Shown: in pieces, positions 1-64,000 of the stretch | Layout of the letters: each line of letters opens with the position of its first letter | Position numbering within the stretch: position 1 is the first letter of the stretch | Source: Amoebophrya sp. A120 | Taxonomy: Eukaryota > Protista > Dinoflagellata | Assembly (NCBI GenBank): GCA_905178155.1 | Contig: CAJINV010000002.1 | Span: 5,203,709 to 5,267,708 of the forward strand | Reading direction: 5' to 3' | Length of the DNA: 64,000 nucleotides | Made by a program: the position numbers and the translations under genes | Notes under the pieces: model-generated | What the model was told of the DNA's origin: nothing | Seen by the model: only the letters and a program-made list of their open reading frames with translations | Databases searched by the model: none

Positions 1-466
1 GGAGGTTGAGATCATAATTCAAATTCTTTGACTGCATCACAGCGGTGGGCTACTGAATTTCACAGGGTGAAAGTCAATGAAACTTACTTCATCTGTGATC
101 GATCGTGGAGAACGTGAAACTACCACCGCAATTACTGATTCCGTTCGAGGACAGGTCGACCAGCATGATGCGACAAAGCGAATGATAAGGAAGAAACAAG
201 AAAGCAAAAACCTTTTGAATGAGACATTTTGCTGCTCGTATGTGGGTGGTGTTCCTGGTCGTGTCAGCGCGTGTTCTGTCAACATATCCGGGAAAAATAC
301 TTTTGGCGATGAAGCTTGGCAGTTTATTCTTGTTCTCTTTCTATATGATTTTGATGAATTTTCTGTGCTTCGCGCTCCACTGTCCTATTTCAGGTGAGTC
401 TTGCTTGTGAATCTGAATCTGTGTCGTGGCTGTGCTTCTATGTGAATTCATACTTGAGGTGCTTCC

Positions 467-3400
467 GTGGTAAACAAACGGCCCTGGTCAAAATTTATTA
501 TTCAAAGCACAAGCAGCACCAGCACAATGACAATGACTTCGACGTCCTCCGACCAGAGGCATCATCCTCCGTCGCTTCCCCGGAAGCGTGCAGAGCCTGC
601 TGCACATGAAGACCTGACAGCAGACCACGTAGGTTTCCAAGTGCAGCGAGAACATGCGACGTCCACGCCTTCCGAGGACAAAGCACGATTAGCTCCAGGA
701 GCCACCGACAGGATCTCTCTCGAGCAGGCGAAGCTGCTGCAGGCGCTTCTCACTGCGGAGCTGTATGAAGAGTTGGTCTATCCAACGCCTCCACCGCATT
801 GGTTTCCAGAAGACAAAACGCGACCGATTGGTGACGTCGAACCATCTTCGACAGAACATCCAGCAGGTACTACAGTTTTTTCCCCGCTGACATCTTCTTC
901 GAAGGTGGAAAATAAAATGCCGCGGGGAACGAGCCACAAAGAAAAAACGCACCATCCTCATGGCGATTGGGACCACCTGGTCGAGTGGAACGAGGGGGAA
1001 AATTCGTGGCAAATCCAAAAACCCTTCCGCACCTACGCGGCCGTTGTCGGGGATTTAAACGACGTCCACAACGTGCAGATCCGCTGTTTGCTCTGCAAAA
1101 ACGCGCGGGGCAGGCCGATTTACTTCGACAAGTGGCATTTCGAGTCCGACAAACACAAAGCGCACATTGTCGATCGGGAGAGAGTGCTTGACATAGCACT
1201 GGGACTGAAATTTGGAGCAGTACAACCGAGGCTGCTGGCGGAGAGTTCTTTGCTCTCCGGCGGTAGAAGAAGTACTGCTGCGGCTTCGTCGAAGGGAAAG
1301 AAACTCTCAGCCTCGTCCTCAAAAGTATTAGGATACACGTCGGGCGGAAAAGAAAATCAATTCCTCGATTTAACCCGTCCGTTCAAATACTTTCCCCCCT
1401 TGATCATTCTGCGCAGGTGGTGCGAAAAAACCAGAACCCTCCGCCCTATGCTGCATTGCCTGCTGTGTGCGCAGTTCAAAGATTGCTTCCAGTGCGACGA
1501 GCCAGTGACGAGAAGGCTATGGCGGCTTATGTTGACGGCAAATAAGAACATGGAAGACGAAGACAGACAATCGGAGGACACAGAGCGGCTGTTGGAAACC
1601 GTCAAGCACGGGTTGAATTCGATCAACAGCTGCTGGCGGCACCGAAACGAAGTGTATTACGCTTACAGCAACGAGGCGTGGGACTCGGCACACGCGAAAA
1701 AAGCGCGGTGGAAGGTCGAGCGCATGCGAGAGTTCGTCCTACAGTCAGATCCGGTTTTCTACCGAGATGGGAAAGGATTTCCGTTTGATCAGGCGTATTT
1801 TTGGGGGGATATAATCGACGAGGACGATGAGCAGGGTCGTTCCGGGGAAGATGACTTTATTTGCATACCGGCAGTTCCACCAGCAACTCCGGGCCTTCTT
1901 GTGTCTGGAGAGACAGAGGTCAACAGTAATGCAGGAAGAACACCAAAGAATGGCTCTCCCCAAGTAGACATTGTGCCTCGAGAACAAACGGACTTGCTGA
2001 ACGGCGGTCGGGACGATGCCCTACTGCGGAAGAGCCGCGCGCGTCGGGAGGCTTCGATGACAACCGAGCAAGGGTCCTTCTCGAGTCACAAAAAAGCGCG
2101 CGAGAGGGAAATTATGAGAAAGTGCAACCTTTTGTCATGCAGGGGGCTAGTTTGTCATGCAGGGGGGTAGAAAGGATGCCCCGCTGCGAAGGTGGATGGG
2201 GGGGGTCCGGGGGGGGCTTGCCCCCCCCGGCCACATAGCTTCCTGGCCAGGTGGCCAGTTTGTCATGCAGGGGGCTAGAAAGGATGCCCCGCTGCGAAAT
2301 AGCTTCAGAAATTCCTGCCTGAGGCAGCTCTTTCTGTTGGAAAAAGACTGCCTGAGGCAGCTTTTGCTAAAGCAAAAGCTGCCTCAGGCAGCTTTTTCTA
2401 TTTGGCAAAAGCTGCCTCAGGCAGCTTTTGCTATCATATCTAGCAAAAGCTGCCTGAAGCAGCTTTTTCTATTTGGCAAAAGCTGCCTGAGCCAGCTTTT
2501 GCTATTTGAAAAAAGTGACTTCGACAGCAAAAAAAGTGAGCACGTTGATGCACGAACGCCGTACGAAAGCCGTACAAAAGCCGTACCAAAGCCGTACTTG
2601 TATCAGCCGTGCCATGCGTGTACGGAAACAAAAAAATCACTCTTGTACAGATTCCAATCTATTTTTCATCTATTGTTCATCTATTTTTCATCTATTCTTC
2701 ATCTATTTTTCATCTATTATTTATCTATTTTTCATCTATTATTTGTCTATCTCTCATGTATTCTGCATGTGTTTTTCATCAATAGACAGCCTATCGGCTG
2801 TCTATTTCTCATGTGCTTTTCGCGAATAGCTGAAAGCAATGCGCACAAGTACAAGGGCAGAGCGCAAAAGTGCTAGGATGTTAGACGGCCAAAGTGGCGA
2901 TGAAGGATTTGGAAGATAGTAGAGAAGGCAACCCGACACCAAAAAGCTGTCTGAGGCAGCTTTTTCTATCGACGGAAAGAGCCAACTTTTGTCATTTGGC
3001 AAAAGCTGTCCGGGGCCGCTCTTTCTATTGGAAAAAAGCTGCCTGTGGCAGCTTTTGCTATTTGAAAAAAGCTGCCTGAGGCAGGTTTTGCTATTGGAAA
3101 AAAGTTGCCTGGGGCAACTTTCTCCTTCCATTGGAAAAAAGCTGCCTGAGGCAGCTTTTTGGCCCATTTGGAAAAAGCTGCCCGGGCAGCTTTTCTTTTT
3201 CATCTGGAAAAAGCTCTTTTTTCAAATAGAAAAAGCTGTCTCGGGCAGCTTTTGCCAAAGAGCAAAAGCTGCCTCCTTACTCGCGCCTGGGCCTTCGCAT
3301 ACGCGAACTGATGATCGCATTGGTTCATTTCTGTGCGGAAGTGCGCGCTGTTCGTGCCTGTCCGGAAGGGCCTCGCTCTTCCGGACAGGCCTCTGGCTCT

Positions 3401-3991
3401 GCGTCTGCTATGGTATTTAGCTTCTGTCTGTCTGGTCCCCACGCAGAAAAAACAGGCCAGAGACCAAAAAGTGTCCAAAATCTAACACTTTTAGCTCAAA
3501 AGTGTTTGATTTTGCTCACTTTTTCGCCCCTTCGCCTGTTCTGGTCCGCCACGAGAATTTTGTGGAGTTGCCCCAATTGGTGACAAAAGATGGCCCGGCC
3601 CCTGGTTCTCCATGTCTGTGTGCGTCGCGTGTGTGCATGCGATGCCACTTCCGCGTAATGGCTTGAGAAATTGGACGGAATAATCGTCCCAGGGATCGCA
3701 AGCAGTCCCGCCGCGCACGGATTTCATCTGTAAGTCATCTATTTTGCGCGAAAATCTTATCGAAGTCATCTACATCCAAAAAAAGCGCGCGAGAGGGAAA
3801 GAATGAGAAAGTGCGACCTGTTGTCCAGCCGACGGAGGGGCGCGGAAAAGGCTGACCCTGGCTCCGACACAAGTGTGGATGTTGAGGAATCCGACGACAA
3901 TACTCTTTTTCCAAAGACACTACTCGCGTGTGACAATTTTGTCAGCGACGTTGAGTCGCAGAGGACCGGCTCGTTGGAGCCTGAAATGTAG
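467..3991 (+). CDS. Hypothetical protein with U1/matrin-like C2H2 zinc-finger motif, interrupted by a 1.64-kb insertion
   Basis: ORF 467..2170 contains IRCLLCK...WHFESDKHKAH and LHCLLC. Its end (KKAREREIMRKCNLLS) is repeated at 3779-3825 (…MRKCDLLS) and continues in frame to the TAG at 3991. Confidence 0.55.
2137..3778. mobile_element. Repeat-rich (foldback/satellite-like) insertion flanked by a ~47-bp direct duplication
   Basis: Direct repeat 2090-2136 / 3779-3825. The interior holds arrays of a 23-bp palindrome, GCCGTAC repeats and a TCTATTTTTCA minisatellite. Confidence 0.65.
2314..3275. repeat. Two arrays (~2314-2500, ~2940-3275) of the palindrome AAAAGCTGCCTGAGGCAGCTTTT, ~33-bp period, about 15 copies
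   Basis: Directly visible. An ~11-bp TCTATTTTTCA minisatellite lies between the arrays at ~2655-2760. Confidence 0.9.
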
Positions 3992-5903
3992 TCAACACCC
4001 GGTGGGGAAAGCAACATTTTACAGAAATCAAGTCGGCAGGGGCACGTGGAGATGCAGGGAAAAAAGTAACGCAACGCGCTCGCTCGGGGGCAAGCGCAAG
4101 CGCAAAAGAGGTCTAAGAGCAATGGAATCCCGTATTAACCAGCATAACGACATTTGACTATATACCTCCCTTCTTGCGCAGACTTTTCACGCCCCTAATG
4201 GCACTGAGACACATGTAGTTCTGAATCTGATCGATGAAGCTTTTTATTAACTGGAAGCGCGTTGGCCCTCATCTTCCTTGCAAGCACGAATGGTTCCAGG
4301 CTACTTCTTCCGAGAATGTCTTTCTCGTTTTTCGATCATGTCGGCTGGTGAGGTCTTTTATGTTTAATCGTTTGAGCTGTAAGAATAAGAAAAAGAATTA
4401 CATATGTATAAATTTTGTACCGAGGAAAATGCTATTGATGGAAGTGCTACGTCGTGCATTTCTTATCTGCGTCGCAATGCTTATGTTTATCTACACTGTT
4501 CTAGTTGGCAAGTCCACATCTGGCAATGAAGTTGATTCATCGTTGTCGTGCAGGAACATCGGCTTCATGATGTATTGTGCAAAGCCGCAAGTTGGAACTT
4601 GATTTTCGTCGGTAGAGGGAGACCGTTTATTGCTATTCTTGCTATTGCGTTCCTGAATCGGTAGCGTCGTCCTTGACCTTGTGTGATCGTCTTTCGTCGG
4701 TGCTGGAAGACTCTTCTCGGAAAACTGCTGTTCGTGTCATGATGTGTGCCGTGGACAAGTAATTGAAGTTCGACCTCGGTTGTGAGAGGAGAAAAAAATT
4801 TCGTAAATCGGTAGAGGTTGTTTCGTTCGTATCTATTATTCATGTTATTCGCTTCCCTTTTTGTGTCCGTCCTCCTTTTCCAAAAAAGTACGCATGTACT
4901 AGGGATGGTCGCCAATAAATGCAAGATCCATGGGCGTACGTCGACGCCGGATCTCTCAGGGTTTAGTGGGTTCTAGGTTTGTTTAGGGTTCTTCTTCTTC
5001 TTCTTCTATGTCGTATGTGAGCAAGTTGTCTTGCTGTATTTTTGGATCGCAGGACCCTCATATTCCCATTGATAGCAGTAGCGATGCAGAATCTTACGAG
5101 GCTCGAGCTGCGCGCGGCGACCAAGTAGATAAAAGACTACTCGACGATTGAGGTGCATTGATTTAACTGTAAGTATGGAATGGGATATTTAGCGCAACCG
5201 CAAGAAAGATAAAATGGGGGCAGCACTTCAAGGTCTATGGCCGGTCAGTCAAACAACCAGCACAAAATCAGGGGACGAGCCGGTCGAACAACTACTACAA
5301 TGGAGCGCTTCGAAATCATATGCCCGGCTCCTCGACGAAGTGAAAGTTCTCGCACCCTTGTTTCTGCATGTTTCTTGTATCTTGCTCATCTTGCGTTGCG
5401 CAGGAGGAGATCTTCGCGTGCAGGGATGGCGTCGTCGAAATTGTGTATTAAGTTGGACATAAGGTTTACGTATCTATTGGTATTTTGATTTTCTGGATTC
5501 GTGTATGGACTTGAGGCATGGGTCTGTTTCTGGATCTGGTCCGCTTGCTCTCCAGGGTGATGTCTGCTGTAATGAGAGAGGAAAGTCCGCGAATCAGCCG
5601 GGCTCGGTGCGCAATGGCAGTTTTCCTTCTTGTTTAACCGCTATTGTCCTGTGTAAAAGCTGATTTGGTGGTGCTGAAGAACTACCTTCGCTCGAGCCTA
5701 CAACGCCGTTTGCTGTACTCCTGGAAAATAAACCGCAGCTTTTTTCAAGTTTACGCCCAAAACCAAGGCAGTCAGGAGCTGGCGCTGGTGGTACCCAGCC
5801 GGAAAACGACCTCCTGAGCGGTTTTTTTCATGAAGTACAAGTATTCGAGTTTCTACTGACAGGTCGTCTATCGGATGGTAGTAAAAGATCGAAAGAGGAC
5901 GAC

Positions 5904-6446
5904 GTGCAAGCAGTTCTGAAAATGATGGTAGACAAAATGAATAAAGCGCGGCAGTCAAATTTTATAGAATACATGATGCGCTTGCTCTTCGAAGGGTTGC
6001 CGGCAGCTTTTGCAAGAATGCGCACCGTAGACAGCTTGACAGAGTTGGACGACTCTGCAGCAGAAGCACAAGCTGCCCACACTGCTCAAGCAGTGTGGAG
6101 ACTCCTGGATCGGGTAGAGAGGTTCTTGGTCCGGGTAGAAAAAGAACCACCACCCAATGGCGCAGCCACCGTCCAGGTCGTCTTGCGGCCGTTTCTGTTC
6201 GAGATTTTTCGTGGGAAGGTCGACGAAGATCACAACGAGGACGCGATGCTGACAAGGCTGGTGGCACACCGTGACATTGGATCAGACAAGATCCAGAACG
6301 CGATTGTCAAGAAGGTAGAATCTCTCGAGACAAGTCGACAAGAGCAGCGAATTGAGATTGACCCCATTTGGGCCATCCAAGCTTACGCTTCTTCAAAAGC
6401 GCTACGCAGACCGATGGCCGCTGTCAGGCTTTTAAATAGCGACTGA
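5904..6446 (+). CDS. Hypothetical protein
   Basis: 180-aa ORF with globular, helical-looking composition. No recognised motif. Confidence 0.4.
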   Translation: MQAVLKMMVDKMNKARQSNFIEYMMRLLFEGLPAAFARMRTVDSLTELDDSAAEAQAAHTAQAVWRLLDRVERFLVRVEKEPPPNGAATVQVVLRPFLFEIFRGKVDEDHNEDAMLTRLVAHRDIGSDKIQNAIVKKVESLETSRQEQRIEIDPIWAIQAYASSKALRRPMAAVRLLNSD

Positions 6447-7339
6447 CCTTGCCACTTGAATTACCTTCTTTCAGTCATTCCGTGGTAATGATTGCAGTGT
6501 ATTCGCCCAGGGAACGACTGCGACTTCAACTGCAAGAGCGGCCAACTCGGCTTGCATGCGGGAAGAGAAGGGCTTAGAGCGATTTTTTTGCCTTTCTTGC
6601 TTCCTTCCAGAGAGATTGGGCCTTCCTCTTCTGGGGCCTTTTCTTTGTGTCGCTCCAGTAGAAAACCGCTACACGACGAATCCGAACGGGGCTGGTCAGG
6701 AAGGAGGCCGGGGACGGTGTGTCTCTTGCCAAGGTCCCCTCTTGCCTCTAACAGGCTCTCTTACTTCTGATTGCCGGCTGACGCTTCCCTGTTTCGCTCC
6801 GACCCGGCCAAGGTCTCTCACACACCGTTCCACTTGTCGTGGGCACGCAGTGCTCGGCTTTCCTGGTCGGTAGCGTGTGCGCCACCTGCAGCGAATCCAG
6901 ATCATGTACAGACCCTGACGACGTGGCTGGGGTCTTTGGTTTTGGCAGTTGAGTTCGTACTTTCTGGGACCGACAGGCGCATTTTCGCCGATGCTTGGCT
7001 CACAATTTGTTTTTTTGCCATAAGGAAAAGCGCAGCACCTTCCGCTCTCATGAGGAAAAGCGCGCAGTTTGTTTTTTTGCTTTGAGTTAACCTAGAGGAA
7101 AACACAGGGCGCTTTGTCAGTTCCTGGCTTGCCTGATATTTTTTCTGTAAAACCTCCAAGCTATAGAAGAAGCTCTCACCTTGTTTTTTCGAGGCTTGCA
7201 GTTGCAAGCGAGGCCGGCGCCTCCTTTGGCCCGGTCGTACTTGTGTTTGCGAAACTGCGGTCAGCTTCTTTTGTAAGTATATTCTTGTGGGTGCGACAGC
7301 AAGTGTGGTTGTTAGCGCAAAGGCAAGACAGATCGCGAA

Positions 7340-8434
7340 TTGCAGGAGGTATTCGGCTGTGCAGCGATTTTCGTGTGTTATTGCGTGGCTAGTAAAACAC
7401 AAATGCACCTTGTGCAGGATCTTGTCCCGGGAGGCCATTTAGCTTTGCCGGATTTGTTGGCTTCGTTTTTTGTGTGCGACGATCATGGTTACGCTGAGGC
7501 TGACACCCACATGCTTGCGGTGCTGCAGAACGAGCTTTTGTGCATCACAGGATGTGAACTACTTGAAATTGCGCGGCAACATCTACATCGGCCGCCCCCG
7601 AAGGAGCAGACAGAGCACATCGGGAGCGTCGAAGACACCGCTTTGAGAATGACGACCGCGGCTCGAAGGCTCTTGTACCTCCTGAGATATAAGCAAATCG
7701 TGCACTCTGTGATCCAATACAAGCGAGGCTGTGGGGAGACTGCGATATTGGAGGACCCGTTTCTCCAAAGAGGCATTTGGGAACCCATTTGGGACGAGGA
7801 ATCCAATCGGCCCAGACTTGCTTTCCATTCGCAAGACGAGGCAAGCGTCCCGCAGTCGGTTTCCGATCGTGAGGAGCATGACATGGATTCGGCGAAGGTG
7901 GAGCTGGTGGACATTAAAGCATGGGAGTGCGAAGGACTCATAGGCGCGGCGTTCCACGGTCCTGCCCCAAGGACTAGCGGCGAGCTACAAGTGCTGCGTT
8001 ATGTTTCTATTCCCGGCCTCAATCCGCTCGAGCTGGTGGAAATTCCATCGCCACTTGCAAAAGGAGCCCATGGCGGGTCAGATGCTGCCTTCGCCACGTT
8101 CTTGCAATTGCGCGGCGAGCCTAGGGGGCTTGCGTGGTCTCCTGCTGAAGCTGCAGCGGCCGGAGGGGGGATAGATAGAGCCTTGCGGATATGCGAGGTT
8201 TGGACACTGACAGTTTCTTTACTAGCCGCAGCGCCACTGCGATGCATGCCCGACCCCGCGCTGGACGCAATGCCACGCCGCGCGGCGACGCGCATGAGAT
8301 GCGCGCGCCGGACAAGGTCCGTCAGTTTAATTTTTTCTATGCACTGCCCCCGAGCATGTGCACGAACACGAACCGACCTGATTTGCATTGCTTGTGCGCC
8401 AGATCTGTGTTGGCCATGCTTTCATACGACCTAA
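7340..8434 (+). CDS. Hypothetical protein (boundaries uncertain)
   Basis: 364-aa ORF. No recognised motif. Confidence 0.4.
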   Translation: MQEVFGCAAIFVCYCVASKTQMHLVQDLVPGGHLALPDLLASFFVCDDHGYAEADTHMLAVLQNELLCITGCELLEIARQHLHRPPPKEQTEHIGSVEDTALRMTTAARRLLYLLRYKQIVHSVIQYKRGCGETAILEDPFLQRGIWEPIWDEESNRPRLAFHSQDEASVPQSVSDREEHDMDSAKVELVDIKAWECEGLIGAAFHGPAPRTSGELQVLRYVSIPGLNPLELVEIPSPLAKGAHGGSDAAFATFLQLRGEPRGLAWSPAEAAAAGGGIDRALRICEVWTLTVSLLAAAPLRCMPDPALDAMPRRAATRMRCARRTRSVSLIFSMHCPRACARTRTDLICIACAPDLCWPCFHTT

Positions 8435-8483
8435 GTTAGCCGCGGCTTCTTGAACGCGCAATGCCACGAGGTTTTCCTTTTGC

Positions 8484-9203
8484 TTGAAGCGCGGCGACGA
8501 TGTTGGCATATGTCAGGTGTCTTTTGTTTCATACGTCGAAGCCGTGCATCCTGCCCAATGGCAATACTTGGACGGGCAGCAGCTCGGCTTCGTCTGTGTT
8601 GCCCTTGTCGTGGTCTTCGTCATGTGGCGCCTCAACGTCTGCCGGCGTTGCTGCAGACCCTCCGGGCTGACAGCCCCGGCACTCTGCGGTGGTCAGACGA
8701 AGTTTAGCAAAGCGAAGTTGGGATCCGCACGGCAGAAAAAGCAAACGACCAAGCGTTCCAAAGTCTGCCATTGCGTGAGTGGCCCTGGCTGCGCGCCCGC
8801 CACCCCAGCGGAACCCCAACAAGAAGCACAATGCAGCCGCGCCGGAGTGAGCGGAAATAAGACCGAGTCACCGTGTTCGGTGTTGGACCAAGAAGATACG
8901 GGGGAGAGAGCCCTGGAGCCGGCCGACCCGGAGCTTTCAAGAAGCGAAGCGCTGGACGAGGGCAGCCGCGAAGCGGATGCAGAGGAGGAACACTGCCTCG
9001 TGGCCGGTGTGCGGGAAGATGAAAAATTGCGAAGCCACGAATGGGAGCAGGACGAGGCGAATTTCACCCCGAATACCCTTTCTGTGTCGGACCTTGCCAC
9101 GCTCGCTGCTTTTGACGATGCGGCCGCGACCGAGAGCGAGCAGGAAGATTATGAGCAGGCTGTCTTGTTGGCGAGCAAATTAAGAAACAAGCGTAAGTGG
9201 TAA
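8484..9203 (+). CDS. Hypothetical single-pass membrane protein
   Basis: Hydrophobic LGFVCVALVVVFVMW segment followed by a basic/Cys stretch and an acidic tail. Confidence 0.4.
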   Translation: MKRGDDVGICQVSFVSYVEAVHPAQWQYLDGQQLGFVCVALVVVFVMWRLNVCRRCCRPSGLTAPALCGGQTKFSKAKLGSARQKKQTTKRSKVCHCVSGPGCAPATPAEPQQEAQCSRAGVSGNKTESPCSVLDQEDTGERALEPADPELSRSEALDEGSREADAEEEHCLVAGVREDEKLRSHEWEQDEANFTPNTLSVSDLATLAAFDDAAATESEQEDYEQAVLLASKLRNKRKW

Positions 9204-9959
9204 GACGAAGTAGAAGTGGGAGTTGGCGCCGCTGGGGGTTTGCTTGTTGGAGCGCCTAGTCCCCTTTTTTACTTCTTTCGCCAGTTTATTTGATATCGAC
9301 GAGACCGAAATCACAAAAAAGAACGATGCCGACTTGTTTGGCTTTCTACTCCAACCGGGAATCTGTGAGACAAGCAAAGAGCTGACGAAGTATCTGTGTC
9401 GTCAGTTAAGTAACGAACCAGTTCCACATCACGAACAAAATTCATTGAGGTGCCATTCCATTCTGGTGTTTTGCAAAGCCGTAAAAAAGGCGCGGCGCCA
9501 TACTTATCATGTATCAAAAGTATAAAGAACCGCTCTTGTTGTTGTTGTACCTGTTATCGCTAAAGAAAAAGTAGTAGCTATTTTTTTATATTTTGAATTA
9601 AAATTTCGCTTGTGTTTTCCCCAATTTTTTTTTTGTTTTGTTCTTTTTCCTGGGTTTAATGAGGACCTGATTATATTTATGGTTTGGCGGAGATAGCCTT
9701 GCCGACCGCTAGCAAGCGCAGATCATAGTCGGCTGCTTTTTTATCCGTTTACGGAAATGTGGGAAATGCCGGCGCACAGCTTGCGCCTTACGCTCCTCTT
9801 TTGTTGGGTGCCCCCCTTCCCTACAGGAGCGCCGTGCTGTCAGTTCAGACCAAATCCAAGACCGCGTCGGCGAATTGCAAGGAGCACCGCCCGGAAATTT
9901 TTGCTTTTCAAGCGCTGCGCTCATGTTCTTTGCACTGGATTTGGATGGAAAGGAGCGCC

Positions 9960-10038
9960 ACTCACTCTTATAGGTCTCCGAATGTCGAAGGCATAGTACT
10001 ACTATGCCTTCGACATTCGGAGACCTATAAGAGTGAGT
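9960..10038. repeat. Perfect inverted repeat, 39-bp arms with a 1-nt spacer
   Basis: ACTCACTCTTATAGGTCTCCGAATGTCGAAGGCATAGTA-C-TACTATGCCTTCGACATTCGGAGACCTATAAGAGTGAGT. Confidence 0.95.
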
Positions 10039-10091
10039 TCTCATCCACCGGATAAGATGAGTATCCGCCGGCCGGATACCGCCGGCGATGT

Positions 10092-10134
10092 GGTTGAGTT
10101 CTCATCCGGCCGGTGGCCGGATGAGAACTCAACC
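10092..10134. repeat. Perfect hairpin, 20-bp arms with a 3-nt loop
   Basis: GGTTGAGTTCTCATCCGGCC-GGT-GGCCGGATGAGAACTCAACC. Confidence 0.9.
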
Positions 10135-11023
10135 GCGAAGTTCCAGCTTTAGTTTGTTACCTCACTCTAAGCAAAAGTCATGTTACGGATCGCATTTTCG
10201 GAGGTGGTAGGCAATGTAAAATAAGTACGCGTGTAGTGACTAGTAGCGCCGCCACGCCTAATACACCACCGAAGTTGTTGTTCTCTGACCTTCACCGATG
10301 GTCGCACGCGTCAAACTGGAAATGAAATCCAGTGTTGTTGCGTGAGCTTTACAACTGTTGCTATGACTGGGAAGAGTCGTGCTAGTCCTGCTCCTGGCAT
10401 GAGTGTGTCGAATGCAACAATTTTTCTAGTAGACAAGAACGTCGCCAAATCTCTTGTTCCATCTTTCTTATGTCGAAGATCTCGCTCGGAATTTGAAGTT
10501 CTGCTTCTGCTGGTCAGATGGAGAAAGTGAAAAACTAAGATAAATAAGTAAGGCCTTTTTATTTTCACACAATGAAATTCTGCAAAATCCGCGAGCAGCT
10601 GTTTGTCGTTTTTTTGCCGGTGCGACGATGGAGCTAGTTCGTCGTTCCGGGGGGGACAAAGGACCAAGTTGAGTACTTACAATCAAGATCCGTTCCAGAT
10701 TTTTCAACAAATTTCCGAAAGCTGAAACACAAGAAGAGCTAAAATAGAAATCTCCAGCATGTCACCTTTTTTCGATTTTAGCCTGGCCGAGTTGATACGT
10801 ATTTTTCATTTTTTTGATCATCACCATCAGCAGCGAGGACCTGGGGCGTGTTGGAACCGCCCGGCCACACTACGTGATTTAAACGTAGTGAATGTGTTGT
10901 GCTCATATACATATTGATACTTTACCCCCTGCTTGTTGTAGTATGAGCTAAGGCGGTTGTAGTCAACTTTTATACATTCATAAGCCAGTCAAAGCAAAAG
11001 CTTAAGCTATCAAACGCGACAGC

Positions 11024-12277
11024 ATGTCCTCCACGGCCGGGAACACCTCGACCGGGAAAATGCGGCAGGCCCCGGCCGCGACGACGGAAGAGCAGTGGTT
11101 CGCGAGCAAGGCCAAGCGAGAGCAGGAGAAATTGGAAGAGGAGAGACGGAAGAAGGAGGAGGAGGAGAAACGGAGCGGGGTGAATCTGAAGCCCGACGTG
11201 GAAAATATTCTCGTTCATGGAGAAATCGTCACCGTCTCCACCGCGAAGAACGAAGTGGCGGTCGCAGATAACAAAGTCCACGTCAACTTTGTCGAAAACT
11301 ACCACGGGAGTTCCGCAGGTATAATTAATTCGAAGATAAGTACGACCTAGAAGAAACGCAAGCATATTTTTTATGGTTCTTTGTACAAGTGCAATTGCAT
11401 GACGGGTCGAGGACTTAATCGATTTGGCTACGTCTCATAGTCGTGTATGCAAATTTCATTTTTCGTGTCATGTGCCGGAAAGCGTGAAACTGAAAGCAAT
11501 ACGTGCGTAGACAAGAACTACAGTGATCATCTTTATTTCCATGAAACAGCCGCCGGTTCGGATTTTTTCGCGGCGTACCACAAGACGCGCCGGATGGAGA
11601 TGGACCGGATAGAGGACATGGAGAAGTCCCACACTGACAAGCAGCAAACGCTGACGTTCCAGCAGAAGCGGATAGAGAATTTCCAGAAGGACCAGGCGAA
11701 GCTGGAGAAAAACCGGAAAAAGCGCGACAAGAAGAAGCAGGCAGCGTTGCGGAAGCGGGAGCGGTGTGCGAAGGGAGGTGGGGAGAACGACGAGGACTCG
11801 GGGTCGGATGAGAACGGAAATAGAGGAGCCAACAGCGGTAATTTGACGGGAAATGTCAACCCCGCGAACACGAAATTCAGAAAGATAGACAGCACAAACA
11901 CAAGTGGAGCACAATCTTCTGCTGTTGGAACAGCATTAGAACAGAAGGACGCCTCGGGCTTTTTCCTCCCTACCGGCGGGATGATTTCGACCGGCGGTAG
12001 TAGGACTACAGGTGGTTCTAGTGCTTCTATGGGCCCGCCATCAGCAAACATAAAGTCCAAGTCCGCAGCGGTGAAGGTTCGTGATCTGGTTCCGGACAAA
12101 CCCGCCTCCGCAACGGATGATCTGGATTTTGGCGAACTGGCAGCGCAAGTAAACGCTACTAGTGCGGCATCCAAAGTGGACAGCTTCGATGAAGAAAGCG
12201 GGGGAACAAACGTGCTGACGGCCGCGGAAAGGATGAAAAAACAAAACATCTTTGTGCGCGAAGACATAGACTTCTAA
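11024..12277 (+). CDS. PRKRIP1: PRKRIP1/DUF1168-like spliceosomal protein, one GT-AG intron (11319..11549)
   Basis: The spliced product reads VENYHGSSAAAGSDFFAAYHKTRRMEMDRIEDME...KLEKNRKKRDKKK, matching the family pattern GSSAGAGSGEFHVYR..RRRE..R plus a basic coiled coil. Confidence 0.75.
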
Positions 12278-13301
12278 GACTTGTTTTTTTTCACGAGAAC
12301 TTGAAGATGTTGAATACGAGTACGACCAGCGACCGACCCTAATTACTTCTCAAGATATTCATGTTGTCTGCGACTTATTTGGCTGATGTTCTAGCTGCAC
12401 GACGATGGGCATCGGTAGCAGATCTACCGCTGACACGATAAAGCAGCAACAACGGCGACCCAGTGAAAAGAACGTTTTCGAAACTCGGCTTTGTCCCTCG
12501 ATGTTTTTGCCTGCTTGATATTCATCCAAGTCGTGTGTGTGGCGATTTACTTTATTTGAATCTGCTGTCGGTGTGTGTGGCGACTAAGAAGAAACACATC
12601 AAGCATCGTTTTCGGTGCTGCACCTGCATTGAATAACTGAGCCCCTTTTATTGCGCGCTCTTCGGTACTGTCTTTGCGCACAGTTTGAATTTCCTCCATC
12701 GTCTTTCGGTGTGCAGTCTTGTGCAGCAAGACAAATCTGAAATCATTCAATTTCGGTCTTCTTCCTCACAGGCTTGCTTTAGAAAGATGACTTCACGGAA
12801 AAGAAGCAAGACAACATCGGTAGTTCTGCTTGTGGCTTCCAAGCTCAGCGCATTGCTTCTTGCTGTCGGTGCACGTTTATAATTCTTGTCGCTTGCCTAT
12901 GTGATTTAGAGTTTCATTTTATCCGCTCTAGTGTAGTTCTAGTTGGAAAGACTCTTCGGTAATTTTACCTCTCACGAACTGCTTTCTTGTCAATTTATTA
13001 TTTAAGTAGATCATGGTAGATGATATTTGAATCTGCCCAATAGTGATGAATTCTCCTCGACGCAACCTCCCGAACAGGCTCCTGGTAGTAGCACACAGTA
13101 GTACAACTGAAGTGACGATTTGAAGCTAGTATCGCCTCATGTCGTCGATAAAGGACGGCGATCATTGGTTTTAGCTTTAGGTGGAAGTCGTACAGTGGAT
13201 CCATGGGGTCGAAGATGTCCACGACAATGTGGGAATTATACCAGTAAAAAGGAGCAAAGTTCTATAGATCCTCTCCGCCGCAGGCTCCTCCTCTCCACGA
13301 G

Positions 13302-16300
13302 ATGGAGGACTTCCGGCGGGGAAACTACAAGCGGCATCGCAGACGCAAGAAGGAGGGCACACTCTACTTCGGGGATGACGTTGGTGGAGACAACGATGCG
13401 AGAAAGACGATATTAGCAAGGTCCTTTTTACTAACTACGTTGCAAGAACTTCTGTTCTACCATTTTTGCTTCGTCGGGTCGTTCTTATCTTGTTCACCAA
13501 CCTTCTTGTTTTCAACATCCCTGGAGGTTCAGTTTTCCTCGGCGAAGAACCTAATCAGCAACGGGGGGTCGTCGAGGAGGAAACGCAGCAGTAGATCAAC
13601 ATCTGCGGATGAACAACTAGAACCGCCGAATCCGGCAGCGGGGAAGCTGAGTGCCTTCTTGGAAAAAAGGGAAGTAGCAAGCTTCTCGTCGCGAAGCGGG
13701 GTAGACGAAGATTTGTTTTTCAACCATACGACAACGTCTGATGCTGCAGCATCTACTTCCGGCGCGTTCGTGCAGGTGGGGCAAGGACAGCACCAGCGGC
13801 GCATCATGGTGAAGAAGGAACATCAAACGAAGAAAAATAAGGCCCAGAAGTTGGTAACCCTGGCGGCCAAGTTCGCCCTCCGGCGAACGGCAAACCAGCT
13901 GCAGAAACAGTTGCAGATCAAGGAACGAGTGGTAGATGCAGCGGTGACCTCGCCCGCCTTGATAGACAAGGTCTTGCCCCTCACCACGGAGCGGGTTTTC
14001 GGAATGCACCTCGGAAAAGAGTGGCTCAGCTTCTTCAAGAAATACTTTCCGGCGTTCGTGAAAATTCACCGAGAGATGATGGCACGCGAACAGAAAGAGC
14101 ACCAGTCTTCAAAACCTACAACCACCCCGAGGTCGACGTCCAAAACTGGTGCAAGAAAAAGCCCGGAGAATTACAAGAAAAAGAATCAGGAGCGGCAGCT
14201 GTCGCAAACGGAGGCTGACATTGAAGAATCGCTGGAACAAGGGCTGGCGAAATTTTTGAAGCATCGCCTGACCACAGGGCGCCGCGGGATCGTGGAGAGC
14301 ACCCGGCCCTCGGAGATGAAACCTGATTTGTTAGACTTGGCGCAGGAGAGGATGGAAACCGCTGCAGGCGTGTTCGACGCGACGGGGTTGGAGCGAATCT
14401 ACGAAAATCAAATTGTGGTGTTGCTAGACGCAACGACGGTCGCGTCAACCACTTTCCACCCCGGCGGTTTGTATGTGGTGGAAAAAATTTCATCCAGCGC
14501 CCCAAATAAACCGAAGAAACCGGGAGGTGGACGTCGACCCGTGTCTGGAAGCACGACCAATGTGAAGATGAAACCGACGCTGACGCTACGTCACTTGGAA
14601 CTGTCTTCCGATAAATGGTGGTTGGTTCCCAAAACAAGCAACGGAAATACAAAGGAGAAGGGGAACAAAACAACGACCGACGAGGACATGAACAACTACA
14701 CGTTGACGCTGTCTGCCACAGACGGTCCGTTGACCTGGCCGAACCGAGACTGGCATAACCGAACCACTGCTAGTCAGCTAATGGTGGTCAACGGCGCGGC
14801 ACTACGTGATCGCGCGGCGACGATCCGTCTTTACAGCGATCAAAAGATCTACGTTCCGACTTCAGCAGGGCGCCATTTGCTGTTTTCGTCCGAATCTTAT
14901 GCATTACAAAGATCGATCTGGGTCTGGTGAGTGGTAGGCACGTCGACAGCACGGCAAAAATAGTGAAATACGGAGCCAAGTATGAGAAATTTTTGGGCTC
15001 CTATAATGTATTGCGTATTTTATTTTCGCGTACCAAGCTGCGTTCTTTATCTTTTTGTATGACAGGCAAGATCACCATCACTTTGTTTTCCGATGCCTGC
15101 ACGCATCATGGAGCCCCCTCGACGAGTCATGTCAGACATGCATGAAGATGACAGAGTGTCTAGCAATCTTCCAGACCCAGTAGACATATTTGCAATCTCG
15201 ATAACAGTGACAAGATGTCTGCTTTTCGCTTTCCGGTCCGGGAAGCGCCGGATGTTCTCCCTAGTCTGCTCGACAAGATCGGCGTCCCCGGCTCCACTCG
15301 GGCGCTGCTATCCTGCGTAAAAGCGATGTCCCACCCTGTATTTGTGATGCAAGTCTGCACGCCAAAAATTTTTCGCATGCTGAGCCCCATGAGAAGCAAT
15401 TACTTGGGGTATTTTGGAACTCTTCATGCTCGAAGCAGGATGTTGAGCTGATCGAATCGCGATACATCGGAAGTTGCTAAACACGACGGCTACACTGGTG
15501 CCGTGAGCCCAAACTTGTCAACATGCGCAAGAACAGCCAAAAGTTTCGGACTTGTGTTGCACAATACCCAACATCTTCTTGACTCTGGATCAGGGGCGAC
15601 GTTGCTTTTACGCGGGATAGCTGCTGGAGGAGATTCTAGTTTTCGAGGAAGGTGGTGGAAAGCAGGATGCGAAAACTAAAGAAAAGCTTCTGGATGAGAT
15701 TGAAGAAAAACTGAAGAAATTTCTTCGTCAGCTGTTGCCCATGATGTTCTTTCCTGGGAAGACCTACCAGGAGCTGCACGCGGATCATGCAAGCGGTCAG
15801 GAAGATCTTCAACCTGTTGAAGAAACCAGTATTGTTCATCCTGGAGCCGTATCCTTTTTCCCTCTACAAGAGAGACTAGTGCTGGCGCCCGATTTTCTCC
15901 GAAGGAATGAAGAAAAAGCCCCCGGACCCAAAGCTGCGGTGCGGCGGAAGACGGATTACAGCCCGTTCCAATCTTTGAACGTCCACCACTATATTAAGCG
16001 AAATTTCGATCCAAGGCCCGGTTTCACGGACGAGACAGCGTTCTGGACGGAAATGCTGCACCGCTTTTTGTTTCCGTACATTCGCAAGCAGTTGCAGTTT
16101 GTGGACAAAGCATTGAAGAACGACACGAAAAATCGCCTGTCTATGCTGACGCTGCTTCAAGACCTGCCCACGACGATGCCGACGAAGGTGGGAACAAATG
16201 GTGCAGGTGCTACGGCTCCTGGGAGGTTGACAGCGCGTGCTGCACGGGGGCCCGGGCGAAAGAAGCGCGCGGGCCCGAGCGCGGGAGCCCGCAAAAATGG

Positions 16301-18396
16301 AGGTACCGGACCGAAGTCCTCCTACCTGCAGAACGCTGCACACCAGACCACTCGTGCTGTTGCGGACCAGAAGGCGACGAGGGGAGACGATTTCGCCCGT
16401 ACTGGTGGGCGATTTTTCCACCCTGCTAGCGCCAGCAACTACAACAACACTCTGGAGCTAGATGAAGCCGCTCTTGCTGCATATAATAACGAGGGACAAG
16501 ACGAAAAAGAAAACGATGGCGATGATGATGATGACGAACAAACCTCTTTCAGCAACATCCACGAGGAGAGTGGAAGAAGGTCGCATGAAATACTAAACGA
16601 TGTAGGACCACCAGCACGTCGAGGTGGTCCTCCTCCACCTCCCTCCTCTACTGCGCTTTTGGAGATAAAAACAAAAATGCAAACCACGAGGATGGAACAA
16701 GAACATCATCAAGCACAAGCTTCCGCTGCAGTGACGACGAGGAAGCTCGCGAAAACGGTGCGGACTGCGATGAAGGTTCAAAAATTGTTTGCCAACGCGA
16801 ACAAGATGAGGACCCCGTTGCACGAATCCTCCTTTTATTTCCAGCTGGCAAAGCAGTGGACAGAGTTGATGAAGGTCTACGGAACCGTGACGTCGACAGC
16901 TGAGCCGCAGCCTCGTCCGCCGAACACAGGGCGAAAAACGAACGGCGGAACATCAAGTAGGTCCTCCTTTTTGCAGAAAGTTCTTCTTCGCCACGACCCG
17001 CTGGTGAGTCCGCTGAATGCCAAGCCGAAGTGGCCCGGCGGCTCGGATAGCCGCACCGGGCCACAGGAGAGCAACCAGCTGACCAACCGAGCCTCCGTCA
17101 ACGATCCCAGCATGAATCCGTACCTGGAACGGCAGAAGGAAATGCTGCAATCGCCGTGGTTCATGGTGGCGCTGGTACTTGTCGTGGTGGTATGCACTGC
17201 AAATATCGATCTGGTCGGCCTGGAGAAATATACTTGTGATGCTAGTAGTCGTAGTGTAGTGTGGAAGGTAAGTGAACAGCCTTTCATCTTCGGAGCCACG
17301 TATGTTGACAAGTTTGTGTGCTGCCATGCCTTAATACGCGGGCCGCGTTTTTACGAGTTGTATCTTTGCATGACAAAGACAAAATTCGGTAGAGGAATGC
17401 ACAGCCCTTAAAGCCTTCGAACATAATGCGCATCTACTTGTCGGCCAAGCATGATGACAAATCCTGCTCTTTTCTCTCCCCAGATATGTTTGCAATCCAT
17501 AGGTGGTCGGGCTCGGTCTCGGTCTTCCAATCTCGCTCAGCATGGGAACGTACATGATACACCTTCTGCTGATGGTGAAAGGACACCTCGCTGCGCTCGG
17601 CGTGAAAGTCCTACACTTGGTGCCGGGCGTGAGCATTCCCTTCGTGATACCGTGTGGAAAGAGGTCGTCCCCGCACCAGAGTTGTTATGCAGATTCGCTG
17701 CGAATGCAATGCAAAGGACTTGTCATGTGCATCCCCATGACAGGCATTTTCAATCGTGTTTTGGGACTTCTGGTGCTGTAGACAGAATGAGAAAGCGGAT
17801 AGCTTTGTGATGCGGGTGTCCTTGCTGACCCGCATTAGAATGCAGAAAAATGAAACCTGATGTCATGCGTGACTCCCAAAGCCAGTGGATTTGTGCTGCA
17901 AGGAAATTCCCATCTTGACAACTATGGTGGGTGGGGACGTTTTTGCCTAGGATGCGCGATCTTGACGTCATTTCTAATCGTCTTCTTCGGAGGCCCGATC
18001 ATCATGACGGTGTTCGAGCGAGCATTCGTATGCATTGCACGTATGTCTGGGTCTAGAAGGTTGCAACTTGTCATGCTAAATCTGAAACATACAAAAATCA
18101 GTGTTGCGCGATTACCAAAAGCTGTCCACTTTTGACCACCAAGTTGAGAGGGAGGTTCTCATGCAGAATAGGGATAGGCATGATAGTGATAGAGACCCCA
18201 CAGAATCTGTCATGCTAGGTCCTGCATTCCAGACCTTATGGGTGATGGAAAGCCTGCTTGACAAGTCTTGCACTCTTCCAGACGCAGACATATTTGCAAT
18301 CCATAGCTCGCTGTTCCGAACGACGCCCGGACCTACGGTGCGGACCTACAGCACCCGGCGCAGGATAGGGATCGCCTGCCCGGAGGCCCCAAGTGA
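13302..18396 (+). CDS. Large predicted membrane/secretory protein with an N-terminal hydrophobic segment and several C-terminal TM helices, 5 introners
   Basis: ORFs 13302, 15215, 15735, 17503 and 17860 join in frame after removing each introner plus 5 bp. The product ends ...DRDRLPGGPK* at 18396. Confidence 0.7.
14898..15203. mobile_element. Introner, family A (degenerate)
   Basis: TAT...CTGGGTCTGG / CCAGACCCAG...GATA. Flanks aatct/acagt. Removal plus 5 bp gives SES-DKMSAF. Confidence 0.7.
15309..15619. mobile_element. Introner, family B
   Basis: TATCCTGCGTAAAAGC / GCTTTTACGCGGGATA. TSD gctgc. Restores RALL-EEIL. Confidence 0.9.
17191..17501. mobile_element. Introner, family A (degenerate)
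   Basis: TATGCACTGCAAATATC / GATATGTTTGCAATCCATA. TSD ggtgg. Restores the TM segment VVVV-GLGL. Confidence 0.85.
17648..17954. mobile_element. Introner, family B (degenerate)
   Basis: Flanks cgtga/cgcga. Restores PFV-ILTSF. Confidence 0.75.
18029..18305. mobile_element. Introner, family A
   Basis: TATGCATTGCACGTATGTCTGGGTCT / AGACGCAGACATATTTGCAATCCATA. Flanks attcg/gctcg. Confidence 0.8.
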
Positions 18397-19564
18397 CGAG
18401 GAATTTGATAAAAAAATCCTTTATTCCAACTTCCTAGGCCTCATGCCTGGGAAGTAGACTTTCATACATGTCATAAGCGCTCTTCTTCTATTTCACAGAA
18501 ACATCATTTTTTACAAGTTCACACTGTTTCTTATCGGAGATGTAGTGTTTCGTTTTATTTTCACAGGACAGAAAATCTTTTTCCTTATTAATTTGCGATG
18601 CCTTTACCTCTCGTATTCGGATTTGACAATTGATCACATTTTCCGCCGCTTTTTGCTTTTATCTTTCACAACATCGAGTTCAATTTTCTATCGTGGTTAT
18701 TCCGGTTTTAGTTTTTACTCTTGTCGTATTGAGGAAAATCGAATAAATAGCGCTACCGGACAGTTCGTTTGTTGAGAAGCTGATGTGCTTACTGGTTTTC
18801 TGCCAGTAGATCGATGGGCTTCATTTTTTCTGTTGAAATGGAAAACACAATAAACAAGTCGTTGTTCCGGCACTCGATCAGAAAAGGTTGTGTTGTTCCG
18901 GCACTCGATCATGGAGATGAAGTAGGAGATCACGATCTGAAAAAAAAATATCGCCCACGTTTTATTTCGTGCTCTGTGTAGTTTCTGTTTTGGTTTTCTT
19001 GGTCCGATATTTTTTCCCTCTGGTCTGTATGGTCCGTTTGCAGTTGGTTGCAATAACACAGAAATGAGTCGACTTTGTTCGTACCAAGGAATCGAAAGAA
19101 GAAAAAAGTTTCAGAAGATTGATATTTTCCCTTCTCATCAACATCAAAAGGAAAAAACGGGAAAAAAGAGTCGGAAGTAGAGATGGTGCTTGCGACGCGG
19201 ACGGGCAGCACCTTCTCTGGTCCGCGGCGGAGAAAAATTTATTTCAAGCCTTCCGCCTCTTCCATATGTTGTCCCTCTTCCCTTTGGCTGCAGTCGGAAA
19301 CAGACTATCCGGGCGCACAAGAAGTTCTTTCCCACAACTCATTTGGGGGGTATGTTGTAACATGAGCAGCAACGCAAGAAATACCAGCGGAATAAACGCG
19401 GCTTCCATAGAAGACATCTGCACACGGATCTTCGTAGTACGACTGTTATTCAGGAGCTTGTTCTTAATTTTTTTGTCATGATGCAAACATTGCTATTGCT
19501 TTGACGCAACAAGTGGATCTGGTGTTTTTGGAAATACAAATGGGAGGGAGCAGGGGGAGTTGTT

Positions 19565-22500
19565 GTGCACTCTCATAGAAGCCTCCCAAGGGGGACAACG
19601 ACAACGACGAGAACTGCTCGCCGCCCTCGTCGTTCCCGCGCCGGCTCTGGCTCTTGCACCTCTGAAGACATCATCTTCAAGGGTAGCTATTTTAAAGATA
19701 TCGCAGGCAGTTCAAGTTCTTTTTACAGCATGATGCCGAGGTATGCCTCGACGTCGACATCAACCTGCAGATTTATTCCTTCATCTTCTTTTTCCTCTAC
19801 GGCTTCAACATCTTCATCCGTGGTCTGCCTCTCCCCGGAGCAAATCCTCGACTCTTTGAGATACAAAGCAGGAACAAGCCCGACTCCGTCTTCATCGAGT
19901 AATATTAAAGCAACTACTCCGCGGCCATTCCCATTTCCTGTAGACAAAACGCGCATGGTGGTCTCCCGGACCGACGAACTGATCACCTTGACCAAGTTCG
20001 GTGCGGCGATCGATTTTCGGATATCGAAAGGAAAAATCCCCCCTCCCCATATCAAAACGAAATCTCTGATGCTGGATTTGTGTACACAAATCAGCTTTAT
20101 ATTGCAGGAAGGCATTGCGGCCAGATCCCCAGGCTATCGAGGGGCGTATCGGTCTAGTTGTTCGGCATGGCAAACGGCTGCCCTTTAGGCCCAACAGCAT
20201 GACAAAGTAGATACCTCCATGATAATGGGGGCGAAGCTTTTGCCCTTGTCTTCTTGCATAGACAAATGTGATTTGTGACCTCAAATCAGCAACGCAAATT
20301 TTCGGAAGCATGCCTTTTCAATATGGGGAGGGGGAGTTTTTCCTTTCAATATCGGAGGCAGAAGCTGGAAATCCCAAAGAAAATTTTGGACGACTTGGGT
20401 TTGCAGCTGCTCGCGGAAAAAGCAGACAAAGATGTTGAAGTAGAAGAGCAGCGGGAAGAAACAAGTAGAACTAGTGCCGAAGCAGTAGTACAGGAAGATG
20501 CTTCACTTAATATTTCTGCATCTTTCTCGTGTTGGTCACTGGAGAAGATCCTGCAGTGCCTGATTCTGTTCTCCCGAACGGGCTGTTTGTGCGTGCCGTT
20601 GTTCCGCAAGGGCATGTATTTTTTCCATCTGATCCTGCAGAGAAGTAGGACGACACTGGCCGCTGCTCCTCTCGTCCGCGAGGAGAACAGTTTCAGTTTA
20701 CAGCTCCGAATCGACCTCCTCACCGCCCTCGCGCGGCAGCGCGCCCGGATTCTCGTGCCGCATTTGGGGAGGACTTGGTTTGCGGGTTCCGCTTCTTCAT
20801 CTTCATCCGATGCTTGTACAACTTCTGGAATGAAGAGTATTGACACGACGACGATCTTCACTGCAGAGCAAGCCATGCAGGTCCTTCACTCTTGTGCGTA
20901 TCTGCGGCTGCCCTTACCCGAATGCGTGGAAAGCAGGATCGTCGAGGAAGCGGAGGTGATTTGTACTAGAAGGGGTGGTGCCGATTTTTTAAAACCTCAT
21001 TCAGTTGTCGACGCACCTGGTGGTCAAGATCAAGAAATAGCTGCGTCAGGAGGTGGACCTGCTCCGCAGGAACTACTACAACAAGACCTCGAGTTTCTCT
21101 TGCACGCCATGTACCACACAACCACGCTGTACCACGCCCAGGGCGAGATGGTGGATATACAGATGTGGGAAAAAGTGCCGACTGCTGGAACACCTGAAGC
21201 TGTTGATGCGGGACGAGCGTCACAAAAGTTCTCAAATCAAGCAACTGCAGTAAGAACATCGCATGAACGAACCACGACGAGGACATCAAACGAGAATCTT
21301 CCCGCTGCTCCCAGACTCTCAATCGAATACGTCTTCGGGCGGATTTTGCCAAAGTTTGCGGAGCTGTACATTACCATGGACAACAAGAACATTGACATTT
21401 CATCTAATGGAAATAACGAAACCAATTCAACAAATTCTGCAGAGAAGACGAGGAGGGGAGAACCACCACCACCAGCAAGTACTTCTCCGCCGTCGAAGTC
21501 CTTCCTCCAGAAGGCGTCCGTGCTCCGGAGCGTGTGCTATCAAAAGTAAAAATCCCCCCTCCCCATATCGAAAAGGTATGTTTCCGAAAATTTGTCTTGC
21601 TGATTTGAGGTCGCAAATCACATTTGTCTTGCAAGAAGACAAGGGCAGAAGCTTCCGCCCCACTGTGGAAGCGATTTGTCATGCTGTTGGCCCTAAAAGT
21701 GAGCCGCTTGCCATGCTGAACAACTAGACCCATACGCCCCTACCAAGCCTGGGGATCTGGCCGCAGTGCTTCTCTGCAATACAAACCTGATTTGCGTACA
21801 CAAATCCAGCATGAGAAATTCCGTTTTGATATGGGGAGGGGGGATTTTTCCGTTTGATATGTGCCGCTACTTGCACAAGGGGGCTGTGGAACTATTGAAT
21901 ACGGCGGAGGAACAAAATATCAAATGTAAAAATGTCTGGGTCTGGAAACTTGTGATGCTGTGTGGCGTATCATGAGGAGGCGACAATTGCTGGCTCAGCA
22001 TGACAAGTTTCTGAGCTTCTAGGTGTTGCCTATTCTGCATGACAAACTACGTTTCTGCATGACAGAAAAGTGGGGCTCTTTGGTAATGTGCATGACAGAT
22101 TTAAGAGTCATGCCAGACAAGCATGACAAACTTGCATTCTTCCAGACCCAGACATTTTTACATTTGATACAAAAGGTGATCGCAAAATGCCTCCGCAAGA
22201 TCCACGAAGACTACCAGGACTGCCGAATCAGTATGGAGGAAGAGATTTTTTACCGCGATAGGAGAGAAGATAAACAGGTTCGTCATGCAGCTGCCGCCCA
22301 AGATTTTTTGTCTGACAATGCTACAACACGTACAACAGCAGCAGGACCAGGAGCACCAGAAGCTCCCTCGTCCTTTGACCAGGAACACCACGACTGCCAA
22401 GAAGTACCCCCCGCAGAGAAGAAGCCGATCCCCCGGTTTCTCGAGACTGTGTCGTGGTCTCTGACAAAACTCCGCATCGCGCACTCGACGGAGGTCGAGC

Positions 22501-22985
22501 GTGGGCCCTACAAGCTCGATGCAGTGGAACGGGATCGGAAATGCGTGTATCGACTGTTGAAACAGGACCGCTGGCTGGCGGAGTCCATCCGCTTCACCAT
22601 CGGACCCCTAGTTTTGCAGGAACTGCTGCTGAAGCACCAAGACTTCTCGGTCATCAACATTCCCTACTGGCACTGGAACAAGTTGAAACTGCGGAAAACG
22701 AGAATTGAATACCTCCGGATGAGCCGCTACTTGGCTCTGATGGACCCGAGGCTGAGACGGATCGCTACGGTGGATGATGAAAATAATATGAATACAAGCG
22801 GTACAGCAATTCAACAAGGTCCTCAATTTTCCCTCCCGGCCACAGGAAACAATTTTCTGTACAGCGGGGAGCGCTTTGGCGGGAAGCGCGACGTGCCCAA
22901 CAACGCATTCTCATGGTTCAAGGCGAAGGAGGCGCGGCCGCTGGAGCAGACGGTGGCACGCCTGAGCGAGCAGACGAGCAACTGA
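19565..22985 (+). CDS. RAP-domain (FASTK-like) RNA-binding protein, 3 introners, possibly mitochondrial (alternative start ATG 19730)
   Basis: C-terminal GPYKLD...LLKHQDFSVINIPYWHWNKL...RIEYLR fits the RAP pattern. ORFs 19565, 20275 and 22023 fuse in frame. Confidence 0.75.
20022..20351. mobile_element. Introner, family C
   Basis: TATCGAAAGGAAAAATCCCCCCTCCCCATAT / ATATGGGGAGGGGGAGTTTTTCCTTTCAATA. TSD tcgga. Confidence 0.92.
21538..21859. mobile_element. Introner, family C (opposite orientation to 20022)
   Basis: Same TIR. TSD tgtgc. Restores SVC-RYLHK. Confidence 0.92.
21918..22169. mobile_element. Introner, family A
   Basis: Perfect TATCAAATGTAAAAATGTCTGGGTCTGGAA TIR. TSD caaaa. Restores EQ-KVIAK. 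Confidence 0.95.
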
Positions 22986-24902
22986 ACATCTTCGAAGTGA
23001 TCGAGGAGATGAACGTTTGTTCCGCGTCAGATCACCACTGGGAACGACAAGTAAAACGAGAACCACGTCGAGGAGCACATGATGGGCTAAGTATAACAGT
23101 AGTCAGCCGCTCGACCTCGTCGCTGCTAGGCGCTTGTTGTAAGTTGTACTCAGATTTTTAAGTAGAACATGATGATGCTGATCATTCGAGCCCAGAAAAA
23201 GTGATACTCAGGCGGTCGGAAAAGCTCCTGCTACTCGTCCCGCCAAGCCCGTCGTGCCACTGAAAACATAGATTCTTAGAACAGTAGCGACTTTCGTAGT
23301 GGGAGATCCCAGTAGATGAAGCATCGTGATTTAACTGTACGAACCGCATTGATCGTGTAGGCATACTTAATGACGCAACGTGCAGCTCTAGCTCTTCGTG
23401 AAGGAGTTCCTTTTCAGCTTTTTTCGTAAAAAAGGAAAAAATGCACTAGATGACGTAGATCTGCAACCATCAAGGAGACACGGTAGCAAGCGTGTTCAGC
23501 TCTGCATCGATTCGTAGTAAGACATTTTAGGACTCTTAAATCCGTCATAGAAATAGAAATTCGTGCGGGCGCCAAGAACATAGGAAAGTGCTGCCGTGTT
23601 GAAAGCCTCCACTTCGAAGATAAAAAGACTTCTCTGGTCATTAAAGAGCTGGAATAGAAGATCGAGATCGCTCGTCTCGATTAGGCCGAGCTACGTAGTT
23701 TCCTGCCGTGTTAGAAGCCTGGTCAATATTTCCTTGTTGTAGAGCAGTCACGTTCAAATACATTGTAGGGCCACAAGAACGCTGAAGATCGTGCCTAGGC
23801 CTCCTCGTGCAAAATGAGAATACTGAAGACGGGCAGTGTAGCTGCGGATGAAGTTGTCAAGTAGCGAGCTAGGTTCATCCTGCAGAACATTCGTACGGGT
23901 GTCAGCTGCATTTGATAGTTAGAGTTCAAGCAGAATCCATCGTCGCTGTGTTGAAAAATTCAAGTGCCATTTTCACATATGCTGGAGATTATTCAAAAAA
24001 AAAACAGATCGCAATCAAGGTTGCTGCATATTACCCGTTCCCCCAGTAGGTAGGAAAATTTACAAAAAGTAGTTCCGTGGTCCCTTTTTAGCCTCCGCGC
24101 CATCGTAGAAAGAGGCCCGCCCTCGTGCCGCGACAAATAAATCCGTAGGGGCTCGAGGTAGTAGAAAAAAAACAAGAAGACTCAATCAACAAACTGGCGA
24201 ACCACTTCCGAAAAAGATCTCATTTCGCTTTTTAGTACTGTTTTTGCTACTCATTTTCTAGGCGCGCCGTAACATCAACACCACGTAGTTCATCTTATGC
24301 TTAAATCAAGATCCTCTATTGATCGTATTACTTGGGGTAGTACAGCCTCCTACCAGAAGTGCGTACTTAGTTTCCTCGCGGCCTACAACGCATCGTAGGT
24401 GAACGCATTGCCGCTTCCTGTCGACAGAAAACTTTTCCAAGCCAGCAGTTTTTTTGCGCGACGGTCGGCGACCCAATTTTTGATTCGTGGACATTGAAGC
24501 TTTTTTTGATAGCGTCTTTCAACCCTTGTAGTGCTAAGTAGCACGGGTAGTACTAGTGCAAGGATTGCAGTGACAGTGAGCACTAGAAGATTCCTCGGGG
24601 TAGTGATTTGTTAGAGGGTGATCGACGTACACGTAGGGCAGTCACATCTAGATTCTAATCCTCTACTAGAGCTAGAAGAAGCAACATAGTCGACATCGCG
24701 GGACGAGGACCAAGAAGAACTACGGCTGCAGGAGAAGTTTTTAGCTGGGTAGAAGAACATCAAACGTGGGTTTGGATCACGAAGATTTTTGATATAACTA
24801 CGAGCTGCGCCGCTTGTTGGACTGAAGTAGGACGAGGCTTTTCCATTCTAGAAACGCAGCAGACGAGTTACACGACTAGGGAAACAAGAACAACGCGGCA
24901 AA

Positions 24903-26643
24903 ATGTCGGGCCCCCGCCAATACACACAAGATCCGGCCGAAATGTTTGTCGGCAATCTTGTGAAAGACAGTACTTTTTCTACATTTCATTTTTTTTTTTC
25001 TATTGGTATACTGCGTATATCTAAGTGAATCCATAGAAACAACTACTTATCACAAAAAATAAATGAAGGGATCATTTAGATTCCTGCTGCAGCGATCGCG
25101 ATGTTGAATTTCAAGTTTTGACATACGGCCCCCACCAAACAACACCACAGACGAGGTCCACTCGACGAAGGCGCTGAGGACGTTTTTCGAACAATTCGGA
25201 CCGGTGAAAGATGTCGACGTGAAGAAGGACCGCAACGGCCTTGGCAAGGGCTTTGCCTTCGTCCAGTTCGAAGACTCCAGTTCGGTGGACACCGTCCTCC
25301 AAACGTACGACAACAATTACCTGGGTGGCGTGTGGCTCGACTGCAAAAAGTCTGTGGACCGCTCGCAGCGGGCTCCGCCGAAGGGCGGCCACCCGCCGGC
25401 CCCCGCGCCGCCACCGCGACGTGGGGGACAGGGAACTGCGGATCGGGGAGCAGGTACTAGATTTTTGTTTATTTTAGGTAGATGGACTTTAACTTCTTAG
25501 ATCTATGAAAAGACGGACAAATCGAAGCCAGATGTTGACTTCCCCATTATACTGCCTTTCCTGACCGTATAGACGGCCTGCAAAAACAGCCCAAGAACTT
25601 GTTTGCGCTAGCAAATCTCCTCGGCGTAATTTCGATCGATTTTACTATTCCGGATTCTTTCTACTTTAGAGAAATACACAACGGGATCATGTTGGAAACA
25701 TGGGATGAACCGAACTCAGGTAAAGGAGGCAACCGGGGTGGCGACGGTAGTCGTGCGAAGGGTGGCAGCGTCGCAAATGGCCGCGGTGGTGCTGCTTTCC
25801 CGACGCAGAAGACGCAGAACATGAACATTTTGGAAAAGGTTGCGGCCCAGCAGCAAAACATGGGTGGCGGCAACAACTTGGCGCAGCAGCAACAGCAAAA
25901 CACCCAGCACGCGCAGAAGTTCTTGCAGCAGAATGCGGCGGGCAATCCCGGGCAGGCGGGCAGCATGATTGTCAGCGTGCCCCTGCCGGGCGGCGGCTTT
26001 CTGCAGTACATGCCGATTCAGCCCTATGACGGCTCCGGCGTGATCCGACCGGCCATGCCCGGCTGGTTCGGGGAAATTAGGAACCAGCAGGTGGCAGGCG
26101 GTGGTGGTGTACAACAAAATATGATGCAGCAGAACAATATCATGCAGCAACAGCAACCACAGCAGCCCACCATGTCTATGCAGCAGCGGATGATGCAGGT
26201 ACAGCAGAACAACCTGATGCAGCAGCAAACTATGCAAAATGGGATGTGGAACCTATCCCGTGTGAAAAAATGGACCCACCCCCTTTTCGAGACAAAAATT
26301 CAAATCATGCAAGACAAATCCAGGCTTATGCACTGCAGTCGCGCCCTGGTAGTACAGCCACATCAGAAAGAACCGGCCGTGTCATTCATAATCCTGCTAA
26401 GAGCACGACAAAGGATAAATTTTCAACAAAGTTCTGAGCTGTAAGAGAGACGTTCCAGGCGGCATGCCGATTTGAATGACAGATATGGGCGGGGGTCGTT
26501 TTTCCACAGGATAGAACCCCGCGAACCTCGACCCCGAAGACATCGAGCTGAACGCCTCCCTTGGCCTGACCCCGGGCGGCAAGCCAATAGAGGACACCGC
26601 ACCGGCCAATCCCTTCGCCGTGTCAAGACCCGGGCCGTATTGA
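24903..26643 (+). CDS. hnRNP-like single-RRM protein with Gly/Gln-rich tail and C-terminal PY motif
   Basis: RNP2 MFVGNL and RNP1 KGFAFVQF. Introns at ~24960-25128 and 25454-25671, introner at 26254-26513. Ends SRPGPY*. Confidence 0.8.
26254..26513. mobile_element. Introner, family D
   Basis: TATCCCGTGTGAAAAAATGGACCC / GGGTCGTTTTTCCACAGGATA. TSD gaacc. Confidence 0.88.
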
Positions 26644-27491
26644 GCTTGTCGATAAAGAACGAAAAACTTAAACTTCTACTCTAGGTATTGAAACTCAGTC
26701 CACTCTGGGAGTGGATTTCTAGCGTTTGAAGATTTAATATTGGCTGTTACCAAGATATCAAAAAAGTGCCAGTCGTGCAGTTTATTTCGCATTCCTCGCA
26801 GATCTACATCTAGCTCTAACGACGGGCGCGACCCTCTGTTTTTTTCTACCCCAAGACGACAGTTCCATTCTTCTCTACCCCAGGACGACACTTCCCCCCT
26901 TTCTCTTCCGTATATTCACTTGCCCTCGACGCGTACTACTACTAGCAGCACGACGTGCCACTCGATTCGAAGAATTTAATTGAGTTGCCCTCTTGCTCTT
27001 TGAGACTACAAATCTACAACCTGGAAGCAGCAAGTTCGGCGGCAACTGCAGGAAGAATTTCGAGATGAATCAGTAGGGGAGTAATCATCAATATACTTAC
27101 TCGTAATATTTTCTGTAGCTTGCTGTTGATGGATTTATGAAGCCATGCACGCACTTCACTTCGATGAAGAAGAACATCGGAGAGACAATTATGTTGATCT
27201 TTGTTCACGTACATTTTACCTTTTGCTTTTCGTCGACGTGAAGTCAGTACCCCAAAAGAACAAGAAGGGGAGAGAATGAGAAGGAGAACAAGAAACGAGT
27301 GCGTTCAGCCACGGAGCGAGAGATGAGAGTGCTAGGGAGCGCCCGCGGTAAAAAAATCCAAGCACACTACGTAGATCGATGAAAAGGACAATAAACACTT
27401 TGAAACACCATTGTAGCGTCAGTCGCGTCTATCGCTCTGTCCTTCTTTCAAGGTGGCGATTTAAAAGACCTGTAGACCGAATTATCCCAAA

Positions 27492-27940
27492 ATGGTCTGC
27501 GACACGGTGTCCAAGCGACTGGTCCAGAAGCCGGGGCTATCAAATGCAAAAATGTCTGGGTCTGGAAGATTGCCAGATTTGTCATGCAGTTTTTCCATGA
27601 CCCATGAGGTCTGGTATGTAGGACATAGCATGACAGATCTGCGCGACCTTTCTAATGCCTCTCCTGCATGAGAAACTGCCTCTCGATTAGGTCAAAAGTG
27701 CACAACTTTTGGCAATCATGCAACACAGTTTTTTGCCTGATTCAGATTTAGCATGACAAGTTGCAATCATCCAGACCCAGACATTTTTACAGTTGATAGG
27801 GGCTGTCTCTGCTCAAGCCCAAATTTTCCGCGCGCGGAAACAAGGAAGAGAAGAAACTGGACAGAGGCAAGAAAATCTACTCTGTCCGCGCGGAGATGCT
27901 GGATCGTGTAGCGAAGAGAGGGGCTGCGGATCGAAAGTAG
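27492..27940 (+). CDS. 60-aa basic microprotein split by an introner
   Basis: After removing 27538..27803: MVCDTVSKRLVQKPGLSLLKPKFSARGNKEEKKLDRGKKIYSVRAEMLDRVAKRGAADRK*. AAA-ATG start context. Confidence 0.6.
27538..27798. mobile_element. Introner, family A
   Basis: Family A TIRs. TSD ggggc. Confidence 0.93.
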
Positions 27941-29018
27941 CGGTTTTCTTAGAAAGGAAAGTAGTCGACCACTTGCAACTACTACCAACGAGGACGATGT
28001 CGATGGTGCACATCTCGTCGCCCACGATGAAAGTAATTTCACCTCCTGGCTTTCTCGCGGACCACGCGCTCGGGCGCACGCCTTGTCGTACTTGGGGTCT
28101 TTCAGCTGGTGCGGACCAACGAGCAGTTGACAGGAAATTATATAAATCGATTCTGTGGAGCAGGTTATCTACGGCAGGTCAACAACCTTATACATTTTTG
28201 CGTTTTCGAATTTTTGTCTGCGGCAAGTTAGTACGTTCCGTCCACCTTCCACAGAAAATTTTGCCCGGTAATTGTATTCGGGATATTACAGGATAAACCT
28301 ACCAAGAGGACGAACAGCAGAGCTTACTCATTGACATTGTCTGGTCGATAGCTGAGAAGTGGCTATCAACAAGAAATGAGGAGGACAAAAAGTAGTAAAG
28401 AATCGTCGGGCTGAATGAAAGCCGCCGGCACTGTTGGCCGTTTTATTCGTGTGTCTTGTGTCCACGGGGTACTGGTGGGGCTGAGTCATAGAAGATGACC
28501 ACGAGGAGCAGGACCAGCATAACTAATAAACAGGAGTGAGGAGAACTGAGCGCCAGCAAACTTGGAAAACTGTTTAGAGAGAGGGTATGGCGCTAGTATA
28601 GACAGGAATTTTTATTCTTTAGTAGAGCGAGGGCTCAATGAAATTCAAATTACTATCTGCATCCGGTGTCTGCTGTGTTGAGGCCAGCGCCAGGTAGTGC
28701 GATCTCTAGCACTATTAAATTTGCGGTGGAATGATCGATGATCATGCAAGGGGATCCGATCAGGTCAGAAGTAGAACCAGTACCAACTTTAATCGACCAC
28801 GTTCGAGTCGAACGTGTCATTGTCATTTTATTCATTTTACGTGTGGCCGTGGCGCCTAGGTCAACGACCACGGTACAGAAGACTTTTTTGATGTTTGGAA
28901 TTTTGAGGCTAAGAAATTTTGTCGGCACCGCATCGATTACCACTCGGGTCGGCGAACGCAAGGAGGAGGTGGAACCCGGGGCAACCACTTCCGTCCACTC
29001 CCCACGCCCCAAATTAAT

Positions 29019-30551
29019 ATGAGCTGCCCACGCGGCAGTTGCCCGACGTTCCTGCTGGGAACCACGGGCAGTTTCCTGGTTCGGGAGGTAGCGACATATA
29101 ATTCCGAGGACCGACTTGAGGAGGCACAGCAGGGGGAGCCGGAAGTGGGAACCGAAGGCGTAGTCGCAGGAGGCACTGCAAGATCTACTGCCGTTGGTGG
29201 CGGAGGATTACAGCAGGGCTCGTCGTCCAACTTCGCATCGTCCTCATCTTCCCGATATCCAATGCAAATAGATTTGGGTCTGGACGAAACTTGTGATGCA
29301 AATTAATGAATGATGGGCCGCGCACTGCGATACGCAGCCAAGCATGACATATGTGTTTCGTTTTGCGCATGACATAAACAGACTGTTGCGGTTTGCGCAT
29401 GACAAACTGCGTTTTTGCATGACGGGCAGGGGCTTTTTTCATGTATCACAGAGTCAAGTACAAGTAGACGCAGACGCATGCCAGCCGAGCATGAGAAACT
29501 TGCAGTCTTCCAGGCCCAGGTATATTTGCAATGGATACCCGACGCAGCGAACTGGGGGAGAAACCAGAAGTAGAACTTGGTGTAGCACCAGGAGCAAGCG
29601 AGGGGGACATAGATAGCGTCAAAGCACGAGGACCACTCGCCAGCGAGGGCACCAGAGATCGCATTCAGGAGCTGCGTGAAGATGTTTATTCCGGTGTTTA
29701 TTCCATCGACGCCCGAGCTGACTCAGACTCTCTAAGTGTAGCGACGTCCAGCTTCATCGAAGCAGAAGATTATTCTGCAGATGAAACGACCTCCTCTGCA
29801 GCGCCGTCAAGCGGACCAGGAAAGAATGTTGGCAGTGTGTCGAGAAGTCGTGCTAGTACAATAAGGACGGACGACGTGGAGGAGGATCATGAGGACATCA
29901 GAACGGAAACCTCAACCTTCCTGGAAAATAATCAACCAAGTGGTCGAACAACTCCGTCCTGGGCGGAGCTGAAGAGCTCGCTCGAAGGACTAGAAGGCAC
30001 GGATGTGACAGATGTGAGTAGTCCAACAGCCTCAAGGTCCAGAGGAGCAGGAGCTCCAGGAGCGGCCTCAACTACGAGCTCGTCGAGCAGTCAAAGCTCG
30101 GCAAAATCTTCGTTAAGATCACCTTCCTCAGCTGCGCGTAAGCCTTGTACTAAGAGCTTCTATTGTGTATTCGTTCTATGTAGACTCGATTTTTTTTGTT
30201 TTCGTTATTGCATTTGATTATATTTTACGCCGCCGCTCCCACCTAGATAAAAGCGAAAACACCTCCCATACTGTTGCTCCAACAGATCCCCATCTGCGTG
30301 GCGCAACGAAGCACTATAACGCTGTGGAGGACCACCACGACGACGAGAGTATTGGGTACGAAAACAACGAGAATGATGTTGACGGAATTTCTACCGGGAG
30401 CTCGCACGGCTCCGCTGCTTCTACGTCGTCCTTTACGGAAAGAGAGGGGGAAGAAGAAGCTGCAGAATCTGGCAGAACCGGCTCGGACTCTGCGAGATCT
30501 TATCACCGAGAAATCTTCTTAAAAATGAGTAGCGCTACTAGCGAGCTATAG
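29019..30551 (+). CDS. Ser/acidic low-complexity protein (may be part of a longer gene), one introner plus GT-AG intron 30138..30246
   Basis: ORFs 29019, 29531 and 30165 join in frame. Confidence 0.6.
29256..29537. mobile_element. Introner, family A
   Basis: TATCCAATGCAAATA / TATTTGCAATGGATA. TSD cccga. Confidence 0.9.
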
Positions 30552-31664
30552 TGGTTATGGTGCCATGATGAATTCCTACGTTGTTTATAATGTTCTGCTG
30601 TCTACTACTACTACTTTAACTTTCCCGTTATCTTCATGCCATTCAGTAAATCTAGACAAGCTCCCTCTATGGGGATTTGCCAAGCACTCTGTAACTGTGG
30701 ATTTTTAGTTTTGCTGTGTTGCACCACAATTCTCCTAAGCGGACAATTGCATCATTAACAACCTTCTGGGTGATAGAAAATCTAGCAGGTCAAGCGGGAG
30801 AGTGAGCACGAGAAAAAGCTCCAGAAGTTCTGCTGAAACGACTACAACGGCGATCGGAAATGCGCAGAACGGCTTGCAGAACTTATCGCGAGTAAAAACG
30901 TACCTGCTCCCAGTCCCACGCCCACCCGAGTTGGGTTTTTGATGCAGATTACTTGCATTTACAACATAGAATTACAGTAGCGGGAAGAACGGTTGTGACG
31001 CTAATTCACCTCATCTTCCTCCCTACGAGACGAGGCGTTTGCATTTCTCAGCGTGGTATCTTCTCGGACAAAAAATGTGTAATGCTGTAAATAAGATAAG
31101 CACACCGCTTTGTGATGTGGCTGCGGTTGCTAGGTAATCGGCACCACGCGCCGGCTACCACGGACGGAAGTTTGTCATGCGTGCGCTGGAATAGCAAAAC
31201 TCCAGGACTTTGTGTCCGACTTGACCGTGGGCGAGTGGGTACGTCTTTCCACAGGATGGAATTTCATGAAGGACATTCAAGCGACAACGTTGGAGCGAAT
31301 CATGAAACAGGATGGCGATCCCGAGGCGCAGGCGCGCATAGACTCCTTGCAAAAGACACTGCAGCCAGTATAGTCTCTTGATGTAGTCTGGCCACAGGAG
31401 CACGGCGATCTCCATTAAGAACTTCAAATTTGTGATGTGTAGCAACGACCTAAGTAGTTTTACTTCACAACAAGATCCGGTCAATTAGACCGGGACTTTT
31501 CATATTTCAAAGAGCCTAAGGCAGTTCGTTGATGATATTGAGACACAGAACAATGCAAACTGTCAACATTTGCCTCACTACACACGACGATCGCACAGGT
31601 TGCTGCGTCCCTTATCGCTTTACGGCGCGGGACCAGCGGCGATACCGGCGCGCAGTCGAACGGC

Positions 31665-34600
31665 TTGACCTCGGTCCTGGCTACCGGGGTCCGAAACCAA
31701 TTTTTGTCTGGCCGGTTTATGCCCACTCCGCAGAGAGATACGCACGTGCACGTCGTGTTCGATAAGAGTCCAGCGAACATGGACGCTGTGCAGCCAGTGT
31801 TCGTGGATCCGGCCAACCCAGGGCAGCTACAGATTGGAGACGTTCCGGACAATAAAAACGTGAACCTGCCCACCGAGATCCAACTGCAGGAGGGCATCAT
31901 CACGCACACCAACCTCCCGCAGCCGGAACCCTCGCTGCCAAACCAGCAAGTGTCGGCCGTGTATGCGCTCGTGTCGTTTGGGGACGGCTTCAAAGTGACG
32001 GCGTGGAACGCGAAATCGGGAAAGCCGGAGCAATATCAACTGCAAAAATGTATTCTGGGTCTGGAAGATTGCACCTTGTCATGCTGTTTTTGGATTCTAG
32101 AAAAGTTTGTCTTGCATGACCAGCAAGAGGGGCACACTTTGTGCTACACGGACAGGGCATTTCTCATGCGGAAGGTGCATCAGGAAGCCCTCTAAAAATC
32201 GGCGATGCTAGGTCATGCATTACAGGCATCATGGGTCATGAAAAATATGCATGACAAATCTTTAATCTTGCATCCATCCAGACCCAGACATTTTTGCATT
32301 TGATAAGCAAACGAACCTGTTTAAGATCCACTCCAATTACCTCTCGGTTTTTCCGAAACTCAACGACTTCGTGACCAACACCGACGTGCTGGTAACCGAG
32401 AATGGAAAGCAGAGCTACCAGCCGGGGACGATTTTCCTCGTTCGCAAAGTTGAGCGGCTCACGTCGACTGGTACAACGTCGAAGACCGTGGGGCGGAAGC
32501 AGATCACGTGGTCGCTGTTGCCGCTTCCAGACATGACCGAGGCGCTCGATCAGAGCGGAAGGGATGTTATCAGACAGAAAAGTACGCGGCCCGGGCTGGT
32601 ACGGGGGAACAAAAAGCTGTGTTGCAACTTACACTCCGAAAATAAAACCTCTGTAATGCATGCGGAACAAACTACCACCTCCACAGGAGTAACTGTAATG
32701 CGCGGAGTTTTGTGTCATTCAAGCTGCATCTCAAAAATTAGCGAGATACCGAAAATAGAGATGTCATGCTGATAACAACCGAAGAAAGTTTTTCGTGGCA
32801 CTTCTGAAAAGAAACCTGTATTTATTATCCTGAATTTAGTTACTGGTAAAAGGGTGTACTTTTCTGTAGAATAGTATCGCCAGAAAGAACTGTCTCAGAC
32901 TCAGTCTCAAACCGTTGCAGACTCACACTCAGCAATAAACGCAGAAAACTACCTGTGATGCGTCAGACACAACAAGGGAGAACACATAAACATATAGAGG
33001 ACGACTTTCCTGCATGCCGAGCATGACAAAAAGCTGTTTCAAGAAAGTTCCGCATTAGAAGTTGATACCGGGACAGTTTTTTCGCACGATAAACAGATGT
33101 CGGACCCAAGTGGACGAGTCCGGCGTTGGAGAGCGATTTTGCAGTTATTTGTAAATTATCAAATGTAAAAAAAAAATGTCTGGGTCTGGAAGGTTGGAAC
33201 TTGTGATGCTAACTTTGGATGCTAAAAAAATCTGTATTGCATGACCAGCAAGAGGAGCCCAGTTTGTGTTACGCGGGGAGGGCATTTGTCATGCGGGAGA
33301 GGCATCAGGAAGGCCTCTAAAAATATGTGATGCTAGATCATGCATTACAGACATCCTGACTCATGCAAAATATGCATGACAAACCTTGTAACCTTCCAGA
33401 CCCAGACATTTTTACATTTGATATAAATCCGCAAAGCAATTGCGGGTGCTGGGCAACCCGGTGGAGTATCACTTGCAGTACAAGGACGCCCCCCAGAGTT
33501 CCGCACAACAACAGCCGGTGCTCGATGTCCGCGTCTTTAGTAAGACCGAGCTCGACAAAACCTTTGCAAATAAAGGCAACGAGCTGCAATTCGCAACACG
33601 AAACCTGCTGCCCACGCCGTACACATTAAGATGGAAGACGAACATGTCGGCAACTACGATCTGGCAAGCGGCTTTGCAAGAGAACAGAGCAGTGGACCTG
33701 CGAAAGATGCTCCAAAGCGCCGGAGGATTCAGTAATCTGTTCCAACTGGAGCTTGACCGGGATTTGTTGCAGAAAATGCAAGCAGCGTTTCTGAATGGCG
33801 TTGTGCCCACAGTAGTCGCATGGGTGAAAAAAAACCTAGTCATCGCAGGCGGAGGCAAAGACATGAGTAAGGAGGAGAAAGAAAAGGAAAGCGAAGTGCT
33901 GGCGGGAGTGGCCGGTGAATACCTGAAGCGGCAACTGTATGGAAGTGTCAGAATCGAAATTGACAATATCGAAATAATTTGTCATGACACGGACAGAGTC
34001 CCGAAAGCACGACACGGACAGAGCGCAACAAAAACCTGGATCTCCGAAATCAACCGAGAATTGATCAAAAGACGATCCACACCAGCGGACTGCTTAAGCA
34101 AAGAGCTTTGGAGACAAATAGTATCTGGGAACAGCTATGGCACAGTAAAGCAAACAGCATCAACTTCTTCTACATCTTCCTTCACCAACAGCAACAGCAT
34201 TGAAAATAATCTCCCAATCCAGGCGATCATGAGACTGAGAGGTCGAAAAAGGGAATTCTAAGGCGATAACGTCGAACAGAATACATTCATCAATTTGTCA
34301 TGCATAAAATGGATTCCAGTCCGAACCCAGTTTCTAAGTGGCGCATCACAAATTCTGCTGGTACCTGAATCCAGTTTGTAATGCTGTCTAGGCAAAGAAG
34401 ACTGTCTTTCTCATGCTGCTTTAGCAGCTCGAGCTATAGCCCCAAACAGGCTTACAATCGGCCTCGCTTGCCTGCTCTGCAACACACGTATCTCGCGTCA
34501 TGCATTTTATGCATCACAAATTTTTCGATTTGGATTTTGTCAATTTCGATCCTGACAGTTCCATAAACTGCGCACGTTTTTCCCGATGTTTTTACCGGAT

Positions 34601-37600
34601 GGTACGTATCACACAGAAAAAAACTGGCAGGTCATATTTGTAATGCAAAAATAAACTGACAAAAAAAAATAAATTTGTATTGCATATCCTAAATAGCATG
34701 CTAAGAGGCCGCCCATGACAGATTTTTCTGTGTATTTATTTTTGCATTACAAATATGCCCTGCCAGCTTTTTTCTGTGGGATAGTACGCAGCCGCAGGTA
34801 ATAAAACCAGTGTCCGCGCAAGACCGGCTCGCGGTTTACCCGCTCCAGCACACGTTCGCCCTGGCGCCGCGGGCAAAATCTGCGGGTATGAAGAACCTGG
34901 TGGCCACCGTGGCTGGAGTGATTTCAAACGCGGGGCACGTGGCGGGCTCCAAGTACTCCTTGCAAATCATGCGTTTGGAAGGTCTGGATGTGTGGGGTGG
35001 CGGTTGGAAGCAGCAGCTGCTCCTACACAAATCTACTCAATCTTGCAAAAATTAAGTACTTACTGCATTTCCATTTGTGTGAGCAGCAGGAAGGTTTATT
35101 TCTGTTGTGCTGGAACAAAGCAGTTCCAGTTCGTCTTCGTCATGCCAAACAGCAGGGTTCGGAATTTGCAATATGTACTTAAGACCCGAAGGAACAAATT
35201 GTCATGCTTGCATGCCGTATACGTATTAACGCCGGCGCCGGCCAGGCTTGTAGCGCAAATTGCCATGTCGCGCAAGACACAGCATGACAAGTCACGTGTT
35301 TTTTATGTTCTCCTGTTCAGACCGAGACCGAGACCTCCCAGACGCTGTATTTGCATGCGATACCAAGAACAAAAAAGCTCAAGCGCAGCAGAACAAGGAG
35401 ATGAGCAACGGGCTGCGGATGTTTTTTAATCTGATGGACATGGAGCACACGATATGCAATACAAATTTAATTAGCATACCCCCGTAGTGCCACGCATAAC
35501 TACGCATACAAAATGCATCAAACACGATTGTGTGTCCACCCTGCAGCACGTGACTTGTCAAGCTGAACAAGGACGCGAAAAAACAGCTTTGTCATGCGCT
35601 GTTCGCACTATCTGTGTGTGTAGTACGGGAAGTCCAAATTTCCTTTGGATGCACGAATCCCATCGACGTTCTGGTTCCCCTCGTTTTGCAGGCTTTTATA
35701 TCGCGAGAAAAAACTACTGTCTCAGGCTCAAACTACCTTTGCAGTCTCAGCATTTTCACAAATTTTAGAAAACACACAAAATGCCCTTCGATGAGTCAGA
35801 CGCAAGAAGAGGAAACATTTTCAAAACAAGGCCTGCCTGCTGGTGTTGCATGTAATTATCGTCGAGGAGCTTCATCTACACAAGTTGAGTCAGAGACAGT
35901 TTTTTGTTGCGATATTTTGAGTTCATGGGGAAGATGAACCAACCGAAAAAAACCGACGCAACCTCTATGGCAGTCTCAGCTCAAAACAACCTGGACTGGA
36001 ACAAGAAATGGTGATGCAATACTAGATGGCGGATACCCTTTTTAATCTGTGCACACTATATCGGTCCCTAGCACCATGATGACAAATGTATGAATCTACA
36101 CCTACACTCCGCGGCATTTTTGCAATTCGTACCAAAAAACTGTCATTATGCGCCGGAGCAGCTGCAAGGACACTAGTTGCTCTTTGATTTTGCCCTTTGC
36201 GCAAAAGACGGTACAAAATTGGGCTTTTACATTGTTCCGGTTGAGATGATTGTTCCAGCTGAGCGGGCCATATCCCCTTCTTTCGTGGAGCAAGAGCTTG
36301 TTATGGGGGAGGTACTTAGAAAGTTCACGATGGAAATTTTTTACGACGCTCTTTGCATCAATAGCTTTGTTGATCTTGATGTGCCTTGATGTTGTTGATG
36401 ATAGTAAGGTAGCCCCCGGCTCTGTCTGATAGCAAGAGAACAGAGACACTCGTATCATCGACTTCGTAAGTGACGGTCGTGAAGACCACCACTAGTAAGA
36501 ACGTAAGCGCAATACGCTAAATATCCAGGGCCGTCATCGGGTCGACGAAGAGGATGCAGGCTTTGTTCTTAACGGTGCGAACGCTGATGCTACGAATTCC
36601 ACATTAGATTTTTCAGTACAACATCAAGGAGAATTCGGTGCCGAGAGGACAGCAGGGGCTGGGGGATCTCCACTTTCGGAACACGCAACGATCGCAGAAG
36701 CCACCAGTGTCCTGCTGCAGGAGCTGGAGGTAGCGCGGCGGGACGACGAGGATAGGTCGCAGACCATGGACACCAGCGGCAGCCTCGAAGGGGCGTCAAG
36801 GGTTGTAGCTGCTGGTGGTAGTAGTACTGAAGATGCAAAGTGGAGGTCCAGTTCTAGTAGTACGACAGGAGAGCAGGAGGACTATTCAACAACTACAACA
36901 TCTTTGGCACAGCTGGGACAAACGACTACGCAGCAAGCGGCCGTTCCGGTCCAGCTACAGACGGGCACCGCGGGCAAGTCCTTCTTGCTGAATAAAACGG
37001 CGGCCGCGCTGCAAAAGTTTATCGCAAATCTTTTGCAACTGCTGCAGGCGATGCTGCAGACGTACGCGAAAGACGGTGGCCAGTTGTACGACATACTGAA
37101 GGATGATCAGAAACGCTTAAAGCAACCACCTAATCGCGGGATGACAGCGGGGGTCTCGCGGGCTGAAGTCGTGGAGAACTTGCAGCAAACTTCGGAGTAT
37201 GGATTGCAAAAGTATTGTAGTTGTACTAGTATTGCAGTACAGCACTACAACTAGCTACGTCTATCTTCGAGCACTAATTTTCTGTTTGTTCCTCGTATTG
37301 GATAGATTTCAATTTCAATTTCAATTTATGAGCATGTAATGCAATAATTCATCGTATTGGAACTTTTAGTACAGCGATAGTACTTTTGCAGTGCATACGA
37401 CGGCCGTCGACAGCGCGCGCAAGGTATCAAACGCAAATATGTCTGGGTCTGGAAGCTTGCAACTTGTCATGCTGTTTTTGGAGTCTAAAAAAATTTGTGT
37501 TGCATGAGGAGCAAGAGTGGTCCAGATTGTGCTACACGGACAGGGCATTTCTCATGCGGGAGGCGCATTAGGAAGGTTTCTAAAAATCCGTAATGCTAGG

Positions 37601-40600
37601 GCATACAACATCACAGACTATCATGGGTCATGAAAAATATGCATGACAAATCTCGCAGTTTTCCAGACCCAGACATTTTTGCAGTTGATACAAGGTCATT
37701 GAGGACAAGTGGGGCGCGGGAAGACCCGCGACGTCGGGACAGGTACCGAAACAACCCCCGGCCCATATGAATTGCCAAAATGTCTGGGTCTGGAAGGATG
37801 CAAGGTCTGTCATGCTTGTCTGGCATATACTGAAAAGTCTGTGATGCGTGTCCAAGAAGAGACCCTTTTGCTTGTCATACAAAAACGCAGCTTGTCATGC
37901 GGAAAGCTCAACACTATCACTAAGCCCCGCAGACATTTCTCATGCTTGGCTGTGCATTACAGACGAGCACTCACTAACACTATTCACATTTCAGCATTAC
38001 AAGTTTCCAGACCGAGACATATTTGCATTTGATAGCCCAAGTAAAGATGGAAAAGTTTGTTGCCCCGACCAAGACGAAGACGTCGGGAGGAAAAGGTATG
38101 GAGAAGACGAAGGGCGGCGGCTTCTTCTCCGGCCTGGCATATCAAAATGAAAAATCTCCCCTCCCCACATCAAAACGAAACTTCTGCTGCTGGATTTGCG
38201 TACACAGATCAGATTTGTCTTGCAGTAGAGGACTGCAGGCCCATATCATGCCAATGCAGAGACGAGGTCTGCCCAGGCACTTGGCACGAGGAACGTCTAT
38301 GCTGTAGGCCCAACAGCATTACAAACCGCCTGCACAATGGGGCGGAGCCTATGCCGTTGCTTTCTTGCAAGACAGACGCGATTTGTGGTCACAAATCAGC
38401 ATCGCAAATCCTCTGCGGCGTGCCTTTTCGATATGGGCAGGGGGGATTTTTCCTTACGATATGGCATCACGGTTGACCGGCAGCACCGCGAGGGCCGCCA
38501 AGAACGGGGCCGCAGCAGCCTCGTACTCTAGTTTCCTGCAGAGGCAGCAGAACCGGAGGAAGCTGGTCGAGATCATGAGGCAAGGCAACTACGCGAAGCA
38601 GGGCCAGGGGGAAGAACTGGGTGAAGAAGTTAGTGACAACCGGAGAGGGAGAAAGAAGAAGAAAGGAAGTCGAAAACCACGCAGGAGGAGGGAGGACCAC
38701 TATGGAAGTGTCAGTCGGGAAGTCGGCAAGATGAAGATAAGTAGCTACCTTTTGTACAACTACATCAAACAAAAAGGTATATGATTTGCAATGTGACGAG
38801 TGTCAATGTGCATCAGACACGAGAATTCGGATGATGCGACCAGTTGGACTCGCTGCTTTATTTTCCAGCCGGCCCAAGGGCAACAAATATCAATATGCGG
38901 CTCGAGGGTTTGTAGCTCAGTTTATTTGTCACGCTGTGTGCAGCTGTGGCTGTCCAGGAGATGAAGGAGGGCCTCAGTCATGCTCCACGACCGCATCGCA
39001 TTTGCTATTAAGCCACTGCATGGCACAATAGGTGGGAGGCATTGGTCAGCACATTTCATGCACTACTTGTGCGAGAAATTAAGAATTGTATGTTGTTTTA
39101 TTGTTTTGTCAATAGCCCAAGGCCAAGCCCGAAGACACAAGCATAACAAGGACGAGTGGGTATCGAAAGAAAAAACTTTGTCGCAGTCTCTGTTTTGCAG
39201 GCATTGCATGGAGAATTTTTCTGGCGTCGCATTTTTTGCCTTGCTTGTTTTTTTGCAGAAACAGAGAAATATAGAGAAATCGTGTATAAGAAAGTTTGAC
39301 ATTGACAATGATACGCTTTTGTCATCGTAACAGAATTGCTGCGAAGGTCCTCAAGAGTAGTGTTGTGACGGTGTTTTTTTTTTGATATTGAGATAGAATG
39401 GACCCATCCGACGAGGACGACTTTATCCTGTGTAGAAATGTCCCTCCCTCCCGCCCATGGTCGAAGCGACACTTTTTCTACACAAGCGAAGAAGTAAGTA
39501 GGTGTGAGGGCTGTTGCGTGACATTAGCACAACCTTGGGTCTCTATTGCATGCAGTAGACGTGTTTTCCTGATCCGGCCGCATTGAAAACCGATCGAGAC
39601 CCGCAGGGCAACGGATCGTGTACCTGGTAAAAATTACCACCAGTTATCACCAGTTGCCCAGCACGTCCTGAGGCGGTCGCAAAGCCAACCGCAGGACGAG
39701 GGGGCTCCGTGTCGATGATGCTGGTCCCGGTGATTAGTCACCAATTGACAACTCCGAGACGACGTCATTGCCGCCAGAAAACGCTTCTCAGAGCGGATCT
39801 GCGTATGAAAATGCGAAAAATTTTGGGCATGCAGATTTTCATGGCAAATCATTATGCAGGGACGTTTTTACATAGGATATGGAATTACGGGAGGGGCGAC
39901 TCGCAAAACTACGACGCGGCTGGTGCTGTGGTGCGGCAGGATTTACAGAGTGGCAACAACGAGTGTTGCAACTGGGACTGCGGCTGCGACACCATGTTCT
40001 TGGGACGGAAGTATGCGAAAACCTCCTATCCTGTGTAAAAACGTCCCCAGCCCATAGTCAAGACGGGAAATCTGCTAGACAAATCCACAAGGCTTGGCTG
40101 TTGCGCATGACAAGTCTGGCCTCGTAGTGTAGTCAGCTTTAGCTAGTTCGCCAGCGCCACAAATCCGGCACATCGCGCTGATTGGAGCATGACAAATTCC
40201 GAAACACGACTAACGCATGCTTTTCATCATGGGGCTCCGCATGAGAAACATCTTCCGCATGCAGAATGGCATCACAACTATGGGCTGGGGACGTTTTTGC
40301 AAGTGATACCTCCAAGTACTGCTTCATTTTTTTTGTCGCGGCCTTCATCACGTTGTTCATGTATCCTGAGTAAAAACGTCCCCATACCAGAGTCAACGTG
40401 GAAAATCTGCTAGACAAATCAGCCAACTTTGGTTGTCTCGCATGACAAGTTTGTCCTCGTAGTGTAATCCTGTTTAACTAGTTCAGCAGCATCACAGATC
40501 TAGCATATCATGCTATTTCTAGAGTCACAAATCCCAAAACACGACTAGAAAAAGCTTCTCATGGGGCTTCGCATGAGAAACTTTTTTGGCATGCAAATTC

Positions 40601-42016
40601 GCATTACAACTCTGGTGTGGGTACGTTTTTACTCAGGATATCATGTTCTCCTTGATCATCTTTTTCGGTGGTGCCGACTTTTTCACTACTGTGAGGAAAA
40701 ATCCCCCCTCCCCATACTGAAAGCGCATGCTTCCAAAAATTGGTGATGCCGATTTGTGATCACAAATCTTGCAAGAGGGCAAATCCAGAGAATCCGCCGC
40801 ATTATGCAGGCGATTCGTAATGCTGTTGCGCCTACATGGCAAGCCTCTGCTATGCTAAGCACCTACTTACGCCACGACCACATCCTTACGCAGGCTGAGG
40901 CTCTGCCTGCAGTGCCTCACTGCAAGACAGAGCTGATTCGTGTACACAAATCCAGCAGTAGAAGTGTCCGCTTCAATATGGAGAGAGGGGGTTGTTCGTT
41001 TTGATACTCACCAATTGCGACCTGTGGGTGTTGACCGATATTGGTGCGGGGCTTGCCAGCCACGGAGAAGGCGGTGGGGGATGTTTGAGCCTCTTTCTCG
41101 CCGGGCTGGCGGCCTGCACGATCTGCACATGCTTGAACCCCCGCGATGAGGGTTTTGAAGCCTGCGGGAGGTATCGCGCAGAAAAAAGCAGGCAGGTAAT
41201 ATTTGTAGCGCGAGAATAAATACTTGATTTTGCGTATCATGGGCAGCATGCTATGGGGCCGCCCATGACAGATCATTTTTGGGCGTATTTATTTTTGCAT
41301 TACGTGACTCTGACTCATACAAATAAATTACTTAATATGCCCTGCCTGCTTTTTTTTGTGGGATAGGAGGAGATGCGGCGGGTCCGCTGAAGGAAGTGAG
41401 GTGGATGCAATATCGATTGCAAATGCGTCTGGGCCTGGAAAATTAGTGCGCTTGCTTGGCATGCATGATCTTTTGCCCGATGATCGTTGGTCTATCATTT
41501 TCAGTATCTTCACGCAGATAGGACAGTAGTCCTTTGGAATGCATGCAGTAGATCCAACATGAGCATTTAGCAGTTTTGCGAAGGGGCTGCCTCCGCCGGG
41601 TTATTATTCCGCATGAAAAGTGCGTCCATCGCTCAGCAAAATGATGCGGGATCATTATTCTGAAGGTCTTTTCAACAACGATATAGATACGATTGTGGTT
41701 GTGCAAAACTTATTCTTGACCGAGCATCGTCATCCTTTCCAGATTCATTCACATTTGCATTGGAAACGCGGTCGATACGTGCAAGGCAAAAACGTGCGGT
41801 TGTGGACCATGCAACTGCTACCTGTTGTGTTGTTGCGGAATTTGCCGGAATATTTTGATGGGTCGGGAGTGGAATAATATTAAGGGCGAAGGGTCCGTCA
41901 GGTATAACCAGCAGGAGAAAGCAGTCTCTGTCCATGAGCACGTCTTGCAAACTAAGCAAGGGCAGAAGATGGCGGAAGCGGCCAAGGAAGCCGTGCATCG
42001 AGAACACGACGAGTAG
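31665..42016 (+). CDS. Very large protein with Cys-rich, TM-containing C-terminus, 21 introners plus canonical introns (5' end and the ~36012-36240 junction unresolved)
   Basis: The frame was followed continuously across 31665-36011 and ~36240-42016 by removing each element plus 5 bp and GT-AG introns (36312-36432, 36466-36528, probably 39032-39115). Confidence 0.65.
32034..32305. mobile_element. Introner, family A
   Basis: TSD agcaa. Restores PEQ-TNLF. Confidence 0.93.
32568..32873. mobile_element. Introner, family E
   Basis: TATCAGACAGAAAAGTAC / GTACTTTTCTGTAGAATA. TSD gatgt, with the right copy split by a family F insertion. Confidence 0.8.
32875..33091. mobile_element. Introner, family F, inserted at the right end of the family E copy
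   Basis: TATCGCCAGAAAGAACTGTC / GACAGTTTTTTCGCACGATA. Flanks aatag/aacag. Confidence 0.8.
33157..33423. mobile_element. Introner, family A
   Basis: TSD taaat. Restores ICK-SAKQL. Confidence 0.93.
33938..34565. mobile_element. Introner, family G, enlarged by an internal insertion
   Basis: TATGGAAGTGTCAGAATCGAAATTGACA / TGTCAATTTCGATCCTGACAGTTCCATA. TSD aactg. Confidence 0.9.
33987..34291 (+). mobile_element. Probable 5'-truncated non-LTR retrotransposon (RTE-like) fragment
   Basis: 11-bp duplication AATTTGTCATG (33976-33986 / 34292-34302). Encodes ...KTWISEINREL...SKELWRQIV, resembling LINE ORF2 C-termini. Confidence 0.55.
34607..34783. mobile_element. Introner, family H
   Basis: TATCACACAGAAAAAAACTGGCAGG / CCTGCCAGCTTTTTTCTGTGGGATA. 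TSD gtacg. Confidence 0.92.
34954..35362. mobile_element. Introner, family A-like (degenerate)
   Basis: TSD ccaag. Restores GSK-NKKAQ. Confidence 0.8.
35453..35651. mobile_element. Introner (degenerate, unassigned family)
   Basis: TSD cacga. Restores EHT-NPIDV. Confidence 0.75.
35699..35914. mobile_element. Introner, family F
   Basis: TATCGCGAGAAAAAACTACTGTCTC / GAGACAGTTTTTTGTTGCGATA. Flanks tttta/ttttg. Confidence 0.85.
37198..37397. mobile_element. Introner, family I
   Basis: TATGGATTGCAAAAGTA / TACTTTTGCAGTGCATA. Flanks cggag/cgacg. Frame restored. Confidence 0.8.
37425..37690. mobile_element. Introner, family A
   Basis: TSD caagg. Confidence 0.93.
37766..38034. mobile_element. Introner, family A
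   Basis: TSD gccca. Confidence 0.92.
38140..38461. mobile_element. Introner, family C
   Basis: TSD tggca. Confidence 0.92.
38701..38989. mobile_element. Introner, family G (degenerate right end)
   Basis: Left end TATGGAAGTGTCAG. Flanks accac/accgc. Restores EDH-IAFAIK. Confidence 0.65.
39161..39387. mobile_element. Introner, family J/K
   Basis: TATCGAAAGAAAAAAC / GTTTTTTTTTTGATA. Flanks gtggg/ttgag. Restores EW-DRMDP. Confidence 0.75.
39424..39879. mobile_element. Introner, family B (long, diverged)
   Basis: TATCCTGTGTAGAAATGTCCC / GGGACGTTTTTACATAGGATA. The TSD is lost, but removal plus 5 bp restores the frame. Confidence 0.7.
40027..40308. mobile_element. Introner, family B
   Basis: TSD cctcc. 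Confidence 0.92.
40362..40640. mobile_element. Introner, family B
   Basis: TATCCTGAGTAAAAACGT / ACGTTTTTACTCAGGATA. TSD tcatg. Confidence 0.93.
40687..41006. mobile_element. Introner, family C (reverse orientation)
   Basis: Flanks ttcac/ctcac. Confidence 0.85.
41172..41365. mobile_element. Introner, family H
   Basis: TSD ggagg. Confidence 0.92.
41411..41766. mobile_element. Introner, family A (degenerate)
   Basis: TATCGATTGCAAATGCGTCTGGGCCTGGAA / TTCCAGA..CATTTGCATTGGAAA. Frame restored to ORF 41825. Confidence 0.7.
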
Positions 42017-43889
42017 GTCGAGTGATGAAACCAACGTAAGTAGTGGATTTTGTCTTGTTGGATAAATATCGAAACACAAGGAAACAACAAACAGAATTTG
42101 AACCAGAATCTATTTTGTCTCGGGAAGTACGTAGATACTTCTTCTAAGTAATAAAAAATGGCGCAAATAGATAACGGAATCAATGGCGTACGTAGTTGCG
42201 TCATGCTCCTGCATAGAATGATCCAAATCCAGCGACTTTTTCGTCGCGAATTATTTTTCGCCACGACCTCAAGGTACTTACTATAAACAGCACGAAACAA
42301 AATTTAGAAATATATACGGCAGAAGATAGATTCATATAGGAACAAGAATTCGGACCGACTCAGCCACTCTAGCCAAGCTACTGCGTTCACTTTACCTTTT
42401 CTCAGCAAGGTCTCGATGGATGTTTACCAAATAAAAAAGAAACTCAACCAGTAGAGGAATAGCTCAAGCAGTAGACGAATTTATTACAGTTTTGATGACT
42501 TCCAACAGCACCGCGAAGTGGTCGTAAGGATGCTTAATTTTTATCCCTTAATATATCGTGTAACGTCTTCCGCGACCGAGCTAGTGGATGTGGAAGATCG
42601 GGAACAGTTTTGTTTATTGTTGAAAAAATAATGGTGAAGATAACAATTACAATAGCGCGCAGCAGCAAATAAGTATCGCTGTCCACTAGAAGATGATTAT
42701 CATTTCAGCTACCTCCTGTCCATGTTGATGTAAGTAGTTTTTTTTTATCTTTTCACATCTTCAAGTGGTAGTGTGTCCTCTGTTTTTCATTTGCGGTGTT
42801 TTTCTTTTTCCCTCTATGCTAAAAATTTACTTCAATTGCTTTTTTGGAACCTCATGCTGACAAGAAAAGATCACATTATACAATGGCCCTTAAGCTGTTG
42901 AACCTCGGCTCTTGTAAGAGCTGGTAATGAAGACCGATAAGAAAATGAAATATATCTGTTTTGGTTTGATACAAGATGACGAATGTTAAATGAAATGTAT
43001 CTATGAACAGTACAAACTGTCGTATGTGGATGGAAACGGTGCACTACGACCGTCTAGGAGCCGCGGCCGACCTGGCTATTTCCGGTCGCTGAGTGTGAAC
43101 GGTCTACTCCGTCGAAGGAACTCCGACGCCAGCCCTCGTTCTTAAAGGAACGCCCACCACACCTCTTTGTCTGTCATTCTCTTCACCTATGTTGATTTAG
43201 ATTTTGGTGTATCGTTATGTTATGTGTGAAGGTTTACACTGTCACTCGTTACTTAGACGATCATTTTGATTCAACACATGATCGCGAGGCGCACGATCCC
43301 CGAGGAGAGGATAGTACTTAGAGTCGTAGGATAGGGATAGGTAGGAGGTGTTGCAAGAGAGAGTTGTTTTGAGCGAATGACAGTCGTCTTCGAGTCGAAA
43401 GCATAAGAAGCCCGGCGATGACATGCTATGAGAGTTCTTGCGAGCATGTCTCGCTAGGGCAAAGAGGATCCCAGCGAAGAGCGAGCCGCGCGCGACAAAA
43501 GTTCTGATTGCAATCGGACTGTAGTTCTTACGGTCGAAAGCTAATTCAATATAGGCCCTCGTGGTCCTCCTTCTCGTCGCGTCCTCTTCGTCTTATGATT
43601 TTCCTACAGCACGATCGAAAAATCGCGGCGCCGCATCATGCTGATTACCGCGGTAGAATATTTTCAAATAGTGAGGATACTATAGTAGCCATTGTTGGTA
43701 GCGTAGTCCTAGTCCGCTACAAAGAAATATATACATAAATAGCTGCAATAAGCAAAAGAAAAAGAAATACTATATCTATGTCCACATCTCCTCACGACCA
43801 CGCGCAATAGGACGAGATGGCAAAAAGCATTGTGATCTGTCTTGATCTAAGTTGAGGCCGAGCGGCCGCCTGCGGGACTTCTGCTGACG

Positions 43890-46028
43890 ATGCTGCACCA
43901 GCAGCAGCATCACACGGGGTTGATCGTACCCCCCCAGACAGCCGGCATGCTGGGCGCGACAACGCCAAACACGACGGGGGCAACTAGTACGTCTTCCGCC
44001 AGTGGCGCGAACTACTTCTACCGTACTACAGCCGCGACTCCGTTCCAAGCGTTTGCGCAGAAACAGAACAGCCGGCTAGCTGCGTTGAAAGCGCAGTCCA
44101 AGCGGAACTCCAACACGTTGAAGCTGCTCCAGGCACCGAGCTACGTGCCGCAGCCGACTTCGTCATCCGTGGATCCAGGGTTTGTGGGGGAGGACCACGG
44201 TGCTGTAGCAGAAGTTGAGCGGAACGGTTCCAAATTGTCTTCCCAGCTGAACAACCCACACCCGAAGAAACTCAACGAAGAGCTTGCGCGGGAGAATCAA
44301 TCGCTGAAGAATTTGCTGTGTTCCTGGCAAAATGCCTACCAGCAGCTGGAGGAAGCTTATGAAGAAAGTGAGAAGGATAAGCAGCTGCTTTTGGAAAGCT
44401 GCAAGGCGCAGATACAGGAGACGCGCACCGCCTGTCTGGACCAGCTCAGCGACCTGCAGAAGGGAAATGACGAGTTGCGGAAAGAGGTACTCATACGGAA
44501 GCGAATGCATTTATTTTGAGTGTTGACTAGTTGTACTGCTCTTCGGCTGATGTTCCGCTCTTCATATTGAGTGTTGACTAGTGGTACATAACGATAAAAA
44601 CCGCTCTTCTCACTTTTTTCTGCACCACTGCCTCCACCAACAGCTTCTCGACTGCCGCGCAAGGTTGCACGAGCAGGTGCAGTATGAACTGCAAAAATAA
44701 ATGTCTGGGTCTGGAAGAATGCAAACTCGTAATGCGCATTTCAGAACACAAAAAAATCTCTCATGCATAGGTATCAAAAGCTGCCCACTTCCTGCCAGCC
44801 AAGTGGGGGACTTGTCATGCGAATTCGGCATCGCGGAAGCTTCTTGAAACCTTTGATGCTTGAAGCAGGACTCTTCCAGACCCACACACTTTTGCATTTG
44901 ATATGCAGGAGCACGGCAGGACAACGAGGACGAACCGAGAGCTGACAAACGTTTTGCAGGACGTCCGCAGAGAGATGCAGGCACTGCTGCTAGTGAACAA
45001 CAACGGCGATGTATCAAACAAAAAAAGTTCGTCACGATCTTTACTCATCTTCGGTGATCTTAAAATACAAGAAGCATCTGTGCTGGGCATGCATTAACGT
45101 GCATCTGAGTCAAATTTCATATGCGATTTGCATGTGCCTTGTGTCTCTGCAAGACAAGAAGTGGCTGCGATGCCTCTTGGAAAATAATTTATCATGCGAA
45201 AGAACCTGCAAAATATTAGTGACTGTGGCAAACTTTTTTGTGTTGTCATAAGGTGAAGGACCGACTGTGCCCGGCGGCGGGACCTTCGCAGCTGACAGTA
45301 CTGTCGGGCACGTGAACATGAACCTGGATCTCCTTCCTGACGCTGCTGTACGAACACCTGGCCCCGCCCAGCAGGTTTTTCAATTTTACCAAGAACAAAC
45401 GCGGCCAGAGCAATCTTATCTGGGTGTTTTGCAGGAAGATTCTGACCTTGATGTCCCGGGAGGAGTAGAGGCATCTCTTCAACATTTCCTACAAGTGGAG
45501 GAACGCCTTGATGAGAATCAGAAACATCTTCCCGAAATATTACACCGCGCTACAACTCGTGGCCACGATTCTTGCGAAGAGTTCGATGCCGCCGACGAGA
45601 TCGAGGAGATTTTTCTGAAGAACAGTGCACGGGGGCGAAGTAAAAATGGCTCTTCCTCTTCTTGCGCGACGAGTTCTTCTCGAACCTGCAACAGGCGCCA
45701 TGGCAAACCAGCAGCAATGTGTCCAAAGATGAACGAAATATTGTTTACTAGGAACCTCGATGTTGAAGCGCAACAAGAGGAGGACGAATGCGCTGTAGAT
45801 GGGAGTTCTGCAGAACAACGGAACAAAAATAACAGCAAAAAAACGTTGAACCCAGAAAGGAAAAGTGCAGCCGTCAGGTTGGAGCTCACGACCGGCTGTA
45901 ATCTACTACCTAGAAGCGGCCGGAGCACGAGTTCGAGTACGTTAAGCACCCCGGTATTCCCGCGTCGAAGGGACTCGTCTGCCGCGCGAGAAAACTTGCT
46001 TCGGAAACTGCTCGCAGACGGCTCCTGA
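43890..46028 (+). CDS. Coiled-coil hypothetical protein, GT-AG intron 44487..44643 plus two introners
   Basis: ORFs 43890, 44903 and 45267 join in frame. Heptad-like LNEELARENQSLKNLL...LRKE. Confidence 0.7.
44683..44903. mobile_element. Introner, family A
   Basis: TSD tgcag. Confidence 0.9.
45012..45250. mobile_element. Introner, family J
   Basis: TATCAAACAAAAAAAGTT / AACTTTTTTGTGTTGTCATA. Flanks cgatg/aggtg. Frame restored. Confidence 0.75.
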
Positions 46029-47342
46029 GGCCGTCGACAAGAACTTTGTACGATTTTTTACTCCAGTGAAGTAGAAGGGATCACATACTAAAAGCAACGA
46101 CTCCGCGCAATTTTTGCCGGTTCCTAAGCCTAACTTCGTTAGAATTATGATGCACGTTTCAAAAACAAAAGCGAAGCAGCCACTCTCACTAGTTTTGTCA
46201 AAAATTTATTGTGAACGACTCCTGCTTGTACAAAAATTGAATCCTAGCCCGTCGATACGCGCCTTATTTGGCTTAGTATAGCTGCACAAGGAAGAACAAT
46301 AATTCTTCTTCTTGCGCAAACGACGTGCTGGCCCGACTGAACGTGGAATAAAGGAAACAATGCACCTCATTTGTCGACTTGTCTTCGTCCTCTTCCTCTT
46401 CCACCTCCCTTGCTGGAAAGAACGAAAATCATTGCAGAGGCCGCTATCGTGCTTGTGCAGCTGCGCGCAGGCGTAGTACTGTGGCGTGTTTACGCGTGTT
46501 TGGTTGCCAAAGGATGTGGTGGTCCAGCACTCTCATGTTTTCGGTCCGATCATGCTTCGACGAACATCATGCTGAAGATAACGATGGATAAGTACTCACT
46601 TCTATAAGTGGTTGTAGTTTTGATTTATTGAGGACGTGGACGACCACCTGTGTCGTCATCATCAGGCTTTTGGCTCGCGAAGATGCGAAGGGCAAAGCAA
46701 AATACCTTTCGACGCATGGATTTTTTCTGCCGCGTTGATGAGAGATAAATCTTGAGAAGCGCAGCTCTGTGAGTTTCTCTGGCGTGTGTCGGTTGTGCTA
46801 CAGTCGTGTCGCTGGTGTCCTCTTCTTGCTGAGCAAAAACAACTCAAAATAGATAGGCTTTCGAAACTTTCACGCCTTTTATTCTACTCCTTTCAAGCTA
46901 CTGCTCGACAGCGCATTATTTTTCGTGTTGTGCTTGGAGCTTGTGATTGTGTCGTAAGCGGAAGCTGCGTATTCTGATTCTCGCGCTCCCCGTTCATCAT
47001 GTCTTCTAGCACAGGGGGTGCCACACCGCCCTCGCAGGCGGACGTGATTCACGAGCGCAACAAGCGCCTCTATGGCCCGCTCAGGTGTTACAGAAATCTC
47101 AAACGTCACAATAGACTCTGAGTTTTGTCTTGCATGAAGAAGAGCATGAGGTAAATGTAGATCCTCGTCCTTCTTGCGCTTTTCGCAATACAGCGATTCT
47201 TATCCGAGCATTTGCCGCTCCAGAACTTTTTCGGCGTATTCCTCTGTTGAGAGTTGGCCAGATCATGTACAACTTTTTGCGTCGCAAACAATCCCCATTC
47301 TGATTGTGCTGACGTTTGAAATTGTAAGTGTAAAACACCTGA

Positions 47343-50300
47343 GCGGGTTATAGCGTTATTGAGGACATTCTGAACGGCACGGATTTACTGTCCGCTAGCG
47401 CAAGCAGTTCTTCGTCGTCCGCAACTACCCTTTTTCCAAATAACACCACGTCGAGGAACAACAAGACCTCCGCACAGGAGTCGCATCCTCGTAGTTCGGG
47501 TTCGACGAGGAAGACCCACCTACAACACGAAGACCCGCCCGGAAACGACCACGAGAACCACGGGCACAAGAACGAGTACGATAGGCATCCGCTTCCTGCG
47601 CGCGAAATCAAGAGGGTAAACATCGGGATTAACCCTTTGATTACAGCAGGAGCTACTACTTCGTCCACGGCCGCGTCCGCGAGCAGAAGTGCCGGTGCAC
47701 TAGACCAGGAGTATGCGCAAGCCTCGACGTCGACAAGAAGCGCGTCCTCTTTTCTGGCAGCGGTGGAGAGGGAAACAAGAAGCGTGAAGGAAACGAGAAG
47801 CATGTATCAAATGTAAAAATGTCTGGGTCTGGAAACTTGTGATGCTGGGTGACGTCTCATGATGAGGCCACAAGTGCTGGCTCAGCATGACAAGTTTCTG
47901 AGCTGCTAGGTGTTGCCTATTCTGCATGACAGACTGCGTTTCTGCATCACAGAAAAATGGAGCTCTCGGGTAGCGTGCATGACAGATTTAAGAGTCATGC
48001 CAGACAAGCATGGCAAACATGCATTCTTCCAGTCCCAGACATTTTTGCACTTGATACGGTGGAGAGGGAAACGAGAAGCATGAAGGAGGAGTTCATTCTG
48101 CCAAGAACAGGGTAACAGAAAACCTTGACGTGACCGGGGAGGTCACGTCCACCCGGCCGGCCGGGCGGACCGTGACCGGGGGTAGACCATGTCCCGCGGC
48201 TGCTATCCGGGCGCGGGCTGCGCCAGATGTTAGTTTTATTTGGTGCGCGGAGCAGAGCCGCTCCGACTCCACCCGCAGTGCCTATAATCGAAAGCCTGGG
48301 TGGGCCTCAGGCTCCTGCAAAGTAGCTGGCGTTGCGGGGGCGGATTTTATTTATGCAGTAGCTACTGTAGCGAGACACCGCTGGCAACCGCTCGAAACAC
48401 CCCGCCCACCCACCAGAAAACGGGCTGGTGGTAGGAATGCATCGCGCGGCACCTTGGGCCAAAAGTGTCGAAGGTGCAGACTTCGTGGCGCTACCACTTG
48501 GATCCGCCTGAGCTCGGACGAAGCGCCGCATATTGAGACCTGTGGCTCTCAGGTGCTGTGACCTGAACCCTAGCACTGAACGACTTTGGCTCAAGGTACA
48601 GCGCCACGACCTCCTGGCGCCCCCATGCCCTTTTCACTCTTCGCGCAAAGGGTGAAAAGGGACCGGGGGTGGGAAGTCACGGCGCTGTGCATTGAGCCCA
48701 AAATGTCGCGACGCAGACTTCGCGTCTTTGCCAAGTTCATATGTCCGCGTCAATATCATGCAGCAGGCCCATGGTCATCAGCAGATCGGATGCGTTGTAT
48801 ATTGAGCCCAGAGCGAAGTCGTGGCTCCGAGGTTTAGTGAGCCGCATTCTACCACTGGACGACTTTGGCTCAAAGCACATTGCGGCGACTCCATTCTCCC
48901 AATCCCTTTTCACCCTTCGTGCGCGCGAGGGGTAAAAAGAGACGAAGGGTAGCAAGTCACTGCTTCTTGTACTTGTTGCAGCAGGTCCATTTCTATGGGC
49001 ATGCGCTCGCGCTCGGGCGCATTAAGTACATATTAAGGCCTGGGACTCCAAGGTGCACCGAGGTGCATTCTGCCAGTGCACGACTTTGGCTCAAGGTGCA
49101 GTGCCGTCACCTCCTACCCCCACGAGCGACTGGCTCCAGGATGTGGGTCGACCAGGGACAACCCCCGGTCACGGTCCGGCCGGCCGGGCGGACGTGACCG
49201 GCCCGGTCACGTCGAGATTCTATGTTAGCTTATTCTGGCAGCGGTGGAGAGGGAAACGAGAAGTATGAAGGAAGAGTTCATTTTGCCGAGTATCTTCCTG
49301 TGTAAAACCGTAGTCCCCACGTCTGGGGGCCCAAAAATTGCGGCTCTCCGGCTGGGAAAATCCAGAGGCTTTTAGGACTTTTACATGACGATTTTGATCA
49401 TGGGCGCGCAGTGTAGTTGTTTTTGCGTAGCTTGACTTCGTTTACATGACCATGGCAGCATCTTCGCGACAAATCCAATTTCTCATGGTGACGTTGTGGA
49501 TTTATTGCATGAAGAAAATGTCAATGAGTCATCTCTACTCTGCATGAACATTAGTGCGGGTACTTCCCCGCGCAGCGCCGGACGTCGTTTTTACACGCGA
49601 TACAGACGCCCCCACGAATATGGAAGCGTCAGGATCGAAATCGTCAAAGTTGAAATGATTTGCCATGCATAAAATGGATGCCAGTTGTAACCCAGCTTCA
49701 TCCAAGTGGCGCATGACAAATCTGGGTAGATCCGAAATCCAGTTTGTCATGTTGTTTGGGTAAGGAAGACGCCTTTTGTCATGCTACTTCAGCAGCGCTA
49801 TTTCTACCCCTCAACAGGCTTACAATCCGCCTCCCTTGCCTACTCTGCAAGACAGGCACTTTGTGGGCTGCATTTTATGCATGACAAAGCATTTCAACTT
49901 TGACGATTTCAATCCTGACACATCCATGACGAATTCGCGTGATTCCACCGCAGGAGGACACTGCCCCGTCGTCTAGGGATGATCACCTTCGCCAAGAAGG
50001 TGAAAAGTCGTTTCTGTGGAAGTTTGGACTGGGGGAAGCAGAAGATAATGTGACTCGTCGTGACGACGCCGAGGACGCGCAACACAACGCTGTGAAACAA
50101 GAAAAAAAATCGCAGGTGGAAAAAATGGAATCGATATCAAGTTCCCTCTTCAAGGCTACAACTAGCTCTTCTAGCAAAAACAGTACCACCTCCACGTCTA
50201 CGGCAAGAACTGCGGCGCCTGCGTCTGCCGCTCCGAGTGCGTTTTCTAGCAAGAGTACAACGACGGAGCAAGTCATTGTACCAGGGGTAGAGCAAGAACG

Positions 50301-53300
50301 ACCAGATCAGGAGCAGGTCAAACTGCAAAAAAGCAGGATCGGAGCACTTTTTACCTCGGATAACAGGGAAACAACAACAAAATCGTGCTTCCCGTCTGCC
50401 TCGTCTGCGGAAGCGGTCTATGTTGATGAAAACAAGCAGCCAAGCAACGGTTCTTCGTTGTTGAAGCAGTCGACTGAAAGAGCTGATGTCCAGCCTTCGC
50501 CGCCCCTGAAATTTTCGCAAATGAAGCACCAAATCGCAACGCCCTCTCCCGCGGTCGTCATCGCTTCGCCGCCCAGCTCGGCAGAACGGGCCGGGAGTAC
50601 TAGCGAAGTTGTGGTAGAGGAGAAGAATGATCCTGGTGTTTTTGTACCACCGGTCAGGATGGGTTTAATGGTGGATGAACCAAGGACCTCCGATCTTCGA
50701 AACCCAACTCGAGTTCCGGCAGGACAAGCCGGCACTTCCTTCAGCACGACGGCAAAGAACACTGAGGTGGTGAACGAGAAAAGCTACACGGGGCGGTGGA
50801 AACTTCTGGAACCACGAAAAAACGAGGCAGGTCGACCTTTGGAGGAAGAAGAGAATATTACTAACGCGAGTGGATTTCTTGAAGTAGAGAAGACCGGCTT
50901 GCAACTGCTGAAGGAAAAATTCCTGGGGAAGAACGATGGCGAAGATAAGAACAGTTGGACTGCTAGACAGGAACAAGTGTTGATTGGAATGAATCATGAC
51001 GACATCGGCGACCAACCAGGAGCCGCTCCTGCGTCCAATAACTGGTCCGTTTCTGTCTTGAACCAAAGCCAGCAGTCAATATCCGCGACCGCGGTTTCCA
51101 CGAACACAACGCCTCGTATTGCTGCGGCTGTTGCTGGCTTCGACCCCACGCCCCGGAGCAGCAGTTCTTGTTCTTTCATGTCGACGAGCCAAAATTACAA
51201 CATCGGAGCAGGAGGTACAACTTCATCGTCCAGGACAAAAAAAAACTCTACTGCCGCCTCCCAGCTGGATCCGCAGTTGCTCAACCTTGCGCATCCGGAG
51301 TTGATCCGGAAACTGGATAAAGCGAATCACCTGAACATCCAGCTGCAGAAGGACTTGAAGAAGCTGCTCGACAAACACGTCAAGGTCAAGGAAGAAAACG
51401 GCTCGCTGAGTTCCAAGCTGCAGAAGGAAAAGCACAGCTGGAACCTGCTCGATCACGAGCTGGAAGTAGTAAAACGGCAGCTGCTACCCCTGAAAAAGAA
51501 GAACCAGCAGCTCACCGAGGAAGCAGATTTGTACTTTGAGGGCCTGTTGAAATTGTTGTTTCTCCATTCCCCGCCCGAGATTCTCCAAATAGCCGAAGAG
51601 CAGCCGATGATTGGCGGAACGCCACCACCAAACACAACGTCGCTGACGACCCGAGCGGCTGGATCGGGATCGCCTCAACAAGCTGGTGGTGCGAACAAGC
51701 AAGAGAAGCATAAAAATCCTGTTGACAACTACCCTTGTCTAGGACTACGCACAGGGAAGACTTCTACTGTGCCGGCCTCTCCAGGGGACAGTACAGCAAA
51801 GGGACGTCGACCAGGATCATCTTCGTCTTCTGGTACCTCCACGCCTCTGCAAAGTGAGCAAAAGTACGGAGGCGGCGCCGAGCGATACGACGCGAACGGA
51901 GCAGTAGCTGCAGCGTCACCGTCCTCCGCCACGACATCACACCCACAGCATCTACTTTATCTTCCCGAAGCGCTGCAGAATCGACGGCAAAAATCTGCGT
52001 TCATGATCCAGGCACTGCACCAGAAGAAACTCCGGCTCCACTGGCTCCGGAGCGGGTTTCCGCAGATTTGGAAAAACAGGAGGAAAACTTCTACCAATGA
52101 CGGCATAATTGGAAGAGGTCAGAACAATACTACATCTACATCAACTTCCGGAGGAGGTAAGAATACTAGCTCTACTGGAAGTGCTGTCAACTTCTACCCC
52201 CCGTCGGCACTGTCACTGACTCCGCGACGGAGCAAAAGGCAGCATGGTGGTATTCAAGAAAAAAACACCATCACAATCACTTTTGCACATTTTTGCAATA
52301 CAAAAATTTTTGTCATGCGCAAAAATGCATCACAGTCAAGGGCTATAGGCGAGTTCCCTTTGTGTCTTTGCAAGACAAGAAAAATTTGTCATGCGAGACG
52401 ATGCAAAACCTCCTAAGTGTGCTTGTGATGGTGTTTTTTTCTTGGATAGGTGGACAGCAACATTTTCAAGGGGACCACGACCAGGATGTAGTTTTTTCAA
52501 AAAGTGCACTGGAGCTGCGAGAGTTTCACGAGGACGACGACTCCGTCTCTTACAGCTGGATTGATCCTGCCTCCGACGAGTTGAAGGTGGAGCTGCTGTC
52601 TACCGAGCTTCTGAAGCAGAAAAACGAGTACGAGTTGCTGAAGAAGAATTACTATCCTGTGCAAAAGTATCGCACTCGTACTAATCGCAAATATGCATGA
52701 CAAATATTTTTCCTAGGGAAAAAGAGCATTACAAATTTCACTTTCCTTCTTGCCAAAATTTGTCATGCAGTTTATACTAGTGCGATACTTTTGCAATGCA
52801 TAGTTACCAGCTGGCGCTCCTGGAGGTCAGCAAATTGAAGGACCAGGTGCAGGAGCTGAAGGGCAACGTCCGGGTGTTTTGTCGGCTGCTATCAAATGTA
52901 AAAATGTCTGGGTCTGGAAGAATGCAACTTGTGATGCTGCATTTGGATTCAAAAAAAATCTGTATTGCATGAGTACCAACGGGAATGCAATTTTTGCTAC
53001 GCTGAGAAGGCATTTGTCATGCGGAATAGGCATCAAGAAGCCCTCAGAAAATCTGTATTACTAGGGTACGCATCACAGACATCATGGCTCATGCAAAACG
53101 TGCATGACAAATGTCAGAATCTTCCAGACCCAGACATTTTTACAGTTGTTAGCTGCTCCCACTAAACAATCTTCATCCATCTGGTGGTTCGGACCGCACT
53201 TTTTTACTAGGGGACGCCACGGCAAGTCAAAATCACGGCATGTCAGCAGTGCGACCAAAAAATGAGGAACCGGGCGGCGGTACTGGAGCATCGGGGACAG

Positions 53301-56300
53301 GGGGTAAGGTTATACTTTTGTCGACGATGAACTCGAACGACACTTGCGAGATGAGTTGTTCTTCCTCTGTGTTGTATGTACACAAATAGGTGGGTGTTGA
53401 TACTGTGACAGGAGAAAACAAGTGTGCCCGCGATACTACATGAATGATAAATGAGTCTGCATGTCCGCACGGTGCGGGCAGTGAAGCTTGTGAAAAAAGA
53501 CTTTAACTACGAGTTTTCTTGTGATCAGGTGGTCACCGCCGGCTGAGCAGTTTAGTTTTGCGTAGCGGGGACAATTTTGGTGGACGGGAAGTGGAATTTG
53601 CCTTCGATCGAGTCTTTGGGCAGAAGGACACACAGGCGACGATCTACGAGGAGGTGGGGCCGCTGCTCGAGGGGATTCCGAGAGGGTACTTAGTTGGTAC
53701 TTTCACTTACTATGTACTTGCAAGACGATTGATGTATGATGCGCAGTTTGCAGTTTGCACACAAAACTACAGCATGGCGACGCTCTTCATGAAGAATATC
53801 TTTTCGAAGGAGACAGAAGCAACAGGGTGCAAAGACAGCTAGACTCCACTTAAATCCAGGTTCCACCTTGCGATTTTTGCTTACGGCCAAACGGGCAGCG
53901 GGAAAACGTACACCCTGGACGGCACGCAGGAGCAGCCGGGCATTCTGCGATCGGCTCTGCAGGACATGCTGAAAATCGCCGATAGCAAAGGTTATCAGCT
54001 GGTTTTGTCCATCGTGGAGATCTACAACGAGCAGGTGCGGGACTTGCTCGAGCCTCCCAAATCCGCGGCCTCATCTTCGACTTATTTTCATGCCGACTAC
54101 GATTTCGTGGTTCCCGACCGGACCTACAATAATTTCAACGGCACGACCAATCAGTCGCCCAGCAAGAACATTCTAGGGTCCGCACGGACCAACGCGTCCT
54201 CCGTCTCGCCGCGTAAGCCGCGCGGCGCTACAGGCGGGTCCTCCTCAAATTTTCACACCAAGCCACAGTCGAGCGCGCGAAAGCGCGGCCGGAATCTGTC
54301 GGATTTTGGGGCGGCGGGTGGTGGTGGCACTTCTTCGACGGCGGGAGGGAGCGTGTCTGTGTCTCCCCGCAAGGCACCGACGGAGACGACCACGCAGAGA
54401 AGTGGTCGAGGAGGTGGAGGACAGCACAATAATCTTCACCCTTACAACAATTACGGTGCGCAGAATAACAACAACTACAACACCACCGGTACTACTTTTA
54501 CTAATACTAATATGGCGGGGTCAGGATCGGGGTCGGCGTCTTCGAGCACGGCGCATAATTTTGGAACGAGCAACAGCGGCGTTTCCTCGTCGTCCTCCCG
54601 GAGCGTGACCCCCCGAGGCAATAATTCTCATGCAGGGACTGCCGGTAATTGCACGAGCACGGCAAGTTCCGGACCGGGTTCAGGGGCTGGAGGCAGCACG
54701 GCCGCGGCCGCTTTTCCGCCGAGCGCAGCGGCGCCAAGCACCACGAATGCAAACAGCGCTTTTTTGAACCAGTCCTTCCAATCCACCAGTAGCATCCGAT
54801 CGGTCAGCAGCAGTGCTACGACCTCCGGGCAACATCAGAATTACGCCAGCCAGCACCTGGAGATCCGGGGGGTGACCAATCACGGTGTTGCTGCGAGCAC
54901 GGGTTGTACCGGGCCCGTCAACTTGGTGGATCATGGCGCAGGTGGAGGGGTTTCTTCCGGTCGGGGAGCAGCTGTCGAGCGGGATCAGCACAGTGAGCTG
55001 TACCACTCCTCTTCCGCAGGCTCTTATGCAAGGAAGAAAGAGTTTTACATACAGTTCGAACTAGAAGGCATGTGTTGCAGGACAAAGCGACGAGTATGAG
55101 ACAGACAACCTCTGTCATGCCCGCATAATCTTTGAATCGTTGCGTTTTCTTCCGACTGCTTCTTGTCCCAGTCGCACGGACCAGGACTCTATTGCTAAAT
55201 CAGTAGCACCAGACTGGAAGGAGAACTGTATGTAAAGTCACTTTTTTTCTCGGATGCTTCTTCTTCTAGTAGTGGCCACCACCACCACCCTTCGGATTTT
55301 ACAACCTCGCTGTTCGGCATATGGCGTTCTCAACTGTTACATCCTCAACTGTTACATGGATTTGTGTTGCAAGAAGTGCAACAGTGAAATAGGAGACCTT
55401 GCGCTTCTTGCATGACAGATTTGGCAAAGATTCTCAGCCTGTTGGGCTCGTCGGGAATTTGTCATGCGAAGCAGCTTGATTGCGTCGATTCTGAATCTGA
55501 GTGCAATTTTGCATGACAAATCATGTAACAGTTGAGAATGTAACATTTGAGAACGCCATTCGGTAGCATCTACGTGGACGGGCTGTCTACGGTAAAAATC
55601 CACTCCTGGGAGCACGCCGACCGGATCTTGCAGCGGGCGCGGCAGTATCAACTGCAAAAATGTCTGGGTCTGGAAGGATGCGAACCTGTGATGCGCATTT
55701 CACATACACAGACAAATCTCTCTCATACATCACACAACAAAAGACGTGCATTTCCTGTCACCAAAGATTTGTCATGCACATTAAGCAATTGCAATGCGGA
55801 AGCTTCTCGAATAAATCTGTGATGCTAGGGCTTCCATGACAGACATTCTGTGTCGTGCAAAAACAGCATGACTCTTCGAGACCCAGACATTTTTGCACTT
55901 GATAGGCAGAGCCGCGTGACCGGCGCCACGGCGCTGAATGACGTGAGCTCGCGATCCCACTGCATCTACTCGCTCGGTCTGCGGTATCCTACAGAAAAGT
56001 ACCTAAACCCGTATCAGAAAAAAATGGATTTGTGTTCGCTAAACTGCCGGCACTTAAACCCTCGTAATGCGGAGACCACAAATAAAGAGGCTGCTTTCTG
56101 TCGTGCAGAATGCAGCTGCCGGCAGTGTGTGCTGTCTAATGCAGTCGACAGTGTGTGCATGTGCTGTGTAAAAAGTAGGTATGATCAAAGAGTAGATGGC
56201 GTCGCTTTTGCTTAGCATTCTGCGCAGCCAAGTCCTGTCTGTGACACGAAATAAATCCCCGCAGCACAAATCTTCTTTTTTCTGGCGTGCTGGGCTTGCC

Positions 56301-56750
56301 TTTCTGTGGGATATGCGCACCAAGAGCGGCGCGGCAGTGCCGTCCTCCGGAGTACAACCAGGCAAGACGAGCAACTCTGACCCTCAGTCGTGCAGCGTCG
56401 AGCAGTACGTGGGCGCGCTGCACGTGATTGACCTGGCGGGGTCGGAGCGCACCAAGGTCTCGAAGGCGGAGGGCCAACGGATGCAGGAAGCCAAACAGAT
56501 CAACAAGTCCCTGTCCGCCCTGGGCGACACGCTCTTCGCACTCGAAGCGAAGCACGCGCACATCCCCTTCCGGAACAGCAAGCTGAGTTACCTGTTGTCG
56601 GACGTGCTGTCACAACAATGGTCGAAGGTTCTCTTCATTGCCACAGTGAATCCGTCCATGGAAAACGTTCAGGAAAGCTTCTCCACGCTGTCCTTCGCGC
56701 GGAGGATCGCAAACATCGAGAAGGGGAAGCTCAAAGCCAATAGCTCGTGA
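47343..56750 (+). CDS. Kinesin-14 family C-terminal motor protein (5' end unresolved), 10 introners, one large TIR insertion and canonical introns
   Basis: Neck ELKGNVRVFCR, FAFDRVF, P-loop AYGQTGSGKTYT, VEIYNEQVRDLL, switch I NDVSSRSH, switch II DLAGSER, INKSLSALG, HIPFRNSKL. Confidence 0.9.
47805..48056. mobile_element. Introner, family A (252 bp, very similar to 21918..22169)
   Basis: Family A TIRs. Followed by a ~26-bp exon duplication instead of a 5-bp TSD. Confidence 0.9.
48106..49232. mobile_element. ~1.13-kb non-coding TIR (foldback/MITE-like) element with ~80-bp GC-rich TIRs
   Basis: Left ...GACGTGACCGGGGAGGTCACGTCCACCCGGCCGGCCGG..., right is the reverse complement. Flanked by a ~55-bp exon duplication. 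Internal repeats CGACTTTGGCTCAA. Confidence 0.85.
49291..49602. mobile_element. Introner, family B/D-like
   Basis: TATCTTCCTGTGTAAAAC / GTTTTTACACGCGATA. Flanks ccgag/cagac. Frame restored. Confidence 0.75.
49619..49928. mobile_element. Introner, family G
   Basis: TSD acgaa. Confidence 0.9.
52251..52448. mobile_element. Introner, family K
   Basis: TATTCAAGAAAAAAACACCATCACAA / TTGTGATGGTGTTTTTTTCTTGGATA. TSD ggtgg. Confidence 0.92.
52653..52802. mobile_element. Introner, family I (150 bp)
   Basis: TAT...TGCAAAAGTATCGCACT / AGTGCGATACTTTTGCA...ATA. Flanks attac/gttac. Confidence 0.88.
52890..53151. mobile_element. Introner, family A
   Basis: TSD gctgc. Sits immediately after VRVFCRL. Confidence 0.92.
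55025..55256. mobile_element. Introner, family L
   Basis: ...TTTACATACAGTTC / GAACTGTATGTAAA.... Flanks gctct/cttct. Frame restored. Confidence 0.75.
55320..55560. mobile_element. Introner, family M
   Basis: TATGGCGTTCTCAACTGTTACAT / ATGTAACATTTGAGAACGCCATT, with an internally duplicated TIR unit. Flanks cggca/cggta. Confidence 0.88.
55646..55904. mobile_element. Introner, family A
   Basis: TSD ggcag. Restores RARQ-SRVTGAT. Confidence 0.93.
55985..56313. mobile_element. Introner, family E
   Basis: TATCCTACAGAAAAG / CTTTCTGTGGGATA. Flanks tgcgg/tgcgc. Confidence 0.85.
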
Positions 56751-57592
56751 TAAAAGTAATTTTCTAGCTCCGTGAGTAAACGATGGTGAGGAGAAAACCG
56801 GGGTTGAAAATGCGTTTAGTAGAACTTCTAACCACGAGGCATGGAAGAGCGCGACGGGCATCCATGATTTTTAATGAGATAGAAACATGATGTTGCAAAG
56901 CTGTACGCGGCTGCAAGGGAGACCGGTTGTGGCATTTCGTTAGACTATGAGTATTCGTTTGTGCACCATGATTTTCTCTTCCCATCAGAATGTTGAATCA
57001 CATGAGGAGTGTTCTGCTTCTTATTGACGCATCTGTTCTCCTGCTACAAGTGCAGGTAGTATTTCAGGAAGTCGTCCGTGGTGCACGATTTGTTAACATG
57101 GCATCGGTAATATCGCGCCATGCCTTTTATCGCCCACCAATAGGCGTCGGTGCTGTGTCTATATCAATCGGTGTTGGCGATGGTGCCATCTCATCTTGCT
57201 TTCTCGTATGGTCACTGCTTGCCAAAAATCATGCCAGGATGGTGCAAAGAACTTGGGATTTGCCTCGGTGCCGGTCCTGTGTCCCCAGTTGCGAGTCGGT
57301 ATGAGCCTCTGAAGTTTTTTGTTCGGTTATGCCCTGAAGATAGATCGCTCTTGAAGCTGAGGATGAGTAGAATGACTTGCCTTTCGGTTGGCGCCGCACT
57401 ACTCTAGCCATATCGCACATCATATGGCGACCAACAACAACAGAGCTTTGGTTGATTTCCGTAAATTACAGCTACGTGGATTTTTCATTCGATTTGCAAG
57501 AGAGTAAGTCTAAGTGCAGGTTGTTCTTCCTAGGCCAAGTTTGGCTAATATCGCTTTAAGTACAGAATTACCTGGTTTGATCCGCCTCGTTT

Positions 57593-58528
57593 TTGTTCGC
57601 ACGGCACAACTCCGCCCTCACAGTGATGTCGGTGCCAGAACCGCTGGTGGTTGCTCGACTTACGGACAACGAGGTCCACCATGAGTTTCTCCCGATTTCT
57701 TCGTTCCTTCCAGTGCAACCACATGTAGCACGCACCGAGACTGAAAATCCAGCCCGTGACGAGGACTACAACTTGCCCACACGACGAGACCAATCACCCA
57801 CCTCCCCCGCGGTGGCGTATTTGCTGAAAAGGCAGTTCCCGCAGTACGAGTTCGCCCGTGCAGAGGTGCTGAAATATACGACGCAGACGCCGGAACAGTG
57901 GCGGGCCAGGATACTCGAGACATGCGGAACAAGGCGTTGTTGCCAGCACCCTATTCAAGCCCTTCGCGTCCTGCGTCTTGGTGCCGACGAACCGCGCAAT
58001 ACGTGGAAAACAGGCACGTTTTGGGGCCGCACGCTCCACCTCGACTACCAAGAAGCCATGGCGGAGTGGACGCAGCGCCGCTGGACGCGGGAAAGTGACT
58101 ATCTGATACAAGTGCGAAACCTTGAGAGGGAGGCTGAACAACAAGCGGCCGCATTGCTGGAAATAACGGAAGAAGTGGAGAACCCCGAGATCAGTGATGA
58201 TCCAACTGTTGTTCCAGAAGGCCAGCAAGAGGACACATTAAAGGAAGGAGAATCCTCGCTTCAACAGGATACAGCTACGGAGGTGGAAAACAACTCTCGC
58301 GTTCTCTTTCAATATGACAATCTCTGCCAGGTAACAGGCACCGGGAGGCAAGCTTTTACTGCTGCGGCTACAGACGAAGAAAGAGTTCACGTTTCGCGTG
58401 ATGATATGGAGCTGAATGAGAGAACCGCGGGCGATGTTGCTGCGGCTCCCGACCTGAAAGTACCAACCGGAAAAGTATGGACCACACACGACACGACAAA
58501 GCGGCAAGACCCGCAGGCAACGGTATGA
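57593..58528 (+). CDS. Hypothetical protein
   Basis: 311-aa ORF with coding-like composition. No recognised domain. Confidence 0.55.
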   Translation: MFARHNSALTVMSVPEPLVVARLTDNEVHHEFLPISSFLPVQPHVARTETENPARDEDYNLPTRRDQSPTSPAVAYLLKRQFPQYEFARAEVLKYTTQTPEQWRARILETCGTRRCCQHPIQALRVLRLGADEPRNTWKTGTFWGRTLHLDYQEAMAEWTQRRWTRESDYLIQVRNLEREAEQQAAALLEITEEVENPEISDDPTVVPEGQQEDTLKEGESSLQQDTATEVENNSRVLFQYDNLCQVTGTGRQAFTAAATDEERVHVSRDDMELNERTAGDVAAAPDLKVPTGKVWTTHDTTKRQDPQATV

Positions 58529-58847
58529 AATTGAAAGCCAAAGGAGCTCAATCAGGAATCATCATCCTGAAATTGAACCACTATCTCGTGCACTAAGACA
58601 GAATGCGTCATCCTGATCGAACAACGGGAGTTTCTTCGTTATTACGACACATGCATGGGGGGAGGAAGGAGATCTTTGGACAAAGACAAATTTTCAGCTC
58701 GATTTATAGATTTCTTGTGTGTGCTGTTTATTAAAGGTCATTATCAACAGGTGCCTGTGCTGTCGTGTGCGTGCAGTGCAATCTTGCTTTTCTACGGCAT
58801 AAAACGAAGATTTCCACTACGATCCGGAGACACAAACCACGGGAAAA

Positions 58848-60116
58848 ATGGACGTCGAAAAGAGTTTCTCCGCATCGCATCGCGAGCTGCCTGTAGTGTC
58901 TGCACCGCCCTTACCCATAGTCTACGACCCAATTACGCAAACGACGGGAAGGTTGCCCACCTATCGACCGTTCGTCGAAAAGAAGCAACTGGACTTGTTT
59001 CATCGGCCGAGAAACCTCAAATTCAACGAAAACAGCCTTTTCGTCTGCTATTGGAGGAAAGCGTTGAGTCAAAATACGTAAAGATGACAAAAAGATGTGC
59101 AGCACCAGCAGTGAAGCATTCATTTCGGCGCAGGTAACCATTAGTTGCTGCCGTAGTACCTAGACTACGGTGAGTGCGGAAATCTACTTACTCAATGGTT
59201 GTAACTTCTCCTTGCACGAGCACGAGGGAAAGATGTTTACGAAGGATGCACGAGACGATCATTCACATTTTCATGTGGAGAAAAAGGCTGATTACATCTA
59301 TCTTGCTTCGACTCAACTGTTCACTCCAATACGCACAACGGCTGTGACCTGCCACTCTACCACTGGCTTGACTTTGACTTGTACCAGAGCGAGAAACAAG
59401 GGTATTGCGTTTTCGACCCGTTAAGCCTCTATTCGAAGGGAAAGTTTTTCTACCATGTTGGGCTGAAAATACAAGAGGCACAGGATCATGGACGTTGTGC
59501 AGCTACAACGTCCCCCCCCAAACTCAATTACGTCGTCCGCCTGCATTGCAAGCGCTGCGAATCGTATTTGGGCTGGGTGCAGGAGAAGAGTGACGCCGAA
59601 AAAAAGTTGGAGCTGGACGACCTGAAGGAAATTCGGCACCGCACCTGGCACGTGCTCAACGCCCTCGCCATCAGGCACGTGCGAGCTGCTGGCTCCTGTG
59701 GGGGAATCAATACTAAAGATTACATCAACGCGGCTGATCAACATATGAATTCTTGTGGGCAACAAGAGCGGTCTAATATTAGTGCTGGTTGCACCTATAA
59801 CAAGGCGCCTTCGTCATCGTCGGAGATGGCAAAAACAAGAACTACAGAAGCTGCACGTACTAGAATAGGGAAAACATCATCAACACAGCCTCAGGAAGAA
59901 GAAGACCTGCAGGCCCTTTATGATGCACCGGGGTCGATTTTTCGAGAGCTATTGGTGACCACGGGAACAATCTCAACGGAAAGTACAAGCGGAGGACGGG
60001 AGATGAAGACGGTCGGACGAAAAATTGGGATGAATTACGTTGTCGGAGCTGGAGACACTATACTGCAACGTGCGAAGCTCGAGCTGGATGCGGATTGTAG
60101 GGTCCTGCGGTGGTGA
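58848..60116 (+). CDS. Hypothetical protein with CxxC..LGW motif (possible Yippee/Mis18-type zinc-binding fold), probably two exons
   Basis: LHCKRCESYLGWV in ORF 59379. Upstream ORF 58848 is a plausible first exon. Confidence 0.4.
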
Positions 60117-61028
60117 AAACCTACAACAGAAGTCAGATCGTTCTTACTCGCACCGCTCGCTGCGACTTTAATATTTCCTTGCCACGTGTTGTGGCTATCT
60201 GCATGCTCCTTCAAGAAATCCAAGCACGAAACTTGTACCCAAGCTGACCAAGTTGAAACTGTTTGCGGAGCAAGCGGCGTGCCTGTTATGTTCAAGACAA
60301 AAAATAAAGCTTCAAAAGCTCATGCGGCGACTTGATGTGACTCGGACAACTCGGTCAGCGTCTAGATTGAAGTGAAACTACGAGCGACTTTTTTTGTTTC
60401 CCAGTCGGTCCTTGTAGTGCGCTGTGCTTACTCGTCCGCCTTCTTGTCGTTGATCTTTGTCGCGGTGAAGATGAATCTGGCGCTGAGGCCACTGTGTCGG
60501 TTTCTCCCTCGTCGTGAAAGACAATTTGCTCGTACAATTTGAAACCTGCTCGGTCGTGCTTTCGTTGCGTCAAAGCCACGAGAATATTAGAACAAACTCA
60601 CTCGGTTGCTTTCCTGCGCCTTTACGGGCTGCCGCTTCGGTGTTGAGAATTTAGACTGTGATGGTTTGGATAGTGCATCGGAAGCACGTACCATCGTGGT
60701 TGCACTCTTATCGTTTTGAGCTTGACTTCGACACTGCTGCATTTTTTTCAAGCCGTAATTATACCGAAGCATTCCAATCATTTTTCCCTTTCGTTTTTAC
60801 TGCCCGTATTCCACCAACACACTATTTGACAGGAATCCGTACTGAGTCTATGTACCACTCTCGTCCTCTAGGTTTCCTGGTAGAGGCCTCGCCTCGTTAT
60901 TTTGATCCCGTAATATTAAAGAAGAGCGTGTAAGAATATTTGCATTTGGTATTTTTCCCGATTATTTTGTTCTGCTAAGTGCTACTATCCGCACTTCGCC
61001 GCTATCCCCCCGGAACAAGCAAGTTTAA

Positions 61029-63694
61029 GTGACCGAAGAGAAATCGAGAACTTGGAATGCAGTGCCAACAATGAACTACGCAGAAGAAGGAGTGCAACAT
61101 CAAGAGCAGCCGCCTGAGCAGGAGACGCGACGGTGGGTGGCGAACATCAGAACTACCTGCCCGGCGGAGGGTGACAACGCGCATCCAACAGCTGTTGACC
61201 ATAAGCACGTGCGGAAAAGTGACACTACCAAAGTTGTGAAGCTTCTTTTTGGAGGACCGCACCCGGATGTAGTTGCACCCTCTCCTGCTTCGCGAACTAT
61301 GAATTCTGATTCTCAACGTCCCTCTGCTGGACGAGATCAAAATCAGACGATGCCCGCCCCGGCGACCCGACCACGACACAAAAACGGCTCCAACAGCAGC
61401 ACCTGCAGCGCGAGTAGCTTCAAAAGTGCGGCGACCGGTGGTCCCCAGGGGCCGCTTGGTTCTTCTTGGTCCTCAAGGGAGAGGCCGGGCGGACAACACG
61501 GATTTGCAACGACGAGCTCCAACTCCGATCATGCAGCTGTCAACGTGCTGGGAGCAGGAGTCGCACGGCAGTCCTCCACGAGCGGCAAAACAAGCCTCGC
61601 GGGTGGAGTATCGGCAAGTCCAGCACCAGCTCGGCGTCTGATCCGCGACACCTACCCACTAAAGGAGCAGGAGGAGTTATGGTGAGCAAAAACGTCCCCA
61701 CCCCAGAGTCAAGATGGGAAATCTGCTACACAAATCCCCTGGCTTCGGCTGCTGCGCATGACAAATTTGGGCTCGCAATGTAGTCGCGTTTAGCTCCTAG
61801 TGCAGCAGCGTCACAGTTCTAGCATACCATGCGGATTTGAGCATTACAAACCTCAAAGTACCAATAGAGACTGCTTCGCATGGGTCTCCGCATGAGAAAC
61901 ATTTTCAGCATGCAGATTTGCATTGCAATTCTGGAGTGGGGTCGTTTTTACAAATGATAGGAGTTTGATTGTAAATACAAGATTACCGACACGGAGGACG
62001 AAGAGGACGAGGAGACCGTTCTCCTCGCCTCCAATATGGAAGTGTCAGAATCGAAATCGACAAAGTTGAAATAACTTGTAATGCATAAAATGGATGAAAG
62101 TTGTGGCCCAGTTTGTAACTGGCGCATGACAAATTTGGGTAGAACCGAAACCAAGTTTGTCATGCTGTTTGGGTAAGGAAGACGCCTTTTGTCATGCTAC
62201 TTTAGCAGCTCAGTTTCTACCCCTCAACAGGCTTACTATCTGCCTCACTTGCCTACGCTGCAAGACAGGCACTTCGAGGGCTGCACTTTATGCATGGCAA
62301 ACTATTTCAACTTTGACGATTTCAAACCTGACACTCCCATATCCAAGTGGCGAGACCTGCCGAAAAAGCTAGCCTCCAAGCGTTTTCTCGGGCGAGCTCC
62401 TGAGGGCGAGCAAGACGACGCAGGATCATACGGCCAGGAGGAGAATGAATCCGGCACGCGGCGATCCTTACTTGGCCAACTGTTTCTGAACTTCGCAACC
62501 GGAAAACCGTATCGAATGTGACAAAAGTAGTGTCTTTCTATTCCCGCTCTTTGCTAGTATCCACACCTTGTTGTCCGCTCGTTTTTTGCATATTGGACGG
62601 TAATAAATCTACTTCGTGCAGCAAGAATATAATGGTCAATGTGCTATTAATGTGCATGATGAAGACGTGCGTCGTATTAAAAATAGTCTCGTTATTCATC
62701 ACGATCGTACTCCTGTGCCTTTTCTCCTTGAGCGGAGTAAGAAAAGAAAGTGAGCAGGGCAACTGCAAGAATGAGCATTTTGTCACCCAGGATATGCGAG
62801 AAAATTCCACGAGCACGACGTCGACGTCCACTTCTTCGCATGCGACGGATCGCCATCGGGGACCACAGAAGGGCAGGAAGCAGCACCAGCGCCAACAGCA
62901 GAGCTCGACTAGTGCCACCACGTGCACTAGTTCCTCTGACCGCGGCGATACGGGCAGCAGCAGCAAGACCACGCTGGTGTCCGTGTCCAACTCTACGCCT
63001 CCTTCGACCGAGCGAAGCCCGCGGAGTAGCGGAACGACGGCGAGTCTCAAGTTATCTTTCGTGTGCATAACTGGTGATGTCGTTGCAGTCATCTCTTGCT
63101 CATCAATGTAGACAAAATAAACAGCTGTTGAAGAAGTAGATTTTTTGCACTGGATCCTTGGCGGACAGAAAAAACCTACAACTTGTTGGATTTCTATAAG
63201 ACCACACCAGCGCGGTGTATAAATGAAAAAAGAGAAAATAAAGGTTTCTCATATATCTTTCTCACGTATAACCTCTTTGTCATACGGCAATTTCGACCGA
63301 GGTGTCCTTCCGACATCACCATGCTTTTTGCACCCCATAACAACACCCGCTCGACAGCGGCAATGATATGTGGAGCCTCCTGTCCCCACGCCCTTGCACT
63401 TCCTCCCGCTCGCTCTCCAAGCACGGCGAGGATGAGGTTCTTTTTTGGCATGGTGACCCGCTGCACGTCAATTCTTCCGACTCGACGGGGCCGCGTGGCG
63501 GTGTTATCTGGTCGCGGGCGCTATACGGGGTGGCCAAAACGCTCCTCGTCGCCGCTTTGCTCCTGGGTGGGTGCCTCTTGGTCTGGAAAGTCGCGAACAA
63601 ATGGGCTCAGGTTCGATTTGGATCAACTATTTGGGTTTCCTATGAATGTAGATTTACCCATATTACCCTTACCCGCCGAATGTTTTGCTTGTAG
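61029..63694 (+). CDS. Low-complexity protein with a TM helix, 4 introners (3' end uncertain, may continue to the window end)
   Basis: ORFs 61029, 62189, 62518 (3' part) and 63368 join in frame. TM segment LLVAALLLGGCLLVW. Confidence 0.6.
61678..61959. mobile_element. Introner, family B
   Basis: TSD ggagt. Confidence 0.9.
62035..62341. mobile_element. Introner, family G
   Basis: TSD tccaa. Confidence 0.92.
62510..62794. mobile_element. Introner (degenerate)
   Basis: TATCGAATGTGACAAAA / TTTTGTCACCCAGGATA. The TSD is lost, but removal plus 5 bp restores KP-ENSTS. Confidence 0.65.
63053..63339. mobile_element. Introner (degenerate)
   Basis: TAT...TGGTGATGTCG / CGACATCACCA...ATA. Removal plus 5 bp joins to ORF 63368. 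Confidence 0.6.
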
Positions 63695-64000
63695 GTTACT
63701 TTAAAGACTTACAAACAATCCTTTTGGGACTATGGTGGAGACGGAAGTGAATATCCGCTAAAACGACAACTAAGCACATTGTTGGTCATTCGTTCCTTTT
63801 CCCGCCCTCGTCCTCGTTTCAAATCAATGTATCGAATACAACAAAGTTGAAGAAATAAAACCATATTACAGACCTCCCCCTCGTCGTCCGGGCAGCAGCA
63901 GCACAAGAGCGTGACGACGACCGAACATCCTTTTTTCCCCTTCGCGTCTTCGAATTGGTTTCCCCCGTCCTGGTCTCGGACGAGCGAAATGAAGGGCGAA

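Follow-up and report, generated by a model that had tools for sequence, protein, structure and literature searches.

A single removal register for the transposon-like introners in a 64-kb stretch of Amoebophrya sp. A120

How can exons be interrupted by dozens of transposon-like insertions without harm to the encoded proteins? In the window, i.e. the whole 64-kb stretch analysed here, relaxed scans, RNA joints and hand curation yielded 54 candidate introners (positions 14898-63339, median length 282 bp), which occupy 33% of the sequence. A strict scan for TAT..ATA ends, a perfect 5-bp target site duplication (TSD) and a terminal inverted repeat (TIR) score of at least 9 recovered 23 elements, compared to 0-1 per block shuffle (30 shuffles), and thus confirmed that the pattern is real and far above chance. 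The first-pass annotation had listed about 48 elements in at least 12 families; the elements stand, with 54 as the present count and 31 BLAST clusters among 52 of them, six being multi-member. They are the transposon-like introners already published for A120, as the exons of the stretch are identical to annotated A120 proteins and the published traits are present.

According to Farhat 2021 (PMC7789003), A120 contains 29,850 introner copies in 1954 families, which are MITE-like, show RNA-seq-supported removal and are characterized by inverted repeats composed of TAT, 7 nt and at least three A residues and by direct repeats of 3-5 nt, with a 5-bp example in Fig. S19; more than 60% of the A120 introns are non-canonical. 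The elements of the window agree with this description in organism, TAT-N7-A-run inverted repeat, 3-5 nt direct repeat, multi-copy nature and removal from RNA without GT-AG borders. In Gozashti 2025 (PMC12130899), A120 families are mostly TIR DNA elements, many of which "co-opt both" splice sites, and fam38 has integrase-like homology and is classed as Ginger-like ("5-bp TSD, TA/TA Termini"). TAT ends and a 5-bp repeat, presented as new in the first pass, were therefore already on record in these parts of the literature.

Strict TAT..ATA ends are found in 44 of the 54 candidates; the perfect 5-bp TSD is kept in 28 and decayed in the rest, so that the claim of a 5-bp duplication around nearly all elements was overstated. 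The TIRs had been called unrelated, which is not wholly the case: they have TAT-N7-A-run ends in common (TAT in 50/52; A at positions 11-15 in 34-45 of 52), and a symmetric internal GCATGAC motif is present in 87/155 elements. The elements show the MITE traits of short length, TIRs, a fixed TSD length of 5 bp and lack of coding capacity. Of 456 TIR pairs in the loci of a relative, 265 are directly flanked by a 5-bp duplication, with 3 bp in 8, 4 bp in 2 and 6 bp in 2. Introner families are strain-specific between A25 and A120 in Farhat 2021, whereas a closer relative (81% protein identity in one protein) has identical 30-nt ends. Judged from sequence, the common ends, TSD length and internal motif fit a single mobilising enzyme: an integrase-like DDE transposase, or a small set of related enzymes, may bind the TAT-N7-A-run ends and the GCATGAC motif and would make a 5-bp staggered cut that leads to the duplication. 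The search for a transposase or a long autonomous copy, suggested in the first pass, found none in the 64-kb window or in 557 kb of the relative; long TIR pairs considered as an autonomous element proved to be the ends of separate copies. IS3EU/GingerRoot elements (Kojima and Bao 2023, PMC10045372), which have an integrase-related DDE transposase, share the TA..TA termini, but their TSD is usually 6 bp, unlike that of the relative's pairs, and no transposase was found here.

RNA-type contigs of one sample (run X1), which skip introners and GT-AG introns within the same records, were available as assemblies, the raw RNA reads X8-X10 lying outside these genes. Among the 41 candidates in stretches compared with reads, 33 are removed together with 5 nt, the same rule applying to different families as had been predicted, 7 are silent and 1 is read through. 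The latter is candidate 42674-43405, whose left end is contained in an RNA contig (piece 41771-42936) and which is probably a mis-call or located within a 3' UTR. Length accounting of the removed nucleotides is exact (898/898, 81/81, 211/211). The expected restoration of the frame was also observed: compared with +4, +6 and +0, the ORF was longest after removal of element plus 5 nt in 7 of the 9 gene regions (1 tied, 1 shorter), e.g. 1615 aa versus 330, 535 and 326 aa. In the relative, 23 of the 24 elements with a confident frame require that 2 mod 3 nt be removed beyond the element. Kinesin, RAP and RRM domains are present in the interrupted genes as annotated, the kinesin gene being the one of these three whose junctions were compared with RNA.

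The 5-nt offset of the first-pass annotation held, yet its exact register had been missed. Because some duplications have decayed, the cut can be placed at 17 informative junctions in 4 genes, each on the + strand (11 from RNA contigs and 6 from database proteins, for which this RNA may have been the source). All 17 fit k=4, i.e. removal of 1 nt 5' and 4 nt 3' of the element (N|TAT...ATA-NNNN), whereas k=5 fits 11, k=3 fits 10 and the mirror register k=1 fits 4; if k were random, the chance of this outcome would be about 1e-5. The intron form N-TAT...ATA-NNNN is thus shown, and this single fixed cut across families is the new detail. The offset follows the transcribed strand, with elements in either orientation. 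Element 39424-39879 is removed although its duplication matches at 0/5 positions, which shows that removal does not depend on the direct repeat. Of the left duplicate 4 nt stay in the mRNA and of the right one 1 nt, so that exactly one target copy is left and the protein is unchanged. In Farhat 2021, splice sites vary relative to the hairpin, with the border given as unknown (Fig. 3 legend) or as 1-5 nt (S23); what is added here to that account is the single 1/4 register, TSD independence, the invariance of U at +2 and the nested pair. Coordinates are listed in Table 1.

Table 1 Introners and host genes in the window. All elements have strand "."; k range, registers that fit the junction
Feature	Position	Strand	Observation
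Introner	14898..15203	.	TSD 2/5; database protein allows k=2,4,5
Introner	15309..15619	.	perfect TSD; protein fits element+5
Introner	17191..17501	.	perfect TSD; protein fits element+5
Introner	17648..17954	.	TAC..ATG ends; TSD 4/5; k=3-8
Introner	18029..18305	.	TSD 3/5; k=2-5
Putative introner, RAP-domain gene	20022..20351	.	perfect TSD
Putative introner, RAP-domain gene	21538..21859	.	perfect TSD
Putative introner, most abundant family	21918..22169	.	perfect TSD
Putative introner downstream of RRM exon	26254..26513	.	perfect TSD
Putative introner	27538..27798	.	perfect TSD
Introner	29256..29537	.	perfect TSD; A120 protein fits element+5
Introner	30501..30775	.	TSD 2/5; k=4-6
Introner	30884..31258	.	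TAT..ATG; protein fits element+5
Introner	32034..32305	.	RNA skip 277 = element+5
Outer introner of nested pair	32568..32873	.	RNA joint 32562->33096
Inner introner of nested pair	32875..33091	.	inserted across 3' end of 32568..32873; presumably removed in two steps
Introner	33157..33423	.	RNA skip element+5
Introner, 628 bp	33938..34565	.	RNA skip element+5
Introner	34607..34783	.	RNA skip element+5
Introner	34954..35362	.	TAC..ATA; RNA skip element+5
Introner	35453..35651	.	TAT..ATG; RNA skip element+5
Introner	35699..35914	.	TSD 4/5; k=0-4
Introner	35966..36272	.	TSD 3/5; k=4-6
Introner	37198..37397	.	TSD 3/5; k=4-5
Introner	37425..37690	.	GT..AG by chance at k=4
Introner	37766..38034	.	RNA skip element+5
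Introner	38140..38461	.	removed (length accounting, protein)
Introner before 10-nt micro-exon	38701..39145	.	TSD 3/5; k=3-4
Introner after micro-exon	39161..39387	.	TSD 3/5; k=4-5
Introner	39424..39879	.	TSD 0/5; annotated protein fits k=4 only
Introner	40027..40308	.	perfect TSD; removed
Introner	40362..40640	.	perfect TSD; removed
Introner	40687..41006	.	TAC..ATA; TSD 4/5; k>=1; opposite orientation to family member 38140..38461
Introner	41172..41365	.	GT..AG by chance at k=4
Introner	41411..41766	.	TAT..AAA; TSD 2/5; k=4
Doubtful candidate	42674..43405	.	RNA contig reads through left end
Introner	44683..44903	.	RNA skip element+5
Introner	45012..45250	.	TSD 3/5; k=3-5
Introner candidate	47071..47352	.	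TSD 3/5
Putative introner	47805..48056	.	92% identical to 21918..22169; TSD 2/5
Introner	49291..49602	.	TSD 3/5; k=2-4
Introner	49619..49928	.	TAT..ATG; removed
Introner, kinesin gene	52251..52448	.	RNA skip element+5
Introner	52653..52802	.	TSD 4/5; k=1-5
Introner	52890..53151	.	TAT..TTA; removed (81-nt accounting)
Introner	55025..55256	.	TAT..ATG; TSD 3/5; k>=2; intact in DNA contig
Introner	55320..55560	.	TAT..ATT; TSD 4/5; removed (211-nt accounting)
Introner	55646..55904	.	perfect TSD; removed (211-nt accounting)
Introner	55985..56313	.	TSD 4/5; k=0-4; intact in DNA contig
Introner candidate	59049..59331	.	TSD 1/5; intact in DNA contig
Putative introner	61678..61959	.	perfect TSD
Putative introner	62035..62341	.	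perfect TSD
Old introner candidate	62510..62794	.	decayed TSD
Old introner candidate	63053..63339	.	borders uncertain
Host gene, annotated A120 protein P0004 (1576 aa)	29019..42013	+	25 introners; GT-AG introns 30138-30285, 31368-31598, 36312-36528
Host gene matching database protein P0005 (1185 aa)	13302..18393	+	5 introners
Kinesin gene body	49930..56750	+	7 introners; GT-AG introns 53304-53528, 53686-53859

The elements lack the GT/GC...AG ends of U2 spliceosomal introns. G at +1 is not enriched (40/114; background 31%, p=0.36), nor is AG at -2/-1 (11/114, p=0.49), and no transcript-oriented branch-point motif was found in the elements; 2 of the 54 elements have GT..AG at the true register by chance. 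The first T of the TIR (intron +2) is invariant: it is changed in 0/157, whereas its mirror base at the 3' end is changed in 10/157 (Fisher p=0.002, for a position chosen from 7 tested); for the relative taken by itself, the figures are 0 and 4 of 104. G accounts for most of the 3' changes, a bias that could also reflect U-G pairing. Canonical host introns start with GTA in 7 of 7 cases seen (GTAY in 5/7), and the 9 predominant non-canonical A120 motifs in Table S4 of Farhat 2021, which may carry aligner bias, all have T at +2. The same study describes the A120 spliceosome as near-complete, with U1 snRNA undetected. Fritillaria MITE introns (PMC11282704) are likewise TIR/TSD elements whose borders are non-canonical and whose cut lies at a constant distance from the stem; they are mostly AG-AC/AG-AT and removed by the U2 spliceosome, whereas in A120 introners +1 and the last four bases are free.

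We consider it probable that the elements are non-autonomous MITE-type introners removed as element plus 5 nt in one register, likely by the relaxed major spliceosome of the host, and infer that the splicing machinery acts on them. Such a spliceosome would no longer require GT-AG: the TAT of the element would occupy +2 to +4 of the host 5' site, leaving +1 free, and the position of the 3' site would be set by the terminal T-run, N7 and ATA of the element itself, without need for AG and perhaps assisted by the hairpin. As both splice sites would derive from symmetrical element ends, any insertion would be neutralised, and new families could therefore spread through exons.

The same elements and register could instead be served by a ligase and a non-spliceosomal, structure-measuring endonuclease that cuts 1 nt upstream and 4 nt downstream of the TIR stem base. 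A system of this kind has been proposed for euglenid nonconventional introns; we regard it as unlikely here. The missing G at +1, 3' AG and oriented branch motif, the undetected U1 snRNA and the strong terminal stems predicted in the 5 elements folded speak for it, as does the similarly lopsided stem geometry of the euglenid introns, which are released as circles and which also have TIRs and TSDs, non-canonical borders and a constant distance from stem to cut (PMC11282704). However, these introns pair CAG at +4..6 with CTG at -8..-6 and have a pyrimidine|purine border, whereas A120 introners have TAT/ATA ends with free flanks and show neither such pairing nor such a border. Selection for RNA hairpin pairing was not found, G-U not exceeding A-C in transcript-oriented TIRs (63 versus 56); the structure-guided removal assumed in the first pass is thus not supported by this comparison. 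Moreover, bases 4-10 of the TIR are frequently without a pairing partner, and k=4 also holds for elements with weak stems, e.g. 41411. The 5' end has TAC in 6 cases and the 3' end has GTA in 0, which points to sequence rather than pairing, and the match of +2U/+3A/+4Y to host 5' sites requires no new enzyme.

It is improbable that spliceosomal removal lacks a universal register, with several transposases and splice-site choices coexisting and the agreement in the window being local. The Dataset rows of Gozashti 2025 mix TSD lengths and splice sites per A120 family, no single rule being stated in 38 of the 58 A120 rows, and the informative junctions are few and from few genes; yet the published per-family values derive from annotated borders within ambiguous repeats, the junctions agree across mostly unrelated clusters, and the 5-bp TSD dominates in the relative.

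Strong hairpins with flanking direct repeats are a classic substrate for template switching by reverse transcriptase. It is nevertheless very unlikely that the introners are false introns of this origin, since removal persists at TSD 0/5 to 3/5 with a single offset and whole transcripts lose every element, restoring proteins of 1185-1576 aa. Programmed elimination from DNA is suggested by the resemblance of the TAY ends to ciliate IES ends and is hardly credible, as elements 55025, 55985 and 59049 are present in full in DNA contigs (X5) whose depth of about 42-43 is that of single-copy sequence, and the 1/4 offset is lopsided along transcription though elements lie in both orientations; elimination in minor life stages would escape this comparison because contigs drop rare variants.

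More tentatively, and with doubt, most A120 introns may be removed by machinery that takes its measure from transposon ends and reads neither terminal dinucleotide. It could be a spliceosome lacking U1 whose catalytic-site contacts have been rewired, or an independent system of cutting and ligation. If so, any insertion by one 5-bp-duplicating transposase would be silent, and an insertion into the 3' site of another intron would be silent as well, being removed stepwise. One register turns variable or unknown borders into a defined substrate, N|UAY...AUA-NNNN|, without use of G+1 or 3' AG. It allows the correct re-annotation of tens of thousands of introns as well as direct tests, and it explains how a transposon fills a third of the stretch without harm to the proteins.

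The introner feature of the window is real and already known. A strict scan for TAT...ATA ends, a perfect 5-bp duplication and terminal inverted repeats (TIRs) returned 23 elements (0-1 in each of 30 shuffles), and less stringent scans, joints seen in RNA and manual curation brought the total to 54 candidates with a median length of 282 bp, which together make up one third of the window; 44 of them carry strict TAT...ATA ends and 28 a perfect 5-bp duplication. A loose TIR scan without the duplication condition performed at about chance level (118 hits kept vs 103 raw shuffle hits) and served for candidate proposal only. The window is DNA of Amoebophrya sp. A120: two window exons matched A120-named proteins, with exon blocks identical to the window. 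Long ORFs of the region lie mostly on the + strand, as do all genes tested. Among 52 elements, BLAST defined 31 clusters, six with several members, which occur in both orientations. The first-pass annotation had called the families unrelated; as the element ends have a TAT-N7-A-run pattern in common and an internal GCATGAC motif is present in 87 of 155 elements, they are less unrelated than claimed.

The same annotation had proposed one rule for removal, namely loss of the element plus 5 nt, and this proved correct for RNA. Contigs of run X1, taken as RNA by guess, were placed on 31501-51400 and 51501-63600 and behave as cDNA, because GT-AG introns are skipped by them too. Of 41 candidates in these stretches, 33 are removed, one (42674) is read through, and seven are uncovered or undisplayed; the contigs span no junctions in 57-63.6 kb. 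The length skipped in the displayed joints equals the element plus 5 nt, and exact length accounting gave 898/898 nt after removal of 12 elements, 81/81 after 2 and 211/211 after 4, the junctions in 51501-63600 being read from alignment-piece ends and length accounting. This RNA evidence consists of assembled contigs of one sample, raw RNA runs X8-X10 being without reads on these genes, which has no bearing on their expression. Beyond the X1 stretches, 8 of 13 elements fit the same loss in database proteins, whose gene models may rest on the same RNA as the contigs. At the DNA level, elements 55025, 55985 and 59049 are kept intact in the contigs of DNA run X5 at single-copy depth.

A perfect duplication leaves the position of the cut ambiguous; a decayed one reveals from which copy each base stems, so that k, the number of left-copy bases kept at the junction, can be read. 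Seventeen junctions, all in + strand genes, allowed this reading: RNA contigs supplied 11 of them and proteins 6. All 17 fit k=4, whereas k=5 fits 11, k=3 10, k=2 8, k=1 4 and k=0 2; under random k this would have a probability of about 1e-5, or 1e-3 when just the RNA junctions are counted, several k values being derived from piece ends under the assumption of the tool's leftmost placement and of element plus 5 nt. The intron is therefore N-TAT...ATA-NNNN, a 1/4 register. Element 39424, in the gene of a 1576-aa protein, has no matching bases between its flanks and fits k=4 only, and the direct repeat is thus a relic of insertion and not a splicing signal. In the nested pair 32568/32875, the inner element straddles the 3' end of the outer one, and the single joint 32562->33096 appears to reflect two successive k=4 cuts.

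Features of the window and their coordinates
Position	Feature	Observation
42674-43405	doubtful introner candidate	read through in X1 contigs
39424-39879	introner	decayed direct repeat
32568-32873, 32875-33091	nested introners	
39150-39159, 49607-49617	micro-exons of 10 and 11 nt	each flanked on both sides by an introner; present in RNA contig
28189-28295	107-bp TAT..ATA stretch, perfect 5-bp duplication, weak TIR	left out of element count; possibly an old introner
36312-36528, 53686-53859	GT-AG introns	common GTACTTAG starts and AAAT(AT)CCAG ends; possibly a further, more ancient class of repeated introns
34618-34642, 41243-41267	left arm of 34607/41172 family	joined to foreign flanks by >300 RNA reads in each of runs X9 and X10; a family copy retained in an abundant transcript of another locus or strain
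48127-49213	1087-bp GC-rich element, long inverted ends, unlike TAT..ATA type	RNA depth near zero, hence probably intronic
about 48057-48108, 49240-49290	near-identical short exon-like stretches	flank the 1087-bp element; may be alternative exons
2314-3275	cluster of palindromic 20-33-nt repeats	AAAAGCTGCCT core, many copies, both orientations
9960-10134	two short perfect hairpins, 79 and 43 bp	GAGTTCTCATCC motif in both

A 30-nt TIR query matched at least 136 stretches of a metagenome collection (loci L001-L136), which belong to an Amoebophrya-like relative having exact 30-nt TIR ends in common with A120; 134 loci, 557 kb in total, were analysed. One protein shares 81% identity with the A120 counterpart, which indicates a related genome with the same introner families, and the common ends qualify the published strain-specific view of these families. 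In the relative, 265 of 456 TIR pairs show a flush 5-bp duplication. The stop-free-frame test had no power on these loci, and in the codon-model test used instead (162 elements examined), 23 of 24 frameable elements require 2 mod 3 extra bases to be removed. One rule for mobilisation is unproven: the search for a long autonomous copy with a transposase yielded none in the 557 kb, and a transposase domain was seen in none of 97 window ORFs. The commonest TIR had no match in viral contigs. Five long TIR pairs came up as possible autonomous elements; those in the loci inspected were separate-copy ends or internal repeats. In Gozashti 2025 (PMC12130899), fam38 is listed as Ginger-like with a 5-bp duplication and TA/TA termini; IS3EU/GingerRoot elements, in the part of PMC10045372 considered, have TA..TA ends as here but 6-bp duplications.

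The first T of the TIR, which is intron position +2, is changed in 0 of 157 elements in transcript orientation, compared with 10 of 157 for the mirrored last A (p=0.002; one of seven positions examined), and in the relative alone the changes are 0 vs 4 (n=104). TAC stands at the 5' end in six cases; the 3' end shows no instance of its mirror. Seven GT-AG introns were located, all beginning with GTA and five with GTAY, and T is second in 9/9 predominant A120 non-canonical motifs in Table S4 of Farhat 2021 (PMC7789003), with aligner bias possible. Introners are probably removed by a relaxed spliceosome which reads the element's terminal sequence; a non-spliceosomal enzyme is an unlikely agent. 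The relaxed spliceosome is preferred, we infer, because the end-sequence evidence, the lack of canonical-end enrichment and the lack of a G-U excess are weighed together. Removal by plain spliceosomal recognition is opposed by G at +1 (40/114) and AG at the 3' end (11/114), both at background with no selection for canonical dinucleotides, and by the internal GCATGAC motif, which shows no strand asymmetry across elements and was for this reason rejected as a branch point. Recognition of a hairpin alone is opposed by the RNA-hairpin selection test, in which G-U pairs are not in excess over A-C mismatches (63 vs 56), and the earlier term 'structure-guided' is unsupported. An Rfam search gave no match. 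That the direct repeat is not a splicing signal speaks against template switching as an artefactual source of the introns, and an offset that is lopsided along the direction of transcription speaks against excision from DNA.

Farhat 2021 (PMC7789003), in the part considered, describes these A120 elements with TAT ends and 3-5-nt direct repeats, including one 5-bp example, reports variable splice sites with an unknown border, and records no detectable U1 snRNA in A120. The 1/4 register is unstated in the portions considered of the Farhat and Gozashti texts, of PMC11282704, PMC9860276, PMC12005148 and PMC12787238 and of the wider literature, while the figures of Farhat 2021 may show part of it. 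Added here are the exact register, its independence from the duplication and the constraint on U at +2, which together make the question of splicing without U1 testable.

What the first reader, a model, noticed from the sequence alone, without database searches (positions are those of the whole stretch)
20022..41006. Introners appear to be removed in either orientation
Family C copies at 20022 and 38140 are reverse complements of those at 21538 and 40687, and 20022 and 21538 lie in the same gene. Family B 15309 is inverted relative to 40027/40362, family A 27538 relative to 32034/37425, and J 39161 relative to 45012. All host genes are on the + strand and all frames are restored. Strand-specific spliceosomal signals (5' site, branch point, pyrimidine tract) cannot explain this easily. 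The inference is that the TIR hairpin itself defines the boundaries.
Basis: partly seen in the sequence, partly recalled or inferred. Interest (0 to 1): 0.85.

Follow-up and report, generated by a model that had tools for sequence, protein, structure and literature searches.

The report
Transposon introns spliced either way round
In the marine parasite Amoebophrya, small transposons sitting in coding genes are missing to the base from RNA-derived assemblies whichever way round they lie, because both of their ends look the same; they are likely removed by an altered splicing machine that pairs the two ends and cuts at a fixed distance from them.

Summary
Observation confirmed and extended. The window is Amoebophrya sp. 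A120; the elements are its published introners (TAT...ATA inverted ends, 5-bp target duplication). All four named inversions are real. Contigs of probable RNA runs lack both C orientations (38140, 40687) in one poly(A)-ended transcript, both J orientations, and A copies of both orientations; all 13 directly seen joints remove element+5 nt, and only one register fits all 13: 1 nt before the left arm, 4 nt after the right arm. 20022 and 15309 have frame support only. The inference is half right: the inverted ends, not GT/AG, set the cuts, but symmetric ends present the same sequence in both orientations, so this cannot prove a hairpin. In 303 further copies, conservation is direction-specific (intron +2U, +3A, -7A; 27 vs 7, p=0.0008), and G.U pairs are not favoured (224 vs 249). 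Best reading (0.5): pairing matches the ends, a modified spliceosome branches at -7A. Elements and hairpin idea are published; orientation independence and the -7A prediction were not found in print. The scan noted similar introns in other dinoflagellates.

The parts
20022..20351 (-). Family C introner, inverted relative to 21538/40687; duplication TCGGA; predicted intron 20021-20355
   Evidence: frame of 853 codons; no RNA joint listed
21538..21859 (+). Family C introner (reference orientation), same gene as 20022
   Evidence: X2 contig piece ends at 21532 and the record runs on for 422 nt
21918..22169 (-). Family A-type introner, inverted relative to 37766
   Evidence: X1 piece begins at 22169 with 128 further letters
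38140..38461 (-). Family C introner, inverted; intron 38139-38465
   Evidence: joint 38134-38462, 327 nt = 322+5, in X1, X2, X4
40687..41006 (+). Family C introner, reference orientation, in the same transcript contig as 38140; left end TAC
   Evidence: joint 40682-41008, 325 nt = 320+5, in X1-X4
27538..27798 (-). Family A introner, inverted relative to 32034/33157/37425
   Evidence: joint 27532-27799, 266 nt = 261+5, in X1 and X2, none in X5
29256..29537 (-). Family A-type introner, inverted relative to 37766, in the same transcript contig
   Evidence: 97 vs 20; contig piece begins at 29538 with 447 letters before it
32034..32305 (+). Family A introner
   Evidence: X2 piece ends at 32028; length fit
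37425..37690 (+). Family A introner; duplication CAAGG gives GT..AG in the common register
   Evidence: length fit 2829 = 2829
37766..38034 (+). Family A-type introner
   Evidence: joint 37760-38035, 274 nt
15309..15619 (-). Family B introner, inverted relative to 40027/40362/61678
   Evidence: in a + frame of about 1200 codons; no depth in X1/X2
40027..40308 (+). Family B introner
   Evidence: joint 40020-40308, 287 nt
40362..40640 (+). Family B introner
   Evidence: joint 40356-40641, 284 nt
39161..39387 (-). Family J introner, inverted relative to 45012; follows an 11-nt exon
   Evidence: joint 38699-39392 with 10 letters between
45012..45250 (+). Family J introner
   Evidence: joint 45009-45254, 244 nt
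39424..39879 (.). Old introner with decayed duplication; fixes the register uniquely (intron 39423-39883)
   Evidence: joint 39422-39884 with no ambiguous letters
41411..41766 (.). Old introner, right end AAA, no duplication left; fixes the register uniquely (intron 41410-41770)
   Evidence: joint 41409-41771 with no ambiguous letters
32568..33091 (.). Compound pair: element 32875-33091 inserted into the right end of element 32568-32873; 533 nt removed in all
   Evidence: 313 nt between contig pieces matches removal of each in turn; the alternatives give 317, 535, 624
29019..42017 (+). Host gene: 25 introners and 3 GT-AG introns, one frame of 1576 codons, A run behind 43031
19505..22985 (+). 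Host gene of 20022, 21538, 21918 (RAP-domain protein)

Best explanation
These are short non-coding DNA transposons with inverted ends that are cut out of the RNA at a fixed distance from those ends in either orientation, likely by a modified spliceosome after the two ends pair and with a predicted branch at the A seven bases before the 3' cut. Shown: inverted ends TAT...ATA, 5-bp duplication, both orientations, removal of element+5 nt, register N|N-TAT...ATA-NNNN|N, no need for GT/AG or for an intact duplication. Inferred step 1: insertion is orientation-blind and both orientations survive because the ends are symmetric. Inferred step 2: pairing of the arms identifies which ends belong together and brings the 5' cut within three bases of the -7 A, possibly standing in for the U1 snRNA that Farhat et al. 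could not find. Inferred step 3: the catalytic core reads +2U and +3A as a relaxed 5' site and the -7 A as branch nucleotide, and sets the 3' cut by distance, not by AG. The register is the one in which a duplication NNAGG would give an ordinary GT..AG intron, which suggests descent from ordinary splicing.
For: 13 of 13 direct joints skip L+5 and offset 1 is the only register common to all. 49 same vs 51 opposite among 100 family-assigned copies in other contigs. Terminal variants, 5' arm vs 3' arm, in 303 copies: position 1, 2 vs 8; position 2, 2 vs 6; position 3, 13 vs 3; in the direction first seen in the window 27 vs 7, p=0.0008. At position 3 the tolerated changes break the pair (9 C.A, 4 G.A) and outnumber the wobble-keeping A>G (3), so the -7 base is kept as a base; it is a purine in 303 of 303. 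Positions 1 and 3 lean in opposite directions, so one strand-biased mutation process does not explain both. True partner end is the best in-register complement in 20 of 25 (22 of 25 with A at -7), whereas a single-end matrix needs 113 (5') or 1070 (3') decoys to admit all 25. Precedents read: Giardia 5' motif [G|C]TATGT with a fused branch/3' motif (PMC10711314); group II branch A 7-8 nt from the 3' site (PMC1865049); nearly all spliceosomal proteins, U2, U4, U5, U6 found in A120, U1 snRNA not (PMC7789003).
Against: No lariat, branch read or protein was observed. G.U is not favoured over A.C in the arms (224 vs 249, positions 4-20; 53 vs 38, p=0.14 in the window), so RNA-level selection on the stem is not detected. 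6 of 31 RNA-supported elements have weak predicted terminal pairing, four of them with direct joints. Positions 1 and 2 alone are not significant in the test set (p=0.11, 0.29). The 303 copies have inferred host strand and no RNA check. One window copy (52890, no RNA check) has T at -7. Four ordinary introns of the window do not have A at -7 (read). The partner-rank test is partly circular because elements were found by their inverted ends, and the matrix was trained on loci enriched for family A. Two 5' arms pair better with the next element's 3' arm, yet the exon between is kept.
Confidence: 0.5

Rival explanations
1. A spliceosome-independent machine (nuclease plus ligase, or the unknown machinery of Euglena nonconventional introns) recognises the stem with a short terminal motif and cuts 1 nt and 4 nt outside it.
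For: Fixed spacers from a paired motif are the rule in Euglena (5'-N3CDG...CH'G-N5-6|R, where motif and pairing were both needed; PMC12501133 abstract and sections 7, 10, 12); excised Euglena introns are circles (review PMC11282704). Complementarity predicts the partner end across unrelated families. First and last intron bases are free. The compound element fits unit-by-unit removal.
Against: A protein reading only the stem would not favour the 3' A over its partner at pair 3 (13 vs 3), though one reading bases asymmetrically could. The register coincides with GT..AG for NNAGG duplications. No G.U excess.
Confidence: 0.3
2. A relaxed spliceosome reads the symmetric end sequences (N-TAY, a T-run, ATA) one end at a time; the hairpin is only a relic of transposition.
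For: No G.U excess; weakly paired elements are spliced; nearest ends are used even where a farther arm pairs better; direction-specific conservation.
Against: Families share little beyond TAT and an A at 13; elements such as 38701, 35966 and 33938 score at or below background on a single-end matrix yet are removed exactly.
Confidence: 0.17
3. The elements are excised from DNA, as ciliate internal eliminated sequences are, or the joined contigs come from an element-free strain.
For: X1-X4 are RNA only by the tool's guess; removal of element plus one duplication copy is what precise DNA excision would leave.
Against: The same contigs also lack GT-AG introns and end in a non-templated A run; the DNA-like run X5 runs into the elements from both sides and has no 27532-27799 joint; the -1/+4 register is polar with the transcript and mixes the two duplication copies.
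Confidence: 0.03

Closest known systems
Introner elements among the non-canonical introns of Amoebophrya sp. A120 (Farhat et al. 2021, PMC7789003; sections 10, 11, 12, 16, abstract and supplement legends read)
   Same: Same organism and same elements: inverted repeats starting TAT, seven looser bases, then As; 3-5 nt direct repeats; hairpin proposed to join exon boundaries; Fig. S23 legend places the repeats 1-5 nt from the splice sites.
   Different: The text read calls the splice sites variable relative to the hairpin and the border unknown, and does not mention element orientation ('orientation' occurs only for genes in the passages shown). Here one fixed register, both orientations and direction-specific conservation are shown. 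Supplementary figures are images that I could not see.
Euglena nonconventional introns (Nomura et al. 2025, PMC12501133)
   Same: No GT-AG; short complementary motif at fixed spacers from both cuts; pairing behind it; proposed MITE origin.
   Different: Motif CDG/CH'G with 3 and 5-6 nt spacers and a purine starting the next exon, against TAT/ATA with 1 and 4 nt; recent multi-copy families with 5-bp duplications here; unrelated lineage.
Introners of Micromonas and Aureococcus (Huff et al. 2016, seen only second-hand in review PMC10228655; Gozashti et al. 2022, PMC9860276, passages)
   Same: Non-autonomous DNA transposons that become introns, co-opting splice sites from the duplication; reported to insert in both orientations.
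   Different: Those keep canonical splice dinucleotides; here 44 of 49 cannot be read as GT/GC..AG.
Non-canonical introns of Fritillaria borealis (review PMC11282704 section 6; PMC13326754 passages)
   Same: Transposon-derived introns with inverted ends and duplications, removed by an adapted U2-type spliceosome.
   Different: Preferred AG-AC/AG-AT ends and a conserved U1 snRNA there; free terminal bases and no U1 snRNA found in A120.

Membership tests
Amoebophrya A120 introner elements | Host is Amoebophrya A120 | tested here: met
   Window protein 100% identical to an A120 protein, 32% to A25
Amoebophrya A120 introner elements | Inverted repeat starting TAT, seven looser bases, then As | tested here: met
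   Position table of 50 window elements and 303 others
Amoebophrya A120 introner elements | 3-5 nt direct repeat at the exon/intron borders | tested here: met
   5-bp duplication, exact in young copies
Amoebophrya A120 introner elements | Repeated families, absent from mRNA, non-canonical ends | tested here: met
MITE (non-autonomous TIR DNA transposon) | Short, non-coding, inverted ends, target duplication, multi-copy, either orientation | tested here: met
MITE (non-autonomous TIR DNA transposon) | Cognate autonomous transposase | not testable with these tools
   No whole genome held; Farhat et al. report none in A120
U2-type spliceosomal intron | GT/GC...AG ends | tested here: not met
   5 of 49; 7 of 303, about what base composition gives
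U2-type spliceosomal intron | Conserved +2U and a conserved branch adenosine near the 3' end | tested here: inconclusive
   +2U in 301 of 303, -7A in 300 of 303, direction-specific; branching itself not observed
U2-type spliceosomal intron | Lariat intermediate, dependence on U2/U5/U6 | not testable with these tools
   Only contigs hold the stretch; raw-read run X8 laid 2 reads
Euglena-type nonconventional intron | N3-CDG...CH'G-N5-6|R signature | tested here: not met
   N1-TAT...ATA-N4
Euglena-type nonconventional intron | Pairing of the ends required; excised as circles | tested here: inconclusive
   Partner rank favours pairing; G.U test null; circles not testable

The most novel reading that the evidence does not exclude
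Amoebophrya A120 runs a second splicing code in which an RNA stem replaces U1 and U2AF recognition: any inverted repeat beginning UA-Y and ending A-U-R is taken as an intron, branched at the A seven bases from its end and cut by a ruler, with no conserved first or last base. This would make any TAT-ended transposon harmless in either orientation at almost any site, and explain tens of thousands of new introns.
Probability: 0.4. Interest if true: 0.8.

Novelty: already known. Interest (0 to 1): 0.5.

Why it matters
How the non-canonical introns of Amoebophrya (over 60% of its introns, Farhat et al.) are removed is an open question. This work gives an exact rule for the cut sites, shows that orientation does not matter, and names one base (-7A) as the predicted branch point, which one lariat RT-PCR or a search of raw reads could confirm or reject. 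The rule also lets gene models in this genome be fixed where direct repeats blur the junctions.

Tried and rejected
No whole genome was held. No listed holder is on record as RNA; X1-X4 were treated as RNA because of lost GT-AG introns and the A run. 14600-17919 has no depth in X1/X2, which is no evidence on 15309. One search was swamped by the DNA-like run, hiding 268 joints. Viral contigs held no match. No earlier notes for this genome. G.U versus A.C test: null in the window, in 175 and in 303 copies, and in the 81 with decayed duplications (63 vs 81). Sense versus antisense arm duplex energy: no difference (20 vs 27, p=0.77). Target-site preference for NNAGG: not seen (AG in 24 of 303, G in 103 of 303 against 29% background). 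Removing L, L+4 or L+6 nt breaks the 1576-codon frame within 103 codons. A first attempt to fit 30138-31598 with three GT-AG introns failed; one proved to be an old introner (30501). Literature searches for orientation and for later work on Amoebophrya splicing found no statement on orientation of these elements; most subscription papers (Huff 2016, Henriet 2019, Roy 2023) were not read.
Full report
What the window is. A window protein is 100% identical to one of Amoebophrya sp. A120 and 32% identical to its A25 counterpart. The repeats match the introner elements described for A120 by Farhat et al. 2021 (PMC7789003; abstract, sections 10, 11, 12, 16 and supplement legends read): inverted ends starting TAT, seven looser bases, then As, with short direct repeats. 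I catalogued 50 such elements in the window, 150-628 nt long, with a 5-bp duplication that is exact in young copies and decayed in old ones. The list was curated by hand and may miss some.

The orientations. Interiors are not self-palindromic, so orientation is meaningful.

Removal from RNA. Four runs of one sample hold the stretch as contigs and are RNA by the tool's guess. One contig (5970 nt in X1, 5786 in X2, 4617 in X4) runs from about 29,000 to an A run behind 43031 that the DNA does not encode. It skips 38140 (327 nt) and 40687 (325 nt), the two C orientations, and 37766, 38701, 39161, 39424, 40027, 40362, 41172 and 41411; a second contig skips a GT-AG intron, 44683 and 45012; a third skips 27538 in X1 and X2 but not in the DNA-like run X5. 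All 13 direct joints equal element+5 nt. A gene model with 25 elements and 3 GT-AG introns gives one frame of 1576 codons on +, and matches all 9 contig anchors, one of which is the origin. Part of that fit is by construction: 30501, 35453 and 35966 and two GT-AG introns were located with the contig lengths in hand. The stretch 36527-43031 (2829 = 2829) and the 313 nt across 32568/32875 fitted without tuning. A-type copies 29256 and 37766 are opposite (97 vs 20) and lie in this same contig. 21538, 21918 and 26254 are supported by piece ends. 20022 and 15309 have frame support only (853 and about 1200 codons).

The register. Exact duplications blur the cut, but decayed ones fix it. 39424 and 41411 allow only one cut; 38701 allows offsets 2 or 1, 39161 1 or 0; offset 1 is the only value allowed by all 13. 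The intron is therefore N-TAT...ATA-NNNN: one flank base before the left arm, four after the right. This is polar with the transcript and the same for both orientations. First and last bases are free: 34 different end combinations among 49, and only 5 of 49 can be read GT/GC..AG in any equivalent register. It is, however, the register in which a duplication NNAGG gives GT..AG, as at 41172 and 37425.

More copies. A scan with a family A end motif returned 145 loci, all from one public assembly. I searched the 77 loci of 1500 nt or more with a detector symmetric in the two ends (37 of 50 window elements, no false hits, none in reversed or shuffled controls; merged with high-scoring hits of a first detector). 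Of 384 distinct elements 303 were given a host strand by a coding model; 81 were dropped as undecided or too near an end. Leave-one-gene-out on the window gave 27 right, 4 undecided, 0 wrong of 31, all + genes. In the stricter set of 175, 100 were assigned to families: 49 in the reference orientation, 51 opposite, no family significantly skewed (lowest p=0.08). These copies have no RNA check.

Does the hairpin define the boundaries? Three tests bear on it. (1) If the RNA stem were under selection, G.U should outnumber A.C among arm mismatches. It does not: 224 vs 249 at positions 4-20 in 303 copies, 53 vs 38 (p=0.14) in the window. Long stems may buffer single mismatches, so this gives no support but does not refute. 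(2) Because element orientation is random, any difference between the 5' and 3' arm reflects the splicing step. The window suggested (0 vs 6, 0 vs 1, 3 vs 1 variants at positions 1-3; hand-curated, so a lead only) that the 5' arm keeps T1 and A2 and the 3' arm keeps the A facing T3. The 303 copies give 2 vs 8 (p=0.11), 2 vs 6 (p=0.29) and 13 vs 3 (p=0.021); 27 vs 7 in the predicted direction, p=0.0008. Position 1 could be wobble tolerance, but at position 3 pair-breaking changes (9 C.A, 4 G.A) outnumber the wobble (3). So intron +2U, +3A and -7A are read as bases. (3) Sequence alone is too thin to choose ends across families: admitting all 25 true ends of the long gene lets in 113 and 1070 decoys, while in-register complementarity ranks the true partner first in 20 of 25 (partly circular, and the matrix is biased to family A). 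RNA folding puts the terminal pair above 0.9 in 23 of 31 RNA-supported elements but at 0.1 or less in 6.

Mechanism. The best fit is a hybrid: pairing selects and juxtaposes the ends, and a catalytic centre reads a few bases and measures fixed distances. +2U/+3A resemble a spliceosomal 5' site (Giardia uses [G|C]TATGT with a fused branch/3' motif, PMC10711314 passages), and an A 7-8 nt before the 3' site is the branch position of group II introns (PMC1865049 passages). A120 has nearly all spliceosomal proteins and U2, U4, U5, U6, but no U1 snRNA was found; a review reports a U1-70K homologue in A25 (PMC12787238 passages). I give a modified spliceosome 0.5, a Euglena-like independent machine 0.3 (there both motif and pairing were needed, PMC12501133), sequence-only spliceosomal reading 0.17, DNA excision 0.03. 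No intermediate was observed.

Novelty. The elements, their removal and the hairpin idea are in print. Insertion of introners in both orientations is reported for Micromonas and Aureococcus (second-hand). Searches found no statement that A120 elements are spliced in both orientations, nor the fixed register or the -7A; figures and subscription papers were not seen, and the legend of Fig. S23 may show the register in part. The scan has noted similar hairpin-bounded introns in other dinoflagellates (unchecked). I file the system as already known, with a useful new constraint and a direct test; interest 0.5.

Noticed in passing
window 32563-33100: Element 32875 inserted into the last bases of element 32568 (duplication AATAG/AACAG). 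The contig length fits removal of the inner one first, then the outer; cutting the outer first would destroy the inner 5' end. A natural twintron.
   Followed up: partly
window 39150-39160 and 37402-37423: Exons of about 11 and 22 nt between adjacent introners are kept in the transcript contig.
   Followed up: partly
window 37425-38034 and 40027-40640: The first element's 5' arm pairs better with the second element's 3' arm than with its own, yet no skipping joint is listed in X1-X4; contigs drop rare forms.
   Followed up: partly
window 48098-49241: A 1.1-kb element of another kind with about 90-nt inverted ends (81%), internal repeats and hairpins, flanked by a 41-49-nt direct repeat of exon sequence; no fit to the TAT rule found.
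   Followed up: partly
window 2090-3830: Arrays of a 33-nt palindromic unit in both orientations and an 11-nt tandem repeat, unrelated to the introners.
   Followed up: no
window 9960-10134: Two short perfect hairpins (79 and 43 nt) close together.
   Followed up: no
window 49930-56750: Kinesin motor gene on + interrupted by several introners; 52890 ends in TTA, the one window copy without A at -7, not checked in RNA.
   Followed up: partly
window 33938-34565: A D-type element twice the length of its relatives 49619 and 62035, apparently with extra sequence inside; still removed as one unit.
   Followed up: no
window 49293-49602, 58524-58801, 63057-63339: Further candidate elements found only at low detector thresholds, not vetted.
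   Followed up: no
L048:2355-2705: Copy with an exact duplication whose predicted 5' arm starts CAT (C at intron +2), one of two exceptions in 303; strand is inferred.
   Followed up: no
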